64,000 bases of DNA, taken from NCBI GenBank assembly GCA_028288305.1, contig JAQBOA010000056.1, positions 54,026 through 118,025 of the forward strand, written 5' to 3'. Origin of the DNA: Mucilaginibacter sp. Lineage in GTDB: Bacteria > Bacteroidota > Bacteroidia > Sphingobacteriales > Sphingobacteriaceae. The translations under genes were made by a program, and so were the position numbers. This document shows positions 1 to 64,000 of the stretch, one piece after another (the stretch's first letter is position 1; every line of letters begins with the position of its first letter). The notes under the pieces were generated by a model. That model was not told where the DNA came from and did no database searches. It saw only the letters and a list, made by a program, of their open reading frames with translations.

Positions 1-49
1 CGTTGTTATAAAATCCTTAAAAAGCTAATTTAAAAAAATGAACTATATG

Positions 50-57
50 TAATTTTG
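50..57 (+). promoter_or_regulatory. Candidate Bacteroidota sigmaA -7 box (TAATTTTG) upstream of atp operon
   Basis: Matches TAnnTTTG consensus ~120 bp before probable atpI start; single short motif. Confidence 0.35.
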
Positions 58-179
58 AACGATAATTGGAGCCTTTTATTATTGCACAGTCCATTTTGCA
101 TTCTAAAAGATTTCTCGTTGTACCCTGCCTGCCGGCACTTCTAATGACAATATATATTATAACCCCCATTAACCCCCCG

Positions 180-566
180 ATGAAGATTTATCAATCTATA
201 CTTTTTTTCTTATGGTTTACATTTATTATAGCCATTCCGCCCTACATGCTTAAAAGTAACGGTCATGCGGATTTAATTACCCTGCAATTCTGGCTGATCT
301 TCTTTTTCCTTTCCGGACTTACGCTTTTAGTTGTTACTTCCATTTTAATTGTACGGCAAATGTACCCTACCATGTTTTCCGAAGCGTTTATGGGAGCAAC
401 TGTTGTTAAAATACTGGCATGCCTTATTTTTGTAGTAGTATTTTTGGCAAAAAATAAGGTAGATAAGTACGTTTTTATAGGCGATTTTTTTTACATATAT
501 TTCTTAAATACCGTCTTTGAAGTTTATATTTTGTTGCGTACCTTGCGGCACAAAAATTTAAGGTAG
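180..566 (+). CDS. AtpI-like membrane protein
   Basis: Four hydrophobic segments, directly upstream of atpB; ATG at 180 preferred over ORF-track start 66. Confidence 0.7.
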   Translation: MKIYQSILFFLWFTFIIAIPPYMLKSNGHADLITLQFWLIFFFLSGLTLLVVTSILIVRQMYPTMFSEAFMGATVVKILACLIFVVVFLAKNKVDKYVFIGDFFYIYFLNTVFEVYILLRTLRHKNLR

Positions 567-580
567 AAAACTTCATTTAG

Positions 581-1660
581 ATGTACAGCAGCTCGATTTT
601 GAAATCAAAATTTTTTAACATTTTATTCATTTGTGCCCTTTTTTTCATGATAGGGGCATTTCCAACACAAGTTTTTTCGCAAGAAAACAAATCTGAAGGT
701 ACTGAAAAAAAGTTTGATCCTAAGGAAACCATCCTTGAGCACATTGCCGATAAACATGAATGGCGCCTTTTTGGAAAATCATATATTCCACTACCGGTAA
801 TACTTTATACTGATAAAGGGATTGAGACATTTTCGTCTGGCAACCTGCAGCCTGCAGGTACTATTTACAAAGGCAAGTATTATAACTATATACTTGTTAA
901 TAATAAGATTAAGGCAGTTGACGATGCTGGTAAGATAGATGCGGCAGCCAATAAAAAGGTTTGGGATTTTTCCATTACCCAGAATGTTGCCTGTATGTGG
1001 ATGACAGGTGCACTTTTACTTATAGTGTTTTTAAGTATGTCATCGACCTACAAAAAGCGGGTTGGCAAAGCTCCTAAAGGCTTACAATCATTTCTTGAAC
1101 CGCTGATTTTATTTATCAGGGATGATGTGGCGTTGCCAAATATTGGTGTTAAGTATGAGCGGTATATGCCTTTATTACTTACCATATTCTTTTTTATTTT
1201 AATAAATAATTTGTTCGGGATGATCCCGTTTTTTCCGGGTGGTTATAATCTTACAGGCAATATTGCTGTGACTGCTGTACTTGCAGTTATTATATTAATA
1301 GTGGTTAATTTAAATGCAAAGAAGGGTTATTGGAAGCATATTTTTATGCCTAATCCATGGTGGTTATTCCCCATTATGATACCGGTTGAAATTGTCTCCA
1401 TTTTTTCGAAGCCGATTGCATTAATGATTCGTTTGTTTGCAAATATTACAGCGGGCCACATTATTGTATTAAGCTTAGTATCACTAATTTTTATCTTTAA
1501 CAGCTTGTGGATATCGCCTGTATCAGTTGTATTTGTTGTATTTATTGATACGATTGAATTGCTGGTAGCATTTTTACAGGCATATATTTTTACGATGCTT
1601 TCGTCCTTATTTATCGGGATGGCTATTGAAGAGCATCATGATCACCAGGAGGTTATTTAA
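581..1660 (+). CDS. atpB: F0F1 ATP synthase subunit a
   Basis: LMIRLFANITAGH motif with conserved Arg; LQAYIFTMLS C-terminal helix; Bacteroidota-type N-terminal extension. Confidence 0.97.
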   Translation: MYSSSILKSKFFNILFICALFFMIGAFPTQVFSQENKSEGTEKKFDPKETILEHIADKHEWRLFGKSYIPLPVILYTDKGIETFSSGNLQPAGTIYKGKYYNYILVNNKIKAVDDAGKIDAAANKKVWDFSITQNVACMWMTGALLLIVFLSMSSTYKKRVGKAPKGLQSFLEPLILFIRDDVALPNIGVKYERYMPLLLTIFFFILINNLFGMIPFFPGGYNLTGNIAVTAVLAVIILIVVNLNAKKGYWKHIFMPNPWWLFPIMIPVEIVSIFSKPIALMIRLFANITAGHIIVLSLVSLIFIFNSLWISPVSVVFVVFIDTIELLVAFLQAYIFTMLSSLFIGMAIEEHHDHQEVI

Positions 1661-1702
1661 AATTAATAAATCTAAATATATATACACACTTTAAATTAAT
1701 AA

Positions 1703-1906
<204 letters not shown>

Positions 1907-1934
1907 TTTATTTAGGCAAGAGAGAAAAAAACGT

Positions 1935-1955
1935 CCCGGAGCGGTTGGCTCCGGG
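1935..1955 (+). promoter_or_regulatory. Stem-loop between atpE and atpF
   Basis: CCCGGAGC-GGTTG-GCTCCGGG perfect 8-bp stem; no U-tract on + strand. Confidence 0.55.
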
Positions 1956-2005
1956 CATGTTTAAATTTATTAAAATTGATTTATATAAAATTATAATTTA
2001 ACATA

Positions 2006-2500
2006 ATGGACTTAGTTACCCCAGAAGTAGGTTTGATTTTTTGGACAGCTTTATCCTTTTTTATCCTTTTATTTATACTGGGTAAATTCGCATGGAAACC
2101 CATCTTAGCTGCGGTAAATGAACGTGAGCAATCTATTGAAACTGCCTTGTCAAGAGCCGAAGCGGTTAAAGAAGAGATGAGCCGCTTAACAAGCGAGAAT
2201 GAAGCATTGCTTAAACAAGCGCGTGCCGAGCGTGACGCTATTTTATCTGAAGCAACAAAAGTTAAAAACCAAATTATTAGCGAGGCTAAAGAATCCGCTC
2301 ATAAAGAAGGAGCACGCCAGATTGAACTTGCGCGGATTGAAATCAACAATCAAAAAGCAATTGCTATGGCTGATGTAAAAAACCAGGTAGCAACGCTATC
2401 CCTTGATATTGCTGAAAAAGTATTACGCAAGCAATTTGAAGATCAGAAAAAACAGGATGAACTGGTTAAGGAATTATTAAAGGAAGTTAAGCTTAGCTAA
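2006..2500 (+). CDS. atpF: F0F1 ATP synthase subunit b
   Basis: N-terminal TM ending FAWKPIL...ERE followed by coiled coil. Confidence 0.96.
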   Translation: MDLVTPEVGLIFWTALSFFILLFILGKFAWKPILAAVNEREQSIETALSRAEAVKEEMSRLTSENEALLKQARAERDAILSEATKVKNQIISEAKESAHKEGARQIELARIEINNQKAIAMADVKNQVATLSLDIAEKVLRKQFEDQKKQDELVKELLKEVKLS

Positions 2501-2501
2501 T

Positions 2502-2590
2502 TTTAGATTTACGAATTACGATTTTAGATTTTACAAATCTAAAACATGGGATATAATTCCGAATCGTAAATCGTAAGTCGTAAATCGTAA
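2502..2590. repeat. Inverted heptamer tandem array (TTACGAT/ATCGTAA)
   Basis: Left arm TTTAGAT TTACGAA TTACGAT TTTAGAT; right arm ATCGTAA ATCGTAA GTCGTAA ATCGTAA. Confidence 0.85.
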
Positions 2591-2598
2591 ATAAAAAA

Positions 2599-3144
2599 AT
2601 GTCAGAATTAACAGTAGCATCCAGGTATGCAAAGTCACTTATCGATCTTGCTTCAGAACAAAATATTGTTGAAGCGATAAAGAATGATATGGATCTGTTT
2701 TTTAATACCTTAAAATCTAATCCTGAATTAAAGGCAGTTTTGGCTAATCCCATCGTGTCTCATGTAAAAAAAATAAAAATACTTGACGAGGTTTTTTCTA
2801 AAAAAGTGAATAAGGTAAGTATTGCGTTTTTTAAGCTGATGATTAACAAAAGCCGGGGTGAGGTTTTATATCCCACTGCTATTGAGTACATCAATATGTA
2901 CGATATTAAAAACAACATTGTTAAGGCATCAGTGGTATCAGCAACAGCTTTATCCGAAGCCAATAAACAAAAAATGGTTGCTGATATACAAGCAGCTACC
3001 GGCGGCAGTATAAAATTAGATGCAAAAGTGGATCCGTCTTTAATTGGCGGATTTGTTTTAACAGTAGGCGACAGGCAGATAGATACCAGTATTGCAAACG
3101 ACTTAAAGAAATTAAAAAAGGAATTTTCCCTTAGTGTGAATTAA
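2599..3144 (+). CDS. atpH: F0F1 ATP synthase subunit delta
   Basis: VASRYAKSL N-terminus, VDPSLIGGFVL motif, operon position. Confidence 0.96.
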   Translation: MSELTVASRYAKSLIDLASEQNIVEAIKNDMDLFFNTLKSNPELKAVLANPIVSHVKKIKILDEVFSKKVNKVSIAFFKLMINKSRGEVLYPTAIEYINMYDIKNNIVKASVVSATALSEANKQKMVADIQAATGGSIKLDAKVDPSLIGGFVLTVGDRQIDTSIANDLKKLKKEFSLSVN

Positions 3145-3170
3145 ACTAAAACCTAAAATAAATTTAAAAA

Positions 3171-4745
3171 ATGGTAGAGGTAAGACCAGACGAAGTATCA
3201 GCAATTTTGCGTCAGCAATTAGCAGGCTTCAAGTCAGAATCTGAATTAGAAGAAGTGGGTACTGTGCTCCAGGTGGGTGATGGTATTGCACGTGTTTATG
3301 GATTAACAAAAGTGCAATCAGGTGAGCTGGTTGAGTTTGGTACAGGTTTACGTGGTATCGTTCTTAATCTTGAAGAAGATAACGTAGGTGTGGTATTGCT
3401 TGGTAAATCTGATGATATTAAAGAAGGCGATACTGTAAAACGCACCAATAGGATTGCTTCTATTAACGTTGGTGAAGGTATGCTTGGTCGTGTGGTTGAT
3501 ACCTTAGGAAACCCTATTGATGGTAAAGGCCCGATAAAAGGTCAAACCTATGAAATGCCTTTAGAGCGTAAAGCGCCGGGAGTTATTTACCGCCAGCCGG
3601 TTACCGAGCCTTTGCAAACTGGTATAAAAGCTATTGATGCGATGATCCCAATTGGCCGCGGACAGCGTGAGCTGGTTATTGGTGATCGTCAGACCGGTAA
3701 AACTGCGGTTTGTATCGATACCATTATCAATCAAAAAGAATTTTACGAAGCTGGAAAACCAGTAATATGTATATATGTTGCCTGCGGACAAAAAGCTTCG
3801 ACAGTTGCAAACATCGTTCGTACACTTGATGAAAAAGGCGCAATGCCGTATTCAATCATTGTGGCGGCCAGTGCTGCAGACTCTGCTACAATGCAATTTT
3901 TTGCCCCTTTCGCAGGTGCTGCAATCGGCGAATATTTCCGTGATACAGGACGCCCGGCACTGATTATTTATGATGATCTTTCAAAACAAGCCGTCGCTTA
4001 TCGTGAGGTATCTTTATTATTGCGCCGCCCGCCAGGTCGTGAGGCTTATCCTGGTGACGTGTTTTACCTGCATAGCCGTTTATTAGAGCGTGCGGCTAAA
4101 ATAAGCCAGAACGATGCTATTGCTCAAGCAATGAATGACTTGCCTGAATCTATCAGGGGCATTGTAAAAGGAGGCGGTTCATTAACGGCATTGCCAATTA
4201 TTGAAACACAGGCAGGTGACGTATCAGCTTATATCCCAACAAACGTAATTTCAATTACCGACGGTCAGATATTCCTTGAATCTAACTTGTTTAACGCAGG
4301 TGTTCGTCCGGCTATTAACGTTGGTATATCTGTATCACGTGTAGGTGGTAATGCGCAGATCAAATCAATGAAGAAAGTTGCAGGTACTTTGAAACTTGAC
4401 CAGGCACAATATCGTGAGCTGGAAGCTTTTTCAAAGTTTGGCTCTGACCTTGATGCTTCAACAAAAAGTGTACTTGATAAAGGCGCGCGTAACGTTGAAA
4501 TTTTGAAACAAGGACAATATTCACCGGTATCAGTTGAAAAACAGGTAGCTATTATTTACCTCGGCACAAAAAATCTGTTGCGTAACGTGCCTGTAAATAA
4601 GATCAAAGAATTTGAAAACGATTTTACCAATCAGTTAGAGTCACGTCATCCTGAAGTATTGGCGGCTCTAAAAGCAGGTAAATTAGATGATCAGATAACC
4701 GGCGTATTGGAAACAATGGCTAAGGAAATGACAGGGAAATACTAA
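3171..4745 (+). CDS. atpA: F0F1 ATP synthase subunit alpha
   Basis: GDRQTGKT P-loop, [24 protein letters not shown]. Confidence 0.99.
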
Positions 4746-4877
4746 TTAGTAATTAGTATCAAGTATCAGGTATCAAGATTTTATCCTTTGATGCCTGATG
4801 CTTAAAATAAGTTAGTAAAAGTAGAAGGTATCTAAATCATTAAGGATCTTGATACTTGATACTAAATACTTGATACT
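4744..4877. repeat. Inverted heptamer tandem array (ATCAAGT/ACTTGAT)
   Basis: AATTAGT AATTAGT ATCAAGT ATCAGGT ATCAAGA ... TCTTGAT ACTTGAT ACTAAAT ACTTGAT. Confidence 0.85.
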
Positions 4878-4888
4878 CCAAAAGAAGA

Positions 4889-5773
4889 ATGGCTAATTTA
4901 AAAGAAGTAAGAAACAGGATTAAATCTGTAAGCTCAACGCAGCAGATCACCCGGGCTATGAAAATGGTTTCGGCAGCTAAGTTGAAAAGGGCTACAAACG
5001 CTATTATACAATTACGCCCGTATGCCAAAAAGCTAAAAGAGCTATTGGCAAACCTGTCGGCTAGTTTGGAAGATGGTTCATCTCCATTTTTGGTAGAAAG
5101 GGTGCCTAACCGTGTTTTAATTATCGTTGTATCATCCAACCGGGGTTTGGCAGGCGCTTTTAATGCTAATGTTATTAAAATGGCTAATAATTTAATAGCT
5201 GAAAAATACATGGAGCAATATAAAGCGGGTAATGTTTCTATCGTTGCAATTGGTAAAAAAAGCCAGGAGTATTACCAAAGACGCAAGTACAATGTTATTG
5301 GCAACAATAACGACCTGTACCTAGACCTTAACTTTGAAAATGCTTCAAAGATTACAGACAGCATAATGGAAGGATTTTTAAAAGGAAATTATGACCGGGT
5401 TGAACTGGTTTATAACCAATTTAAAAACGCTGCCATGCAGATATTAGTTTCTGAACAATTGATTCCTGTTCCGAAACCCGAAGTTAAGAAAGACAGCAAG
5501 CAATCCCAAGTTGATTATATACTGGAACCATCCCAGGAGCAGATAGTTGAGCAACTGATACCAAAAAATATAAAAATACAAGTATACAAGGCCGTATTGG
5601 ATTCGAATGCTTCTGAGCATGGCGCACGTATGACAGCTATGGATAAGGCTACCGATAATGCCGGTGAATTGTTAAAATCACTAAAACTATCTTATAACCA
5701 GGCACGCCAGGCGGCAATTACAACAGAACTTACCGAAATTGTAAGCGGGGCTGCTGCGTTGTCAAGTAATTAG
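4889..5773 (+). CDS. atpG: F0F1 ATP synthase subunit gamma
   Basis: ITRAMKMVSAAK, SNRGLAGAFN, NQARQAAITTELTEIVSGA. Confidence 0.98.
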   Translation: MANLKEVRNRIKSVSSTQQITRAMKMVSAAKLKRATNAIIQLRPYAKKLKELLANLSASLEDGSSPFLVERVPNRVLIIVVSSNRGLAGAFNANVIKMANNLIAEKYMEQYKAGNVSIVAIGKKSQEYYQRRKYNVIGNNNDLYLDLNFENASKITDSIMEGFLKGNYDRVELVYNQFKNAAMQILVSEQLIPVPKPEVKKDSKQSQVDYILEPSQEQIVEQLIPKNIKIQVYKAVLDSNASEHGARMTAMDKATDNAGELLKSLKLSYNQARQAAITTELTEIVSGAAALSSN

Positions 5774-5777
5774 AAAA

Positions 5778-5872
5778 TTGTCTGAACTAAGATTTTTAAG
5801 ATTAAAAGATGGTGGGATTTTGAATTTTAGTATCCTATAATCCTTAAATCCTAAAAATCTTAGTTCACACAA
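5778..5872. repeat. Palindromic repeat family B (TTGTCTGAAC...GTTCAGACAA with internal AATCCT units)
   Basis: Inverted termini; related copies at 16797-16905, 20717-20742, 24135-24161, 36226-36265. Confidence 0.8.
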
Positions 5873-5907
5873 TTAAACAAACCCCCCATTGCTTTGTTAT
5901 TATCCAC

Positions 5908-6111
5908 ATGACAAAGCCAGCAAACTCAAAAGATAAACCCTCGCCAGCCGATACACCTACCAAAAAGCCAAATGATAAGGGCGGGAAAAGCAAAGTAAGG
6001 AAAACTGACAAAGAATATCGTGAAGATAGCCCTCATGGCGGGGATATTGCAAAAAGATATGAGCAGGAAGAGCAGCCTGTAAAACCGGTAAAAGACTCAC
6101 CTAAGGAGTAG
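5908..6111 (+). CDS. Small hydrophilic hypothetical protein
   Basis: 67-aa Lys/Pro/Asp-rich ORF filling an intergenic gap; no motif recognised. Confidence 0.5.
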   Translation: MTKPANSKDKPSPADTPTKKPNDKGGKSKVRKTDKEYREDSPHGGDIAKRYEQEEQPVKPVKDSPKE

Positions 6112-6171
6112 TAAGAGGTCTTAAGTCACATTTCCAACTTAAGTCAAGACTTCGGACTAAAGACTTTGGAC

Positions 6172-7974
6172 TTAATCCCGGCTTATCCCTGCTGAATTAA
6201 ATTGTAAATCATATAATTTCCGGTAATAGCCATTTTCTATGCGCAATAGTTCCTGGTGTGTTCCTGATTCTTTTATTTCACCATGATCGAGCACTATAAT
6301 TTTATCTGCGTTTTGTATGGTAGATAAACGGTGGGCAATTACAATTGCTGTGCGGCCCTGCATAAGCTTATTTATAGCTTTTTGAATTAATATTTCAGTC
6401 TCAGTATCAACGGAGGAAGTTGCTTCATCTAAAACCAAAATAGTTGGATTATAAACTAAAGCGCGGATAAATGAAATAAGCTGCGCTTGTCCACCCGATA
6501 GGGTAGAACCCCTTTCCATTACATTATAATCATATCCTCCGGGCAAGCGTTCAATAAACTCATGCGCGCCTACGTCTTTCGCAGCAGCTATTACTTGCTC
6601 CCTTGTTATTTCGGAATTATTTAAACTAATATTATTGCCAATTGTATCGGTAAACAAAAAAACATCCTGTATTACAGTAGCAATCTTAGTCCGTAAATAG
6701 CTGACATCATATTCTCTAATATCAATTCCGTCAATCGTGACACTGCCTTTGCTTATTTCATAAAAGCGGTTTAAAATATTTATGGTTGATGATTTGCCAG
6801 CCCCGGTAGCACCCACCAATGCCAGGGTTTTACCTGGCTCTAGATGAAAGTTAATATTTTTTAATACCCAATTTTCATCGTTATAGGCAAACCAAACATG
6901 GTTAAATTTTATTTCGCCCAATAAGTTTGCCGGTTTTAATTTGCCGGTGTTAACTGCTACCTCATCCGTATCCAAAACCCTGAATATCCTGTCGGCGCCT
7001 ACCATACCCATTTGCAGCGTATTGAATTTATCGGCAAGCTGGCGTATAGGTCTGAAAAGAATATTCAGACAAAGAATAAATTCTAAAATAACGCCTGGGG
7101 TTACTCTGCCACGGGGTGTTGCAAGGGCATTTAATTGACTGTCGGTTAAAATACGTTTACAACCATACCATACCAATATCGCGATACATACGGCAAAAAG
7201 TATTTCAACCACAGGAAAAAAAATGGAATAATACAAGTTTGATTGGATGTTTGCATCCCTGTATTTTTTATTAACCGCCTTAAACTTGCGCATTTCCTGG
7301 TCTTCCCTCGAAAAAAACTGTATTACACTAATACCCGAAATATGCTCTGCCAAAAAAGTGTTCAAATGAGCAACCTGTGTGCGCACCTCTTGGAAAGATG
7401 ATTTTATTGCTTCCTTAAAAACATAAGTAGAAAGTAGCAGGAAAGGCATGGGTGTAAGCGTGATCAGAGCCAGTTTCCAATCTTTAAATATCATATATCC
7501 TATCACAGCAATTAATAGCAGCATGTCGCCCATGATGGAAATTAACCCTTCCGAAAAAATATCGGCAATAGTTTCCAGGTCTGATACGGTCCTGGTAATG
7601 AGCATCCCGATAGGAGTACGGTCGAAATATTTAAGCCTCAAACTGGTGATGTGATTAAATATATCAATCCGCAGATCGCGTATAACAGATTGACCAAGTG
7701 AGTTGGTTAGAAAAGTTTGATAATACTGTGCAGCAGTTTGAATGATTAGCTGACCCATCATCAGCTCAACCATAAAAACCAATCCCTGGTAATTATCTTT
7801 TAAGATATAATTATCAAGGGTTTTTTGCATCAGGATAGGCTGCACTAAAGCCGAGGCTGCCAAAAAGACGGTTAAAAATACCGAGATAACAAATGTTGTA
7901 TTATAAGGTTTAACATAATGCATTACCCGCTTTAGCAGTTTCCAATCAAGCGCTTTTCCTGTTACCTCAGACAT
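6172..7974 (-). CDS. ABC transporter ATP-binding/permease (MsbA-like exporter)
   Basis: TMD plus NBD; GATGAGKS Walker A, LSGGQAQ signature, LVLDEATS Walker B. Confidence 0.95.
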   Translation of the reverse strand: MSEVTGKALDWKLLKRVMHYVKPYNTTFVISVFLTVFLAASALVQPILMQKTLDNYILKDNYQGLVFMVELMMGQLIIQTAAQYYQTFLTNSLGQSVIRDLRIDIFNHITSLRLKYFDRTPIGMLITRTVSDLETIADIFSEGLISIMGDMLLLIAVIGYMIFKDWKLALITLTPMPFLLLSTYVFKEAIKSSFQEVRTQVAHLNTFLAEHISGISVIQFFSREDQEMRKFKAVNKKYRDANIQSNLYYSIFFPVVEILFAVCIAILVWYGCKRILTDSQLNALATPRGRVTPGVILEFILCLNILFRPIRQLADKFNTLQMGMVGADRIFRVLDTDEVAVNTGKLKPANLLGEIKFNHVWFAYNDENWVLKNINFHLEPGKTLALVGATGAGKSSTINILNRFYEISKGSVTIDGIDIREYDVSYLRTKIATVIQDVFLFTDTIGNNISLNNSEITREQVIAAAKDVGAHEFIERLPGGYDYNVMERGSTLSGGQAQLISFIRALVYNPTILVLDEATSSVDTETEILIQKAINKLMQGRTAIVIAHRLSTIQNADKIIVLDHGEIKESGTHQELLRIENGYYRKLYDLQFNSAGISRD

Positions 7975-7979
7975 TTTAT

Positions 7980-8219
7980 TTACGAATTACGATTTACGAA
8001 TTACGATTTTTTATTTCGGATTTTTCACTTTATAATTTGTTTTCAGTGGCGTTCAAGAGTGCTTCGCAGTTTCGGAATTACGATTTCGGATTTAATCTTT
8101 TTTAATTTTGGATGATAAATCTTTATTTATAATTCTCAACATTGAACTGATATTTTTGTCAATTTAGAATTGTCTTACTTTGTTTTTATAAATCTGAAAT
8201 CGTAATTCGTAAATCTTAA
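7980..8219. repeat. Inverted heptamer tandem array (TTACGAA/TTCGGAT ... ATCGTAA)
   Basis: TTACGAA TTACGAT TTACGAA TTACGAT at 7980-8007; second block ~8070-8095; inverted arm ATCTGAA ATCGTAA TTCGTAA at ~8193-8213. Confidence 0.8.
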
Positions 8220-8220
8220 A

Positions 8221-9054
8221 TTAATACCGCACTTCAGTTAGATACAAACCACAAGCCGGTACTGATGTCCCTGCATTACTACGGTTTTTACTTTCAATAA
8301 TATTGCGGACAGCTTCTGGCTCAATTTCATGTTTGCCTACCATTAAAAGGGTGCCTACAATTGCCCGTACCATATTACGTAAAAAACGATCTGCAGAGAT
8401 ATGAAAAACAATTCCATCATCTGTTAGTGTCCATTCCGCTTTTGTTATTTTACAAATATTGGTTTTAACTTGTGTATTTGATTTACTGAAACAGCTAAAG
8501 TCGATATGTTCTTTTATAATATCGGCAGCTTTATTCATTAAAAAAATATCCGGCTTATCACGGATCTGCCAGGAATACCCCTGTTTAAAAGGATCTTTAT
8601 TAAAATGGATATGATACTCATACGTACGTAAAACAGCATCAAACCGTGCGTGTGCACTTGCTTCAACCGGGAAAATATTTTTTACAGCAATATCATGGGG
8701 CAGTATGGAATTTATACTCCTTATCAAATTGATTTTGTCCATAGTCCATAGACCATAGTCCATGGAAGTTTCCCTGTTATTGAGGATGGTTCCCTCATTT
8801 TTACTTTCATTTATGGACCATGGACTATTGACTATGGACTCTCCTTCCGCATCGAAATGTGCAAAAAACTCCCTTGCATGTACACCTGTGTCCGTACGTC
8901 CACAACCGGTAGTCTCAATTTGTTCACGTAAAATAACAGATAGGCTTTTATTCAATACTTCCTGCACGCTTAATGCATTTGGCTGCACTTGCCAGCCATG
9001 ATAACGGGTACCATCAAAAGAAAGTTCAATAAAAAAGCGTTGTTTTTCGGACAC
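8221..9054 (-). CDS. truA: tRNA pseudouridine(38-40) synthase with internal in-frame repeat insertion
   Basis: FDGTRYHGWQVQ, GCGRTDTGVHA catalytic Asp, FLRNMVRAIVG; GTG start. Confidence 0.95.
   Translation of the reverse strand: MSEKQRFFIELSFDGTRYHGWQVQPNALSVQEVLNKSLSVILREQIETTGCGRTDTGVHAREFFAHFDAEGESIVNSPWSINESKNEGTILNNRETSMDYGLWTMDKINLIRSINSILPHDIAVKNIFPVEASAHARFDAVLRTYEYHIHFNKDPFKQGYSWQIRDKPDIFLMNKAADIIKEHIDFSCFSKSNTQVKTNICKITKAEWTLTDDGIVFHISADRFLRNMVRAIVGTLLMVGKHEIEPEAVRNIIESKNRSNAGTSVPACGLYLTEVRY
8737..8839. repeat. Inverted heptamer array inside truA (GTCCATA x4 / TATGGAC x4)
   Basis: GTCCATA GTCCATA GACCATA GTCCATG (8737-8764), 47-nt spacer, TATGGAC CATGGAC TATTGAC TATGGAC (8812-8839). 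Confidence 0.9.
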
Positions 9055-9063
9055 AGAGCAAGA

Positions 9064-9192
9064 AGTGTTGTAATGTTGAAAAGTTGTAATGTTGCAAAGT
9101 TATGGAAAATGTTTTAGAGGATTAGCTCATGAATTCTATATAATCGAATGAGTCAACCTTCAAACCTTACAACTTTTCAACCTTACAACATC
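9064..9192. repeat. Inverted octamer tandem array (GTTGTAAT/AACCTTAC)
   Basis: GTTGTAAT GTTGAAAA GTTGTAAT GTTGCAAA ... AACCTTAC AACTTTTC AACCTTAC AAC. Confidence 0.75.
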
Positions 9193-9204
9193 AAATAAAA
9201 AAAC

Positions 9205-9720
9205 CTAACTAATATACTCCTTATAGATAGATTCAAACATGATATTATTCTCAACGGCAATGTTGAAAGGGTGATCAAGGAAACTATTACTGTAACCTAT
9301 TGCCTTAGCAAGGTTTTTTAATACTTTGAAATAAGTTATTTCTATACCTTCTATCTGCTGTAAATAAAAAAGGATAAATACATCGCGTTCAAGGGGTGTT
9401 TTACCTGCTTTAATAGCTGCCAGATAAGCCTCCAGGGTCATGGCTTTTATGCCTAATGTATTTGTTTTAGACGGGCTGTCACCTATGGAATTGAATATTT
9501 TTTCCAGCTGATGCAGCTGATTTTCTGTATCGTCGTTTACTTCCTGCACGGCCAATTTCAAAACATTTAAAGTTGCCAGGCTTTTAATTTCTACAAAGAA
9601 ATTTATAAGGTGCTGTTTACCATAATAAATATAGTTTAAGTGCTCAAGGAAGATTTTTTTTAGCAACAGATCGTCCATCACTACATCTTTCGGTTGTAAA
9701 GAAGCTAAAGAATTACTCAT
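9205..9720 (-). CDS. DUF892/YciF-like ferritin-fold protein
   Basis: Helical pattern ..TENQLHQLEKIF.. and ..RDVFILFYLQQIEGIEITYFKVL..; ligands look degenerate. Confidence 0.7.
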   Translation of the reverse strand: MSNSLASLQPKDVVMDDLLLKKIFLEHLNYIYYGKQHLINFFVEIKSLATLNVLKLAVQEVNDDTENQLHQLEKIFNSIGDSPSKTNTLGIKAMTLEAYLAAIKAGKTPLERDVFILFYLQQIEGIEITYFKVLKNLAKAIGYSNSFLDHPFNIAVENNIMFESIYKEYIS

Positions 9721-9847
9721 GATAATTAATTGAGGGGTTAATATTGATTAAATGTACAAATTTTAATAAACAGTTGCTTTTTTCAGGAAAATAAAGTCAT
9801 TTAACAATCACTAAAACAATTATATCTTTACTGAAATATTTGATAAT

Positions 9848-10315
9848 ATGTTACAAAGAATACAAAGTATATACCTGTTACTTGCAAGCCTGGCATTGCT
9901 TGCTTTATTCCTTTTCCCACTTGTTCATAATGTTTATGTAGACGGCAAACCCATAAGTATAATGGTTACCGGCGTTTACCAGGATGTTAACGGCCAGCTT
10001 ACACACACTCAATTTTTTGTCGCACTTACTGTAGCTACTGCAATTGTTGCTTTAATACCATTGCTCATTATTTTTCTGTATAAAAACCGTAAACAACAAG
10101 TCGCCTTATGCTACAGTGCCATACTGGTTATTATTGGTTATAGTTTTTGGATGTCCCAGGCAGTAAAAAAAGTAATGGGAGAAATACAAATAGATACCCA
10201 TAACTGGGGGATAGGCCTTTTCCTGTCTTCAATTAGTTTATTGCTCATGATTTTTGCCATAAAAGCGATACAAAGAGATGAAAAGCTGGTAAAATCTGCT
10301 GATAGGTTGAGATAG
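9848..10315 (+). CDS. DUF4293 family membrane protein
   Basis: MLQRIQSIYL N-terminus, IFLYKNRKQQ, AIQRDEKLVKSADRLR C-terminus. Confidence 0.9.
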   Translation: MLQRIQSIYLLLASLALLALFLFPLVHNVYVDGKPISIMVTGVYQDVNGQLTHTQFFVALTVATAIVALIPLLIIFLYKNRKQQVALCYSAILVIIGYSFWMSQAVKKVMGEIQIDTHNWGIGLFLSSISLLLMIFAIKAIQRDEKLVKSADRLR

Positions 10316-10334
10316 TGGTTGTTTAACATAAGTT

Positions 10335-10444
10335 TCATGGTGAGGCACTCGAACCATGTGGGGTAGCCTTTACATATTGCATTGCGTTAATGCATTAGCG
10401 TTGTGCCTTTGCGCACATGGTTCGAGTGCCTCACCATGACACCC
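10335..10444. repeat. REP-like doublet family I (TCATGGTGAGGCACTCGAACCATGTG arms)
   Basis: Long inverted arms with spacer; homologous to the IS110-interrupted copy at 22307-24010. Confidence 0.9.
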
Positions 10445-10523
10445 TTGGTTTAGTTTAAAAATACGAGGTTGTAATAAGCTCTAATTTCGCAGTTATGCTG
10501 AATTTTTTTCGTAGATATAATAA

Positions 10524-11732
10524 ATGAAAAAGCTAACCGGGTCATTCACACAAATATTACCGTTAACAGGCCTCCCTCTAAAGGGGCCGCTTAAGGATGA
10601 TCAATTGCAGATCATTACTAAAGGGGGAATGTTGATTGAAAATGGCTTGATCATAGCGGTTGGGGACTTTGAAAAGCTGCATAAAGAAAATCCTTCTGTA
10701 CAAATTGAAGAAATAAAAGGCGATCAAGTTTTGTTGCCGGGTTTTATTGATTGCCATACCCATATTTGTTACGCTGGAAACCGGGCAAAGGATTATGCAT
10801 TGCGGATACAAGGAAAATCGTATCTTGAAATTGCAAAAGCGGGGGGCGGAATTTGGGATACAGTAACACAAACACGTGCAGCAGATGAAGGTTCACTTGT
10901 TGAGTTATTGCTTCAAAGAGTGGAACGCCATTTATCAGAAGGCGTAACTACCATAGAAGTTAAAAGCGGTTATGGCTTATCGGTTGAAGAAGAATTGAAA
11001 CAATTGAGAACTATAAAAGCGGCCCAATCTAAGACAAAAGCTAATTTAGTTGCAACCTGCCTTGCTGCCCATATGGTACCAATGGACTTTAATGGAAGCC
11101 AATCTGATTACCTGGAGTATATATTGAACAACTTGCTTCCCATCGTAAAAAAAGAAAACTTAGCCAGCCGGGTTGATATATTTATTGAGGAAAGTGCTTT
11201 TAGTGTTGATAATGCTTTTAGGTATCTGACAAAAGCTAAACAAATGGGCTTTGACGTGACCGTTCATGCCGATCAGTTTACAGCAGGAGGCAGTGCTGTT
11301 GCCGTTAAAGTGGGGGCTGTTTCTGCAGATCATTTGGAAGCAAGTGGCGATGAAGAAATAAAATTATTGGCAAATTCAAATACTGTAGCTGTAGTTTTGC
11401 CGGGCGCTTCGCTGGGTTTAGGTATGCCTTATGCTCCTGCGAGGAAATTGTTGGATGCAGGCGCTTGTCTTGCCATTGCCAGCGATTGGAACCCGGGTTC
11501 AGCACCTATGGGCGATTTACTGGTGCAGGCAGCGGTAATGAGTGCAGCTGAAAAATTAAGCACAGCCGAGGTGTTTGCCGGGCTAACTTCCCGTGCGGCA
11601 AATGCATTAAAACTTAGTGATAGGGGTACATTATCAATCGGTATGCGTGCTGATACGCAGGCTTATCCTTGCGGGGATTATCGCGAAATACTTTATAACC
11701 AGGGGAAACTCAGATCGCAGATTTTATATTGA
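10524..11732 (+). CDS. hutI: Imidazolonepropionase
   Basis: DCHTH, EVKSGYGL, TVHADQF, ASDWNPGS; adjacent to ftcD. Confidence 0.95.
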   Translation: MKKLTGSFTQILPLTGLPLKGPLKDDQLQIITKGGMLIENGLIIAVGDFEKLHKENPSVQIEEIKGDQVLLPGFIDCHTHICYAGNRAKDYALRIQGKSYLEIAKAGGGIWDTVTQTRAADEGSLVELLLQRVERHLSEGVTTIEVKSGYGLSVEEELKQLRTIKAAQSKTKANLVATCLAAHMVPMDFNGSQSDYLEYILNNLLPIVKKENLASRVDIFIEESAFSVDNAFRYLTKAKQMGFDVTVHADQFTAGGSAVAVKVGAVSADHLEASGDEEIKLLANSNTVAVVLPGASLGLGMPYAPARKLLDAGACLAIASDWNPGSAPMGDLLVQAAVMSAAEKLSTAEVFAGLTSRAANALKLSDRGTLSIGMRADTQAYPCGDYREILYNQGKLRSQILY

Positions 11733-11839
11733 TTTTTGTGATTTTGCTGATTATTTAAGGATTTCACCGATGGTTTTAAATGATTACACCGATGAAATAT
11801 TATTAATGACTAATGACAATTCCTATACATTTGAAAGGT

Positions 11840-11872
11840 AGATTTGACAACTTTTAAAAAGTTGTCAAATCT
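11840..11872. repeat. 33-bp perfect palindrome
   Basis: AGATTTGACAACTTTT-A-AAAAGTTGTCAAATCT. Confidence 0.9.
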
Positions 11873-11914
11873 TTAAGCATCACTGATAAAAATAGTATTA
11901 TGAATTAATGACCA

Positions 11915-13603
11915 ATGACTAAGCTAATAGAATGCGTCCCAAATTTCAGTGAAGGTGTAAACCTTGATATTATCAGACAGATCACCAATGAAATAGAAAC
12001 GGTTGAAGGTGTAAGGTTGCTGAATGTTGATCCCGGCAAGGCGACTAACCGTACCGTGGTAACTTTTGTAGGGGCGCCGGGGAAAGTTATTGAAGCAGCT
12101 TTTTTGGCCATTAAAAAAGCTGGCGAACTGATTGATATGAGCAAACATAAAGGTGAACATCCCCGTATGGGCGCTACAGATGTTTGTCCGCTGATACCTA
12201 TTGCCAATATCAGTATGGAGGAAACTGCTGAATATGCAAGGAAACTGGCAAAGCGGGTTGGTGAAGAGCTGCATATTCCGGTTTATTTGTATGAATATGC
12301 GCAGCCGGATAAAAGCCGTAACAACTTATCGGTGATCAGGGCAGGGGAGTATGAGGGCTTTTTTAAGAAGATAAAATTGCTGGAATGGAAACCTGATTTT
12401 GGTCCTGCTGAGTTTGATGTCAAACGGGGGGCAACAGTTATAGGTGCAAGGGATTTTTTAATAGCCTATAATGTGAACCTGAACACAACCTCTACCCGCA
12501 GGGCTAATTCTGTCGCTTTTGATGTGCGTGAAGCCGGACGTGTTTTGCGCGAAGGCGATCCGGTTAATGGTAAGATAATAACCGATGAAAATGGTAAGCC
12601 AAAATCAATCCCAGGTTCATTAAAGGCGGTAAAAGCTATAGGCTGGTATATTGAGGAGTATGGAATAGCTCAGATTTCCATGAATCTTACCAATATAGAA
12701 GTTACTCCCATGCATGTAGCTTTTGACGAAGTATGTACCAAAGCTACAGAACGGGGCATGCGGGTAACGGGCAGTGAACTGGTGGGATTAATCCCTTTAA
12801 AAGCCATGCTGGATGCTGGTAAGTATTTCCTGCTTAAACAGCAGCGTTCGGTAGGGGTAAGTGAAAAAGAGTTGATCCGGATTGCTATACTTTCAATGGG
12901 ATTGTCTGAATTAGCGCCTTTTAAGCCGGAAGAACGGATTATAGAATATTTGCTTAAAGATAAAGCATCATCCAAACTGGCCTCCATGAGTTTGGCTGAT
13001 TTTGCTGATGAAACTGCAAGTGAAAGCTCTGCACCTGGCGGCGGTTCTATTTCTGCTTATATCGGCGCATTAGGTGCTTCTTTGGCTGCTATGGTGGCTA
13101 ACTTGTCATCCCACAAAAAAGGCTGGGATAACCGCTGGAAGGAATTTAGCGACTGGGCCGAAAGGGGCCAGCAGTATAAGGATGAGCTAATAAAACTGGT
13201 TGATGAAGATACTGCAGCATTTAATAAAGTAATGGAAGCGTTCGGCATGCCAAAATCTACACCTGACGAAAAAGCAGCAAGAGATCACGCTATACAGGAC
13301 GCTACCAAATACGCTATTGAAATTCCTTTTAAAGTGATGCAGGCCGCTTATAGCAGCATGACCGTTATAAAAGCCATGGCCGAAATTGGTAACCCTAATT
13401 CAATATCTGATGCTGGTGTGGCAGCATTATGTGCCCGCAGCGCAGTTATAGGCGCTTTTATGAATGTGAAAATAAACGCTCAAGAGTATAAGGAGCAGGA
13501 TTTTATAAAGGCTATTATTAATGACGGTACTGAGTTAGCGAGAAAAGCAATTGAATTAGAAATTGAAATTATTGGATTAATAAATAATAAAATTCATTTT
13601 TAA
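11915..13603 (+). CDS. ftcD: Glutamate formiminotransferase / formiminotetrahydrofolate cyclodeaminase
   Basis: ECVPNFSEG, HKGEHPRMGATDVCP, APGGGS in cyclodeaminase domain. Confidence 0.95.
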   Translation: MTKLIECVPNFSEGVNLDIIRQITNEIETVEGVRLLNVDPGKATNRTVVTFVGAPGKVIEAAFLAIKKAGELIDMSKHKGEHPRMGATDVCPLIPIANISMEETAEYARKLAKRVGEELHIPVYLYEYAQPDKSRNNLSVIRAGEYEGFFKKIKLLEWKPDFGPAEFDVKRGATVIGARDFLIAYNVNLNTTSTRRANSVAFDVREAGRVLREGDPVNGKIITDENGKPKSIPGSLKAVKAIGWYIEEYGIAQISMNLTNIEVTPMHVAFDEVCTKATERGMRVTGSELVGLIPLKAMLDAGKYFLLKQQRSVGVSEKELIRIAILSMGLSELAPFKPEERIIEYLLKDKASSKLASMSLADFADETASESSAPGGGSISAYIGALGASLAAMVANLSSHKKGWDNRWKEFSDWAERGQQYKDELIKLVDEDTAAFNKVMEAFGMPKSTPDEKAARDHAIQDATKYAIEIPFKVMQAAYSSMTVIKAMAEIGNPNSISDAGVAALCARSAVIGAFMNVKINAQEYKEQDFIKAIINDGTELARKAIELEIEIIGLINNKIHF

Positions 13604-13612
13604 AACCGGCTG

Positions 13613-14851
13613 TCAGTTTCCCACAAGATATTTTAAATATTTTTTAATACTGTCGGAATACGTGGGGAAATCATTTTCAGGTAAGTAGTCATCCAATAAT
13701 TTCACCAGCCGGAATCCTATTCCATTAGCATTTTTATCGGTAGTATTGTCTATTTTTTCAAAAATTTCAGTTCTTATAACATTAATTGGCATTAATTCAT
13801 TCAGACTGTTTGGATTAACTTCTGTAAAAGTTGAAACTAATTTTTGTACTTCGGCAATATATTGATCATCTGATTCCGGCTTCTCGTTGGTTGCATTAAT
13901 TTTATTTACAACAGGGTATAACAACAAATTGTCATTTAAACCTAATTGTTCATCTGATGTAATGCTTTTAGTAAAATAGACATCCCTTTTAAATTTATTT
14001 TCTTGCAGCAAACTCAGAAACAGCCTGTCACCTCTTTGGATAAAATGTTCCTTAAAAGTTGGTTTTAATATCCACGAAAAAACTGTAGTAGTTTGATCTA
14101 CCGGGATGTTAATGGTAGAGTCTGCCCAGTGTTTGTAATTTAAAGTATCTAATGCTGGTTCATTTATGCCGAATTTTAAAGGGGTTGTGCGTTCTATAAA
14201 CCTGGGATACCAATCTGTGTTTAGCATGCTAATGTTGACAATGGTAACGTCGGTACGTAACTTTTCTATTATTTGTAAATAATAAAGCGGAAAAATATAA
14301 TCATCTCCCGACACCATAAGAATCGAATTGGTGCTACAATGGTTTAATACAGAACGGTTAATTGCTAAAATAAAATCATCGAATCCGCCCCTTGTTTTAC
14401 CCGCCTTAAAAGCCCATTTAACTGAATCTTTTTTATTGTCTTTTTTAGTGGCTTTTGCCAGGTATGACAATGCTAATGCGCCCCATTCTGATGTTATTTT
14501 TGAGTATGGATCAAGTGTAACGATCTCGCCTGTGTATAAAGGAGTTAATGTATTTATCTGCTCAAATTCAGCACTGGCTTGTTCAACTAAAGGTAACCGC
14601 ATTTTCGGAATGGCTGATGCATCATTTGAATTAACACGGCTATAAGCGTAACCTAAAAAATAATGCGCTTCGGCACTGCCGGGATTTAGAGTTACAGCCT
14701 TTTGCAGGTTATTTACAGCAGATTTGTAGTCGGGTTTTTCGAGGCCGCTTTTAAACTGGGCCTTTCCCCTGTTTAATAGGGTATCAAACGATTGGCTATG
14801 ACAATCAATGCTTAATATTAATAATAATGGAAGCAGGCTTATATATTTCAT
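13613..14851 (-). CDS. Secreted TPR protein with DUF2723-like C-terminal domain
   Basis: Signal peptide from ATG 14851; TPR (KAVTLNPGSAEAHYFLGYAY); SILMVSGDDYIFPLYYLQ..E..RTDV.IVNISMLNTDWY motif. Confidence 0.7.
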   Translation of the reverse strand: MKYISLLPLLLILSIDCHSQSFDTLLNRGKAQFKSGLEKPDYKSAVNNLQKAVTLNPGSAEAHYFLGYAYSRVNSNDASAIPKMRLPLVEQASAEFEQINTLTPLYTGEIVTLDPYSKITSEWGALALSYLAKATKKDNKKDSVKWAFKAGKTRGGFDDFILAINRSVLNHCSTNSILMVSGDDYIFPLYYLQIIEKLRTDVTIVNISMLNTDWYPRFIERTTPLKFGINEPALDTLNYKHWADSTINIPVDQTTTVFSWILKPTFKEHFIQRGDRLFLSLLQENKFKRDVYFTKSITSDEQLGLNDNLLLYPVVNKINATNEKPESDDQYIAEVQKLVSTFTEVNPNSLNELMPINVIRTEIFEKIDNTTDKNANGIGFRLVKLLDDYLPENDFPTYSDSIKKYLKYLVGN

Positions 14852-15015
14852 TATATTTAAAAATATCTTAATTATACTACATTCGATAATTAAAATATTA
14901 GCTATATATACGATATTATTCATTAAAATGTTTAATTAAAATAATATAATATTAATTTTCATAGGGCGCTGCGGCTTTTTAGCGTTTTTACTTTAATATG
15001 CCGATATTTGAGTTA

Positions 15016-16647
15016 ATGAATAAACTGTCCGGCTGCCTGGTTATATTTCTTTTTCTTCAGTTTGTCTCCTGTACTTCTGATCAATCGTCATCAAAAAAAA
15101 CAATTTTTAATATTAACCTGGATGAAGGCCTTAGCTCCCTTGACCCCGCTTTTGCCCGTAACCATAACGCCCTTTGGATGGATAACCAGGTTTTTAATGG
15201 ATTGGTACAAATTGATGATAGCCTTAAAACACGCCCCTGCATTGCCAAAAGCTGGGAGATATCACCTGATGGGGCAACATATACTTTCCATTTACGGAAT
15301 GATGTTTATTTTCATGACCATCCTCTTTTTAAAAATGGCAAGGGCCGTAAGGCGGTAGCCGCTGATTTTGTTTACAGTTTTTCACGGCTTATTGACCCCA
15401 AAGTAGCATCATCCGGATCGTGGATATTTAGCGATAAGGTTGAAAGCAAAAATTCTTTTACAGCTTTGAATGATACTACCTTTCGTGTTAAACTTAAATA
15501 TCCGTTTCCGCCATTTTTGAGCATGCTAACGGCGCAATATTGCTCAGTTGTGCCACATGAAGTGGTTGATTATTATGGCAAGGATTTTCGTCAACATCCA
15601 GTTGGTACCGGCCCCTTTAGGTTTAAATACTGGAAAGAAGGCGAGGTGATGGTTTTGCTGAAGAATGAAAAGTATTGGGAAAAGGATAAAGATAGTAGTC
15701 GTTTACCCCATCTGGATGCTATACGTGCGACATTTATCGGCGATAAGCAAACCGAGTTTATGGAATTTATCAGTAAAAAGCTTGATTTTTTAAATGATAT
15801 TGATGGCAGTTACCGGGATGATATTCTTACAAAATCGGGTATGGTTACAAAGAAATATAAGGGGAAATTTATTTTAAGTACGGGTCCGTATCTTAATACA
15901 ATTTACCTGGGTATGCTGGTAGATAGCAGCCTGGCCATAGTTAAAAGTTCACCACTGCGGCATCTGAAAATAAGACAGGCTATCAATTACGCTATCGACA
16001 GGCAAAAGATGATCAAGTACCTGCGTAATAATATGGGCACTGCCGGTACAGCAGGCTTTATACCTATGGGGATGCCGGGTTTTAACGCTAAAGAAGTGCA
16101 TGGATATAGTTATAATCCCGACAAGGCCAGGCAATTGTTAAAGGAAGCAGGTTACCCTGATTGCAAAGGCCTGCCCGAAATTGTGTTGCATACAACGGTT
16201 GGTTACCGCAGTTTAATAGAATATGTACAAGGCCAACTGGACAGAATAGGCATAAAGACCAGCGTAGAGATTACCCAGGGCGCAAGTCTGCGCGAACTGG
16301 TATCAAAAAATGGCGTTAACTTTTTTTATGGTTCCTGGATAGCCGATTACCCGGATGCAGAAAACTACCTGTCTGTATTTTACTCGAAGAACAAAATACC
16401 ATTTGGCCCCAACTATACCGGTTTCAATAATAAACAGTTCGACGCCTTGTTTGATCAAGCTTATCATGAAGCAAATGATGAAAAGCGTTATGCCCTGTAT
16501 CGCCAAATGGATAAGCTGGTAATGCAGCAATCGCCGGTAGTGGTTTTGTATTATGATAAGCGTGTTAATCTTTATCAGAACAATATATCGGGATATAGTA
16601 TTAATGCGCAGAATTTACTGACGTTGAAAAGAGTGGTGAAGAAGTGA
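15016..16647 (+). CDS. ABC transporter substrate-binding lipoprotein (family 5)
   Basis: Lipobox-like VSC, LSSLDPAFA, HPVGTGPF, YNPDKARQLL, WIADYPD; start 15016 or 14998. Confidence 0.92.
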   Translation: MNKLSGCLVIFLFLQFVSCTSDQSSSKKTIFNINLDEGLSSLDPAFARNHNALWMDNQVFNGLVQIDDSLKTRPCIAKSWEISPDGATYTFHLRNDVYFHDHPLFKNGKGRKAVAADFVYSFSRLIDPKVASSGSWIFSDKVESKNSFTALNDTTFRVKLKYPFPPFLSMLTAQYCSVVPHEVVDYYGKDFRQHPVGTGPFRFKYWKEGEVMVLLKNEKYWEKDKDSSRLPHLDAIRATFIGDKQTEFMEFISKKLDFLNDIDGSYRDDILTKSGMVTKKYKGKFILSTGPYLNTIYLGMLVDSSLAIVKSSPLRHLKIRQAINYAIDRQKMIKYLRNNMGTAGTAGFIPMGMPGFNAKEVHGYSYNPDKARQLLKEAGYPDCKGLPEIVLHTTVGYRSLIEYVQGQLDRIGIKTSVEITQGASLRELVSKNGVNFFYGSWIADYPDAENYLSVFYSKNKIPFGPNYTGFNNKQFDALFDQAYHEANDEKRYALYRQMDKLVMQQSPVVVLYYDKRVNLYQNNISGYSINAQNLLTLKRVVKK

Positions 16648-16665
16648 TTTACGATTTTTAAAAAT

Positions 16666-16760
16666 TTGTCATTGCGAACGAGGAACGAGCGAAGCAATCG
16701 CAAACTTTGCACATCGGATATGCATAGTTCGCGATTGCCGCGCTGCGCTCGCAATGACAA
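16666..16760. repeat. REP-like family A (TTGTCATTGCGA...TCGCAATGACAA)
   Basis: Inverted termini; copies at 19416-20587, 43017-43076, 45630-45725, 54669-54789. Confidence 0.9.
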
Positions 16761-16796
16761 GAGGCTGATTAATTGCTCCTGCTTGCTTTTTATTAT

Positions 16797-16905
16797 TTGA
16801 ACTAGGATTCGCAGGATTTTAAGATTATAAGATTAATTTGGTTAATAAGATACAAGTTTATTAATCCTGGCAATCCTTAAATCTTACAAATCTTAGTTCA
16901 GACAA
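16797..16905. repeat. Palindromic repeat family B
   Basis: TTTGAACTAGGATT ... AATCTTAGTTCAGACAA with internal AATCCT/AGGATT units. Confidence 0.8.
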
Positions 16906-16979
16906 CAAAAAAAGTCTCCCCAAAATGAGAAGGCTTTTACGGATCAGCTTTCAGCTTTTACCTTTCGGCTTTCGCCTCA

Positions 16980-19244
16980 CTATGCCATTTGTCTGCGGAT
17001 AATATTCAACGCTCCTCCAGCTTTGAACCACTCAATTTGCTGTGCATTGTAAGTGTGATTTACCGGAAAGGATTCAACAGAGCCATCTTTATGATGCAAT
17101 ACAACGGTTAACTGCTTGCCTGGGGCAAACTCTTTTAATCCGGTGATATCAATGTTGTCGTCTTCCTGTATCTTATCATAATCATTGCTGTTGCCAAAGG
17201 TGATAGCCAGCATACCTTGTTTTTTAAGGTTGGTTTCGTGGATACGGGCAAATGATTTTACCAGTATGGCCCTTACGCCCAGGTGACGCGGTTCCATGGC
17301 TGCATGTTCACGTGATGAACCTTCGCCATAGTTTTCATCGCCAACTACAATTGAACCAACTCCATGCGCTTTGTAATCGCGCTGGGTAGCAGGCACCGGA
17401 CCATATTCGCCGGTAAGCTGATCCTTTACAGTGTCGGCTGTGTTATTAAAATAGTTGATTGCTCCAATCAGCATATTGTTAGAAATATTGTCCAAATGGC
17501 CACGGAACTTTAACCATGGCCCGGCCATTGAAATATGGTCGGTAGTACATTTGCCTTTTGCTTTAATCAGTAGCTTCAAACCGGTAATATCTGTACCTTC
17601 CCATGCAGGGAACGGATCAAGTAATTGAAGACGTGAAGATTTTGGATCAACTTTAACTTCTACATGACTGCCGTCTTCAGCAGGGGCCTGGTAACCGGCA
17701 TCTTCAACAGCAAAGCCTTTTAACGGCATTTCAATTCCTAACGGCTCATCCAATTTTACCTGTTCGCCGCGGTCATTGGTCAACGTATCAACAAGCGGGT
17801 TAAAAGTAAGATCGCCTGCTATAGCAAACGCTGTAACAATTTCTGGCGAAGCTACGAATGCATGTGTATTAGGATTGCCATCGTTACGCTTAGCAAAGTT
17901 GCGGTTAAACGAAGTGATGATGGAGTTTTTTCGTGTTGGATCAGCCGTATGCCTTGCCCATTGACCAATACATGGTCCGCATGCATTAGCAAGGACAACA
18001 CCTCCCATTTCTTCAAAAGTATTAAGGTAGCCGTCGCGTTCAACTGTATAACGCACCAATTCTGATCCAGGGGTTATGGTAAATTCAGCTTTTGTTTTTA
18101 AGTGTTTGTCAATAGCTTGTTTGGCGATGGAGGCCGAACGGGTTATATCTTCATAAGATGAATTGGTACATGAACCTATCAAACCAACCTCTAACTCAGC
18201 AGGCCAATTGTTTTCTTTTACTGCTTTAGCAAATTTGGAGATGGGCCAGGCCAAATCGGGTGTGAATGGGCCGTTTACGTGCGGTTCCAATTCGGTAAGG
18301 TTAATTTCTATTACCTGGTCAAAATATTGTTCAGGGTTGGCATAAACCTCATCATCGCCTGTTAAATGTTCTTTTATAGCATCAGCCAACTTAGCAATAT
18401 CAGCACGTTTTGTGCCGCTTAGATAGGCTGCAGCTTTTTCATCGTAACCAAAAATAGAGGTGGTTGCACCAATTTCGGCGCCCATATTACAGATAGTACC
18501 TTTTCCGGTTGCTGATAATGAACGCGCACCTTCGCCAAAATATTCAACAATAGCGCCCGTACCACCTTTCACAGTTAAAATACCGGCAACTTTAAGGATA
18601 ACGTCTTTAGCAGATGTCCAGCCGGATAATTTCCCTGTTAATTTAACGCCGATTAGTTTTGGAAATTTAAGCTCCCATGGCAAACCCGCCATCACGTCGC
18701 AGGCATCAGCGCCACCAACACCAATAGCAATCATACCCAATCCTCCGGCATTTGGTGTATGTGAATCTGTACCGATCATCATACCGCCGGGGAAAGCATA
18801 GTTTTCTAAAACTACCTGGTGAATAATACCGGCGCCTGGTTTCCAGAAACCCAGGCCATATTTATCAGACACCGAAGCCAGGAAATCATAAACCTCTTTA
18901 TTAACATCTTTAGCTGTGCTTAAATCTTCAATAGCGCCAATTTTTGCCTGTATCAAATGGTCGCAATGTACAGTTGACGGGACTGCTACCTGTGGCCTGC
19001 CTGCCTGCATAAACTGTAGCAGCGCCATTTGAGCCGTTGCATCCTGCATGGCAACACGGTCCGGTGCAAAGTCAACATAATCAACTCCGCGTCCGAATGC
19101 GTGTTTAGCATCACCTTCAGAAAGGTGGGCGTATAATATTTTTTCAGTTAAAGTTAAGTGTTTACCAGTCGCTTTGCGGGCAGCAGCCACACGGGTGCTG
19201 TAGCGGTCGTAAACTTTTTTGATCATATCTAAATCAAAAGCCAT
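16980..19244 (-). CDS. acnA: Aconitate hydratase (mitochondrial-type, common in Bacteroidota)
   Basis: [36 protein letters not shown] (Fe-S Cys), [15 protein letters not shown]. Confidence 0.96.
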
Positions 19245-19507
19245 TGTATTGATTTTTAGGTGAGAAATGTAAATAATTCATCCGCCATTCGATGGACAAT
19301 TAGCGGCGAATTTACAAAAATTACCACTAATTGATAACAGCGTTTTTGATAAATGTTATTTGGAGATGTTCTAAATAGGGGTTGGGGATTATTTAAGCTG
19401 TCCATTTCTCCACGCGTCATTGCGAGGTACGAAGCAATCTCTACAAAGGATATTACCGTGATGCATATCGTTTAGGCATAGTTCAGAGATTGCTTCGTAC
19501 TCGCAAT

Positions 19508-20579
19508 TGTAAGGGTTTAGTAAATCGGTAATGGAATAGGCAATTATTTTTTGTTGTTTAGGGAGGCCATATCGATAGGTTTTTTGCCATTAATGCCTTG
19601 ATGAGGCCTTTCCCAATTATAATAGACCAGGTATTTAAGCAGCTCATCTTCGAGTTCTTTAAAGCTGTCAAAGTCGGTATCCTCAATCAAGTCGTCTTTA
19701 AGCGTTCGCCAGAAACGTTCAACCTTTCCATTGGTTTGCGGGCGGTATGGTTGGATATAACGGCGCTTGATACCTGTCTCAATTAGCATCCTTTCGAACG
19801 GATGGTTTTTTTTGTTCTGGCTGATTGCCGGGCCGAATTCCGGGCCGTTATCGGTGATTATCTCCTCGAACTGGATGCCAAACTCCCGTTTGAGCGCCTG
19901 CATGCAGCGCATAGCAGTAAACATGGTAGTTAAAGCGGTGATGTCTTCCATTACTTCTGCCCAGGCCAGCCGGGAGTAATCATCAATCACACAAAGCAGG
20001 TAAAGCTTCCTGTTTTGCCCCCTGATAACACTTTTACTCAAGTGATGACAGTCAATATGTCCTAACTGGCCCATACGCTCCTTGATGATTTTTCGCTTTA
20101 CCTCTCTATCAGCTGCCGTTAAACGGTTTTGCTGATAACGCTTCAGGATATTATATACCCCGGATGCCGATGGCGTAAATTTATCTGATTTTTGTTTAAG
20201 CTGACTGGCTATTTCAAACTTATTACAGCCACGCTGGCGTAGTTCCAGCACCTGCTGCTCATCCTGTAAAGAAGGCTTGCGGGTACTATATCGCGGGCCA
20301 CGCTTACCCGGCAACAGGTCCAGCTCATTGCCTGACTGCTTAAAACGGTTGTAGTATTTTAAAAAGCTTCTTGCATCAGTATCATGGGCACTATAAAAGT
20401 CCTTGACCAAACGAAAGGTCGGATGTTCGCCACTTTTTACCTGTTCATACTCTTTAATCAGGAAGCGGTATTTGTTCAGGTAATTCCGCTTTAGGGTTAA
20501 GTCATTTGTATTGATTCGCATAACTCTTAACTTTAATTATATAAAGCTAATTCTGTTACCGAATTATCTGACCTTTACA
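19508..20579 (-). mobile_element. IS481-family insertion sequence (1072 bp)
   Basis: TGTA...TACA ends, 34-bp imperfect IRs (24/34 by hand count), 5-bp direct repeat GCAAT at 19503-19507 and 20580-20584. Confidence 0.92.
19544..20521 (-). CDS. IS481-family DDE transposase (intact)
   Basis: GHID (D), ITDNGPEF (D), PQTNGKVERFWRTL (E), YNWERPHQGI. Confidence 0.92.
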   Translation of the reverse strand: MRINTNDLTLKRNYLNKYRFLIKEYEQVKSGEHPTFRLVKDFYSAHDTDARSFLKYYNRFKQSGNELDLLPGKRGPRYSTRKPSLQDEQQVLELRQRGCNKFEIASQLKQKSDKFTPSASGVYNILKRYQQNRLTAADREVKRKIIKERMGQLGHIDCHHLSKSVIRGQNRKLYLLCVIDDYSRLAWAEVMEDITALTTMFTAMRCMQALKREFGIQFEEIITDNGPEFGPAISQNKKNHPFERMLIETGIKRRYIQPYRPQTNGKVERFWRTLKDDLIEDTDFDSFKELEDELLKYLVYYNWERPHQGINGKKPIDMASLNNKK

Positions 20580-20600
20580 GCAATGACAAATAGGTATGGC

Positions 20601-20637
20601 GTTGAAACCCCGCTCTCCCAAGGGAGGGAATCGCACG
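20601..20637. repeat. REP-like family H (CCCCTCCCAAGGGAGGGAA type)
   Basis: GGGAGGGAATCGCAC is the exact reverse complement of 55394-55408; related arms at 20761-22246 and 55380-55512. Confidence 0.75.
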
Positions 20638-20785
20638 GGTCTTGCTTTTTTATCATGAAAATCCTAAGACGGCAGAGCCCTCTTGAACGCCATTAAAAAA
20701 CAAACAATAGGTGAAAAATCCTGTGAATCCTGATTCAGACAATGAGTGTTGATGCATGGCGTAGAAACACCCCCCTGCCCTCCTC

Positions 20786-30255: not shown

Positions 30256-31356
30256 ATGTACGATAAATATAAAATACTAACTATTGCATCTGCTCTTTTT
30301 ATTTCGGGTTTTGCTTTGCAAGGCTGTCACCATGCGGCGGAAAACCAGGAAAAAGACACACGGTTCCAGGTTACTGATAGCTTGCTAAACAGTGTGTTAA
30401 TTGATACTGTGAAAGAAGCCAGTGCACTTACACAAATTACTCTTACAGGCAGTATAGCTCCTGATGAAAATAAAATGGTAAAGGTTTTCCCTATGGTTAG
30501 CGGTGTAGCGCAGGATGTTCATGTACAGCTTGGTGATGTAGTACAAAAGGGACAAACACTTGCTATTTTGAAAAGCGCTGAAATGGCTGCTTTTACCAAA
30601 GATTATATTTCATCAGAAGCTGATATCAGGAATACCCGGCGTATTCTTGAATCAACGCAGGATATGTATAAAAGCGGCCTGGCCTCGCAAAAAGACCTTG
30701 AACAGGCACAGTCTGACTATCAAAAAGCCGTTGCGGAAGGTAAGCGTGCCGGAGCTGTTATCCAGATTAATAAAAGTAATGGGAAAGGGTATGAAGTTAA
30801 AACGCCAATAACCGGCTTTGTTGTAGAGAGGAACCTAATTAACAATACCCAGGTAAGGGCCGATAATGGTCAAAACCTGTTCACCATTGCCGATTTGTCT
30901 ACTGTATATGTATTAGTTAATGTTTATGAATCGGACATTTCCAAAATCCAAACCGGCGACCCGGTAAAAATCACCACTCTATCATATCCTGATAAAGTAT
31001 TTGACGGGAAAATAGATAAAATTGATAACATGCTCGACCCTGATAATAAAGTGATGCATGCAAGGATTAAAATTAATAACCCCGGCAATTTACTTAAGCC
31101 TCAGATGTTTGCAAATATTTTAATAAAGGCAAAATCTGGCGAGGATCTTCCGTTTATAAATTCAAATGCATTGGTGTTTGATAATGATAAAAATTATGTG
31201 ATTGTAGCTGATGGCAGTAAAGCTAAGGTGCACATCCAGCCGGTTGAAATTGCTAAAACTGTTGAAGACAGAGCTTATATAAGTAAAGGTTTAAAACCCG
31301 GAGACCGTATTATAGCTTCAAGACAAGTTTACCTGTATGAATCATTAAAAGACTAA
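30256..31356 (+). CDS. RND efflux membrane fusion protein (CzcB-like)
   Basis: Lipoprotein signal, GDVVQKGQTLA lipoyl motif, VKTPITGFV, LFTIADLS. Confidence 0.92.
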   Translation: MYDKYKILTIASALFISGFALQGCHHAAENQEKDTRFQVTDSLLNSVLIDTVKEASALTQITLTGSIAPDENKMVKVFPMVSGVAQDVHVQLGDVVQKGQTLAILKSAEMAAFTKDYISSEADIRNTRRILESTQDMYKSGLASQKDLEQAQSDYQKAVAEGKRAGAVIQINKSNGKGYEVKTPITGFVVERNLINNTQVRADNGQNLFTIADLSTVYVLVNVYESDISKIQTGDPVKITTLSYPDKVFDGKIDKIDNMLDPDNKVMHARIKINNPGNLLKPQMFANILIKAKSGEDLPFINSNALVFDNDKNYVIVADGSKAKVHIQPVEIAKTVEDRAYISKGLKPGDRIIASRQVYLYESLKD

Positions 31357-31361
31357 AAGAG

Positions 31362-31467
31362 ATTTCGGATTTCGGAATTTCGATTTCGGATTTCAGATAT
31401 AGGTTTACACCAATTAGGAACGATAGTAAAAAAATAATTTCGAAATCGAACATTCGATATCCGACAT
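31362..31467. repeat. Inverted heptamer tandem array (ATTTCGG/ATCCGAA-like)
   Basis: ATTTCGG ATTTCGG AATTTCG ATTTCGG ATTTCAG ... AATTTCG AAATCGA ACATTCG ATATCCG. Confidence 0.8.
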
Positions 31468-31476
31468 AAATAAAGC

Positions 31477-34400
31477 ATGAATCGATTTATAAAAAATATT
31501 CTTTCATTCGCACTCAGAAACAGGTTTTTCATTTTTTTTGTGACAGCCCTGCTTGCAGTTGCCGGTTATATAAGTTTTAAAACCATCAGTATTGATGCCT
31601 TTCCGGATGTTACCAATACATCCGTAACTATAATAACACAATGGCCCGGAAGAAGCGCAGAAGAAGTTGAAAAATTTGTTACCCGCCCCATTGAAATTGC
31701 CATGAATCCTGCTGAGAAAAAGACCAGCATCAGGTCGTCTTCTCTTTTTGGCCTTTCGGTAGTGAAAATAACATTTGATGATGAGGTTGACTACGCATTT
31801 GCGCGTTTGCAAATTAACAATCACATTGGTGATGCTAACTTACCCGATGGTGTAAATCCTTCCATTCAACCACCATATGGGCCAACAGGTGAAATATACC
31901 GCTTTACTTTAACCAGTAACCGTAAATCAGCCCGTGAATTAAAAACAATTGAAGATTGGGTGGTTGAACGCGAAATACGGGCTGTACCTGGCATAGCTGA
32001 TGTAAACAGTTTTGGTGGTGAAGTGAAAACCTACCAAATAACAGTTGATCCTGAAAAGGCTGTACAATATAATGTAACGCCATTGCAGGTATACGAGGCA
32101 GTATCAAAAAGCAACGTTAATGTGGGTGGTGATGTAATTCAACAAAGCGGACAGGCTTATGTTGTACGAGGAATCGGCTTGCTGAATAATATTGATGAGA
32201 TTAAGAATATTGTTATAAACAATATAAAAGGGACTCCGATATATGTAAAAACTATAGCTGAGGTTACGGAATCCGCGCTGCCCAGGCTTGGGCAAGTGGG
32301 CCGTGGTAAGGACCCGGATGTTATTGAAGGTATAGTGGTAATGCGCAAAGGTGAAAACCCAAGCGTAGTTATTAAAAATCTGAAAACAAAAATCCAGGAA
32401 CTTAATAATAAGATTTTGCCTGATGATGTTAAGCTTAGTACCTTTTATGACCGTGAAACCCTGGTAAACTTTGCAACCAATACAGTGTTACATAACATGA
32501 CCGAAGGTATAATCTTTGTTACGGTTATCGTCTTCTTATTTATGGCCGATTGGCGTACTACTCTCATCGTATCACTCATTATTCCGCTTGCCCTTTTATT
32601 TGCATTTATCTGTTTAAAGCTAAAAGGAATGTCGGCAAACCTGCTATCAATGGGCGCTATAGATTTCGGGATCATTATTGATGGTGCAGTGGTAATGGTA
32701 GAAGGGATTTTTGTAGTGCTGGACAGTAAAGCCAAAGAAGTTGGTATGGCACAATATAACCGTTTAAGTAAACTTGGCTTAATTAAAAGGGCTTGCCTGG
32801 TAAACGGCAAGGGTATATTTTTTGCTAAACTCATTATTATTACCGGCTTACTGCCGATTTTCAGCTTTGAGAAGGTTGAAGGTAAAATGTTTTCGCCTTT
32901 AGCATGGACGCTTGGTTTCGCTTTACTTGGTGCAGTTATTTTAACATTCACTTTCGTGCCTGCTTTAGCCAGCGTACTGCTTAATAAAGACGTTAAAGAA
33001 AAGCATAATGTATTTGTTGAGTTTATCACGAAGAACGCTATGAAGTTTTACTCATTTTGCTTCAAGGCCAGAAAAGTAGTTTTTCCGGTTGCCATAATTT
33101 CTCTGGTTATCAGTCTGTTCTGCTTTACATTTTTAGGAACTGAGTTTTTACCCGAACTAAATGAAGGGGCTATCTATGTACGTGCCACAGGTCCGTTAAG
33201 TATTTCATTAAAAGAATCGGTTAAGCTGGCAAACGAAATGCGCAATATATTTTTAAGCTTTGATGAAGTAAAACAAGTATTATCGCAAACTGGCAGGCCT
33301 AATGACGGTACTGATGCCACAGGATTTTATAATATAGAGTTCCATGTGGATATTTACCCGGAAGATCAGTGGAAAAGAAAGGAAACTAAAGAGGAACTTA
33401 TTGAACGGATGCAGGAAAAGCTAAAATATATTCCTGGCATTGATATAAACTTTTCTCAACCAATATCTGATAACGTTGAAGAAGCGGTATCAGGAGTTAA
33501 GGGATCCATTGTTGTAAAGATGTTTGGGGATGATTATAAGTTTATCGAAAAAAACGAGCAAAGCATATATTCTATATTAAAAGGCGTAAAAGGCATTGAG
33601 GATTTAGGCATACTTCACGATGTAGGGCAGCCCGAGTTACAAATAGATCTTAACCAGCAAAAAATGGCTCAATATGGCGTAACTGCTGCAGATGCAAACG
33701 CCGTGATTGAGATGGCCATTGGCGGCAAAGCTGCAACCCAGATATACGAAGGTGAGCGTAAATTTGATCTCCGTATACGGTACCCTGAGGATTTCAGGAA
33801 CAATGAAGAATCAATAGGCGACTTACGTGTACCAACACTTAACAACAATACTGTACCCCTGCGTGAAATTGCCAGTATTAAAAAAATTACTGGGATTAGT
33901 ATGATCTACCGTGATGATCACAAGCGTTATGGCGCAATTAAATTTTCTATAAGGGGCAGAGATATGGGTAGCACTGTAAATGAAGCCCAGAATAAAGTAA
34001 ATGCTCAAATAAAACTGCCAAAAGGGTATTCTTTGCAATGGGCAGGTGACTTCGAAAATCAGCAGCGGGCTACTAAAAGATTAAGCCAGGTAGTACCTAT
34101 CAGCTTGCTCATTATTTTCTTTATTTTATTTATACTGTTTGGAAATTTCAGGGATTCCCTGCTTGTACTTAACAATGTGCCATTCGCTATTATGGGCGGT
34201 ATACTGGCGTTGCTTATAACCGGAATTAACTTCAATATTTCGGCAGGTATTGGATTTATTGCTTTGTTCGGTATTTGTGTACAAAACGGGGTAATCTTAA
34301 TCACGAAATTCAAAAGCAATATTTTTGAATTAAAACATCACACTACCTGGACATCATTTGCAGTTGCTATAAGGGCAGGTGTAGCTGACCGCTTACGGCC

Positions 34401-34608
34401 TGTAGTAATGACAGCATTGATGGCTGCAATAGGTTTATTACCGGCTGCAATGTCACACGGTATAGGGTCTGAAGCATCAAAACCATTGGCTATTGTAGTA
34501 ATAGGCGGACTCATAACCAACACCATATTCAATTTATTCATTTTCCCTATTGTGTTTTTCTGGTCATACCGCAAAAGAGTTGAAAGCGGTCTCGTAAACC
34601 GGATTTGA
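31477..34608 (+). CDS. CusA/CzcA-family heavy-metal RND efflux pump
   Basis: IDAFPDVTN, GAIDFGIIIDGAVVMVE, RLRPVVMTA, GSEASKPLAIVVIGG. Confidence 0.95.
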   Translation: MNRFIKNILSFALRNRFFIFFVTALLAVAGYISFKTISIDAFPDVTNTSVTIITQWPGRSAEEVEKFVTRPIEIAMNPAEKKTSIRSSSLFGLSVVKITFDDEVDYAFARLQINNHIGDANLPDGVNPSIQPPYGPTGEIYRFTLTSNRKSARELKTIEDWVVEREIRAVPGIADVNSFGGEVKTYQITVDPEKAVQYNVTPLQVYEAVSKSNVNVGGDVIQQSGQAYVVRGIGLLNNIDEIKNIVINNIKGTPIYVKTIAEVTESALPRLGQVGRGKDPDVIEGIVVMRKGENPSVVIKNLKTKIQELNNKILPDDVKLSTFYDRETLVNFATNTVLHNMTEGIIFVTVIVFLFMADWRTTLIVSLIIPLALLFAFICLKLKGMSANLLSMGAIDFGIIIDGAVVMVEGIFVVLDSKAKEVGMAQYNRLSKLGLIKRACLVNGKGIFFAKLIIITGLLPIFSFEKVEGKMFSPLAWTLGFALLGAVILTFTFVPALASVLLNKDVKEKHNVFVEFITKNAMKFYSFCFKARKVVFPVAIISLVISLFCFTFLGTEFLPELNEGAIYVRATGPLSISLKESVKLANEMRNIFLSFDEVKQVLSQTGRPNDGTDATGFYNIEFHVDIYPEDQWKRKETKEELIERMQEKLKYIPGIDINFSQPISDNVEEAVSGVKGSIVVKMFGDDYKFIEKNEQSIYSILKGVKGIEDLGILHDVGQPELQIDLNQQKMAQYGVTAADANAVIEMAIGGKAATQIYEGERKFDLRIRYPEDFRNNEESIGDLRVPTLNNNTVPLREIASIKKITGISMIYRDDHKRYGAIKFSIRGRDMGSTVNEAQNKVNAQIKLPKGYSLQWAGDFENQQRATKRLSQVVPISLLIIFFILFILFGNFRDSLLVLNNVPFAIMGGILALLITGINFNISAGIGFIALFGICVQNGVILITKFKSNIFELKHHTTWTSFAVAIRAGVADRLRPVVMTALMAAIGLLPAAMSHGIGSEASKPLAIVVIGGLITNTIFNLFIFPIVFFWSYRKRVESGLVNRI

Positions 34609-34650
34609 TTAAAATGACTGATACCCCTGTTTCATATATTTTTTGTTGAA

Positions 34651-34676
34651 GGCAGTGCAGCATAGCTGCACTTGCC
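34651..34676. terminator. Hairpin between convergent RND and VOC genes
   Basis: GGCAGTGCAGC-ATA-GCTGCACTTGCC. Confidence 0.5.
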
Positions 34677-34753
34677 GGATACAATAAGTCTTTACCAAAT
34701 GGCTTTTGGTTATCTGTTTTCAAATCTTATTTTGAACTGAACTGACCAATCTT

Positions 34754-35179
34754 CTATGCCTGGTGTTGATTCATATAACTAAGCATCCACTGAATACCAA
34801 ACTGATCGGTTACCATTCCAAAAAATGCTCCCCAAAATTGATGACCCAGCGGCATTGTGACTATGCCACCTTCAGACAGACGATTAAACACCCTGGTAGT
34901 TTCTTCCTCACTACTGGTATCCAATGTTACCATAAAATTATTCCCTGCATTAACAGTTCCTCTACCCTGCGGCATATCCATACCCATTAATACCGAGTTG
35001 CCTACAGGTAAAGCCGCATGCAGGACTTTTTCACCCTCTTCCGCAGACATTGGAGGAGCACCCGGCATTTCTTTCATGCGTTGAAAATTGATGAAGTCTC
35101 CGCCAAATATGGATTTGTAAAAATTCAAAGCAGCTTCTGTCTTTCCATTGAAGATTATTGTAATATTAATTGCTTTCAT
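34754..35179 (-). CDS. VOC/PhnB-family protein
   Basis: FNGKTEAALNFY, VLHAAL, LSEGG, FWGAFFGMVTDQFGIQWM. Confidence 0.92.
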   Translation of the reverse strand: MKAINITIIFNGKTEAALNFYKSIFGGDFINFQRMKEMPGAPPMSAEEGEKVLHAALPVGNSVLMGMDMPQGRGTVNAGNNFMVTLDTSSEEETTRVFNRLSEGGIVTMPLGHQFWGAFFGMVTDQFGIQWMLSYMNQHQA

Positions 35180-35395
35180 TTTTAATTGGTTTTATTTATC
35201 AAATATACTTCAGGCGCGATAGATTTGATGGGGGATTTCATGACCTTTTTAGGGGTATTTAATGACAAAATAAAAAAGCGGATTCTGGTTTCTTATTTTG
35301 TTGCTACTTACCATCAAATTGAATTGAAAAATAAAATGCAAAAAAGCCGTGCAATACCCAAAAAAAATGTTTTTTTGAAGAAAAAATAGGATTAA

Positions 35396-36199
35396 ATGGC
35401 TCATTTATTTTTATCATCCGGAATTATATTGTTAACTGCAATACATGGCCTTTATGCCGATTTATTTTTATTGGCCGCAGGTTTATTGGCAGGAATATTC
35501 AATGCAGTTGCGGGCGGCGGTACATTTATAAGCATGCCGGTGCTTATTTATGCAGGTTTACCATCTGTTGCTGCAAATGCATCGAGTACGGTTGCTTTAT
35601 TCCCCGGAAGCCTTGCCAGCATATATGCTTATCGCGAGGATTTTAAAAGTTTTGAAAATGTCTCCTTAAAAAACCTCATCCAGATTTCCCTTGTCGGTGG
35701 TTGTATTGGTGCAGTATTGTTGCTTTTTACTCCCTCACAAAATTTCGATAAAATAATTCCCTGGCTTGTATTAACAGGTGCCCTGATGTTTATTTTTGGG
35801 AGGCAGATTTCCAGGCTGCTGCAAAACAAGTTTAAGCTAAATAAATGGGTTCTATTTTCCCTGCAATTTATATTAGGAATATATGGTGGCTATTTTGGAG
35901 GCGGAGCAGGTATAATGATGATGGCGGTATGGAGTATGTTGGGACTCACCGATATTAAATTAATAAACGTAAATAAAACTTTATTAGTTGGAGCAGCCAA
36001 TTCAGTTGCCGTAGTTATTTTTATTTTCTCGGGGAAAATATATTGGATGCAAACATGTATAATGCTTGTGGCGGCTATTATTGGCGGTTATATTGGCGCT
36101 TCTTACGCACGCAGGTTAAATCAAGACGTTTTAAGAGGAGTAATAAGTTTCCTGATTGTTTTGATCACTGTATTTTTCTTTTACCGGGCTTACAGGTAG
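35396..36199 (+). CDS. TauE/SafE-family exporter
   Basis: NAVAGGGTF, ANASSTVAL, GIYGGYFGGGAG. Confidence 0.9.
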   Translation: MAHLFLSSGIILLTAIHGLYADLFLLAAGLLAGIFNAVAGGGTFISMPVLIYAGLPSVAANASSTVALFPGSLASIYAYREDFKSFENVSLKNLIQISLVGGCIGAVLLLFTPSQNFDKIIPWLVLTGALMFIFGRQISRLLQNKFKLNKWVLFSLQFILGIYGGYFGGGAGIMMMAVWSMLGLTDIKLINVNKTLLVGAANSVAVVIFIFSGKIYWMQTCIMLVAAIIGGYIGASYARRLNQDVLRGVISFLIVLITVFFFYRAYR

Positions 36200-36320
36200 G
36201 AAGAGAGCTTCCACCCGCTAACATTCTGTAAATCCTCAAATCCTGTAAATCCTGATTCAAACAATAAGAAGATACTTCACAAGCCTATCAGCCTCAAGGT
36301 AGAAACACCTTAGTTCCCAA

Positions 36321-37565
36321 TTATAACCACAACGATAGTATCGCCGCCAAAAGTGCAGGAATCATAACCAGGAAACCAAGTTTCAGGAAGCTCCAGGCGC
36401 TAACGTATTGCCCTTCACGCCGTAAGGCCACCAACCATAGTATGGTAGCAAGGGAACCTGTTATGGAAAGGTTCGGCCCAAGATCAACTCCAATCAGGAT
36501 AGCACTTTTTACAATTTCGGGTACGTGGCCGGCCTGCACGGTATTACCTGCAATAAGGCCAACCGGCAGGTTATTCATCAGGTTACTGGCAAATGCAATA
36601 ACAAAGCCGCTTCCCCAGGTAGCGCCGGTAACTGAATGAGCCGCACTTTGATGCAGCATAGTTGTTAGGGTTTTTATTAATCCTGTTTTATTTAATGCCT
36701 CAACAATTATAAATAATCCGGCAACGAGCGGAATAACAGACCATGAAACGCCTTTTATAACAACCCATGGATTTTTCTTTGCCCGTATAATCACAATTGC
36801 TGATGTTAATATCCCGGTAATGGCTGTAGGCATGCCAAGCTGCACATTAAACGCTGAGGCAACAAGCAAAATAATCGCTGTCGCCACAATCCCTAATATG
36901 GCTGTCCGGCCACCTTCAGAAAGGGCCGGCACCGGAATATTACGCTCAATTTTCTGTTTTAACACATTTCGCTGAGTAAATCGAAGCATCAAATAGGTAA
37001 CAGTAATCGCAAAAATCGATGGCAAAATATATTTGGGCAGCCATTGCAATAAAGGAGGCATATGGCTGCCATAAATTACCAGGTTAGCAGGGTTTGAAAT
37101 TGGCAGAACAAAAGAAGCGGCGTTCGCAATAAATGCACAAATAAGCAAGTAGGGCAACGGTTTCTCTACCTTAGCCGCTTTAACCGATGCAGCCACAGCC
37201 GGTGTCAGCACAACAGCAGTGGCATCATTGGATAAAAATACGGTGACCACAATTCCAACCAGGTAAATTAAAAGAAATAAGCTATCCGGATTTCCTTTGG
37301 CCAGTTTGGTTGCATGTGCTGCCAGCCAATCGAAAAGCTTCTCTTCCCTTGCGGTTTCTGCCAGCAGCATCATGCCCGTCAAAAACAGGTAAACATCAGT
37401 ACCTTTTATAATACCTGTTAAGCCCTCAGATGGTAAAATGAGACCTGAAACAATTAACAAAACTGCACCTGCTACAGCCCAAATTGCTTCTGATACCTTG
37501 AAAGGACGAATGATTACACCGGCTATAGCTAAAAATGAGATTATCCAAACGGCGATATGGTACAT
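36321..37565 (-). CDS. ArsB/NhaD-family permease
   Basis: LSNDATAVVLTP, SFVLPISNPANL, GVDLGPNLSITGSLATILW. Confidence 0.9.
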   Translation of the reverse strand: MYHIAVWIISFLAIAGVIIRPFKVSEAIWAVAGAVLLIVSGLILPSEGLTGIIKGTDVYLFLTGMMLLAETAREEKLFDWLAAHATKLAKGNPDSLFLLIYLVGIVVTVFLSNDATAVVLTPAVAASVKAAKVEKPLPYLLICAFIANAASFVLPISNPANLVIYGSHMPPLLQWLPKYILPSIFAITVTYLMLRFTQRNVLKQKIERNIPVPALSEGGRTAILGIVATAIILLVASAFNVQLGMPTAITGILTSAIVIIRAKKNPWVVIKGVSWSVIPLVAGLFIIVEALNKTGLIKTLTTMLHQSAAHSVTGATWGSGFVIAFASNLMNNLPVGLIAGNTVQAGHVPEIVKSAILIGVDLGPNLSITGSLATILWLVALRREGQYVSAWSFLKLGFLVMIPALLAAILSLWL

Positions 37566-37788
37566 ATTATAATTATAGCGCAGCGGCTAAGTGCAGATGA
37601 AAAATTGAAAAATTAGGCAAAACTACTTAAAAGCTTGAAAGTTTAGGTATGTCGATCTCTTGCATAATTCAGAAGGGCCAGAGTTTTTATCGTAATGATA
37701 GTTTCCCTGGCCCTTCACAAAAATTAAAGAAAATTTTAATAGAATAAGTGCGGCATGCTAATAAAGCGCCACAGACTATTTATGACCT

Positions 37789-38103
37789 TCAATCAGCGGG
37801 TTTATCCCTTAATTGAGATTTTTTGAGGAATACTCTGTGTCCTCTTTTATTTATATAATAATAACGGGAATCCTCATTTATATAAATGGTTTGTCCGTGA
37901 GGGCCTTGTTTGCCTTCATATCTTTTATCAACAACAGCTGCCGCACCTTTTGCGCCAAGCTCTGCTGTTTTATGACCAACTTTTTTTGCTGCATGGCCTA
38001 TTTTATGGCCAAGGCCCGTGTCTTTTTCGGTAGTTTGAGCGTGGCTTTGAGAAAAGGAAAGCATCCCCGCAGCAACCAGCGCAACTTTAATTACATTTTT
38101 CAT
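37789..38103 (-). CDS. Small secreted protein with PBCV basic-adaptor-like C-terminus
   Basis: Signal peptide ending HAQ; KQGPHGQTIYINEDSRYYYINKRGHRVFL motif. Confidence 0.65.
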   Translation of the reverse strand: MKNVIKVALVAAGMLSFSQSHAQTTEKDTGLGHKIGHAAKKVGHKTAELGAKGAAAVVDKRYEGKQGPHGQTIYINEDSRYYYINKRGHRVFLKKSQLRDKPAD

Positions 38104-38130
38104 GGTTTTTAATTAGTTAATATTAAAATA

Positions 38131-39144
38131 CTAACTCAATTGTTCGGCCAAATGTTTCATTTCCAGGACTGGAGGCCGTTTCTGATATAAAATGGCATAT
38201 ACGGCATCGCATATGGGTATATTAACTTTGTATTGTTTATTCACCTGGTGTAGGCAATTTACTGCATAATAACCTTCGGCTATCATATTCATCTCTAACT
38301 GAGCCGATTTTACAGTATATCCCTTACCAATCATATTGCCAAAAGTGCGGTTACGGCTAAATTGCGAATAAGCAGTAACCATCAAATCGCCCAGGTAGGC
38401 AGATTCCTTTATGTCGCGGTCTATTGGGTGTACGGCAGCAACAAAACGTTCCAGTTCGCGGATAGCATTGGATATTAAAACCGCCTGGAAATTATCGCCA
38501 TATCCAACTCCGTGACAAATACCGCTGGCAATGGCATAAATGTTTTTTAAAACCGCACCGTATTCCGTACCATAAATATCATCCGAAATAATGGTTTTAA
38601 TATACCTGGTACTGATCATCCCCGCAAATTCAGCAGCCAATTCAGTATCACGGGATGCAATGGTGAGATAGGACAGTTTTTCGAGCGCCACTTCTTCGGC
38701 ATGGCAAGGTCCGCTGATCACCACAAAATTTTCAAACGGAACGCCGAAATGCTGGTTCAAAAATTCACCGATAATTTGGTTTTCATCAGGCACAATGCCT
38801 TTTATAGCTGATATAATTTTTTTTCCGGCCAGATCTTCAGCACTTATACCTATCAATGCTTCCTTTAAAAACGCGGCAGGTACATTTAATAAAACAAAAT
38901 CGGCCTGTGCGATAAGTCCTTTTAAATCTGTCGAAATATTTTTTGCAGGTACATTAACCTCAACAGAACTGAGATAATTGGGATTATGCCTGAACTTATG
39001 GATATGCTCAACAGCACGTTCATTGCGCATCCACCAAAAAATTTCTTTTTCTGCAGCATTATCAGCAAGCATTTTAATATTTGCTGTAGCCCAGCTACCG
39101 CCGCCAACAACGGTGATCTTATTCTTTTGTTTAACCATTAACAA
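38131..39144 (-). CDS. gpsA: NAD(P)H-dependent glycerol-3-phosphate dehydrogenase
   Basis: GGGSWATA, ISAIKG, SGPCHAEEV, LKNIYAI, GDLMVTAYSQFSRNRTFG. Confidence 0.93.
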   Translation of the reverse strand: MLMVKQKNKITVVGGGSWATANIKMLADNAAEKEIFWWMRNERAVEHIHKFRHNPNYLSSVEVNVPAKNISTDLKGLIAQADFVLLNVPAAFLKEALIGISAEDLAGKKIISAIKGIVPDENQIIGEFLNQHFGVPFENFVVISGPCHAEEVALEKLSYLTIASRDTELAAEFAGMISTRYIKTIISDDIYGTEYGAVLKNIYAIASGICHGVGYGDNFQAVLISNAIRELERFVAAVHPIDRDIKESAYLGDLMVTAYSQFSRNRTFGNMIGKGYTVKSAQLEMNMIAEGYYAVNCLHQVNKQYKVNIPICDAVYAILYQKRPPVLEMKHLAEQLS

Positions 39145-39206
39145 TAAAAATGTCCTGCCAGGTTTAATTGACAGGAGGCAAATTTAATGAAATAGTTTGT
39201 TAGTTC

Positions 39207-39324
39207 AGTTTACGGTTGGCAGTTCACAGTTAGCAGCATAAAAAAAGTTACAGTTATCAGCTTGCAGCAGGCAAGTTTATAACACTTATGCAAACTGCCT
39301 ACTAAAAACTGCCCACTGAAATCT
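39207..39324. repeat. Inverted heptamer tandem array (AGTTAGC/GCCTACT-like)
   Basis: AGTTTAC GGTTGGC AGTTCAC AGTTAGC ... GCAAACT GCCTACT AAAAACT GCCCACT. Confidence 0.75.
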
Positions 39325-40657
39325 ACTTCCCGTCCCCAACAAATAATTTACCCTTATCCACCTTTTCAACCATCATATTATCCGTTAAAAGTTTTGTAAT
39401 TGTGGCAAACGGAGCCGATACTACCTCATCTCCGCTTTTTAAGCCGTATAATACCTGTATATAACTATCATCCTGTATCCCTGTTGTTACCTGTACCTGT
39501 TTTACTTTACCGGCTTTGTAAACAAATACATACTCTTTTACCGGGGCAATTATTTTAGGTTTATTATCGTCATTACCTTGCTTTTGCGGACCAGGAGCAG
39601 CTTTTTTCTCCTCGCGTGTCGTAACTGATTGAATTGGTACTGATAAAGATTTTGCATGACTGGTATTTATATCAACAGTAGCTGTAAGTCCCGGCCTGAA
39701 AGGTGAAGGATTTGCAGCAGTTTTAGCAAGCAGGTTTTTATACGATTGCGGGCTTATCCTTACCTTAACTGTAAAATTGGTCACCTGGTCGGCATTGGTA
39801 CCAACAACATTTGCCGAGCTGCCAATTTCTGTTACTACTCCTGTGAAATTTTTACCTGAAAAAGCGTCAACTTCAATTTTTGATGAATTGCCAAGTTGAA
39901 TCCGGTTAATATCATTTTCATTAACGTCAACATTTACATCTAACTGACTTAAGTCTGATATGGTCATGATCTCTGTACCGGCAAATTGTTGTGTTCCAAG
40001 CACGCGCTCACCCTTTTGGATTGATAATTTAGAAACCACCCCGTCAACAGGTGCATAAATAGTCGTTTTAGCAAGGTTATCAGCGGCTTCTTTTACTGAG
40101 GCTGATGATTGTGCAAGGCCATAAGTTGAACCTATTACATTTTGCTTTGCAGCTTCAAATGCAGCTTGCGCCCCTTCAAAGCTTGCTTTAGCTGCCTCAA
40201 ATTCTGCTGTAGTTATCACTTTGTTTTCATAAAGTGCTTTATCACGTTTATATATTGATGACTGGTTATCAAAAGTTGCCTGCGCTTGTTTCAGCATTTG
40301 GTTCGAGTTACCTATGCTTGCTTTTTGTGTATTATAGGAAGCCACAGCGCGGTCATATCCCGATTTCAATATATCCGGCCTTATTTTACAAAGCAGCTGC
40401 CCTTTTTTTACCACATCGCCTTCTTTTATAGGCAATTCAACAACCTCACCCGAAACTTCAGGGCTTATTTTAACTTCCACATGCGGTTTTATTTTTCCGC
40501 TGGCCGATACTGTCTCATTAATTTCTCTAACGGCAGCTTTTTCAGTAGCAACCTGGGTCTTTTTAGGTTTGCCTATGAGACCGGTCATATTAGCTACTAC
40601 GATCAATACGATCAGTACGCCTAATGAAATAAGAATATATTTTGTAGTTTTTCCCAT
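39323..40657 (-). CDS. Efflux membrane fusion protein (MacA/HlyD-like)
   Basis: SASGKI, EGDVVKKGQLL, IYAPVDGVV, PFRPGLTATVDI. Confidence 0.92.
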   Translation of the reverse strand: MGKTTKYILISLGVLIVLIVVANMTGLIGKPKKTQVATEKAAVREINETVSASGKIKPHVEVKISPEVSGEVVELPIKEGDVVKKGQLLCKIRPDILKSGYDRAVASYNTQKASIGNSNQMLKQAQATFDNQSSIYKRDKALYENKVITTAEFEAAKASFEGAQAAFEAAKQNVIGSTYGLAQSSASVKEAADNLAKTTIYAPVDGVVSKLSIQKGERVLGTQQFAGTEIMTISDLSQLDVNVDVNENDINRIQLGNSSKIEVDAFSGKNFTGVVTEIGSSANVVGTNADQVTNFTVKVRISPQSYKNLLAKTAANPSPFRPGLTATVDINTSHAKSLSVPIQSVTTREEKKAAPGPQKQGNDDNKPKIIAPVKEYVFVYKAGKVKQVQVTTGIQDDSYIQVLYGLKSGDEVVSAPFATITKLLTDNMMVEKVDKGKLFVGDGK

Positions 40658-40667
40658 GATTCTTTTT

Positions 40668-40774
40668 TATTTCGGATTTCGAATGTTCGATTTCGGATTT
40701 ATTTTAATTTCCGATTTATTTCTTAATTTTTGTCTTTTAATTTGTCATCTGCAAATTCGCACATCTGCACATCT
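40668..40774. repeat. Short tandem arrays (TTTCGGA heptamers; CATCTGCA octamers)
   Basis: TTTCGGA TTTCGAA TGTTCGA TTTCGGA; CATCTGCA AATTCGCA CATCTGCA. Confidence 0.7.
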
Positions 40775-42206
40775 ATAATACTATCGGATTCCCTATATAG
40801 TAATCGATTACTTTACTTCTGAATATCATCTGGTACCTCGCTGCGATCATATCGTTTTGCGATTTGTTATAATTGGTAAGCGACGTGTTATAATCAAGTG
40901 TATTAACCAGGCCGGCATCGTACCGTTGTTTGGTAATATTTAATGCTTCTTTGTTCGATTCATAAGTTTGCAGGGATGATTGATAGCTTTTTTCCGCAGC
41001 CTGCAAGTCGAGCATAGCCTGAATAATGGTTTTGCTTAACGTATTTTTTGCAAGCTGGGTAGTAAGTTCGGCGTACTCATAATTTAATTTAGCCTTTCTA
41101 ACCGATGTACGGGCCATGAAACGATTAAAAATTGGTATCTGCAAACTTACGCCTATTGATTCATTAAAATTATTTCCAAACTGGCTTAATGCCGAGTAAG
41201 GACCATAAACAGGTTGTGCACTTGTGATGGTAATTGGCTGGCCCTGAACCGTACCTATCTGTTGCGTAACTTGTGCGGTACCTATTACTTGTGTTGTAAT
41301 TTGATTGGAATAATTAGAACCTACTCCACCAAACAGGGACACTGTTGGGTAATAATTACCTTTAGCTATTTTGATAGCCTGAGCGTATGTTTGCTGCTGC
41401 AACTCTGCAAGTTTAATATCAGGATTTATACTAAATGCAGTTTTAATTACATCAGTAGAATTGTACAATGTTCTTATATCAGTTAATTTACTAATATCAG
41501 GCCTTTCTACGGTTATATTTGTTGCCGGATCCATTTCCATATATTGTTTTAATATCAAAATGGCCAAATCAGTCTGATTTTGAGCATTCGTTAAATTTAG
41601 TTCAGCAGTTGAAACCTGGGCCTGGGCCTGGGCTAGGTCAGCCTTTGTTTGATTACCGGCATCAAAGTTTTTCTGTGTCCTATCTAAAGTAATTTTAGCA
41701 AGTTCAATTTGTTGGTTTGCAGCAATCACCAGATCCTGATCAGTAAGTATAGTCAAATATTCAACGACAACGTTTAAAAGCAGATCATTTTTAACTTTTG
41801 CAGTACTTGTTTTATCAACATCAAGCAACAATTTATTTTGCAATATCTGGTTGCGTAACTGGCCCCCCTGAAAAAGAGTAACAGATAGCGAAGCAGCTCC
41901 ATTCACATATAGAAAAGCTTTACTGCTATAGGTATAAGTAGCTAAGTTAGGACTACGGCCAAAATTATAAGAAGCTTGAGGGTTAGCGGTTAAACTTGGC
42001 AATTGATTATTTTTCGCTTGTTTGTAATCTTCATTAGCTAACGATTCAGTAAGCTGGGCCTGTTTAATAGTCAAGTTATTTTGTATGGTAAGGTCAACCG
42101 CTTTTTGAAGGCTTATTACTTGCTGGGCCTTTGTTGTAAAACTTAATGCAATCAAAAATAAAATACTTAAGCTTATTTTTTTAAATGTTAATATAGTTTC
42201 TGTCAT
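40773..42206 (-). CDS. TolC-family outer membrane protein
   Basis: Signal peptide, LFQGG, VSLQIPIFNRF, RYDAGL. Confidence 0.92.
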   Translation of the reverse strand: MTETILTFKKISLSILFLIALSFTTKAQQVISLQKAVDLTIQNNLTIKQAQLTESLANEDYKQAKNNQLPSLTANPQASYNFGRSPNLATYTYSSKAFLYVNGAASLSVTLFQGGQLRNQILQNKLLLDVDKTSTAKVKNDLLLNVVVEYLTILTDQDLVIAANQQIELAKITLDRTQKNFDAGNQTKADLAQAQAQVSTAELNLTNAQNQTDLAILILKQYMEMDPATNITVERPDISKLTDIRTLYNSTDVIKTAFSINPDIKLAELQQQTYAQAIKIAKGNYYPTVSLFGGVGSNYSNQITTQVIGTAQVTQQIGTVQGQPITITSAQPVYGPYSALSQFGNNFNESIGVSLQIPIFNRFMARTSVRKAKLNYEYAELTTQLAKNTLSKTIIQAMLDLQAAEKSYQSSLQTYESNKEALNITKQRYDAGLVNTLDYNTSLTNYNKSQNDMIAARYQMIFRSKVIDYYIGNPIVL

Positions 42207-42350
42207 TAGATTATATTTGTGAATAGTTCATGGTTAACAGGATTGTTTTCTCTTAATCTAAATTATTAATAATTTTAAGCCCGCGTAATAACACAATAAT
42301 ATTAGTTTTAAGAATGGTAGTACTATGAACCATCATCTATACTAAAAAAA

Positions 42351-42974
42351 ATGTACCTGGTTAAAACACCCTGGCTGCTTAAAAAGCTATATCCTAAACT
42401 AATATGGAATGTTAAACAGAGCTCCCGGTGCATTTATTTGACTTTTGACGATGGCCCTATACCCATTGTTACACCTTTTGTTTTAAATATTTTAAAACAG
42501 TATAATGCAAAGGCTACATTTTTTTGTATTGGCGATAATGTACGCAAGCATCCGGACATTTTTGAAGAGGTAAAAAAAGATGGTCATGCCATAGGTAATC
42601 ACACCTATAATCACCTCAAAGGGTGGAAAACCGAAGACAATACATACCTGGAAAACTTTACAAAAACGGATAATTTACTTCATACCGACTTGTTCAGGCC
42701 GCCATATGGACGTATAAAAAGATCGCAGGTAAAATTGCTTAAAAAAGCCAAACCCGGTTTAGAAATCATCATGTGGACAGTATTATCAGGTGATTTTGAC
42801 ATTAATCTTAAACCTGAAAAGTGTTTGGGTAATGTATTGAAAAATACAAGCAGCGGAGATATTGTTTTGTTTCATGATAGTTTAAAAGCTTATGAAAGGA
42901 TGGAATATGCATTACCGAGGGCGATGGAGTATTGGAGTAAAGAGGGATACGAGTTTAAGGGCCTCAATATTTAA
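42351..42974 (+). CDS. Polysaccharide deacetylase (CE4)
   Basis: LTFDDGP, GNHTYNH, LFRPPYG, IVLFHD. Confidence 0.94.
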   Translation: MYLVKTPWLLKKLYPKLIWNVKQSSRCIYLTFDDGPIPIVTPFVLNILKQYNAKATFFCIGDNVRKHPDIFEEVKKDGHAIGNHTYNHLKGWKTEDNTYLENFTKTDNLLHTDLFRPPYGRIKRSQVKLLKKAKPGLEIIMWTVLSGDFDINLKPEKCLGNVLKNTSSGDIVLFHDSLKAYERMEYALPRAMEYWSKEGYEFKGLNI

Positions 42975-43016
42975 TATTGAAAAGTGATTGTCACAAAAGT
43001 ATAGTAACAATTAAAT

Positions 43017-43076
43017 TGCGCGTCATTGCGAGTCTCCACCAGAGTTTACCCTGGTGGAGACTCGCAATGACGCGCA
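43017..43076. repeat. REP-like family A, perfect 26-bp arms
   Basis: TGCGCGTCATTGCGAGTCTCCACCAG-AGTTTACC-CTGGTGGAGACTCGCAATGACGCGCA. Confidence 0.92.
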
Positions 43077-43206
43077 TTAATATTATAAAACATGTCATCA
43101 AATCCGCTTTTAATAAAAGAACACGACATAATAACAGGTTTTCCTTCTTCAATGCATCAAAATTGCGATGGGAATGTGATTTGTAGCCTCATTAAAAAGG
43201 AAACAA

Positions 43207-44130
43207 ATGGATGCTTATTCCACCACCATAATCGACGCTGTTGAAAAAGTAAAAACAGCGGTCGTAAAAATTGAGCTTTATAAAAGTGATAAAAATAAAG
43301 AAGTCCTTGCCGGGACGGGGTCCGGATTTTTATTTTCTTCCGATGGCTTTTTGTTTACCAATAGCCACGTTGTTCATAACGCCGAAATTATTAAAATCAA
43401 ACTTCACGACGGCAGTACTGCGATAGCAAGTCTTGTTGGTGAAGACCCTGATACCGATCTGGCTATACTCAAAATTTCCGGGTCAGAATTTACCCCGGTA
43501 AAATTAGGTGATGCTGAAATACTAAAAATAGGGCAGCTGGTTATTGCCATTGGCAATCCGTTGGGTTTTCAGCATACCGTAACTGCCGGAGTGGTAAGTG
43601 CTTTAGGCCGAACACTGGAAGGACAAACAGGCCGGATGATGGATAGCATGATACAAACCGATGCTGCCCTTAATCCTGGCAACTCCGGCGGCCCGCTTAT
43701 CAATACCGATGGCGAGGTTGTTGGTGTTAATACAGCCACCATACGCGGCGCCCAGGGACTGTGTTTTGCAATCAGCATTACTACAGCAAAAGAGGTAGCC
43801 AATCAGCTAATCCGGTTTGGAAAGGTTAAGCGTGCCTATCTGGGTATAGTTTTGCAGCAAATAGATTTAGTGCCTAAATTAAGGACCATCCACCAATTGC
43901 AAAATAAGCAGGCTTTGTTTATTTCGGATGTAGCTGATGGCAGTCCGGCGCAAAAGGCCGGCATATTAAGCGGCGACATCATTTTATCGTTTAATAACCA
44001 AATGGTTGAAACATCAGATAAGTTATTTAAAATGCTAACCGAAGATAAAATAGGCCAGTTTCAGTACATAGGTGTACTCAGAAATAATTATAAAACAGAG
44101 TTCAGGATTACGCCGGTGCAGAAGAATTAA
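43207..44130 (+). CDS. HtrA-like S1C serine protease with PDZ domain, no signal peptide
   Basis: TNSHVV (H), DTDLA (D), QTDAALNPGNSGGPL (S), C-terminal PDZ. Confidence 0.93.
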   Translation: MDAYSTTIIDAVEKVKTAVVKIELYKSDKNKEVLAGTGSGFLFSSDGFLFTNSHVVHNAEIIKIKLHDGSTAIASLVGEDPDTDLAILKISGSEFTPVKLGDAEILKIGQLVIAIGNPLGFQHTVTAGVVSALGRTLEGQTGRMMDSMIQTDAALNPGNSGGPLINTDGEVVGVNTATIRGAQGLCFAISITTAKEVANQLIRFGKVKRAYLGIVLQQIDLVPKLRTIHQLQNKQALFISDVADGSPAQKAGILSGDIILSFNNQMVETSDKLFKMLTEDKIGQFQYIGVLRNNYKTEFRITPVQKN

Positions 44131-44155
44131 GGGGAACTAAACTTTTTGTATTGCA

Positions 44156-44638
44156 TTAATCATTGCCATTAAGCATTTCATCAAAGTCCTTTTGTGTATA
44201 CCCTTTTTCGGCCACGGCTTTTGTAACTTCTTCTTGCAATAAACCAGCATAATGATCAACCTCCTGGTTCTCCAAAACCGGCGAATCATTCTGCCAATAT
44301 GTTAAACCCCATTGGGCCATTGATTCAAATAATGGCTTTAGTGCATTGCCCTTTTCTGATAAAGCATAGGTTACATGCGGAGGAACCACCGGCTTAACTT
44401 CGCGGGTAACCAGTTCGTCAGTCTCCAGTTCCCTCAGGTTTTGTATCAGCATTTTTTCTGTTATGTTGGGGAGTGCTTTTTTTAATACCCCGTATCTCAT
44501 CGGTCCGCTGCTAAGCTGGAAAATGATCAGCGGCTTCCACCTGTTACCTATTTTGCTGAGCGTATAACTAACCGGACAACTTTCTGTCGCAACACTTTTA
44601 TTTAATTGGTTTGTTGATGTTTCTTTAACTGTATACAT
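44156..44638 (-). CDS. HxlR-family winged-helix regulator with C-terminal extension
   Basis: CPVSYTLSKIGNRWKPLI, ITEKMLIQNLRELE, VPPHVTYALS; ATG at 44638. Confidence 0.9.
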   Translation of the reverse strand: MYTVKETSTNQLNKSVATESCPVSYTLSKIGNRWKPLIIFQLSSGPMRYGVLKKALPNITEKMLIQNLRELETDELVTREVKPVVPPHVTYALSEKGNALKPLFESMAQWGLTYWQNDSPVLENQEVDHYAGLLQEEVTKAVAEKGYTQKDFDEMLNGND

Positions 44639-44717
44639 ATTTATACCTACTTTTTGGTTAGTACTTGTAGAAAAGTAAGTGCTAATATACCTTTGTTTCA
44701 AATAAAAAACAAAAAAT

Positions 44718-45602
44718 ATGAAATACGTTATTACAGGCTCAACAGGCCATATCAGCAAACCGCTTAGTGAGCAGCTTATTAAAGCAGGTCATCAAGTTAC
44801 CATAATCAGCAGCAATCAGGATAAAGTAAAAGAAATTGAAGGTTTAGGCGCGAAAGCTTCGATAGGTTCGGTTGAAGATGTTGCCTTTTTGACCAAAACA
44901 TTTACCGGAGCCGACGCTGTTTATACCATGGTGCCGCCAAAATGGGATGCAAAAAATTGGAAAGAAGAAATCCACAGCATTGGTAAAAACTATGCGACGG
45001 CGATAAAAGCAGCAGGCGTAAAAAAGGTGGTGAATTTAAGCAGTGTAGGCGCTCATATGCCAAAAGGCTGTGGACCTGTAAGCGGTATTCATTTTGTGGA
45101 AAAGGAATTAAATGCACTCGGTGGGGTTGATGTGCTGCATCTTCGGCCTGCTTATTTTTATTATAACCTGCTTGGAAATATAGGCATGATCAAACACATG
45201 GGTATTATCGGCGGCAACTATGGCGACGTAACTATACCAATGGTGCACCCAAGAGACATAGCCTCGGTTGCAGCCGAAGAATTATTAAAGTTTGATTTTA
45301 AAGGGAAAAGCATCCGCTATATAGTTAGCGACGAACCTAACACCAACGAAATAGCAAAAGTGCTTGGTGAGGCTATCGGAAAACCGGATCTGCAATGGGT
45401 TAAATTTAAAGATGAAGATACCCTTAACGGAATACTGCAGGCAGGCTTATCGCAGGAAGTTGCTGAAAACTATGTTGAAATGGGTACAGCTATAGCGAGC
45501 GGAGAAATGTCGGCAGATTATAACAAACACAAGCCGGCCTTAAGCCCAACTAAACTGAAAGACTTTGCTAAGGAATTTGCAGCCGCTTATGCGAACTCAT
45601 AA
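44718..45602 (+). CDS. NmrA-like NAD(P)H-binding protein
   Basis: ITGSTGHIS Rossmann start, VNLSSVGA, LRPAYF, MVHPRDIA; divergent from HxlR. Confidence 0.9.
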   Translation: MKYVITGSTGHISKPLSEQLIKAGHQVTIISSNQDKVKEIEGLGAKASIGSVEDVAFLTKTFTGADAVYTMVPPKWDAKNWKEEIHSIGKNYATAIKAAGVKKVVNLSSVGAHMPKGCGPVSGIHFVEKELNALGGVDVLHLRPAYFYYNLLGNIGMIKHMGIIGGNYGDVTIPMVHPRDIASVAAEELLKFDFKGKSIRYIVSDEPNTNEIAKVLGEAIGKPDLQWVKFKDEDTLNGILQAGLSQEVAENYVEMGTAIASGEMSADYNKHKPALSPTKLKDFAKEFAAAYANS

Positions 45603-45629
45603 GGGTTAATAGCACAGGTCTTGACACTA

Positions 45630-45725
45630 TTGTCATTGCGATCCGCCGATAGGCGGAGAAGCAATCGCGAACTGTGCATAATCGTCATGCATAGTCCGCG
45701 ATTGCTTCGGAGCAACGTGGCAATG
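45630..45725. repeat. REP-like family A (right end truncated)
   Basis: TTGTCATTGCGATCCGCCGATAGGCGGAGAAGCAATCGCG...CGCGATTGCTTC. Confidence 0.8.
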
Positions 45726-45790
45726 TAGACCCGGTTCACCCGGTGCACCCGGAACAGGGTGGCACAGGGTGGAACACCCGGAACACCCCG
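45724..45790 (+). repeat. Repeat family G
   Basis: TGTAGACCCGGTTCACCCGGTGCACCCGGAACAGGGTGGCACAGGGTGGAACACC. Confidence 0.7.
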
Positions 45791-45798
45791 CTATGCCA

Positions 45799-47169
45799 TC
45801 AATCTGATTTGAAATTTTTTACGTCAGATTGGTAAATGGGGGGCCTTCCATCCGGGGAAAGAAGGTAAAACTTCACATTATTAAGATCTATATTTTTTAC
45901 ATGCCGCAGAAAAAGCCCGTAAGCTGGCAAACGATCGCCAAACATCGTATTTCCAGGATAACCGGCCGCATTTTCAGGTATATCCGAATCCGTCCCGTCC
46001 ATATGTTTACCACCACCCTTACTGATCAGCATAATATCCCTTAACACAACATTTTCTATATCATGACCAGGTATGCCGGTGATTGAACTTGGCAGCAAGC
46101 TGTTTGATGTGGCTGTTATATTACTGATGATAATATGACCAACCGGAGCGGGCTGGTATTTGCGATTTCCGAGTTTGATGAATATGGGCGTTTGCACACC
46201 CGTCATGTTGATATTACTAATGACCACCTGATCAATGCTTCCACCATCAACTGCTTCCAGCGCTATTCCGGCCTCCCCCGAAATACTATCTGCAACACTA
46301 TTCATTCGCCTGCGGATTTTCCCCATAACAGAAACAGTTGCCTTTTTCAAAACACAATTACTGACAGATACATTTTGAAAACCAGCATAGCTGGCGGTCC
46401 CCATTTTTATAAAATTGCAGTTGGAAGCAACAATGCAATTCGTAATGCTCACGTTCTCAACCAGCTCGTAGCCATCACTTTTCATGCAGATACCATCATC
46501 ATCGCTATCAATATTACAATCGGAAACCGTCACATTACGGCTATCTATGTCGATTCCGTCATTATTCAAATTGCCGTGGTTATAAACGGTGATGCCACTT
46601 ATTCTGACACCGTCGCATGCAAAATAATGCTGCATCCAAAATGCGGAATTCATCAAATGAATATCCCGGATGTTAACGTCTTTGCAAGCGACAAACATGA
46701 TCACTTTGGGTCGGTTAGGATCATCATCCTGAGTTTGGAAATCCTTACTTCTTCCATTACCATTAATAACGCCTTCGCCAATAATACTGATATGGCTAGC
46801 CCCGTCGGCGTAAATGAGAGCCCGGCTTGGCATTGAAGGCCAATTCGGCCTATGAGGAGGCCTTGTTTTAACCGAAATGGAATTAACCGGATAATCCTTT
46901 AAATAAGGACTGCCTATCAGCTCAGCCCCTTTCATAACCGATAGAGTAACGTTGCTTTTTAAATAGATGGTACCGGTGTAATACATGCCCGGTGGCACTA
47001 ATACTATTCCCCCTTTTTCGGCGCACTTATCTATTGTCTTTTGAATGGCAATGGCATTGTTAACGTTGCTTCCTTCTTTCGCCCCGAAGGCAACAATGTT
47101 TAAGAATTGTCCATAAGTGCAATTGTAAATTAATACCGTGATTATAGAAAATATAAGTTTCAATTTCAT
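45799..47169 (-). CDS. Glycoside hydrolase family 28-like pectin-lyase-fold protein
   Basis: AIQKTID, TIYLKSNVTL, NNDGIDID, SDDDGICMKS. Confidence 0.88.
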   Translation of the reverse strand: MKLKLIFSIITVLIYNCTYGQFLNIVAFGAKEGSNVNNAIAIQKTIDKCAEKGGIVLVPPGMYYTGTIYLKSNVTLSVMKGAELIGSPYLKDYPVNSISVKTRPPHRPNWPSMPSRALIYADGASHISIIGEGVINGNGRSKDFQTQDDDPNRPKVIMFVACKDVNIRDIHLMNSAFWMQHYFACDGVRISGITVYNHGNLNNDGIDIDSRNVTVSDCNIDSDDDGICMKSDGYELVENVSITNCIVASNCNFIKMGTASYAGFQNVSVSNCVLKKATVSVMGKIRRRMNSVADSISGEAGIALEAVDGGSIDQVVISNINMTGVQTPIFIKLGNRKYQPAPVGHIIISNITATSNSLLPSSITGIPGHDIENVVLRDIMLISKGGGKHMDGTDSDIPENAAGYPGNTMFGDRLPAYGLFLRHVKNIDLNNVKFYLLSPDGRPPIYQSDVKNFKSD

Positions 47170-47394
47170 TGCGGTTATTCTTATTTGAGTTTATAATTTA
47201 GATAAATCGAATTTAGCTTAAAAAAGTCTTTCAGCATTACAATGCCTTTACAATTTTTGTCAACAAGATATCCCGTGTTGATTCGCCGACAATGGTAGGT
47301 GGCACAGTTATTTAAAATACAAACTAATTTCACACTTCTGGAATTCAGGCAGTCCTTTAACTAAAGCCCCCGATGTCCGACACTAATTTTTCAA

Positions 47395-47413
47395 GTCCAA
47401 GTGACACTTGGAC
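47395..47413. repeat. REP-like family E hairpin (GTCCAAGTG..CACTTGGAC)
   Basis: Same arms at ~48157-48178. Confidence 0.7.
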
Positions 47414-47506
47414 AGGCGCTTGAAATAATTCTAATGTTATTTAAAAATCAGATTGGATATATCAATATATTGCAGCATTAAATAATCTTAAACCGTATCA
47501 TTAAAT

Positions 47507-48109
47507 ATGAAATATTGCCTGGTTTTGCTGCTTACTATAAGCCTTAAATGTTTTGGGCAGGACTACAAAACCCAAATTGCCGAATACCAACAAAAATATA
47601 AGGGTGATTTCCTGACTGAACCAAATTCTCCATTAAAAAAGGATGATCTACAATTTCTTCGCTTTTACGATGCAGACAGTACTTACAGAGTTGTGGCTAA
47701 TATGGAAATTTTATCGAATGAATCCACTTTTGTAATGCCCGTTTTTAATGGAACCGGACGACAATATATTCGTTATGCGCTGCTTAAATTTGTACTTAAA
47801 GGTAAACCTATGCAGCTTACCTTGTACAGAAACATTGCTTTGCTAAAGCTGCCTGAATATAAAGATTATTTATTTCTCCCCTTTACCGATGACACCAACG
47901 GCACGACTACCTATGCAGGAGGGCGGTATATTGATTTGAGTGTAAAAGATATTAATGGCAACAGTATAGTGATCGACTTTAACAGAGCATATAACCCGTA
48001 TTGTGCTTTTAGCGGCGGTTACTCCTGCCCGAAACCGCCAGATGAGAACCACATGCAGATTGCTGTTGAAGCTGGTGAGAAATTGTTTGCAGGGGAGAAA
48101 AAGCATTGA
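47507..48109 (+). CDS. DUF1684 domain-containing protein
   Basis: LFLPFTDDTNGTTTYAGGRY, IDFNRAYNPYCAF...SCPKPP..N...IAVEAGEK. Confidence 0.93.
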   Translation: MKYCLVLLLTISLKCFGQDYKTQIAEYQQKYKGDFLTEPNSPLKKDDLQFLRFYDADSTYRVVANMEILSNESTFVMPVFNGTGRQYIRYALLKFVLKGKPMQLTLYRNIALLKLPEYKDYLFLPFTDDTNGTTTYAGGRYIDLSVKDINGNSIVIDFNRAYNPYCAFSGGYSCPKPPDENHMQIAVEAGEKLFAGEKKH

Positions 48110-48125
48110 GATTATAAATTCTGGC

Positions 48126-48178
48126 AAGTTTAAGTGTGACACTTAAACTTTTTTGCGTCCAAGTGCAGACACTTGGAC
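48126..48178. repeat. REP-like family E doublet
   Basis: AAGTTTAAGTG-TGA-CACTTAAACTT and GTCCAAGTG-CAGA-CACTTGGAC. Confidence 0.75.
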
Positions 48179-48405
48179 GGGCGGGTTTTGTTGCCAAAGA
48201 ATCTCTAATTACCTTATGAAGGAACGATAACGACAAAAATCAAAGGATTCAGTCATAAATACAGGGTCATCTTATCAAAGTTTAAGGCTGAACCAATAAT
48301 TTACTCTATATCGTAATTCGAATTGTTAAGAATTATAAATTTCTGTTTCGTTAATGTTTTGTACCTTGAACTCACAGCGGTGCTAAACATCACATTTAAT
48401 TTCCT

Positions 48406-51198
48406 ATGCTCCTTTTAATTGACAATTGCACACTTCTCCAATTAGTATATTCGGAAGGTTATAGCCAACAATTGGTTGCATTGGAAAACTTCGTTAATGC
48501 TGGAAATGTATCCATCATCACACATGAGTTAGTTATTGAAGAATGGAAGAAACACAAGGAAGAAGACAAGTCAAGAAAATTAAAGAAACTCTTAAAACCA
48601 AAGGCAATTCCAGATTTAGAAACAATCAGCTTTTTACCAAGTCCCGTTGTAACAACCACAACTCATTTAGATAGCCAGTTTGAACAAGTGGATAAGCTAC
48701 TTCGCGATGCCAAAATACTGACCACCCCACCAGCTATTACTAATGAATTTGCTGAGCGATATAAAAATGGCCTTGCTCCCTTTCATAATAAGAAAGATAG
48801 TCTAAATGACTGGGAAATAATTGGTTCAGCAGGCCATTATTGTGTAATCAACAATATACCACGATTATATTTTGCTTCGTCAAATCATACTGATTTTGCC
48901 AGCAAAATAGATATTGAAAAAACCATCCATCCCGATATTCAAAATAGGTTTCCAGAAGTGGTGATTAGTTATTTCCGTGACTTAGGCGTTTTTTTAAAGG
49001 ATTTGAATACTGTTATTTTACCTCAAAAATATCTCGCCTACAACCTTGTAAGGAATGAAAAATATTCATACAAAGCGTCGGTAAAGAAAAATGACCTGGA
49101 CAGTTTGTATTATTTATTTAAGGACACTTACGAGGAACTATCATTTATCCCTCCTTATATTTTAACAAGATACCATCCTTTTGCTGAACCTGTCAAATCT
49201 TACTGTCATTTCGGTTTGTTCACGATATCTTATGTAAGGGATAGTCTGGTTAGCTTGTTCGAGAATATCGAAATCAACGGGCCTGGAAAATTTGAGATCA
49301 TCCATGAAACTGCATTCTTTGGAATAAAGGATTACCGGGAAAAATTAGAATATGTATTGCTAAGGTTAACGAACAATTTGATCTTTAATCTGGAGGCAAG
49401 TACGAGCAGAAACCGAGTTTCCGTCCACTACACGGATGGAACTTTTTGTGAGTGTGTAAAATGCAGTTATCAAAGACTTGAATTTCTTAAATGCTTACAA
49501 ATACTACCGCAACCCCTAAGCAGCATCGAGGAAAAATTCAAGAATGCTTATTTTCATTATCAGTTTGGCAACTACAACGCTGCCGCCCGTTTATATATTG
49601 ACCTTCAACAGGAAGCGTTAGACAATAATAAATTCATAATTTATTATTTATGTTTTTATAATCTCCGGCATCTTGCAAGGTTCTTGGATAATCCTTTCTT
49701 AACTGTCGAACTGACTCCGCAAGAGCTTTTAATGATAAAAGAGATTGATCCAATCGAAGAATGTACTAAGCTAAAGGCTCGAACCGATTATGATCTCCTG
49801 ACTTTTATTGCAGATGGCGATTTTTTTAAAGGCGCTTTTGAAAGCATATCCGAAATTGTTATCCAGATCGATGATAGTTACTATTCGCATCTAAATGGTG
49901 GTCACAGTACTAATAGCCACATTTGGAATCTTATTCAAAAGTTTGCAGAACTGGATACATTCATCAACAATAATTTTGTGATTTATGATGCATATTCAAA
50001 TTTTGAAAGGCTTTTTGAATTGGTTATAAAAGGGCTTTTTGCCTCTCATGCGATGAATGGCACACAAAACAGTGCTTTAGAAAAATTTGACGACTACCTT
50101 ATCGGTAAAATCATTTTTTACGCAGATAAAAAAAATATATTCAAATATTTCAACCGCTATAAACTTAAATCATTAGCCTACGGTAGCAAGAGAAATTCTA
50201 AAGATTCATTTATTAATTTGGCGAAAAATCTTTTGTCGAATGAGAAAGAAATGAAGTCCACATTTGCTTTGAGCGCAGACAAAGGGAATAGCTATTTTTA
50301 CACTAAATACAATAAGATATTCGACAATTTAATGGCTATGGCCGCAGTACTCAATCTAACCGAATACGAGCTTAATAGATTTGGTAATTGCCTATACCAA
50401 TTTATCAAAACTGAAAAATCATTAAATCATACTGGCTCTGAATCGATAACGAGTTTCATCAGTTCAAAAGGGAAATTTTTAAAAAGAAAATTGTTAGACA
50501 AGCTGACTGATTTCTTCCTTAAAAACATCGATACGTATGAAGGAAACGTTCTTGAAGCTTTTGTAAAATGCTATCCTGACAACACGGTTGAATTTTTTGC
50601 TTATGATTCAATTATAGACAGGTTAAGAAACGAAAGTATTCATTACAATAAAGAGGCCGATATCAGGTTGCTAGCCGTTATTCATCTCAAGGTTATTCCA
50701 GAAGATAAAGTAATAATAGCAAAAGCCATGATGGCACAACTTAAAGCAAAGCCCGATTTTCGGCTATTTTACCTTTGTGTTATACAGGATATCATAAAAT
50801 TAAATCGAAAGATGTTATTGGCATATCTCGATGAAATCGAAATCAAGCCTACTGAGCCTACTTTAAGAACTGTCCTTACAGGTTGGTCGGACAAATACAA
50901 TCGGCGCTTGGATGACCTTGTTAATATATGTTTTAAATTCAATATTAATACTAAATCGAAAACGTTCATAGGTCTTGCAGCGATTGATACTTATTACCGC
51001 TGGCTCTTTGACATGGAGGGATTTGACTATGCTTATTTCAACTTCAATTGGCCAAACCATTATAAGACCAAATTTTATTACGAACGAATGGCCAAATCAA
51101 AAAAGTTAAAGAAGGCGATTATTAATTATTTGCGTTCTAACTCTCACCCAGAATTGGAAAAGACATTGATAAGGATTAGCTTTTACGCTAATACCTAA
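48406..51198 (+). CDS. PIN-domain (DUF4935-like) protein with DSR2-like helical sensor body; putative anti-phage defence protein
   Basis: PIN acidic motifs LLIDN, VIEEW, LNDWEII, SSNHTDF in first ~200 aa; TPR-like middle; C-terminal Y.W..D.E.FDY..F...W motif; AT-rich. Confidence 0.75.
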   Translation: MLLLIDNCTLLQLVYSEGYSQQLVALENFVNAGNVSIITHELVIEEWKKHKEEDKSRKLKKLLKPKAIPDLETISFLPSPVVTTTTHLDSQFEQVDKLLRDAKILTTPPAITNEFAERYKNGLAPFHNKKDSLNDWEIIGSAGHYCVINNIPRLYFASSNHTDFASKIDIEKTIHPDIQNRFPEVVISYFRDLGVFLKDLNTVILPQKYLAYNLVRNEKYSYKASVKKNDLDSLYYLFKDTYEELSFIPPYILTRYHPFAEPVKSYCHFGLFTISYVRDSLVSLFENIEINGPGKFEIIHETAFFGIKDYREKLEYVLLRLTNNLIFNLEASTSRNRVSVHYTDGTFCECVKCSYQRLEFLKCLQILPQPLSSIEEKFKNAYFHYQFGNYNAAARLYIDLQQEALDNNKFIIYYLCFYNLRHLARFLDNPFLTVELTPQELLMIKEIDPIEECTKLKARTDYDLLTFIADGDFFKGAFESISEIVIQIDDSYYSHLNGGHSTNSHIWNLIQKFAELDTFINNNFVIYDAYSNFERLFELVIKGLFASHAMNGTQNSALEKFDDYLIGKIIFYADKKNIFKYFNRYKLKSLAYGSKRNSKDSFINLAKNLLSNEKEMKSTFALSADKGNSYFYTKYNKIFDNLMAMAAVLNLTEYELNRFGNCLYQFIKTEKSLNHTGSESITSFISSKGKFLKRKLLDKLTDFFLKNIDTYEGNVLEAFVKCYPDNTVEFFAYDSIIDRLRNESIHYNKEADIRLLAVIHLKVIPEDKVIIAKAMMAQLKAKPDFRLFYLCVIQDIIKLNRKMLLAYLDEIEIKPTEPTLRTVLTGWSDKYNRRLDDLVNICFKFNINTKSKTFIGLAAIDTYYRWLFDMEGFDYAYFNFNWPNHYKTKFYYERMAKSKKLKKAIINYLRSNSHPELEKTLIRISFYANT

Positions 51199-51325
51199 CC
51201 CGTAAATTTATTACTCCATAATTTTTCTTTGCCCAGGGTAATGGTATGCCTGTATCTTTCCACTTGTTTTTAAGTGTCCTGTTATGATAATTACCATTGT
51301 ATTCAAGTATATATAATAAATTCGC

Positions 51326-51481
51326 CTTTGTTGGTGTTATCACCAACAAAGCAGGTTGATCTTTGGCTAGAGGATAAACTAGTAGCTACAACTTGGTTGC
51401 GCACGGAGCACTGAATGTAAAAACGGCACGATTCTAAAATATATAAACATACCGGTACTTGTTGGTGACAACACCAACAAG
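51326..51481. repeat. REP-like family F doublet (TTGTTGGTG-N4-CACCAACAA)
   Basis: Hairpins at 51326-51351 and 51458-51481. Confidence 0.8.
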
Positions 51482-51487
51482 GGCAGA

Positions 51488-51526
51488 AAATAAAAAAACC
51501 GCCTCCAACTTGATTTATAGACAGTT
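51488..51526 (-). terminator. Intrinsic terminator following tRNA-Pro 3' fragment
   Basis: Minus strand AACTGTCT-N14-AGGCGGTT stem (two G-U pairs) then T-run. Confidence 0.55.
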
Positions 51527-51537
51527 TTGCTTGCTGC

Positions 51538-51552
51538 GTCGGGGTGGCAGGA
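51538..51552 (-). other. Displaced tRNA-Pro 3' end (putative att site)
   Basis: Minus strand TCCTGCCACCCCGAC equals the T-stem/acceptor 3' end of Bacteroidota tRNA-Pro as recalled; no tRNA body upstream. Confidence 0.6.
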
Positions 51553-51573
51553 CGACAACTATTTTCTGTAAGT

Positions 51574-52926
51574 CTACTCTACCGGCATATAAACAAAAAA
51601 GGTAGAACCCCGGCCGGGGATACTCTCAAAGCTTATACGGCCGCCCTGCTGCTCGGTAAATTCCTTGCACAGCAGCAGTCCAAGGCCGACGCCCTTTTCG
51701 TTTTGGGTGCCAAAGGTTGATCCTGCCTTTAGCGAGAACAAATCTTTTTGCTGCTCAAAGGGTATTCCCCTGCCATTATCAATTATACTGATCTTGCATT
51801 CGTTCATTACTATTTCGGCGCGTATGTCAACCGACCCGCCAGCCGGCGTAAACTTAATAGCATTGCTAACCAGATTGCGTACCACCAGTTGCAGCATATC
51901 GCTGTCGGCCACTACCATAATAGATGGATCTAGCTGGCAGGAGGGTATAATTCCCTTTTTAAGTGCCAGTATGCGTTCCAGCTCGAGTGTCGGTCTAAGT
52001 GCCTCCATCAGGTTAACATCGCTCAGCTTTACCACTACCCCATCCATTTGCGATTTGGACCATATAAGTAGCTTGGATAGCATATTAAGTGTATTTTGGG
52101 TCACTTTCAGCAAGTCGCCCTCCACCACCTCACGCTCCTCTTTCTCCAAACCATACTCAATTACCAGTTCAAGGTAATTCTGTATATTGCTTAGGGGCCC
52201 GCGCAGGTCATGCGCTATGATAGACATCAGCTTATTCTTTTCGGAGTTCAGATGTTCCAGTTGTTCGTTCTGCGCCAGAATGTATTGGTGCTGGTCTTCA
52301 ATCGCACTTTTTTTCTCTTCCACCTGCTGCCTTTCATAATCGTAGTTGCGACGAATGTATTTAATGATATAATACATCAGGATAGCAACCACTAAATAGG
52401 CTGATGTAAGATTTATAAAACGGGCCAACCTGTTTTGATATGTATAAGGTGCCAGCTGCGGATAAAAGTATTCAATAGCATGCATAGCCAGCAATAGAGC
52501 GATATTAAACGCCAACCAGCCCTTATGCTGTTTTGCGGGCGTCACGAATATGATTACAAATAATGAAAATATAAACCCAATATCATTTGGACCGCTGATA
52601 CCCGAGTTGTAGAAATAACTTATCAGGAACAAAATATTACACACAGTGGAGACAATGAAAATGCTGCCGTTCATCTTTCCTTTATATCGCGAGCGATAAT
52701 AGAATCCAAAAAAAGTACCGACTGCTATCAGGTCTAAAAATCCTCCAACCGGAAGGCCGATAATAAAATTAAAGGGCACATTATAGGCCAAGGAAATGAT
52801 AATAACGAGGCAAATGGAATGAAATATCCGGTACTCGAGCCTGAAAACTAAAGGGTCGCCTATAAGCTTAACCCACAACGTATTTATTTTTTCGCGAAAT
52901 CTTATTTGTACACTCACTTTAGACAA
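51574..52926 (-). CDS. Orphan membrane sensor histidine kinase
   Basis: Several TMs, IIAHDLRGP, NLVSNAIKFT, DNGRG, GVGLGL. Confidence 0.93.
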   Translation of the reverse strand: MSKVSVQIRFREKINTLWVKLIGDPLVFRLEYRIFHSICLVIIISLAYNVPFNFIIGLPVGGFLDLIAVGTFFGFYYRSRYKGKMNGSIFIVSTVCNILFLISYFYNSGISGPNDIGFIFSLFVIIFVTPAKQHKGWLAFNIALLLAMHAIEYFYPQLAPYTYQNRLARFINLTSAYLVVAILMYYIIKYIRRNYDYERQQVEEKKSAIEDQHQYILAQNEQLEHLNSEKNKLMSIIAHDLRGPLSNIQNYLELVIEYGLEKEEREVVEGDLLKVTQNTLNMLSKLLIWSKSQMDGVVVKLSDVNLMEALRPTLELERILALKKGIIPSCQLDPSIMVVADSDMLQLVVRNLVSNAIKFTPAGGSVDIRAEIVMNECKISIIDNGRGIPFEQQKDLFSLKAGSTFGTQNEKGVGLGLLLCKEFTEQQGGRISFESIPGRGSTFFVYMPVE

Positions 52927-53139
52927 CCCAAATTTAAAAAATATTTAAAAATAAAACAACTCGAGTTGCTTTTAAATTAAATAATACACTACAAGTCAAC
53001 AGGATAAAAGATTGGTTAAAGTTCTGGCTTTGTTTACGTAAAAAATCACCCATAGGTTTGTTTAAAATATGATGTTCATTATTTGATAGCTTCTAAGAGC
53101 GATGTGGGGTCATAAAATTCTATTTGGGTAGCAATTTTT

Positions 53140-53247
53140 TGTCCTCGGGTCTCTCGCAGAGGACCCTGCGCTCAATCTCCAAATGAACCGTAATTCTGAA
53201 ATGATTAGGGTGCGCAGGGTACTCTGCGAGAGACCCTGAGAGACCGA
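53140..53247. repeat. REPIN family D copy 1
   Basis: Two inverted REP hairpins GCAGGGTCTCTCGCAGAGGACCCTGC around spacer CTCAATCTCCAAATGAACCGTAATTCTGAAATGATTAGGGTG. Confidence 0.92.
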
Positions 53248-53480
53248 ATGTCCAGCCTTTCATATGTAAAGAAATTTAAAAAACTTATTGAAACATAAAG
53301 TATTATGTAAAGAAAACAGCAAAATCTTTACATATAGAATTAGCTACCCCCCATTCAAGCGTGTACCTTCCATTAGCCTTCGGTAAAAAATAAAATTAAT
53401 CCCCAAAACTTTGATGCAGCAATTATAAACCCTAATTTTAAAACGCAGGCATAGCGATCACCTGCCTTAAATCAAAATAA

Positions 53481-54602
53481 ATGAAGCCAACTAAAATAAT
53501 TAATCGCACCATAGCGCTCGGTGCGTTGTTTTACATGGTATGGGGTGTAAACACAGCCATGGCCCAGCCACCAATCCGCGATCCGCATACGCCTGGTTAT
53601 GTACCGGCCACTGAATTACCAGATGGCGCCAATCCTTCGCCCAGCTCCAATGGGAATTTTATTATCGGTCCCACACATGATCCTGCACCGGAATCGATGG
53701 TACAGGCTAGCGTACCGCAGGGGACCATATACCGCTTTACGATGGATTCGAAGGACAGCAAAATTTATCCCGGCATTGCCCGGGAACCAAATACATTTGG
53801 CACGGCAGATCCGGCAAACCCTGCTAAGTTAATCGTCACTACAAGCCATCCGGCTTCCTACACCCGTCAGGTGGCAGTGTATGTTCCAAAACAGTATGTC
53901 GCTGGTACCGCAGCACCGTTCATAGTTGGCGCCGACGGGCCAGATAATTTGCTTTTCATGGTATTGGACAACCTGATTGCCGAAGACAAAGTGCCGGCGA
54001 TGATCGCCATCTCTATCGGTAACGGCAGCGGCGATGCCCAGGGCAGCGAACGGGGCCTGGAATACGATACGATGAGCGGTGTATATGCAGAATTTGTTGA
54101 AAATGAAATACTGCCGCTGGTGGAAAGCAAGTGCCAGGTAAAACTAACCAAAGACCCTGGCGGTCGCGCTGCCACGGGTGGCAGTTCGGGCGGGTCATGT
54201 GCCCTGATTATGGCGTGGTACCACCCGGAATGGTATCACCGTGTGCTCACCTATTCAGGTACTTATATAAACCAGCAATGGCCCTGGAATCCTGAAACAC
54301 CGCAAGGCGCATGGGGATTTCATGAAAACATCATCCCGGAAAGCCCCAAAAAACCATTGCGGATATGGATGGAAGTGGGCGACCAGGACCTTTTTAATCC
54401 AAACGTAATGCGCGACGACATGCATGATTGGGTGGTAGCAAATGAAAAAATGGCAAAAGTACTCGCCGCTAAAAACTATCAATACCAGTTTGTTTTTGCC
54501 CGCAACGCCCGGCACGTTGACAATAAAGTAAGAAAGCAAACATTGCCCGAAGCGCTGGAATGGCTTTGGAAAGATTACCGCCCGGCGAAGGTTACGCAAT
54601 GA
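53481..54602 (+). CDS. Secreted enterochelin-esterase-like alpha/beta hydrolase
   Basis: Signal peptide, VYVPKQY, RGLEYD, GGSSGG nucleophile elbow, H in RHVD. Confidence 0.88.
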   Translation: MKPTKIINRTIALGALFYMVWGVNTAMAQPPIRDPHTPGYVPATELPDGANPSPSSNGNFIIGPTHDPAPESMVQASVPQGTIYRFTMDSKDSKIYPGIAREPNTFGTADPANPAKLIVTTSHPASYTRQVAVYVPKQYVAGTAAPFIVGADGPDNLLFMVLDNLIAEDKVPAMIAISIGNGSGDAQGSERGLEYDTMSGVYAEFVENEILPLVESKCQVKLTKDPGGRAATGGSSGGSCALIMAWYHPEWYHRVLTYSGTYINQQWPWNPETPQGAWGFHENIIPESPKKPLRIWMEVGDQDLFNPNVMRDDMHDWVVANEKMAKVLAAKNYQYQFVFARNARHVDNKVRKQTLPEALEWLWKDYRPAKVTQ

Positions 54603-54668
54603 TGAATGTTTGTTAAACCCATTTTCTGTTTCAGCAGGGTCTCTTTTATATATCTCAAAATCAACAAC

Positions 54669-54789
54669 TTGTCATTGCGAGCGAGGAACGAGCGTGGCAA
54701 TCGCGAACTGTGCATGACCGCCATACATTACCGCCGGCCAAAACCGCTATGTAAAGTTCGCGATTGCCGCGCTTCGCTCGCAATGACAA
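54669..54789. repeat. REP-like family A
   Basis: TTGTCATTGCGAGCGAGGAACGAGCG...CGCTTCGCTCGCAATGACAA; near-identical arms to 16666-16760. Confidence 0.9.
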
Positions 54790-54923
54790 AGGTTTTTATG
54801 GGTAAACTTAAACGTGCCAGAGACCTTGCGACGACGCGAAGCATTGCAAGATCCCGAAATTAATTATCCGCAATTTTCATAATAAATTTAATAAACGTAA
54901 ATTTAAACAGCCAATGTGATAAA

Positions 54924-55316
54924 ATGACTACACCTGAATTTTTAGCCAGTTTGCCGACCGACAGGCAGGAATTGATGAACACGCTTCACGAAACGATTAT
55001 TGCGAATGACCCGAATGTGACCTTCGCCATTAAGCCGATGATGGGCAAAGAAATGATTATGTATGAGGAAGGCCATTACATGAAATACGCACTGGCCAGC
55101 GCAAAAAGCCATATGTCGCTTCATTGCCTGCCCATGTATATGAACGCGCCCTTACATGCCAAATATACCGGCCTGTTGCCCGCCGCCAAATTTCAAAAGG
55201 GTTGTATTAATTTTACCGATGCCGCCGCTATGCCGGTTGCAATAGTGTCTGCCTTGATTGCTGATTGTTCGCCGATCAATATACCTGCAATGCTGGAAAA
55301 CAGGAAAAAGAAATAA
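54924..55316 (+). CDS. DUF1801 domain-containing protein
   Basis: FLASLP.DRQ, ALASAKSHMSLH, KGCINF. Confidence 0.82.
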   Translation: MTTPEFLASLPTDRQELMNTLHETIIANDPNVTFAIKPMMGKEMIMYEEGHYMKYALASAKSHMSLHCLPMYMNAPLHAKYTGLLPAAKFQKGCINFTDAAAMPVAIVSALIADCSPINIPAMLENRKKK

Positions 55317-55379
55317 AAGATAATTTGGATAAAGTGTTTAGTGATTGAAAAATAGCGAAAGATGAAGGAAAAGCACGAT

Positions 55380-55512
55380 TCTAAGCGTGGGCGGTGCGAT
55401 TCCCTCCCGATAGCTATCGGGAAGAGGGGCGTAGGGGTGTGTTAACATGCATGGTGTAATACCCACCCCTGCCACTACACTTGTCATCGCGCCCCCTCCA
55501 AGGAGGGAAACC
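55380..55512. repeat. REP-like family H inverted pair with CCCGATAGCTATCGGG core
   Basis: TTCCCTCCCGATAGCTATCGGGAAGAGGGG ... CCCCCTCCAAGGAGGGAA. Confidence 0.75.
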
Positions 55513-55677
55513 AACACAATACTCATATTATCAATTAGTTAATATGTTTATTTTAAGTATTTCAATCGCTAAACACGTTTGGATAATCTGCTGACGATTT
55601 TATAGGTGGTGAACCGGCAATTGATCCGTTTATATCGCAAAACTCAAAGCACTAAAGAATCTTAAACCAATAAAACC

Positions 55678-56958
55678 ATGAAAAAAATAATATTGTTCCT
55701 TTTAACGCTTTCCTTCGCCTGCATGGCGCAGGAAAGGCCGCAGGCTACTACTGCCGTTGTAATGACGCCGGAACTCACACAGGTAGTGATCGATACTTTG
55801 TCCAAAGCATTGTTAACTAACTATGTTTTCACAGATAAAGCCCGGCTCATGAGCAAGTACCTTTACGGGCAATCGGCAAAGGGTGCATACAGGGCTATCA
55901 AAGACCCACAGCAGTTCGCTGAGCAAATCTCAACCGACCTGCAAACCGCCTGCCCTGACCTGCATATGGGTTTCCATTTCGATCCCCGGCTGGCGCAAAT
56001 GGGTCCACCTCCAATGCATGCTCCTAACCCGCACCAGGATTCGTTGCGGAATGTGTTTATGGAGGCACATAATTTTATGTTCACGGCTTCAGAAATTTTA
56101 CCCGGCAATGTCGGCTACGTAAAATTTAACGGGTTTGTGGATGTTACTCCCTCCGCCAAAGAAACCGTTACAGCGGCCTTTCGCTTTGTACGGCATACCA
56201 AAGCATTGATCATCGACCTGCGGGAAAACCATGGTGGCAGCCCGGAGATGGTGAAACAGGTGGCAAGTTATTTTTTTGCGGAAAAGACACGAGTAAATGA
56301 TATCATTGTCCCCAACAAGCGTGACACCGCCAAAGGCTGGACGGACCCGACAGCCACCGACGGGCTTATCCTTCGGATGCCGGTGTATGTATTAACCAGC
56401 AGCAGCACGGTTTCGGCGGCTGAAGATTTCGCCTACGGGATGCAAATGGCGAAAAGGGCAACTATAGCAGGTGAAAAAACAGCCGGCGGCGCCCATCCGG
56501 TAGGACCGGTTTTTTTGGGTCATGGATTTGTAGCGGGCATTCCGTTTGCCCGTTCGTATAATATCCATACCGGGACAGATTGGGAAGGCACCGGGGTTAT
56601 TCCGGACATTGCGCTTAAGGCGGATGCATCGCTGGACGAAGTCAATTCAACCTTATTCCCGAATTCCTGGTTTGCAAATCAGCATAAAGCCGTAGACCAG
56701 CCGGTAGAACACTCGGCTGTTCAGGCCTACCTTGGCACTTACGAGGGCGGGCTAAAGTTTTATACAAAAGAACATGCCCTGTATTGTGAAAACCCGGAAC
56801 GGGGAAACCAGGTTTTTAAATTGCGTTATATCTCACCCGGGTTTTTCCAACTGGACGAAAACGTACAGGTTAAGTTCGGGCAGCAGCAAGGATCCGCTTC
56901 CGGCATGCAGTTTTACTGGAGCGATGGCAACATCTCGTTTAAACAAAAGACCCAATAA
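55678..56958 (+). CDS. S41-family peptidase with DUF3471-like C-terminal domain
   Basis: GNVGYVKF, LIIDLRENHGGS, TVSAAEDF (Ser), IAGEKTAGGAH, WEGTGVIPD. Confidence 0.92.
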   Translation: MKKIILFLLTLSFACMAQERPQATTAVVMTPELTQVVIDTLSKALLTNYVFTDKARLMSKYLYGQSAKGAYRAIKDPQQFAEQISTDLQTACPDLHMGFHFDPRLAQMGPPPMHAPNPHQDSLRNVFMEAHNFMFTASEILPGNVGYVKFNGFVDVTPSAKETVTAAFRFVRHTKALIIDLRENHGGSPEMVKQVASYFFAEKTRVNDIIVPNKRDTAKGWTDPTATDGLILRMPVYVLTSSSTVSAAEDFAYGMQMAKRATIAGEKTAGGAHPVGPVFLGHGFVAGIPFARSYNIHTGTDWEGTGVIPDIALKADASLDEVNSTLFPNSWFANQHKAVDQPVEHSAVQAYLGTYEGGLKFYTKEHALYCENPERGNQVFKLRYISPGFFQLDENVQVKFGQQQGSASGMQFYWSDGNISFKQKTQ

Positions 56959-57099
56959 AAAGATTTGAAAATTTCTTCGTCGACGCAGGATTGCTCGCAG
57001 AGGACACTGCGTCCTCTCCGGGGTATATTTTAATTGGGATTTTTGCAGATTATTATTGGTTCAATTGATGATCCGACCGCTCATAGCCGCGGAGGCTTA

Positions 57100-57260
57100 G
57101 TTACTTTTTGTCTTGATACAAAAAGTAACCAAAAAACCGAAGCAAAGCGAGCTCATGAACACCTTTGAAATTAAACAAACTGTGAATAAATCAAGACAGA
57201 AAAAACCTTCGGCCCACAGGCAAAACGCCCGGCCCGGTTTTCTGTCGTGCCTTTGCCCGC
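57100..57260. repeat. Structured intergenic element (GTTACTTTTTGT-CTTGAT-ACAAAAAGTAAC)
   Basis: Perfect 12-bp hairpin followed by GC-rich hairpins; single copy in window. Confidence 0.5.
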
Positions 57261-57455
57261 TTTTGATTTCGTATTGTGTCCCCCGCTGCCCTTTAGATTA
57301 ACAGAGGACAAAAACAAAGATTCCCGCCGGTTCAAGCGGCTAATGGAGCAATATTTGATGTAGTAATGAACCGGGCAATAGTATGATAAATCTCGTATTG
57401 GCAGACGCTTTGCAGACAACCACATTAAACGTTTAAGTCAAAAAAATAATGTCCA

Positions 57456-57743
57456 ATGAAAACTTTAACCGAATTTAAAGAATCTTTAAGTTTAGAACAG
57501 CCCATTAACGACCTATCTGTTCAATTAAAAAGCCTTTGGTATGATGGGAAAGGCGATTGGCATCAGGCGCATGCCCAGGTTGGTAAGCTAACAGATAAAA
57601 AATCGGCATGGGTTCATGCCTATTTGCACCGTAAAGAAGGTGATATTGGGAATGCCGATTATTGGTATAGCAAAGCACAACAAATCCGCCCGAAGCTATC
57701 TTTGGAAGAGGAATGGGAAGCTTTAGTATTACAATTTCTTTGA
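57456..57743 (+). CDS. Conserved hypothetical protein
   Basis: WHQAH...AWVHAYLHRKEGDIGNADYWY motif of a widespread small family. Confidence 0.85.
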   Translation: MKTLTEFKESLSLEQPINDLSVQLKSLWYDGKGDWHQAHAQVGKLTDKKSAWVHAYLHRKEGDIGNADYWYSKAQQIRPKLSLEEEWEALVLQFL

Positions 57744-57838
57744 TGAATAAATCAGTAGCGCTCAGAGGAATCGAATCAGCGGGGGGAGTAACTATTTAAC
57801 TTCCCGCAGGGTATGTCTGCGGGAAGTAGTGGCTATAT

Positions 57839-59920
57839 TTAATTAACCTTGTCCCAAACATCTTGTCCAAAGGCCAAAACCTGGGTAATGTGGCCGGCAT
57901 TGTCACTCGTAAATTGTAGCGTAAACCCAGGTTGCTTTTTTGAAAAAAATGATAGCGGGCTTGTGGCTGCAAAATCAATTTGTTGGTCATCCCATAATTG
58001 CTTTAAAACTAAGCCGCTGTCAGTAGCGCTAATTTGTATAAATTGCCCTTTTTCTTTTCTAAACTCATACTTGCCCTCCAGTTTTTTCAGGTCCTGTGCA
58101 GTTAATTTTATTTCGACAGGGGCTTTATAGCTATCATTTCTATCCCAAACATCTCTTCCAAAGGCCAAAACCTGGGTAATGCGACCGGCATTATCAGCGG
58201 TAAACTGGAGGGTAAACTCCGGGTTCTCTTTTGCCGAAAACGCTAAGGGGCTTGTGGCTGTAAAATCAACTTGCCTGTTATCCCATAATTGCTTTAAAAC
58301 TAAGCCATTGCCCGTAGCGGTAATTTGTATAAATTGCCCTTTTCTGTCCTTAAACTCATAATAGCCCTCAAATTTTTTCAGGTCCTGTGCAGTTAATTTT
58401 ACTTCGGCGGGGGGTTGATAGCTGTCAACTTTATTCCAGTCTTGTTTATCTGAGGCCCTGAATTTTGTAGCGATACCCTCGTCATTTTTTGTGAATTTAA
58501 CGATTTTGAGGTAAGGGACGTGAACAAAAAACGAGACATCCGATTGGACCAACATAGTTATTTCTTTGCCATCCCAAAGTTGTTTAGTGATCAATGTGTT
58601 TTGTTTTGCAATAACCTGTACGTATGCCGCCTTATTCGCCTCACTTTGGTAAATTCCTTCCAGGGCCTTAAGCTGCTGCGTATTAAGTGCAGCTTCCTTT
58701 GAGTTACCGTTGTTTGCCTTAAGCCAAACATCCTGGCCAAACGCCAGTACCTGTGTCACATTTCCATCTTTGTCTTTTGTAAACTTAAATGGTGCGTCAT
58801 TCGCTGTGGCAAATCCAAGTTCACTTTTTTGTTTTAGTGAAAATTCGCGGCCGTCCCATAATTGTTTGAGCACTAAAACATTGTTTACTTCGGTTAATTT
58901 GATATATGCACTTTTATCAGGCGTTTGATATAAACCTTCAAAAGCTTTTAAGGGGCCGACATCAAACTTCGCGCTTTTTCCGCTCACGTTTTTCTGCAGT
59001 GTGCTTGCGTTTGATGGGTTAATTAAGAAATAGCTGGCTGCAACCAGCAACAATACAAACGCATACTTGTACGCATTCGTGTTTGGCGATTTTTTTAAAT
59101 TCATCATTTTAATACGAAGTTTAATTTTTGAAGAACTATATAAATTGGTTAATTGGTAGGCCTGGAAGAGTTTAAGCGAACTATGCAGAATACTAAGCTG
59201 ATAGTCCTTTTTATTAACGCCGCTGTTTATAACTTCGCCATCCACAATGTATTCGTGGTTGAGCTTGATACATCGTTTTAAGTAAACCATTAGCGGGTTA
59301 ACCCATAGTATAGCGTGCGCCAGTTCTGCAAAAAGTATGTCTATACTATGCCACTGCCGTATATGTACCTTTTCATGCGAAATAATTTGCTGCAATTCAC
59401 GATCATTAAAAAGTTGTTTGTTGATGACCAGGTAGTTGAAAAAGGAAAACGGAGCAGTTCCGTCAAAAGCACAATAGTAAATACCGCCTGTAAATTGTTT
59501 ATCGGTCTTTTTGATCAGGATGCTGATTTTAAGCAATTTTATAAACAATCTTATCAGTAAGACAAAGCTTACTAATAAGTAGGCACCAACTAAAGTTTGC
59601 ATTAATGAAGGAGGTGTAAAGCCTGGTTTAACGGCAACATAAGCGGTGTTAACGTGCGTATTAACCATTTGCGAATTACCAATAGTTGTGTATAGGCTAT
59701 TTAATGGGTTAGCGGTTGTTATTTGACGTTGAATTGTGTCTAAATGCGAAAAACTCAGCTCAGGCAAAAAAGGCAAAAACAGTGATAACAATAAACTGAA
59801 TAGCAGGTAAAACCTATTTTGCCAAAATGATTTATCGTTTTTAAGCACCAATAAATAAAACAGGAACAATATGGATATGACCACATTGGCCTTTAACAGG
59901 TAGATAATTAATGGTTCCAT
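57839..59920 (-). CDS. M56/BlaR1-family metallopeptidase with four tandem DUF3471-like domains
   Basis: TM N-terminus, APFSFF, HEKVH, NHEY..D; four ~95-aa repeats each with L..(F/L)EG.Y and KQLWD. Confidence 0.9.
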   Translation of the reverse strand: MEPLIIYLLKANVVISILFLFYLLVLKNDKSFWQNRFYLLFSLLLSLFLPFLPELSFSHLDTIQRQITTANPLNSLYTTIGNSQMVNTHVNTAYVAVKPGFTPPSLMQTLVGAYLLVSFVLLIRLFIKLLKISILIKKTDKQFTGGIYYCAFDGTAPFSFFNYLVINKQLFNDRELQQIISHEKVHIRQWHSIDILFAELAHAILWVNPLMVYLKRCIKLNHEYIVDGEVINSGVNKKDYQLSILHSSLKLFQAYQLTNLYSSSKIKLRIKMMNLKKSPNTNAYKYAFVLLLVAASYFLINPSNASTLQKNVSGKSAKFDVGPLKAFEGLYQTPDKSAYIKLTEVNNVLVLKQLWDGREFSLKQKSELGFATANDAPFKFTKDKDGNVTQVLAFGQDVWLKANNGNSKEAALNTQQLKALEGIYQSEANKAAYVQVIAKQNTLITKQLWDGKEITMLVQSDVSFFVHVPYLKIVKFTKNDEGIATKFRASDKQDWNKVDSYQPPAEVKLTAQDLKKFEGYYEFKDRKGQFIQITATGNGLVLKQLWDNRQVDFTATSPLAFSAKENPEFTLQFTADNAGRITQVLAFGRDVWDRNDSYKAPVEIKLTAQDLKKLEGKYEFRKEKGQFIQISATDSGLVLKQLWDDQQIDFAATSPLSFFSKKQPGFTLQFTSDNAGHITQVLAFGQDVWDKVN

Positions 59921-59931
59921 GGTATTTAAAT

Positions 59932-60294
59932 TTATTTGTCCTTATCCTCTATCATTTTAACGATTTCTTTTAGTTCATCTAACGATACTTCTTGCTCTTC
60001 CGCAAAAAACGATACCACATTTTTCATAGAATCACCAAATAGCCCCGCTAAAAGAGGCCTTACAAATTTCCTGGTATATTCCATTTTCGATACCGCCGCC
60101 GCATACCGGTAGGTGCTTCCAAAATCTTCAAATTTTAGAAAACCCTTGTCTGCCAATCGGCGCATCATGGTTGCCACGGTATTGATATGGGGTTTAGGGT
60201 CGGGCAACTCGTCACGCACCTCCTTAACAAAAGCTTTTTTTAATCTCCATACCACCTGCATTATAGTTTCTTCTTTTTCGCTTAGTCGTTTCAT
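59932..60294 (-). CDS. BlaI/MecI/CopY-family repressor
   Basis: LSEKEETIMQVVW, NTVATMMRRLADKGF, FGDSMKNVVSFF; ATG at 60294. Confidence 0.93.
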   Translation of the reverse strand: MKRLSEKEETIMQVVWRLKKAFVKEVRDELPDPKPHINTVATMMRRLADKGFLKFEDFGSTYRYAAAVSKMEYTRKFVRPLLAGLFGDSMKNVVSFFAEEQEVSLDELKEIVKMIEDKDK

Positions 60295-60307
60295 ATACAA
60301 TTATAAA

Positions 60308-60342
60308 ACTAATATTGTAATTAAACAACTACAATTGTAGTT
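60308..60342. promoter_or_regulatory. BlaI/CopY-type operator pair (TACAnnTGTA)
   Basis: Perfect AACTACAATTGTAGTT at 60327-60342; degenerate ACTAATATTGTAAT at 60308-60321. Confidence 0.8.
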
Positions 60343-60658
60343 TTTATAAAATAATTTTGAATCTTCTATATAGTCTCGTTTTTTTGCACGTAGGTATGCG
60401 TCTGCTACTACATCAAACAAAAAAGTCACCCGCTGCCGCCCCGAATTATCGGGATGGCCCGCTGACAGTTAATAAACTATGCCGATATCAATTACCTGAA
60501 AACCCAGCTTCAGTAACGCACCTTGAATTTTCCAGAAATATGCGTAGGTTAATTATCGCATGTTTAGCCAGCATGGTTGCTACTTAGCGTGCGGGCCACA
60601 AGCCGGGAGGCTTGCGGCAGCGAAAGAAAATTGCTTGCGGGAGCCAGGGGGAATAAAT

Positions 60659-60984
60659 TTACCTATTACTTGTATACGCAACAAAATCCCGGTTGTACCT
60701 GCTGCGATATTGAAGGGGCGACAAGCCGGTCAGCTTCTTAAAAACAGTGCGGAATGTTTTAGGGTCCGAGTATCCAACTTCGGCCATTGCTTCAAAAACC
60801 CCTCCCTGGGTTGATTCCAGGTTTTTTTTAACAGCTTCAATTTTCACCCTTTGCATATACTCCTTTACCGTGTTTGCAGTAGCATTCTTAAACCTGCGTT
60901 CCAGGTTGCGGCGGCCCAATGCAAGCATGGATGCCAACTCTCCTACAGTTATTTGAGTATGAATATTGGCCTCGATATATATAT
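60659..60984 (-). pseudogene. AraC (GlxA-like) regulator, C-terminal remnant
   Basis: YIEANIH...RRNLERRFKNAT...VGYSDPKTFRTVFKKLTGLSPLQYR; N-terminal domain absent. Confidence 0.82.
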
Positions 60985-61131
60985 CACTTCGTGGTCGTCC
61001 CTGTAATCATAGGCCAGGGACCGCGCCTGGTGGAGAACGGCACCCTGGCAGAGAAACTCAATTTAGAGCTTGTTGCGACAAAGACTTTTAAATCGGGATC
61101 TATAGCGCTTCATTATAAAAAGCGGGCATAA
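60982..61131 (+). pseudogene. DHFR/RibD-C family protein, C-terminal remnant
   Basis: YHFVVVPVIIGQGPRL...FKSGSIALHY; paralogous to two downstream genes. Confidence 0.82.
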
Positions 61132-61172
61132 TAACCCGATCAGTTCAGGTAACAAAATGCGTCTTTGTAAAC

Positions 61173-61721
61173 ATGAGAAAAATCATCTACGCCATCAACA
61201 TCAGTATAGACGGCTGTGTGGACCACACCAGCTTTAAAGCAGACGAAGAACTTTTCGACTATTTCACCAGTAATATGCGGGACATCGATCTCAGCGTATA
61301 CGGGCGTAAAATGTACGGGTTGATGTTTCCCTATTGGGCCGACGTGGCCAAAAATCAATCCGGGACAAAATGGGAAAATGAATTTGCCCAAACGATCACC
61401 GACGTCGATAAAGTTGTTTTTTCGCGGTCATTGGACGGTATTGAAGGAAACTCGGTCATTGTCCGTACCGACCCGGTGGGCGAATTGTTGAAGCTTAAGC
61501 AGGCGCCGGGCAAAAACATTTCGGTTGATACGGTGCGCCTATTTGCGCAATTAGCGCAGGCTGGCCTGATCGATGAATATCACTTCGTCGTTCATCCGGT
61601 AATTGTCGGCCAGGGGACGCGCCTGGTGGAAGGCAGCCTGCCGGAACGGTTACAATTAAAATTGGTGGAGTCGAAGGTTTTTAAGTCGGGGGCTGTTGCG
61701 CTTCGGTACTTGAAACAATGA
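61173..61721 (+). CDS. Dihydrofolate reductase-like (RibD C-terminal) protein
   Basis: ISIDGC, YGRKMY, KVVFSRSL, LIDEYHFVVHPVIVGQGTRL. Confidence 0.9.
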   Translation: MRKIIYAINISIDGCVDHTSFKADEELFDYFTSNMRDIDLSVYGRKMYGLMFPYWADVAKNQSGTKWENEFAQTITDVDKVVFSRSLDGIEGNSVIVRTDPVGELLKLKQAPGKNISVDTVRLFAQLAQAGLIDEYHFVVHPVIVGQGTRLVEGSLPERLQLKLVESKVFKSGAVALRYLKQ

Positions 61722-61876
61722 GCGAAAAATCTGAGGCAGGAGCTATATTTCTAAATCATCATAAAGAGATAAGCTTTCCCTTTTTTAACTATAGCATTCC
61801 CGGCGCAGGCGTCTTAAAGAAAAATATCCTGCACCCGGCGCAGGCGCCGAAAGAAAATTAAAACTAAAAATATCAA

Positions 61877-62437
61877 ATGAGAAATGTAATCTACGCAATC
61901 AACACGACCTTAGATGGCTGCATCGACCATACCAAATTCTATCCCGATGAAGAAACGATGGAGTATTTTACGCACCTCACGCGAGATGCTGACACATTCG
62001 TCTACGGGCGTAAAACTTATCAATTGATGGTTCCTTATTGGCCCGATGTGGCGAAAAACCCTTCCGGGGATAGAAAAGCAGATATCGAATTTGCCCGGGC
62101 ATTTGACGCCATCAACAAAATTATTGTTTTCTCACAATCATTAGACAGCCCTGAAGGAAAAAAAACGAGAATTGTTCGTACGAGCCTTCACGACGAAGTA
62201 CTTAAATTGAAACAAGAACAAGGCAAAAATATTTTTACCGGTGGTGTAACCCTTGCTTCACAACTTGCAGCGCTTGGTCTGATTGATGAATATCATTTTG
62301 TGGTTCACCCGATAGTTATAGGAGAAGGGAGACGGTTATTTGACGGTATCAACCTGCAAGAGAAATTACAATTAAAACTTGTTGAGTCGACGGTTTTTAA
62401 GTCGGGTAGTGTTGCGCTTCGGTATTTGAAACAATGA
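61877..62437 (+). CDS. Dihydrofolate reductase-like (RibD C-terminal) protein
   Basis: TLDGC, YGRKTYQLM, GGVTLASQL..LGLIDEY, GEGRRLF. Confidence 0.92.
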   Translation: MRNVIYAINTTLDGCIDHTKFYPDEETMEYFTHLTRDADTFVYGRKTYQLMVPYWPDVAKNPSGDRKADIEFARAFDAINKIIVFSQSLDSPEGKKTRIVRTSLHDEVLKLKQEQGKNIFTGGVTLASQLAALGLIDEYHFVVHPIVIGEGRRLFDGINLQEKLQLKLVESTVFKSGSVALRYLKQ

Positions 62438-62496
62438 GAGAAAAATCTGCGGCGACCTCCACATCCCAAATGTGGAGCTCTTAACTCCACGTTACA

Positions 62497-62577
62497 GCAG
62501 GGTCTCTCGCAGAGGACCCTGCGTTCTCCCTGGGCATATTGCAGCGCAGGGTCTCGTGCCGGAGACCCTGCGACGAC
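62497..62577. repeat. REP family D doublet with short spacer
   Basis: GCAGGGTCTCTCGCAGAGGACCCTGCG...CGCAGGGTCTCGTGCCGGAGACCCTGCGACGAC. Confidence 0.85.
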
Positions 62578-62580
62578 AGA

Positions 62581-62679
62581 AAAGTCAAGCATGTTGACTT
62601 TCAGGTAAAAAGGCAAACACTCCCTGAAGCGCTGGAGTGGCTTTGGAAAGATTACGACCCGGCGAAGGTTAGGCAATAA
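62581..62679 (+). pseudogene. 3' remnant of an esterase paralog
   Basis: KVKHVDFQVKRQTLPEALEWLWKDYDPAKVRQ* versus ARHVDNKVRKQTLPEALEWLWKDYRPAKVTQ* of 53481-54602. Confidence 0.85.
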
Positions 62680-62688
62680 TGAATATTC

Positions 62689-62801
62689 TGTCCTCGCAGG
62701 GTCTCTCGCAGAGGACCCTGCGCTCAATCTCCAAATGAACCGTAATTCTGAAATGATTAGGGTGCGCAGGGTCCTCTGCGAGAGACACTGCGGAGACCGA
62801 A
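62689..62801. repeat. REPIN family D copy 2
   Basis: Near-identical to 53140-53247 including spacer. Confidence 0.92.
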
Positions 62802-62954
62802 ATGAGATACTGGATTGAAAGTGCCCTAATAGCTCTTTATTTTTAGGAATATATTCTCGACAATGGAGAACCCCGAAAGCAAAAGAAAAATTTGATTATC
62901 ACCCTTAAAATACTTAGCTTTAATAATTCGTAAACCCACCAAAATCAACCAATT

Positions 62955-63230
62955 ATGTCATTAATTATGAAATTCAAATCTGCTGGTTTTACTATGGAGA
63001 AGTACAACGAAGCAATTAAACAACTTAACGCCGCAGGGGCAGGAAGCCCTAAAGGAAGAAATTATCATGTGTGCTCCGGCAGTCCTGACGGCGTAGATAT
63101 AACGGATGTATGGGATAGTATGGAGGATTTTGAGACCTTCGGTAAAACCCTGCTGCCCATTTTGCATTCCTTAGACGTGGATCCGGGACAACCGGAAGTA
63201 CAGCAAGTTCATAACATAATTGTAGGATAG
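62955..63230 (+). CDS. Small dimeric alpha-beta-barrel (ABM-like) protein
   Basis: G...H......G..ITDVWDSMEDFETFG..L.PIL pattern. Confidence 0.7.
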   Translation: MSLIMKFKSAGFTMEKYNEAIKQLNAAGAGSPKGRNYHVCSGSPDGVDITDVWDSMEDFETFGKTLLPILHSLDVDPGQPEVQQVHNIIVG

Positions 63231-63368
63231 ATATTTGTCTGATTAGTTGGCCAGAGATTATTATTAACCCAAACTAACGGGTTGAACGATAGAGGGGCTA
63301 TGGTTAGCAAGTATCAGGTCTGACGCAACTTCGATATTTTCAATTAAATTTCAATGATTTTACGGGCT

Positions 63369-63481
63369 TGTCCTCGCAGGGTCTCTCGCAGAGGACCCTG
63401 CGCTCAATCTCCAAATGAACCGTAATTCTGAAATGATTAGGGTGCGCAGGGTCCTCTGCGAGAGACCCTGCGGAGACCGAA
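63369..63481. repeat. REPIN family D copy 3
   Basis: Near-identical to copies 1 and 2, same orientation. Confidence 0.92.
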
Positions 63482-63653
63482 TTCAATGATTTTGCTGGCT
63501 TTGACGCTATTAAAGCCAGTATAGATAATACTTTGGCTGCCTTTTTCCTTTCATAAGTGCAGCCACCTGGACGGGCGGAGGATACCTGCCTGAACCCCAG
63601 CCTATTACTTTACTGCACTACATTGTAGGTTAAAAAGTAAGATGTGCCCGCTA

Positions 63654-64000
63654 TTAAAAGCTTTGCCCCACGGAAAAATAAAAGGAAAATGTCTTTATTT
63701 TGCTTGCATCAAAACCTGTGGTATTGTTCTGCATTATATTTGCGAAGCCTTGTTCTATATTTAAACCCACCAACCAACCCTTTGCGGCCTGGAAACCAAT
63801 TATAGAAGTTACACCATAGTCAGTTGATTTAAAGTCGCCATTACTGCCAAATTTAATGTGCTGCGTTTGTGTCTGGTCGAAATTTGTCTGTGTATTTGTG
63901 CCGTTTAAGCCGTATGAAAAATAAGGTCCTGCACCTAAAAATATATTCGCTCCGCTCTCAAAGGGCAAATGTCCAATAAAATCAACCGGAACCTGCAGGT
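63654..64000 (-). CDS. PorT-like outer membrane beta-barrel protein (5' end outside window)
   Basis: LQVPV, LGAGPYFSYGL, alternating beta-strands, terminal Phe. Confidence 0.82.
   Translation of the reverse strand, partial: LQVPVDFIGHLPFESGANIFLGAGPYFSYGLNGTNTQTNFDQTQTQHIKFGSNGDFKSTDYGVTSIIGFQAAKGWLVGLNIEQGFANIMQNNTTGFDASKIKTFSFYFSVGQSF

Follow-up and report, generated by a model that had tools for sequence, protein, structure and literature searches.

Inverted pairs of heptamer and octamer arrays in Mucilaginibacter and their proposed relationship to cassettes carrying PF05635 genes

Paired arrays in the window

The window, by which we mean the whole 64,000-nt stretch of DNA from a soil Mucilaginibacter that was analyzed, contains a series of short tandem arrays with a period of 7 or 8 nt (Table 1). 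All of these elements sit between protein-coding genes or within truA, and no rRNA genes are present in the window. The original prediction had described nine loci at which such an array is followed by its own unit in inverted orientation, and the family is real: at seven of the nine, TRF recovered paired period-7/8 arrays whose complementary arms, 26–35 nt long, match one another at ~88%. Long hairpins are predicted for these seven (MFE z = −3.5 to −8.8 versus shuffles). Agreement between the two arms of each element likewise holds for the seven, but breaks down at 6112, where the partner is degenerate, and at 40669, where arms of two families that are not complementary share a spacer and the handedness described below is nonetheless kept. 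The array near 16928 was correctly described as a single arm.

Table 1. Array elements of the 64-kb window, with array coordinates, unit types and copy numbers
Feature	Coordinates	Strand	Context	Arms	MFE	z
Hairpin	2500..2592	.	Fills atpF-atpH spacer, bordered by ATP-synt_B and OSCP genes	TTTACGA family; 5' arm 2500-2533, ATTTTAG/ATTTACG/AATTACG x4.9; 3' arm 2562-2592, AATCGTA x4.4	-27.0	-6.1
Hairpin	4743..4877	.	Fills atpA-atpG spacer	4755-4777, AGTATCA x3.3; 4848-4877, CTTGATA x4.3; spacer 70 nt	-45.8	-8.8
Weak, degenerate element	6112..6172	.	Adjoins ABC transporter gene stop	C-rich arm 6146-6172, AGTCCGAA family (AAGACTTCGGACTAAAGACTTTGGACT); partner degenerate		-1.5
Nested 244-nt element	7978..8221	.	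ABC transporter start (7974) to truA stop (8221)	Outer, TTTACGA-type 7978-8009 and AATCGTA-type 8189-8221; inner, ATTTCGG-type units ~8012-8025 and ~8063-8093	-49.4	-3.5
Element in frame within truA	8737..8840	-	truA reading frame	8737-8763, GTCCATA x3.9; 8812-8840, TATGGAC x4.1; spacer 48 nt, 8764-8811	-42.8	-8.0
Octamer-armed hairpin	9067..9189	.	truA start (9054) to DUF892 gene stop (9205)	9067-9101, GTTGTAAT/GTTGAAAA x4.4; 9154-9189, CAACCTTA x4.5	-34.1	-4.3
Single arm without partner	16933..16973	.		TCAGCTT-type x4.3		-0.8
Hairpin	31361..31467	.	HlyD-type membrane-fusion gene to AcrB-type pump gene	ATTTCGG family; 5' arm 31361-31398, GATTTCG x5.4; 3' arm 31439-31467, TCGAAATCGAACATTCGATATCCGACAT	-28.5	-4.6
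Hairpin	39206..39321	.	Between two minus-strand genes	39206-39236, CAGTTNG-type (period 7; TRF gives 14); 39292-39321, AAACTGCC-type	-34.8	-5.2
Hybrid spacer, two families, no hairpin	40669..40774	.		Left 40669-40696, exact family 28-mer ATTTCGGATTTCGAATGTTCGATTTCGG (exact match at C73:94694); right 40746-40774, CATCTGCA octamer array, ACATCTGC family		-1.4

The element inside truA corresponds to an insertion of 25 amino acids in a variable loop. Its 3' arm, read in the sense direction, is ATGGACT x4, encoding MDYGLWTMD, and coincides with a heptamer-periodic stretch of 9 codons found in all relatives; the other arm and the spacer are additional here. The truA of M. lappiensis has an insertion of its own, a different one, at this position. 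Apart from the palindromic TCCATGGA, a non-exhaustive search revealed no target-site duplication at the insertion in this genome. For truA and its neighbors, the best relatives are those of Mucilaginibacter.

Arm families across the genome and the genus

A genome-wide scan for inverted period-7/8 pairs, which the original prediction had proposed, returned at least 129. Arrays of at least three copies number 126 with period 7 and 71 with period 8, far above chance: an order-3 Markov simulation yielded 3 and 1, respectively. Neighboring arrays of the same period are reverse-complementary, with at most one mismatch, in 86/139 cases for period 7 and 47/82 for period 8; matches in direct orientation number 13 and 3, respectively. 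The genome holds ~840 arrays, and an array is present in 22% of its spacers of at least 40 nt, versus almost none in the Markov control. There are 44 canonical units, which are rich in AT and contain one or two G. Paired arms are separated by a median of 50 nt, a tenth of them by 16 nt or less, and these spacers are unique; the elements are therefore not copies of one MITE, a candidate that was rejected on shared internal sequence, since only 6 trivially similar pairs were found among 120 spacers compared. Both this conclusion and the conservation of architecture over sequence had been anticipated. The architecture includes a handedness: the G-rich arm is 5' in 117 of the 129 pairs, on both strands, and in short-range pairs the order is always G-rich and then C-rich, the reverse never being found. 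The background skew of the spacers is weak.

The arms themselves form dispersed families of ~28–35 nt, each with a family-specific odd unit, as in GTCATTA GTCATTGT GTCATTA GTCATT. The ATTTCGG 28-mer was detected in 111 of 121 Mucilaginibacter species, in up to 118 copies (0 for a reversed-pattern control), and in 0/143 genomes of 36 sister genera. The GTCATT arm is found in 48/121 species, its bursts are patchy, and some species of the genus have few or no arrays. An arm resembles its own partner no more closely than it resembles arms elsewhere in its family, and hybrid pairs joining two families exist. Part of the copy number is due to host genes duplicated together with their spacers; FtsX-like permease paralogs adjoin 16 of 63 GTCATT arms.

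In comparisons of orthologous sites, the atpF-atpH spacer contains an armed hairpin in 9/12 relatives, drawn from five families that include this genome's own, and is only ~15 nt long in one relative. In the closest relative, L014, the atpA-atpG spacer has near-identical arms separated by 16 nt; close relatives share the arms and differ in the spacer. Sites orthologous to the nested element at 7978..8221 hold other families or hybrids, and the site orthologous to 9067..9189 holds the same family in L014 and L015.

PF05635 genes between the arms

PF05635 (S23p/IVP) genes were found in 120 of 121 Mucilaginibacter genomes, in 1–20 copies each. Twenty IVP genes sampled from relatives all have complementary arrays on both sides (16 by TRF, the other 4 by eye) and are wedged between housekeeping genes. 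Their sites include positions just upstream of a conserved gene with the N-terminus MSGHMNLTLKVWRQK... and of one with MKITEHIANAKGKTLFSFE..., which we take, from these N-termini only, to be sdhB and metF, respectively. When all 40 IVP copies in three genomes were considered, 24 were flanked by arrays, compared with 13/4083 genes and 0/855 small genes in this genome by the same rule. Co-occurrence with four-helix-bundle/IVP genes, raised by the original prediction, is thus borne out.

The families around the IVP genes of relatives are those of the window: GTCATT, ATTTCGG, TTTACGA, GTCCATA, GTTGTAA, AGTATCA, and ATTAGTGA. AGTATCA/CTTGATA arms, as at atpA-atpG, border IVP genes in L105, L108, and L110, and in other relatives (L144, L153) one IVP clade is bordered by GTTGTAAA/AACATTAC arms. 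Across genomes and different loci, arm families correspond to IVP clades with support of 100/99–100, a correspondence that is partly confounded by orthologous sites. The correlation between IVP copies and the number of ATTTCGG arms is weak (Spearman 0.24, p 0.007, 121 genomes, not phylogeny-corrected). Across the phylum, flanking inverted repeats scoring at least 14 were found at 22/30 IVP genes versus 0/30 controls, with arms that are visibly heptamer-periodic. An IVP protein gave a match to the five-chain structure PDB 2GSC.

Both PF05635 matches in this genome are pseudogenes within armed elements. A further remnant lies in a GTCATT-armed, ostensibly gene-less element (C76:51776-52003; tblastn 1e-7, blastn 5.5e-12), and a relative has an intact IVP cassette at the corresponding site. 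There is no intact IVP gene in the 91%-complete assembly. Window elements contain no IVP trace, so that their descent from cassettes is argued by family likeness and not locus by locus. A non-exhaustive search between long-range arm pairs found neither a transposase or other copying enzyme nor a target-site duplication.

Origin of the elements and comparison with known systems

We consider it rather likely that the inverted arrays of the window belong, as copies lacking the gene, to a superfamily of palindromic cassettes that is spread through the intergenic DNA of the genus and contains PF05635 in its full-length copies. Arm families, handedness, and housekeeping-gene sites are shared, IVP clades follow arm families, and one decayed intermediate is present in this genome. 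In such a cassette, each arm would comprise about four tandem units of 7–8 nt (28–35 nt) of a single family. The families would number a dozen or more, and in every one the G-rich version would lie 5' and the C-rich version 3', whichever the strand. The loop of a full-length copy would hold a gene of ~117–130 aa for S23p, the '23S rRNA intervening-sequence protein' and a pentameric four-helix bundle, which the short copies would have lost or never possessed. Upon co-transcription with the flanking genes, the arms would form a ~28-bp dsRNA stem, and by analogy with the Coxiella IVS, transcribed elements are probably cut by RNase III. Cutting would allow operons to tolerate the insert and would also split or stabilize the flanking cistrons. 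More speculatively, the pentameric protein might recognize arrays of 4–5 units and help to copy or keep the cassettes. Slippage would then alter unit number and homogenize units, with unique spacers and hybrid pairs arising by deletion and nested insertion. The RNA hairpin is not universal, because hybrid pairs cannot form the stem, and about a quarter of pairs lie between divergent genes, so both arms need not share one transcript. Given that no intact IVP gene is present in the assembly, the elements of this genome may by now be inert relics.

Alternatively, the elements could be regulatory RNA or DNA of the host kept by selection, independent of IVP genes, either as intercistronic hairpins that stabilize or split operon mRNAs or couple translation or, for C/A-rich arms, as unstructured leaders before starts. 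Arms lie a median of 8 nt from gene ends, and composition follows position, with C>G in the sense strand in 79–84% of arrays adjoining starts and G>C in 84–86% of those adjoining stops. Nearly all FtsX-like paralogs keep the C-rich arm in front while its partner is replaced. Between close relatives, arms are conserved over spacers, and the atpF-atpH spacer is occupied in 9/12 relatives by differing families. Against this, no gene-orientation context is preferred (37/36/31/21, near background), there is no sense-strand excess of G.U pairs, hybrids cannot pair, and the C-rich arm upstream of truA precedes the TAnnTTTG promoter box and so falls outside the leader. Some species, moreover, have few or no arrays, and one relative has an atpF-atpH spacer of ~15 nt. 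Regulation independent of IVP genes is unlikely in our judgment; regulation as such is compatible with the cassette origin, because elements can be co-opted.

The original prediction held that the elements are generated locally by a dedicated mechanism, templated slippage on a hairpin or a nuclease/RT/RAYT-like enzyme. In a purely local genesis, each hairpin would grow in place from a small seed by replication slippage of a 7–8-nt unit, hairpin-templated strand switching would transfer changes to the other arm, and there would be no copying between loci. Slippage does act, as a secondary process: unit number varies, with arrays of 9–13 and up to ~25 units, as it does between strains in Coxiella, and an identical one-base change, AATGAC to AATGAAC, is present in all four units of one arm. 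The inverted arm that appears beside a pre-existing array in truA and the unique spacers also fit local genesis. As the sole process, however, it is largely refuted and quite improbable, because one 28-mer with the same odd third unit recurs at dozens of loci in 111/121 species, partners are no closer than arms of other elements, two-family hybrids exist, a single handedness is common to all families, and the same families border one specific gene family.

Copying of several families by cognate enzymes, as transposase-driven MITEs or REP/RAYT-type REPINs, would account for terminal inverted repeats of ~30 nt and patchy, burst-like copy number, and classical REP-like palindromes do occur in this genome. 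REP, BIME, and REPIN sequences are short, are dispersed between genes, and frequently occur as inverted pairs within operons, and REPs stabilize upstream mRNA (PMC3116915). Each REP is palindromic, though imperfectly, carries a GTAG or CGTC tag, and has a cognate RAYT; within a REPIN the spacer is conserved (PMC3116915). The elements described here are similarly short, dispersed, intergenic, and paired within operons, but their arms are direct tandem arrays, not palindromes, and spacers are unique even within a family. With neither a transposase between long-range arm pairs nor a target-site duplication seen in the non-exhaustive search, and with a dozen or more families that would require as many enzymes, we regard this explanation as highly improbable. 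Bacteroidota are known for invertons, such as those of Bacteroides, and inverted repeats around a unique segment recall them, but phase-variable promoter segments are barely credible here, as the spacers are too short for a promoter or for inversion, many elements lie inside housekeeping operons, and there are hundreds per genome.

The cassette reading finds its closest parallel in the S23p-type IVS. In Coxiella burnetii this IVS forms a terminal stem of 28 bp, contains three to four GACAGAT heptamers, and encodes S23p; RNase III excises it, and strains differ in the number of heptamers (PMC4990558). In common with this type, whose relatives also occur in Leptospira and Xanthomonas, the elements here have a stem of ~28 bp, tandem-heptamer arms, and a G-rich 5' arm (purine/G-rich in the IVS). 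The PF05635 gene in the loop, with decay of the ORF, is matched by the cassettes of relatives and by the pseudogenes and remnant of this genome, whereas all nine window elements are without an ORF. The IVS sites are helix 45 or 25 of 23S rRNA, as opposed to positions between or, once, inside protein-coding genes, and many arm families coexist here in one genome. RNase III excision was shown for the IVS and is only inferred for the present elements.

Intergenic heptamer repeats are also found in Xanthomonas (GGGAATC) and Nostoc (GGGGAYT) (Rehm et al. 2015, PMC4692102). Those of Xanthomonas are 89–93% intergenic and near ORF ends, with ~70 convergent (inverted) pairs per genome as potential stem-loops, and no link to S23p was drawn (PMC4692102). 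TAACTGA direct repeats of Beggiatoaceae, cyanobacteria, and some Bacteroidetes form arrays of 2–6 copies a few nucleotides upstream of starts; the one unit is almost always direct (one inverted among 169), and no cassette gene was reported (PMC4679880). The Xanthomonas repeats and those described here share a preference for four units, convergent inverted pairs, and intergenic positions near ORF ends, but the former are of a single G-tract unit (GGGNATC) studied as a G-quadruplex former, whereas ours comprise many units that are AT-rich and lack G-tracts, and octamers as well. Proximity to start codons is likewise common to the TAACTGA arrays and ours, with many units and inverted pairs in the latter.

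Cyanobacterial STRR heptamers, reportedly described by Mazel et al. in 1990 as tandem and dispersed in intergenic DNA, had been proposed as the closest analogue. Tandem heptamers dispersed in non-coding DNA are indeed common to both, and rotating TTGGTCA, which we take to be STRR2, gives the unit GTCATTG. STRR are, however, defined in heterocystous cyanobacteria, and an inverted-pair or cassette design lies outside their definition. The analogy stands, but membership of the family does not, because this genome is that of Mucilaginibacter (Bacteroidota) and not of a cyanobacterium. Rickettsia palindromic elements are palindromic repeats able to sit in frame inside protein-coding genes and in this respect resemble the truA element, although they are unrelated in sequence and have arms other than heptamer arrays.

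Taken further, PF05635 genes and inverted 7/8-mer arrays could constitute one unrecognized class of selfish cassette across phyla, in which the pentamer would read the 4–5 units of its own arm family, RNase III would remove or neutralize the RNA, and gene-less derivatives would explain intergenic heptamers such as STRR, Xanthomonas GGGAATC, and the Mucilaginibacter families, the 23S rRNA IVS being only the best-known site. This extension is tentative.

Tandem heptamers have been known between bacterial genes since 1990, to our knowledge without an origin or function, and we know of no role for the S23p "intervening-sequence" protein, despite its solved structure. In Mucilaginibacter the two go together, sharing arm families, handedness, and site types, with or without the gene. 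Both puzzles thereby become questions for the bench: binding of arms by the pentamer, cutting of operon-mRNA stems by RNase III, and movement of the cassette. For annotation, roughly one spacer in five in these genomes is occupied by an element, and elements can lie in frame within genes such as truA. They also separate the cistrons of core operons, atp here and, in relatives, sites that we read as sdh and met from flanking N-termini only.

Paired arrays in the window and in the host genome

A combination of TRF, which misses degenerate arms, and direct reading located paired period-7/8 arrays at seven places in the window, with some four units per arm and with the second of the two arms reverse-complementary to the first. 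Long hairpins are predicted for all seven, with minimum free energy z-scores of -3.5 to -8.8 against shuffled sequences. Of the at least nine loci originally noted as inverted 7/8-mer arrays, these seven hold; the arms at 40669-40774 come from two different families and form no hairpin, and the element at 6112 is weak. The locus at 8737 is indeed a paired array, although it proved to lie within the truA reading frame. The genes beside the window elements are ordinary (atpF/atpH, atpA/atpG, ABC transporter/truA, truA/DUF892 and membrane-fusion protein/AcrB-type pump), and an Rfam search of the window matched no family. The window also carries a tandem duplication of 291 bp at 57852-58427 (2.0 copies, 83% identity).

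The host assembly (G000; 4.9 Mb in 109 contigs, 37.8% GC, 91% complete, with genes called crudely as longest ORFs), of which the window is C73:54026-118025, contains 126 arrays of at least three copies with period 7 and 71 with period 8; simulating the genome with an order-3 Markov model gave 3 and 1. Neighbouring arrays of the same period were reverse-complementary within one mismatch in 86 of 139 cases for period 7 and 47 of 82 for period 8, with only 13 and 3, respectively, matching in direct orientation. Removal of duplicates left 129 pairs, which use 44 canonical units and whose spacers have a median length of 50 nt; the inverted architecture proposed for the window extends genome-wide, far above the Markov control. 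At least one array is present in 662 of the 2950 spacers of at least 40 nt. All but one of the pairs (128/129) are intergenic by the longest-ORF calls, the median gap to the gene on either side being 8 nt, and their gene-orientation contexts (37 ++, 36 --, 31 -+ and 21 +-) are near background.

Features of the window and of other contigs of the host genome (paired arrays, by TRF and direct reading, are given as the positions of their two arms)
Contig	Position	Feature	Context
window	2500/2562	paired array	atpF/atpH spacer
window	4755/4848	paired array	atpA/atpG spacer
window	7978/8189	paired array	
window	8737/8812	paired array	in truA reading frame
window	9067/9154	paired array	
window	31361/31439	paired array	
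window	39206/39292	paired array	
C56	18804-19103	IVP pseudogene	arms TTAGTGAA/TTCACTAA
C80	34890-35120	IVP pseudogene	arms TTTACGA/AATCGTA
C76	51776-52003	"gene-less" element	GTCATT-armed
C55	5921-60401	FtsX-like paralog array	outside window
C82	16457-16570	REPIN-like palindromes	
C102	19952-20096	REPIN-like palindromes	
C73	48567-48759	REPIN-like palindromes	just upstream of window

Arm families and their handedness

The window arrays are neither copies of one MITE nor local inventions. The first of these points had been anticipated, and is supported by the uniqueness of the spacers, among 120 of which only six trivial similarities were found. The accompanying proposal, that the units are generated locally, is at odds with the grouping of arms into dispersed families with a fixed internal unit pattern, such as GTCATTA GTCATTGT GTCATTA GTCATT, AGTATCA AGTAGCT AGTATCA AGTATCA and ATTTCGG ATTTCGA ATGTTCG ATTTCGG. 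The 28-mer of the last family (at most 3 mismatches) was found in 111 of 121 Mucilaginibacter species genomes, at up to 118 copies per genome and 36 in G000. It occurred in none of 143 genomes from 36 other genera of Sphingobacteriaceae, and a reversed-pattern control gave no match across the 121 genus genomes. The GTCATT arm is present in 48 of the 121 species, high counts being patchy. An arm resembles its own partner no more closely than it does the arms of other elements of the same family, no covariation of an element's two arms beyond the family consensus was detected, and hybrid spacers combine the G-rich arm of one family with the C-rich arm of another.

All families have one handedness in common. 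The G-rich arm is 5' on either strand in 117 of 129 pairs, and in short-range pairs, identified by a blastn-short scan for arm families that undercounts diverged arms, the order is always G-rich followed by C-rich. Arrays beside stop codons have G>C in the sense strand (84-86%) and those beside start codons C>G (79-84%); the skew of spacers without arrays is weak. Sense-strand G.U pairs, taken as a sign of RNA-level selection, showed no asymmetry, and arm pairs 0.4-6 kb apart enclose ordinary genes only, with no transposase.

Two further observations concern the ATTTCGG family. In two species (C76:57396, and both arms of the truA/ABC spacer of the closest relative, L014), its arms contain a nested 18-nt palindrome, TCCCGAT(A/G)GCTATCGGGA, whose position within the arm is the same in both. 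In G000, two tRNA genes that are nearly identical each have an arm of this family starting a few bases past their 3' end (C12:130075 and C43:29322).

Arms around genes for the intervening-sequence protein

The 23S rRNA intervening-sequence protein (IVP, or S23p; PF05635) is encoded in 120 of 121 Mucilaginibacter genomes, at 1-20 copies. Twenty sampled genes, of 117-123 aa, each lie between housekeeping genes, the commonest sites being read, by the N-terminus of the gene downstream, as putative sdhA/sdhB and metH/metF. For 16 of the 20, TRF identified an upstream G-rich array and a complementary C-rich array downstream; in the other four this arrangement was discerned by eye. Among all copies in three genomes, fragments counted, 24 of 40 are so flanked, compared with 13 of 4083 genes of G000, and 0 of 855 genes of similar size, under the same rule; the suggested test of co-occurrence with four-helix-bundle/IVP genes had a positive outcome. 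The arm families concerned are those of the window (GTCATT, ATTTCGG, TTTACGA, GTCCATA, GTTGTAA, AGTATCA and ATTAGTGA), and IVP clades track them across genomes and different loci (support 100/99-100 in a maximum-likelihood tree), a correspondence partly confounded by orthology. IVP copy number correlates weakly with ATTTCGG-arm number (Spearman 0.24, p 0.007). In the phylum, 119 of 151 genomes encode PF05635, and 22 of 30 sampled loci have a flanking inverted repeat scoring at least 14, as against 0 of 30 controls, with heptamer periodicity visible in the arms.

HMM and tblastn searches of G000 with 20 canonical IVP proteins gave no match. Its only two PF05635 matches, at the Pfam level, are pseudogenes of a divergent subfamily, each with an internal stop and inside an armed element. 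The "gene-less" element on C76 retains residual IVP homology exactly at the site of a relative's intact cassette (an armed element with an IVP gene); all other G000 spacers are devoid of IVP traces. Because the assembly is 91% complete, an intact gene could be absent from the assembly only. REPIN-like palindromes (GTCATTGCGAGG..AAGCAATCGCGAACTA..CCTCGCAATGAC) fill spacers that hold IVP cassettes in relatives, which suggests hot spots common to different repeat classes.

Coxiella burnetii's intervening sequence (IVS) is a 428-nt element in 23S rRNA with a 28-bp terminal stem and with three to four tandem GACAGAT heptamers preceding a decaying S23p ORF; RNase III excises the element, and the heptamer number is strain-dependent (PMC4990558). 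A Mucilaginibacter IVP protein matches PDB 2GSC of Xanthomonas campestris (five chains), a homopentamer of four-helix bundles (PMC4990558). Intergenic GGGAATC heptamers of Xanthomonas, of unknown function, favour four units and form ~70 convergent pairs per genome, in an account from which S23p is absent (PMC4692102). Our literature search for such repeats in Mucilaginibacter came up with no paper. The comparison originally drawn with cyanobacterial STRR sequences is an analogy only, because the best relatives of the truA neighbourhood are Mucilaginibacter (Sphingobacteriaceae, Bacteroidota; 72% amino-acid identity), and membership is ruled out by this taxonomy. Rotation of TTGGTCA, cyanobacterial STRR2, gives GTCATTG, one unit in the genome-wide list. 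Mucilaginibacter species have 0-7 arrays per 12-kb truA locus; 60 other Bacteroidota loci (668 kb) contain 34 arrays and one pair in total.

Turnover, spread and origin of the elements

An armed hairpin occupies the atpF/atpH spacer in G000 and 9 of 12 relatives, drawn from five families (TTTACGA, ATTTCGG, GAGAT/TCTCAAA, AAAGTTG and GTGAGTG); among the remaining relatives, the spacer measures ~15 nt in one and is short and lacks clear arrays in two, of which one may retain a trace of ATTTCGG type. At atpA/atpG, the arms of the closest relative are nearly identical to those of G000, with a spacer of 16 rather than 70 nt. FtsX-like permease paralogs adjoin 16 of 63 GTCATT arms, and part of the spread is therefore host-gene duplication. 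In the tandem array of ~20 such (MacB-type) paralogs on C55, the C-rich arm AATGACTAATGACACAATGACTAATGACC is kept a few bases before the ATG of nearly every gene, the 5' half of the spacer is variable and the 5' partner is often swapped for other repeats. One subgroup of paralog arms has AATGAAC in all four units, indicating that units change in concert.

Within truA (window 8737-8840, minus strand), an in-frame heptamer hairpin lengthens a variable loop by 25 aa. Its 3' arm corresponds to a heptamer-periodic stretch of nine codons (ATGGnnn x4) conserved across the genus; the inverted arm and spacer, 75 nt in frame, are extra in G000, and M. lappiensis has another, different insertion at the same spot. 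In-place unit turnover was considered and rejected here, the conserved ATGG core and variable third positions being a better fit to an old array frozen by coding constraint. Every truA upstream region (window 9055-9066 and the orthologous positions at loci L013-L028) ends in TAnnTTTG (ACCTTTGC or AACTTTGC), the -7 promoter box of Bacteroidota, which immediately follows the C-rich arm. This places the arm upstream of the promoter here and not in the leader. It is possible that elements have been co-opted for operon mRNA processing or as leaders of downstream genes.

The best reading takes the window arrays to be gene-less representatives of an IVS-like cassette superfamily, on the grounds of common families, handedness and sites, of arms flanking IVP genes and of one decayed intermediate. 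Slippage, nested insertion and deletion, and duplication along with host genes are secondary processes. By this reading, a transcribed stem of ~28 bp would be cut by RNase III, and the pentameric protein may recognise the 4-5 units or have a role in their spread.

Follow-up and report, generated by a model that had tools for sequence, protein, structure and literature searches.

The truA gene of a Mucilaginibacter sp. carries two inverted arrays of 7-nt units within its reading frame, and the question raised by this locus is how such repeat DNA became part of a conserved enzyme, and whether it is kept there for its own sake, for the peptide it encodes, or simply because it is tolerated. The stretch of DNA analysed here, referred to as the window, is 64,000 nucleotides (64 kb) long, and the host is a free-living soil Mucilaginibacter. 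Its best TruA homologs bear the name Mucilaginibacter, and window sequence is contained in soil metagenome runs. The gene product was identified as TruA by similarity over both halves of the protein, by its fold, by the catalytic aspartate and by the unbroken frame. A phmmer search of the PDB matched it to E. coli TruA (2nqp/1dj0, E about 6.5e-28) in two stretches, query residues 9-71 and 113-277, that lie either side of the insert, and a Foldseek search with the AlphaFold2 model gave E. coli TruA as the top match (2nqp_D, E = 1.3e-20). The homologs listed for the protein all have Pfam domain PF01416. The catalytic motif GRTDTGVH occupies residues 52-59 (G52...D55...H59) and fits GRTDxGVH, with R53, T54, D55, G57 and H59 invariant across an alignment of 61 sequences (alignment A1). 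The loop lies 13 residues past this motif, and the ORF translation reads ...HFDAEGESIVNSPWSINESKNEGTILNNRETSMDYGLWTMDKINLIRSIN... in this part of the protein. Candidate peptides for proteomic detection of the product include SIVNSPWSINESK and ETSMDYGLWTMDK.

The hairpin comprises 103 bases (8737-8839), with two inverted arms around a spacer (Table 1). On the plus strand, positions 8737-8764 read GTCCATA GTCCATA GACCATA GTCCATG and positions 8812-8839 read TATGGAC CATGGAC TATTGAC TATGGAC. The preliminary description had given four copies of the heptamer in each arm, a 47-nt spacer and an unbroken frame; the ORF and the sequence bear out the arms, the spacer and the frame, but each arm has just two exact units, the other two being one base off. 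Read in frame, the whole element begins at the third base of codon 72, ends with codon 106 and specifies the 34 residues S73-D106, in the order SIVNSPWSI-NESKNEGTILNNRETS-MDYGLWTMD. Of these, the peptide SIVNSPWSI comes from the first coding arm (third base of codon 72 to codon 81) and MDYGLWTMD from the second (third base of codon 97 to codon 106).

An inverted-repeat search placed the arms at 8737-8763 and 8813-8839 (27 nt, 89% complementary, 49 nt apart), and TRF assigned them a period of 7 with 3.9 and 4.1 copies. As head-to-tail 7-nt units in at least three copies, the arms are heptanucleotide tandem repeats. Six matches to GTCCATAGTCCATA with up to two mismatches occur in the window, all of them at the truA site, where 0.26 would be expected, and none of 100 shuffles reached six. 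The heptamer pattern in truA is not a product of chance. The 127-nt region around it folds as RNA at -47.1 kcal/mol (z = -6.2, equalled by 0 of 200 shuffles) and as DNA at -21.6 kcal/mol (z = -4.9). A search of the 64-kb window with 13-mers of 8701-8860 gave one chance match and no other copy of element or spacer, and none was found in the loci of relatives either. There is no target-site duplication at 8737 or 8839, as the flanks (TTGATTTT|GTCCATA...TATGGAC|TCTCCTTC) hold no direct repeat, and an Rfam scan of the entire window gave no match at the gathering score.

Table 1 Positions of truA, its repeat element and the intergenic arrays in the window.
Feature	Position	Strand	Description
truA CDS	8221..9054	-	tRNA pseudouridine(38-40) synthase, 277 aa, GTG start, intact
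First arm on coding strand	8812..8839	-	GTCCATA GTCAATA GTCCATG GTCCATA
Spacer (hairpin loop)	8765..8811	-	47 nt, fast-evolving, encodes about N82-S97 (NESKNEGTILNNRETS)
Second arm on coding strand	8737..8764	-	CATGGAC TATGGTC TATGGAC TATGGAC
Octamer-array inverted repeat	9066..9190	.	GTTGTAAT/GTTGAAAA; fills spacer between DUF892 gene and truA start
Downstream spacer arrays	7975..8220	.	TTACGAA, ATTTCGG, TAAATCG heptamers, inverted pairs
Intergenic paired arrays (examples)	2500-2592, 4748-4877, 5776-5874, 7980-8221, 9066-9190, 31362-31467

E. coli TruA has 9 residues (77-85) where the window TruA has 41 (72-112), and from anchor to anchor the loop measures 46 residues in the window protein as against 16-17 in relatives without repeats (L010, L011, L015, L020 and L021). 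Both comparisons agree with the earlier estimate that about 30 residues are extra, the loops of repeat-free orthologs being about 30 residues shorter. The AlphaFold2 model, built with 61 sequences, is modest overall (mean pLDDT 69). Its pLDDT falls below 50 at residues 75-105, no secondary structure is seen at residues 71-100, and a low-confidence helix begins at G101. The insert, which had been expected to map to a surface loop, is predicted to be disordered, and its 34 residues most likely make up a neutral loop that is flexible and lies at the surface.

One metatranscriptome contig, X21, from a relative similar to L164, extends from the spacer across an arm into truA. This read-through speaks mildly against removal of the insert from the RNA, the RNA data being low-depth metatranscriptome contigs only, from relatives about 90% identical. 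An intein or intron was considered and not retained: the insert has 34 residues, lacks the motifs of either and, so far as the low-depth contigs indicate, is present in RNA. The idea of an assembly artefact was set aside in view of the equal architecture in the independent assemblies L081, L083 and L164-L170, and phase variation by gain or loss of single units was dropped, there being no 7-nt indels among the contigs.

Repeats of this kind are common around truA. Across the window TRF found 11 arrays of period 7 with 2.8 or more copies, where first-order Markov simulations predict 0.23 per 64 kb and gave a maximum of one in 30 runs. Array density is 0.275/kb in Mucilaginibacter-like loci (243 kb) compared to 0.042/kb in other Bacteroidota loci (612 kb), a difference of about 6.5 times, and heptamer arrays are a trait of this lineage. 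When arrays of period 7 or 8 are considered together, 14 of the 16 in the window lie outside coding sequences, within the 18% of the window that lacks long ORFs; the arms in truA are the only coding ones (2 of 16). The class thus has the distribution of bacterial heptanucleotide repeats, mostly intergenic and near start codons, and the truA copy is the exception. The intergenic arrays form complementary pairs around a spacer, with a unit of their own at each site, and they typically begin at a stop codon and finish a few bases before the next ATG. The order of a Mucilaginibacter hairpin between genes is normally stop codon, arm, spacer, complementary arm, A-rich stretch and ATG. To our knowledge, initiation in the phylum of the host is not led by a Shine-Dalgarno sequence.

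Both spacers that flank truA are filled in this way. The octamer element upstream has 36-nt arms that are 86% complementary and 53 nt apart, and in the source metagenome these arms reach 10-15 times the local depth with many loose ends, so that the element looks multicopy there. On the other side, the arrays adjoin the truA stop codon, fill the spacer up to the start of an ABC-transporter gene and end about 7 nt before its ATG. At orthologous intergenic sites the architecture is common to the relatives and the sequence is not.

The history of the truA loop was assessed with the 119 closest Mucilaginibacter TruA proteins (at least 69% identity). Loop length varies from 16 to 60 residues in this set, with 58 proteins at 25 residues or fewer, 21 at 26-39 and 40 at 40 or more. 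Heptamer-peptide patterns are matched by 89 of the 119 (SIVHGPWS and MDHGPWTMD are recognisable forms), and among the remaining 30 many have the look of decayed versions. Loop DNA was compared from about 40 loci; contig scans, which returned mostly distant Bacteroidota, gave only about 30 Mucilaginibacter-like loci, and the two-arm orthologs were gathered individually. We see loops with one arm (L002, L007 and L090, the last with a perfect (GTCCATG)x4) and loops with two arms around a long or short spacer (the window, L081, L083, L164-L170, L086 and L004, with a short spacer in L086). The L168 loop has extra arms and the L084 loop an internal 45-nt tandem duplication. Units expand, duplicate and drop out in place among relatives, and all loop lengths are divisible by three and all loops are without a stop.

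The syntenic locus L082, with about 90% protein identity, has a loop 75 nt shorter that contains a single (TTCATGG)x4 array. In a neighbour-joining (NJ) tree of the protein with the loop masked, L082 falls within the two-arm sequences, and its downstream spacer is nearly identical to that of the two-arm locus L164, which indicates that the short form is derived in this case. Since CCATGG is palindromic, CATGG cores occur in both arms, and we infer that the L082 allele arose by deletion between them. A short-form contig about 93% identical to the window co-occurs in one of the soil metagenomes. Alleles of both kinds, short and two-arm, turn up in scattered places of the NJ tree, which carries no support values, and such scatter requires recurrent deletion or recombination. 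There is also no strict correlation between loop allele and downstream spacer type, as L164 and L082 share a spacer and differ in allele. The truA loop is an ancient, hypervariable site and not a recent insertion.

The same loop holds quite different repeats in other lineages. CCGAAAT units are found in L013, GGCATTG units in L009, L014 and L093, and a G+C-rich palindrome (CCCCCCnnCCCCTGAAGG...CCTTCAGGGGnnGGGGGG) in L008, L012, L016 and L091, while L010, L011 and L015 have no repeat at all. The resulting peptides are unrelated (PPEGG...FRGLGG from the palindrome, and SEIEHPKSEI and LALGNGHLAL), and in L013, L009, L014 and L093 the loop was replaced at an unchanged length of 14-15 residues. The clearest case of copying is L013, where the loop sequence TATAACTCCGAAATCGAACATCCGAAATCCGAAATAA is identical at 37 of 37 nt, in the same orientation, to an array about 570 nt downstream. 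This donor-like array sits just upstream of the ATG of the next gene. The nearest relatives of L013 have GGCATTG units in the loop, and ATTTCGG arrays are frequent at the truA downstream spacer in other lineages, which together indicate that the copying ran from spacer to loop. As the L013 loop kept the basal 14 residues, it was overwritten and not lengthened. In L012 and L008 a palindrome family is common to the loop and the downstream spacer, and in L014 and L093 the two likewise have units in common. These cases support the conclusion that intergenic-type repeat DNA has supplied TruA loop sequence more than once.

Copying is seen in these other lineages and not for the window's own truA loop: neither the 64-kb window nor the flanking DNA of close relatives was found to contain a GTCCATA donor array. 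In other genomes the unit occurs outside truA, as in the perfect intergenic (TGGACTA)x15.9 array of L171. MDYGLWT repeats also make up many small ORFs that lack Pfam domains, among them one in Pedobacter sp. W3I1. For annotation, this means that heptamer arrays yield spurious small ORFs, which appear in public databases as ‘hypothetical proteins’ of MDYGLWT repeats. In about 270 kb of Mucilaginibacter DNA, a sample centred on truA, nearly all coding arrays lie within truA. The broader suggestion of the preliminary description, that such repeats can donate loops to conserved enzymes, thus holds for truA, repeatedly, and was not borne out as a general rule in that sample.

Taken together, we consider it somewhat probable that the truA element is tolerated repeat DNA in a permissive loop, brought there and reshaped by templated copying and slippage. 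In this account the element would be a translated copy of a lineage-specific heptamer-array hairpin that is normally intergenic. The loop that joins the HFD strand to the RSINxxLP helix, predicted to be disordered, would accept almost any sequence, and this tolerance, together with array-bearing spacers on both sides of a short gene, would make it a permissive landing site. Arrays would enter or overwrite the loop through templated copying, by template switching or gene conversion, from other arrays; this step is suggested by the one exact case and the several same-family cases above, all at the level of sequence. Once in place, arrays would become inverted repeats, gain or lose units through slippage, and probably collapse by deletion between CATGG cores. 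At the level of the protein, selection seems to keep only an open, stop-free frame, as judged from loop lengths that are always multiples of three and from the avoidance of a TAG codon described below. A force at the DNA level would hold the arms near GTCnATn and nATnGAC.

That last point rests on ten two-arm orthologs (alignment A2), in which arm conservation was measured. The arms have an amino-acid identity of 0.64, compared to 0.83 for the rest of TruA, whereas among pairs with the same residue identical codons make up 0.737 in the arms and 0.563 elsewhere (permutation p = 0.001). The spacer has an identity of 0.32 at the amino-acid and 0.55 at the nucleotide level, the rest of the gene reaching 0.83 and 0.78, respectively. 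Within the first coding arm, GTCnATn, positions 4 and 7 of the heptamer score 0.53 and 0.64 and the others 0.83-0.95; within the second, nATnGAC, the low scores fall on the complementary positions, 1 (0.47) and 4 (0.61). Arm identity depends little on codon position (0.72-0.93), and A2 columns 27, 99, 102, 108 and 120, which are third-codon sites on conserved heptamer positions, are invariant. Because the spacer is nearly free to vary, the arms are not simply part of a younger, recently spread cassette. One column departs from the heptamer rule. Position 7 of the heptamer varies elsewhere, unlike at A2 column 35, the middle of a TnG codon in unit 3 of the first coding arm, which is G in 10 of 10 orthologs. 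This unit reads ...CCA TGG..., and a perfect GTCCATA there would create an in-frame TAG; the avoidance of this stop is a direct sign of constraint from translation.

Conservation of base pairing was examined over the 27-bp helix in the same ten orthologs. Pairing was 87.4% compared to 87.2% in column shuffles (235/500), and double-sided changes were seen at 5 pairs where 2.9 +/- 1.0 were expected (40/500), which is not significant. As covariation is no better than in shuffles, we make no case for an RNA structure under selection. Conservation lies with the DNA unit and extends neither to the peptide nor to the pairing. A reading as tolerated repeat DNA leaves a single feature not fully explained, namely that five of seven positions are conserved. 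Correction from other copies of the unit and weak selection on the nucleic acid are both candidate causes; neutral homogenisation alone does not easily account for five conserved positions at about 56% synonymous-codon identity, and their conservation in these ten orthologs may reflect selection on nucleic acid.

One alternative is that the arms are a selected nucleic-acid element, either an mRNA hairpin or a periodic array bound by a protein as RNA or DNA, with the peptide as a by-product; such an element might act on the stability of truA mRNA, on pausing during translation or on the expression of neighbouring genes. Synonymous sites kept above the gene background in the arms next to a freely varying spacer form the classic pattern of a stem and loop, and the 7-nt period of the conservation (GTCnATn), the very stable fold (z = -6.2) and the stereotyped placement of intergenic arrays at stop codons and a few nucleotides before starts all agree with it. 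We nevertheless judge this reading unlikely, given that covariation is not significant, that L082 does without one arm, that other lineages have unrelated sequence or no repeat (L010, L011 and L015), and that no Rfam family matches. Units also differ between sites, so a single sequence-specific factor is not to be expected. A more far-reaching version, which we likewise consider unlikely, is that the heptamer-array hairpins are undescribed copy-and-paste elements of Mucilaginibacter or the wider Sphingobacteriaceae with a real nucleic-acid function, for which the truA copy would be kept. If so, the hairpins could offer, for example, periodic binding sites to a factor that recognises RNA or DNA and organises the boundaries between genes, and a function acting inside truA as well would account for the conservation of five bases in seven, synonymous sites included.

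It is quite improbable that a mobile element resembling the Rickettsia palindromic elements (RPEs) or MITEs transposed in frame into truA. The inverted arms, the length of about 100 nt and the in-frame position in a loop would suit such an element, in-frame insertions of RPEs are documented (PMC10969869), arrays of the same unit exist elsewhere in other genomes, and the neighbouring octamer-arm element looks multicopy in the metagenome. Among the marks of RPEs and MITEs, the truA element has the permissive in-frame position, but neither multiple copies at the scale of the window nor a target-site duplication; the loci of relatives hold no second copy of element or spacer either. In addition, most of the 119 homologs have a heptamer-derived loop that varies unit by unit in place, several lineages replaced the loop at constant length, and orthologous intergenic elements resemble one another in architecture and not in sequence. 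A single insertion of RPE type, as first proposed, is contradicted by the lack of a dispersed full-length family and of a target-site duplication, and by the ancient, hypervariable nature of the site. Selection on the peptide itself, as a new aromatic-rich TruA loop (W, Y, H) that aids tRNA binding or alters dimerisation, is the least probable explanation: the frame has been kept and the stop avoided over long evolutionary time, short alleles retain the motif L-M-x-D-G-x-W-x-M-D while the DNA array decays, and the loop is close to the catalytic motif, but the amino-acid identity of arms (0.64) and spacer (0.32) is far below 0.83 while synonymous identity in the arms is higher, lengths of 16-60 residues and unrelated peptides occur at the same place, and the loop is predicted to be disordered.

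Read as tolerated repeat DNA, the locus shows in detail how non-coding repeats become part of a conserved enzyme. The permissive loop acts as a sink into which adjacent intergenic repeats are copied and in which they are expanded, inverted and deleted, with an open frame as the sole visible filter at the protein level. The idea of ‘selfish DNA in genes’ known from Rickettsia is thereby extended to a free-living soil member of the Bacteroidota and to another type of element. The series of natural loops, from 16 to 60 residues, also offers a way to probe the tolerance of TruA to insertion. Beyond truA, the stop-to-start heptamer-array hairpins at Mucilaginibacter gene boundaries are abundant and apparently undescribed, and their 7-nt period and conserved positions call for an explanation.

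The RPEs are among the closest known systems. RPEs inserted in frame in protein-coding genes have been summarised (PMC10969869), and both they and the truA element are palindromic repeats, about 100-150 nt long, that are translated within a conserved housekeeping protein at a site compatible with the fold (PMC10969869). The analogy drawn in the preliminary description is apt for the outcome, an additional loop that a conserved enzyme gains from translated repeat DNA, and fails for the nature of the element and its history. RPEs are dispersed families with a common consensus and a conserved peptide in many unrelated genes, whereas the truA element has tandem-heptamer arms and a unique spacer. 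It differs further in that one gene is affected in the truA-centred sample, at an ancient site overwritten by different repeats, and in its free-living soil Bacteroidota host. As the host belongs to the Bacteroidota, homology to RPE families is not expected.

Repetitive extragenic palindromes (REPs) depend on RAYT transposases. The REP family consensus has GTAG or CGTC ends (PMC3733652), whereas the truA arms begin with GTCC and have an internal period; REPs are, moreover, extragenic by definition. The likeness to REPs, BIMEs and REPINs lies in intergenic, hairpin-forming doublets of about 100 nt that are multicopy, as the 9066-9190 element appears to be in the metagenome. With regard to mechanism, quasipalindrome (template-switch) mutagenesis in E. 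coli involves templated copying between nearby repeats and their conversion to inverted repeats. The copying, the gain and loss of units and the deletion between short direct repeats at the truA loop would resemble template-switch and slipped-strand mutation. These are general mutational processes, however, and they leave the period of 7 and the richness of the lineage in arrays unexplained.

Cyanobacterial STRR repeats are comparable as heptanucleotide tandem repeats. Direct repeats of the heptamer TAACTGA occur just upstream of start codons in Beggiatoaceae, cyanobacteria and five Bacteroidetes, and heptamer repeats are at times read through as 7-residue peptide repeats in ORFs (PMC4679880). 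These repeats and the class found in truA are alike in their period of 7, in being lineage-specific and in their mostly intergenic position near starts (PMC4679880), and prokaryotic satellites derived from heptamers have also been noted (PMC6749651). In the literature, we found no report of heptamer arrays in Mucilaginibacter, Pedobacter or Sphingobacteriaceae, or of heptamer arrays as hairpins. Known heptanucleotide repeats are described as direct arrays, for the most part of one or a few units, whereas those of Mucilaginibacter comprise many units in complementary hairpin arrays and, unlike the known repeats, have one copy within a conserved enzyme.

The short form of the truA loop, which in the relative L082 carries a single array where the window carries two arms, was also recovered from soil. 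A 1280-nt contig of run X4, a soil metagenome, with a depth of 55 and approximately 93% identity to the window, has 75 other letters in place of 150 nt (8694-8845). This contig carries the short truA loop allele and comes from a relative that co-occurs in this group of soil samples. In the related truA locus L013, a 37-nt heptamer array is found identically and in the same orientation both in the truA loop (3205-3241) and just 5′ of the next gene's ATG (3783-3819), and this pair looks like a recent copy event.

Length variation is also seen downstream of truA. The spacer between truA and the ABC-transporter gene measures 246 nt in the window (7975-8220) versus approximately 100 nt in L081 and L083, and more heptamer arms are found in the additional ~150 nt (8030-8180), among them TTTCGGAATTACGATTTCGGATTTA (8070-8094). 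In several related loci, a G+C-rich palindrome lies in this spacer, and its 3′ arm falls within a stretch that extends the ABC transporter at its N terminus. The L165 product is called as 616 aa rather than 600, and the extension in L090 reads VSDNKDNTKAPPSGGGGGITGKALDW. The extension is a second instance of translated repeat DNA, after the truA loop. A 6.4-Mb genome contains an intergenic (TGGACTA)x15.9 array without a mismatch (L171:2495-2605). Gene callers render arrays of this type as 'hypothetical proteins' of MDYGLWT repeats, and public databases contain many such entries.

Intergenic inverted repeats with tandem 7- or 8-mer arms recur across the window, typically spanning from a stop codon to a few nt short of the next ATG. 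The unit differs at every one of these sites (e.g. ATTTTAG/AATCGTA, AGTATCA and ATTTCGG). A literature search found no paper on intergenic tandem 7-/8-mer inverted repeats in Mucilaginibacter. Several further palindromic families of REP type are present in the window, examples being GCGCAGGGTCTCTCGCAGAGGACCCTGCGC-type arms and, at two sites, GTGTCATGGTGAGGCACTCGAACCATGTG arms around a 53-nt loop. There is also a tandem duplication at 57852-58427 (291-nt unit, 2.0 copies, 83% matches).

Repeat features in the window and at related truA loci
Feature	Coordinates	Location
Intergenic inverted repeats, tandem 7- or 8-mer arms	2500-2592, 4748-4877, 5776-5874, 16815-16900, 31362-31467, 39206-39321, 40669-40774	
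REP-type palindromic repeats	53147-53236, 62497-62801, 63370-63477, 10332-10442 and 23901-24011, 43017-43076, 45658-45708 and 54691-54773	
Octamer arms GTTGTAAT/GTTGAAAA	9066-9101 and 9155-9190	upstream of truA
Palindrome arm in ABC transporter extension	L165:1126-1200; also L085, L087, L090, L003, L005, L168	downstream of truA
TAccTTTG motif	L013:2985-3002, L014:2214-2231; L082, L083	just upstream of truA start

The octamer arms have the appearance of a multicopy family in which the loop varies, because their depth in the source soil metagenomes is 10-15x the local depth and identical arms enclose differing sequences in many metagenome contigs.

Finally, several truA orthologs carry the motif TAccTTTG ~3-5 nt 5′ of the GTG start. 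This motif matches the Bacteroidetes -7 promoter box, TAnnTTTG, and suggests a truA mRNA that is leaderless or has a very short leader; the promoter region upstream would then be taken up by the heptamer arrays.

Follow-up and report, generated by a model that had tools for sequence, protein, structure and literature searches.

A PIN nuclease domain on a DSR2-like scaffold: a probable single-gene anti-phage sensor-effector and its relatives in Bacteroidota

The stretch of DNA analyzed here (64,000 nucleotides, called the window below) contains an intact reading frame for a protein with an N-terminal PIN nuclease domain and a long, DSR2-like scaffold (Table 1). We found 28 full-length homologs of this protein, which are between 33% and 48% identical to it. 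As the initial annotation had noted, the gene stands alone: its neighbors are housekeeping genes, with no defense island or mobile-element genes among them. Neither the 296-bp gap upstream of the gene nor the sequence immediately downstream contains a plus-strand open reading frame of at least 60 amino acids. Hence, there is no small antitoxin gene in an operon with the window gene, and the loci of homologs do not have a conserved small partner either. The gene is also AT-rich, as had been claimed, with a GC content of 34.4% compared to 39–51% for the flanking genes. In the same soil sequencing runs, related and more abundant strains cover the flanks but not the region from 47.3 to 51.2 kb; the locus is therefore strain-variable. 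For a comparison with an empty site, the nearest homologs of the upstream DUF1684 gene (75–80% identity; loci L019–L021) turned out to lie in contexts that are not syntenic with the window. A solitary, low-GC, and strain-variable gene is the picture that one would expect for a one-gene defense that moves horizontally. A scan for promoters and terminators returned counts no different from those in shuffled sequence, no RNA-seq run contained the locus, and searches of phage genomes (tblastn) and viral structures (BFVD) found no relatives of the protein.

Table 1. Positions of the gene, its predicted domains, and the flanking elements within the window
Feature	Position	Strand	Remarks
PIN-(DSR2-like scaffold) protein gene	48406..51198	+	930 aa, ATG start, complete, monocistronic
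PIN_12/DUF4935 nuclease domain, predicted effector	48415..48897	+	aa 4-164; fold reaches ~aa 200
Alpha/beta "linker" domain, first part of the conserved scaffold	49084..49440	+	aa ~227-345
CxCxxC motif, candidate metal (zinc) site	49447..49464	+	C348, C350, C353
Block 1, putative counterpart of DSR2 H2 subdomain (residues 425-483)	49504..49680	+	aa 367-425
Most variable scaffold stretch, approximately DSR2 H3 subdomain	50203..50745	+	aa ~600-780; candidate ligand-specificity region
Conserved C-terminal block, homolog of DSR2 924-1001 (H4)	50947..51183	+	aa 848-926, motif YYxWLxDMxxFDYxxFxxxW
Two adjacent upstream hairpins	48126..48178 (48126-48150, 48157-48178)	.	terminator-like site
Downstream 161-nt element	51324..51484	.	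26-nt inverted arms, each arm itself palindromic

Judged from its sequence, the N-terminal part of about 200 residues is a PIN domain with intact catalytic residues. Pfam family PF16289 (PIN_12) matches with E=2.6e-15 and 57.7 bits (cutoff 32) over model positions 2-172 of 172. The four motifs in which a PIN acidic set had been recognized indeed supply the tetrad: D6 in LLIDN, E46 in VIEEW, D135 in LNDWEII, and D163 in SSNHTDF. Among the 28 homologs these residues are kept in 27/27, 28/28, 28/28, and 27/28 sequences (D or E at the last position). Among the 89 PIN-type members of the larger family described below, the counts are 78/78 for D6, 89/89 for both E46 and D135, and 86/89 for D or E at 163. 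An N-terminal SIR2 domain was found neither by Pfam nor by the Dsr2 and SIR2 models of PADLOC. The domain is of the same PIN subfamily as the stand-alone DUF4935/PIN_12 proteins, a subfamily of the VapC-like group with four to five conserved acidic residues; those proteins are reported to be monocistronic and of unknown function, and they are about 350 amino acids long with a C-terminal alpha/beta region (Matelska et al. 2017, PMC5499597). They differ from our 930-aa protein in that they do not have the helical solenoid of about 580 amino acids. The target of the nuclease is most likely RNA, because PIN_12 is part of the VapC-like group. It could also be DNA, since the other effectors found on the same scaffold are mostly DNases. 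Like VapC toxins, the protein has a PIN fold and an acidic tetrad, and it is predicted to arrest growth as an RNase. VapC toxins, however, have an adjacent antitoxin gene, which is absent here; we propose that control is instead exerted in cis by the fused 700-aa sensor.

On the evidence of sequence profiles and predicted structures, residues ~216-930 (about 715 amino acids) are homologous to the MID and CTD sensor scaffold of Bacillus subtilis DSR2. We draw this conclusion from three independent lines of evidence: the fold, a C-terminal sequence profile, and an intermediate sequence that bridges the two families. First, when an AF2 model of the full-length protein (pLDDT 85.9) is searched against the PDB with Foldseek, all 49 significant matches are DSR2 chains (best E=1.5e-10). 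A model of the scaffold by itself (pLDDT 86, pTM 0.80) matches SIR2-less DSR2 chains with TM scores of 0.64/0.65 (8k98_C) and 0.60/0.60 (8ygo_B), and 8yln is matched as well; DSR2 is the only protein matched in the PDB, with the next structure at a TM score of 0.14. The TM score of 0.6 spans about 700 residues and includes the MID region, which is not a repeat and for whose subdomains the structural work on DSR2 found no structural homolog. A generic solenoid match is excluded, because a viral library of helical-repeat proteins (BFVD) yields TM scores of 0.19 at most and no significant match. Second, a profile of residues 840-930 finds DSR2 residues 924-1001 in the PDB with E=4.9e-6 to 9.4e-6; no chain of any other protein reaches significance. 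Third, in a search of 5.8 billion sequences the scaffold profile retrieves a 998-aa SIR2_2 protein, P0176 (E=3e-7). P0176 is clearly related to B. subtilis DSR2 (E=1.7e-55 over residues 11-662), and its alignment with the profile of the scaffold covers 604 columns (hhalign probability 96.5%, E=7.7e-10). Absence of profile or structural similarity to DSR2, which would have spoken against the idea of a DSR2-like scaffold, is thus not what we observe, and the proposed likeness to the middle and C-terminal domains of DSR2 is significant in both fold and sequence.

The homology is visible only through structure, sub-profiles, and the intermediate sequence; searches with the whole protein missed it. 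A phmmer search of the whole protein against the PDB returned no match, a whole-scaffold profile built from 13 sequences returned none either, and with a profile of the 28 full-length sequences a DSR2 fragment reached only E=0.15. The latter profile also gave matches to SV40 T-antigen (E~0.02), which we regard as spurious. Sequence identity between the scaffold and DSR2 is just 13-16% and the rmsd of the alignment 7-9 A. Because identity is this low, the residues with which DSR2 contacts the tail tube cannot be traced in the PIN-scaffold protein.

The initial annotation described the remaining ~730 residues as helical or TPR-like. This holds for part of them, whereas residues ~227-345 form an alpha/beta domain with beta-strands at residues 268-339 in both AF2 models. 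This linker domain is kept whatever the effector: it is covered by the scaffold alignment to a variant with an MmeI_N domain, and tblastn matches to DUF4365 variants start at scaffold residue 16 and so take it in. The CxCxxC motif that had been noted does start at nucleotide 49447. Its three cysteines are conserved in 27, 28, and 27 of the 28 homologs, and all three are present in 78/95 PIN, 31/39 DUF4365, 16/21 "QCK", 4/6 TIR, and 2/2 SMEK members, as well as in the caspase and the MmeI_N member. In the SIR2-type homolog P0176, the aligned site lacks them. Three blocks of likeness to DSR2 had been proposed. All three agree with the real DSR2 sequence, but only block 3, the C-terminal one, is significant by itself. 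For block 1, a sub-profile of residues 360-480 has DSR2 425-483 as its top match in the PDB, though E=0.097-0.15 by itself falls short of significance, and block 2 is colinear with the other two at a score of -1.2 bits, again not significant alone.

Conservation is uneven along the scaffold and is high in the H2-like and H4-like parts; in the C-terminal block Y863, Y864, W866, Y875, F878, and W882 are near-invariant across about 185 aligned family members. Between these parts, at residues ~600-780, the fraction of sequences carrying the majority residue drops to 0.28-0.47 compared to 0.52-0.72 elsewhere. We infer that this stretch is the counterpart of the H3 subdomain and may determine ligand specificity, the mapping onto H3 being interpolated from the two aligned blocks (H2-like and H4-like). 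In DSR2, H2 contacts and gates the SIR2 domain, the tail-tube pocket is formed by H2-H4 together with H3 from the partner chain, and the CTD dimerizes through the two C-terminal helices of H4 (PMC10973363).

Our results also show that the scaffold serves as a portable module: its fusion partners in Bacteroidota include at least seven different toxic effector domains. The scaffold family comprises 917 clusters at 50% identity, and every member that could be placed belongs to the Bacteroidota. Among the N-termini counted, PIN is the most frequent (89), followed by DUF4365 (39), an unnamed PD-(D/E)xK-like domain that we call "QCK" (21), TIR (6), SMEK (2), and caspase (1); the MmeI_N variant is located on a plasmid. 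The swapping of effectors that had been suspected from one gene is therefore found across the family, in which the same scaffold carries PIN, DUF4365, MmeI_N, SMEK, TIR, caspase, or SIR2. A pattern-based scan of limited sensitivity recovered 8 loci from 185,579 species-representative genomes, and the distribution is patchy.

Whether the system had already been catalogued was one of the questions raised at the outset. No PADLOC model recognizes the protein, and PADLOC and NCBIfam models together gave no meaningful match to the protein or its 28 homologs. Weak matches to LmuA, REase_II, Cmr5, and DrmD concerned single members each and were treated as noise. Some N-termini of the larger family do match PADLOC effector models, namely those for pAgo-associated REase (the DUF4365 and SMEK domains), ThsB, caspase, and type IIG REase. 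In the literature, as far as our coverage reaches, which lacks many subscription papers, no paper pairs DSR2 with a PIN domain or uses the term "DSR2-like", and none of the structural papers on DSR2 that we read refers to homologs of the scaffold that carry a different effector. Behind the PIN domain on a DSR2 scaffold there is a large undescribed family; no PADLOC model and no paper we found covers this protein.

The neighborhoods of homologs differ from genome to genome. Homologs adjoin a TIR gene with AAA_15/HNH and a recombinase (L008), AbiEii (L009), AAA with S8 and Mrr (L006), an SMC-like ATPase with an Upf1-like helicase (L001), and, on a plasmid, a STAND/Cap4-like gene (L018). Among seven further loci (L011–L017), several have relaxases, integrases, RadC, type IIG RM, ThsB, or SAVED-TIR as neighbors. 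At two loci (L002 and L004) the neighbors are housekeeping genes only, as in the window. Defense and mobile-element genes thus adjoin homologs repeatedly, in a tally that is not corrected for background.

Taken together, we think it likely, with a probability of roughly 70%, that the gene product is an anti-phage sensor and effector in one polypeptide, of the same type as DSR2 but with a PIN_12 nuclease in place of the SIR2 NADase. The defense role rests on homology and context, because no PADLOC or NCBIfam model recognizes the protein. Our best reading, modeled on DSR2, is that binding of a phage protein would unleash the PIN nuclease and lead to abortive infection. In an uninfected cell, the H2-like region of the scaffold would hold the PIN domain in check, and the protein would self-associate through the conserved H4-like C-terminal helices, both as in the DSR2 precedent. 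A protein made by the phage would then dock in the pocket of the variable H3-like region. By analogy, this trigger would be a phage structural protein, the tail tube being a precedent from DSR2 only. Binding would loosen the contact between scaffold and effector, and the released nuclease would degrade cellular and phage nucleic acid, presumably RNA rather than DNA. The infected cell would be arrested or dead before phage release, and in this way the gene may protect against phage. The geometry of activation may differ from that of DSR2: there, SIR2-SIR2 contacts build the tetramer in which activation takes place, and a PIN domain cannot reproduce these contacts in the same way. Of the features of the DSR2 tetramer, only the H4-like dimerization block is conserved in the PIN-scaffold protein.

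One could also argue that the protein is a conflict sensor-effector that is not directed against phages at all: it might serve competition between mobile elements or, as an addiction module, stabilize such an element, and its trigger would be a protein from a plasmid or an ICE. Homologs on or next to mobile elements (the plasmid copy at L018; relaxases, integrases, and RadC in GTDB loci) would fit this idea, and so would the DUF4365 and SMEK effectors, which are used by short pAgo systems acting against plasmids. Yet DSR2, the only characterized relative, is anti-phage and triggered by a phage tail-tube protein. The window copy as well as L002 and L004 sit in chromosomal housekeeping contexts without mobile-element genes, and a partner antitoxin-like gene is missing. 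We consider this explanation unlikely.

Suppose that what the scaffold detects is instead a nucleic acid or a small molecule, such as DNA or RNA of the phage or a signal of damage, and that the three cysteines and the alpha/beta domain form a nucleic-acid-binding zinc module. The whole H2-H4-like solenoid, which is a protein-binding pocket in DSR2, is retained at a TM score of 0.6, and variability peaks in its H3-like region, as one would expect of a surface that recognizes proteins and is caught up in an arms race. Pfam detects no nucleic-acid-binding domain. The input could nevertheless differ from that of DSR2, given that the Bacteroidota family has the CxCxxC motif and the alpha/beta domain while the corresponding site of the SIR2-type homolog has no such motif; the effector repertoire also mirrors that of short pAgo systems, which are guided by nucleic acid. 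On balance, we find such a sensor quite improbable.

That the protein is a housekeeping nuclease for RNA processing or turnover, with a helical scaffold and no immune role, is very hard to reconcile with the swapping of its PIN domain for TIR, caspase, and restriction-type nucleases, which would make no sense for a housekeeping RNase. Although there are PIN domains that help to mature rRNA and tRNA or take part in mRNA decay (PMC5499597), and the neighbors in the window are housekeeping genes, the distribution is patchy even when the limited sensitivity of the pattern scan (8 loci) is kept in mind, the neighborhood changes with the genome, the gene is low in GC and strain-variable, and the scaffold is homologous to a defense protein. 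Finally, the low identity, the large rmsd, and the failure of whole-scaffold and full-length profiles in the PDB could be taken to mean that the resemblance to DSR2 is mere convergence of alpha-solenoids, which would make DSR2 uninformative on mechanism, but this is barely credible in view of a colinear C-terminal match for which DSR2 alone is significant (E=5e-6), an intermediate that matches both families significantly, and 49 best structural matches that are all DSR2 and extend into the non-repeat MID region; generic repeat proteins stay below a TM score of 0.2.

The DSR2-type sensor-effector that we favor can be compared with three known kinds of defense. DSR2 itself (B. subtilis 29R; PDB 8K98, 8WKN, and 8YGK among others) is likewise a solitary one-gene system, and both are single polypeptides of about 930-1005 amino acids in which an N-terminal effector precedes a scaffold of about 700 amino acids. 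[quoted passage not shown] The two differ in the effector, a SIR2 NADase there (catalytic N133, D135, and H171) and PIN_12 here, and hence in predicted nucleic-acid cleavage as opposed to NAD+ depletion. They also differ in the CxCxxC motif, which is absent from the DSR2-type homolog, in the PADLOC Dsr2 model, which misses our protein, and in their hosts, Firmicutes versus Bacteroidota. Short pAgo systems (SPARSA, SPARTA, and SPARDA) use nearly the same effectors; those associated with APAZ are SIR2, TIR, DUF4365, SMEK, and HNH, and PIN is not among them (PMC10810196). The APAZ/Argonaute partner is absent here, and the sensor is predicted to be a protein-binding solenoid rather than a guide-loaded Argonaute.

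The Avs/AVAST systems, STAND NTPase receptors, are likewise built with an exchangeable effector at the N-terminus, which can be a DUF4365-type nuclease or a SIR2, TIR, or caspase-like domain. Their C-terminal helical-repeat sensor binds a conserved phage protein, which is the same logic as we propose for the PIN-scaffold protein. Our protein differs in that searches with Pfam, NCBIfam, and PADLOC models reveal neither an NTPase nor a STAND domain in it and that its structural matches are to DSR2 only. With a scaffold of the DSR2 lineage, activation would be independent of ATP. We would give even odds to a wider proposition: that DSR2 is an outlying branch of a large, Bacteroidota-centered family of NTPase-independent pattern-recognition receptors. 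Such a family would comprise at least 917 clusters, with a linker-solenoid scaffold that usually carries the three cysteines, at least eight interchangeable effectors (PIN, DUF4365, MmeI_N, "QCK", SMEK, TIR, caspase, and SIR2), and retargeting of different members to different phage proteins through the hypervariable H3-like region, and would be an ATP-free counterpart of Avs and NLR receptors.

Structures that show how a phage protein is recognized directly exist for only a few bacterial immune proteins, DSR2 among them. If one scaffold were shown to drive nucleases, TIR, and caspase-like domains alike, it would rank as a sensor module of general use, and the defense catalogue would gain a sizeable family. 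To our knowledge, few defense systems of Bacteroidota have been tested so far. The family also makes a mechanistic question testable, namely how one allosteric scaffold gates chemically unrelated effectors that are unable to form the SIR2 tetramer. These natural chimeras are material for studying the coupling of sensor and effector, for mapping the phage proteins that are sensed, and for predicting anti-defense proteins similar to DSAD1.

The repeats around the gene had been described as REP doublets that bracket it. Hairpins do lie on both sides, but they are not of the same type. The upstream palindrome is unique in the window in exact and 3-mismatch searches, apart from a related copy at 47387-47418; together with the hairpin at 48157-48178 this copy brackets the DUF1684 gene, not the PIN-scaffold gene. 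The upstream pair would most simply be the terminator region of the DUF1684 gene. We found no direct repeats around the PIN-scaffold gene and, the hairpins on the two sides being different elements, reject the flanking repeats as att sites. The putative tRNA att scar about 340 bp away has to be abandoned too, as ARAGORN and Rfam (E<=1) detect no tRNA or tRNA fragment anywhere in the window. At 53146-53237 a hairpin matches the Rfam family MIR5070 with 32.9 bits, where the gathering score is 100; as this is a family of plant miRNAs, we reject the match as chance. The downstream element folds with -60.2 kcal/mol (z=-6.1). Its hairpin pair (51328-51349 and 51459-51480) occurs only once within the window and in multiple copies in the source metagenome, where the arms are common to many contigs and the sequence between them differs. 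Read depth spikes about 10-fold over the element, which is probably a multi-copy REP-like sequence outside the system.

Three independent lines of evidence show that the scaffold of the PIN protein (aa ~216-930) is DSR2-like: its fold, a direct sequence match and a bridging protein. When the full-length AlphaFold model (28-sequence alignment, mean pLDDT 85.9) was compared with the PDB using Foldseek, all 49 matches at E<=0.001 were chains of the Bacillus subtilis defence-associated sirtuin DSR2. The best of these was 8wfn_A (E=1.5e-10), and they include the SIR2-less DSR2 fragments 8k98_B/C, 8ygk, 8ygo and 8yln. A model of the scaffold only (aa 216-930, pLDDT 86, pTM 0.80) again finds DSR2 alone (query/target TM 0.64/0.65 for 8k98_C and 0.60/0.60 for 8ygo_B); the match ranked 50th, to a designed protein, has a TM of 0.14. 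Our control for generic helical repeats, a viral structure library with many ankyrin- and TPR-like proteins, gave no significant match (TM<=0.19).

At the sequence level, a profile of aa 840-930 built from 22 sequences matches DSR2 residues 924-1001 in the PDB (E=4.9e-6 to 9.4e-6), and its significant matches are DSR2 chains only. The bridge is P0176, a protein of 998 aa with a SIR2_2 domain, which the scaffold-only profile (alignment A2) recovers from 5.8 billion proteins at E=3e-7. P0176 is matched by the PADLOC Dsr2 model and aligns with B. subtilis DSR2 over residues 11-662, well past the SIR2 domain (E=1.7e-55). It also aligns with 604 columns of the scaffold profile (hhalign probability 96.5%, E=7.7e-10). 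One could argue that the scaffold and DSR2 are solenoids that have become alike by convergence, a reading contradicted by both the significant C-terminal match and the existence of P0176. The DSR2-like character that the initial annotation had proposed as its central point is thus borne out by the fold, the C-terminal profile and the bridge. Sequence searches with the whole length alone do not detect DSR2, which is probably why the relationship went unnoticed.

The same annotation had named three DSR2-like blocks, and all three match the true DSR2 sequence. Similarity is significant for block 3 (DSR2 DDQYDFFVDPENFDYKKFIPSWLKNY…GNKHMKHHVIEVLKE; family consensus YYxWLLDMDxFDYxxFxxEW…SKSKKLxxxLxxYL). 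For block 1 (DSR2 425-483, SIEDDYKKAFFLACLGRWEESYDLY…VYYLSQINRY) DSR2 ranks top, yet at E=0.1-0.15, and block 2 (DSR2 YKILEFLSDNQFL) is colinear only, at -1.2 bits. DSR2 has been divided into the subdomains H1 (304-403), H2 (404-550), H3 (551-860) and H4 (861-1005); H2 contacts and gates the SIR2 domain, and the two C-terminal helices of H4 are the CTD dimer interface (PMC10973363). Blocks 1 and 2 fall within H2, block 3 within H4. Among ~185 aligned family members the block 3 aromatics Y863, Y864, W866, Y875, F878 and W882 are nearly invariant, and conservation is lowest at aa ~600-780. By interpolation, this variable stretch would correspond approximately to H3, which contributes to the pocket for tail tube and DSAD1. 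In a sensor engaged in an arms race, one would expect the gating region and dimer interface to be conserved and the pocket to vary.

The N-terminal domain is a PIN_12 domain (PF16289, formerly DUF4935) at residues 4-164 (Pfam E=2.6e-15; 57.7 bits, cutoff 32). PIN_12 has been placed in the VapC-like PIN group, whose DUF4935 members are usually monocistronic and of unknown function (PMC5499597). The four PIN motifs picked out at the outset hold D6, E46, D135 and D163. These residues are conserved in the 28 full-length homologs (27/27, 28/28, 28/28 and, as D or E, 27/28), as well as in 89 PIN-type family members (78/78, 89/89, 89/89 and 86/89), from which we conclude that purifying selection acts on the nuclease site. 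The 28 homologs share 33-48% identity and an identical architecture (alignment A1); the named ones belong to Pedobacter and Hufsiella. The protein combines a PIN nuclease that is intact by sequence with a homolog of the DSR2 sensor scaffold. The gene looks monocistronic because the 296-bp gap upstream has no + strand ORF of >=60 aa and the downstream neighbour, a histidine kinase gene, lies on the opposite strand.

The remainder of the protein had been described as helical. This is true of the C-terminal part, where the AlphaFold model has about 30 helices, but a flexible hinge (~aa 205-214) and an alpha/beta domain (aa ~227-345) come first. The CxCxxC motif (C348/C350/C353) begins exactly where it had been placed, at nt 49447, and is kept in 27, 28 and 27 of the 28 homologs. 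Both the alpha/beta domain and this motif accompany the scaffold regardless of effector; P0176 is without the motif at the aligned site. DUF4935 proteins have been described as ~350 aa long, with a PIN domain and an uncharacterised alpha/beta C-terminal region (PMC5499597). Such stand-alone proteins may be truncated relatives of the scaffold family.

How widespread is the scaffold? An exhaustive HMMER search with its profile returned 917 clusters (50% identity, E<=0.001), 470 of them at E<=1e-30. The majority of members come from metagenome contigs without a taxon label; the labelled ones (8 GTDB loci, named NCBI homologs and a plasmid copy) are Bacteroidota in 14/14 cases. The effector survey covered 159 members whose N-terminal extension measures >=100 aa, a sample skewed to relatives of the query. 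PIN domains (local HMM; Pfam PIN_12) account for 89, the PD-(D/E)xK nuclease DUF4365 for 39 (Pfam E=1e-12 to 1e-17), TIR_2 for six (Pfam; ThsB-like by PADLOC), SMEK_N for two (Pfam E=4e-33 and 2e-44) and a caspase-like domain for one (PADLOC caspase, 2e-13). In another 21 the domain is unnamed, bears a 'GxD…QCK' motif and is matched by neither Pfam nor PADLOC, and one (P0153, truncated at its N-terminus) is unassigned. On a Hymenobacter tibetensis plasmid, MmeI_N is fused to the scaffold (MmeI_N Pfam 3.5e-7; scaffold hhalign 99.7%, E=4.5e-26). Counting the SIR2 domain of DSR2 and P0176, one scaffold lineage carries at least eight effector types, and effector exchange on it is modular. This list closely resembles that of the APAZ-fused effectors of short-pAgo systems, namely SIR2, TIR, DUF4365, SMEK and HNH (PMC10810196). 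Our findings point to DSR2-type sensors being a broad family whose effectors are exchangeable.

The 'QCK' domain spans the N-terminal ~180 aa of its 21 members (including P0056, P0058, P0062, P0065 and P0078), with the conserved pattern 'GxxGQxQxGxDxxS…VIQCK…W'. The domain has the look of a PD-(D/E)xK-type nuclease effector that is so far undescribed.

Homolog neighbourhoods differ in each genome and are often of a defence or mobile-element kind. Neighbours include AbiEii at L009, AAA, S8 peptidase and Mrr at L006, and an SMC-like ATPase and Upf1-like helicase at L001. Among the 67 neighbour ORFs of L011-L017 are three relaxases, two tyrosine integrases, two RadC, a type IIG RM, a ThsB-like TIR, SAVED-TIR, PDC-S01 and a NACHT-associated domain; L002 and L004 have housekeeping surroundings. 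The distribution is patchy and mobile-looking, and the neighbourhoods would fit a mobile one-gene defence. At the plasmid locus L018, the RefSeq label 'type IIL restriction-modification enzyme MmeI' looks wrong because the fusion is without the methyltransferase part, and its neighbours suggest a small plasmid defence island. A compact defence island also surrounds the PIN-scaffold homolog at L008. Its AAA_15/AAA_21 ATPase, 338-aa protein and HNH_5 are presumably Septu-like, and two unannotated proteins of 440-460 aa lie there as well.

In the window, the neighbours of the PIN gene are ordinary: an HtrA-like protease, HxlR, NmrA, GH28 and DUF1684 upstream, and a histidine kinase, an esterase, DUF1801 and an S41 peptidase downstream; an integrase and a tRNA are both absent. 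The gene itself is compositionally foreign (GC 34.4%, GC3 34.7%; flanking genes 39-51%). The source of the window is a soil metagenome. Related strains (~90-92% identical) that are more abundant in the same runs have coverage over GH28 to ~47,300 and again over the kinase from ~51,600. The interval 47,300-51,200 is covered by the window's own strain alone; hence, the segment with the PIN gene is strain-variable. Mucilaginibacter supplies the closest relatives of the DUF1684 protein; the contexts of the nearest homologs yielded no exact empty site. In two soil runs (X2 and X4), contigs connect 49007, inside the PIN gene, with 53423 across 30 unmatched letters. The join may come from a short match by chance or from a rearranged variant that a related strain carries. 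Other 1-kb stretches at GC 0.33-0.35, far under the 0.40 mean of the window, lie at 8001-10000, 14001-15000, 28001-29000 and 42001-43000 and may mark additional acquired genes or intergenic regions rich in AT.

By the precedent of DSR2, the H2-like region would hold the effector inactive and the H4-like helices would mediate self-association. A phage protein in the H2-H4 pocket, for which the tail tube is the DSR2 precedent only, would free the PIN domain to cut nucleic acid, and infection would be aborted. The VapC-like classification favours RNA as the substrate; sister effectors on the scaffold are mostly DNases. DSR2 activation needs a SIR2-SIR2 tetramer; the PIN protein is without SIR2, and its activation may be arranged differently.

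A role in mobile-element conflict is possible, with low probability, and there is a similarly small chance that the trigger is not a protein. That the protein is a housekeeping RNase is contradicted by the patchy distribution and foreign composition, and most of all by the fact that the scaffold also carries TIR, caspase or restriction-type nucleases in place of PIN. The absence of an antitoxin gene speaks against a toxin-antitoxin toxin.

As a candidate for a new one-gene anti-phage system, the PIN-scaffold protein is strong and can be tested. It has its sensor in common with DSR2 by descent, but the defining SIR2 feature is missing and the PADLOC Dsr2 model fails to recognise it, which makes it an effector-swapped relative rather than a member of DSR2. 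PADLOC-DB v2.0.0 and NCBIfam contain no model for it. In our incomplete coverage of the literature we found no link between DSR2 and a PIN domain, nor the term 'DSR2-like'. The DSR2 structural papers that we consulted do not mention other effectors on a homologous scaffold; one of them states that the MID subdomains have no structural homologs.

Features of the window, followed by two loci elsewhere
Feature	Position	Strand	Description
PIN-scaffold gene	48406-51198	+	one ORF, 930 aa, start ATG
~32-nt hairpin element, two copies	47387-47418, 48149-48183		TTTTT..GTCCAAGTG..CACTTGGAC.GGCG
Another hairpin	48126-48150
Intergenic 161-nt element	51324-51484		26-nt inverted arms, each palindromic: TTGTTGGTG-N4-CACCAACAA
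Strong inverted repeat	53147-53236		between histidine kinase and esterase genes; arms 25 nt, 96% complementary, loop 40 nt
L008	5154-9916, 13384-18968		TIR, AAA_15/21 + 338-aa protein + HNH_5, small PIN, serine recombinase
L018	plasmid NZ_CP094674.1, 4411-18393		MmeI_N-scaffold gene; DUF4209 protein; 1325-aa STAND-NTPase/Cap4-like protein

The initial annotation, sound in its central call and sequence blocks, fared worse on context: the window has no tRNA for its proposed tRNA att scar. Its REP doublets bracketing the gene stand insofar as hairpins do flank it, but there is no matched pair, and the upstream copies bracket DUF1684. The hairpins around DUF1684 probably act as bidirectional terminators or form a second REP-like element. 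For the inverted repeat beyond the kinase, a sub-threshold Rfam match to the plant miRNA family MIR5070 was discarded as spurious. The 161-nt element has a predicted folding energy of -60 kcal/mol (z=-6.1), and its arm pair occurs once in the window. Soil-metagenome depth rises about 10-fold over it, with many contigs sharing the arms around differing inner sequence, and the element seems to belong to a dispersed family of the REP/MITE-like kind.
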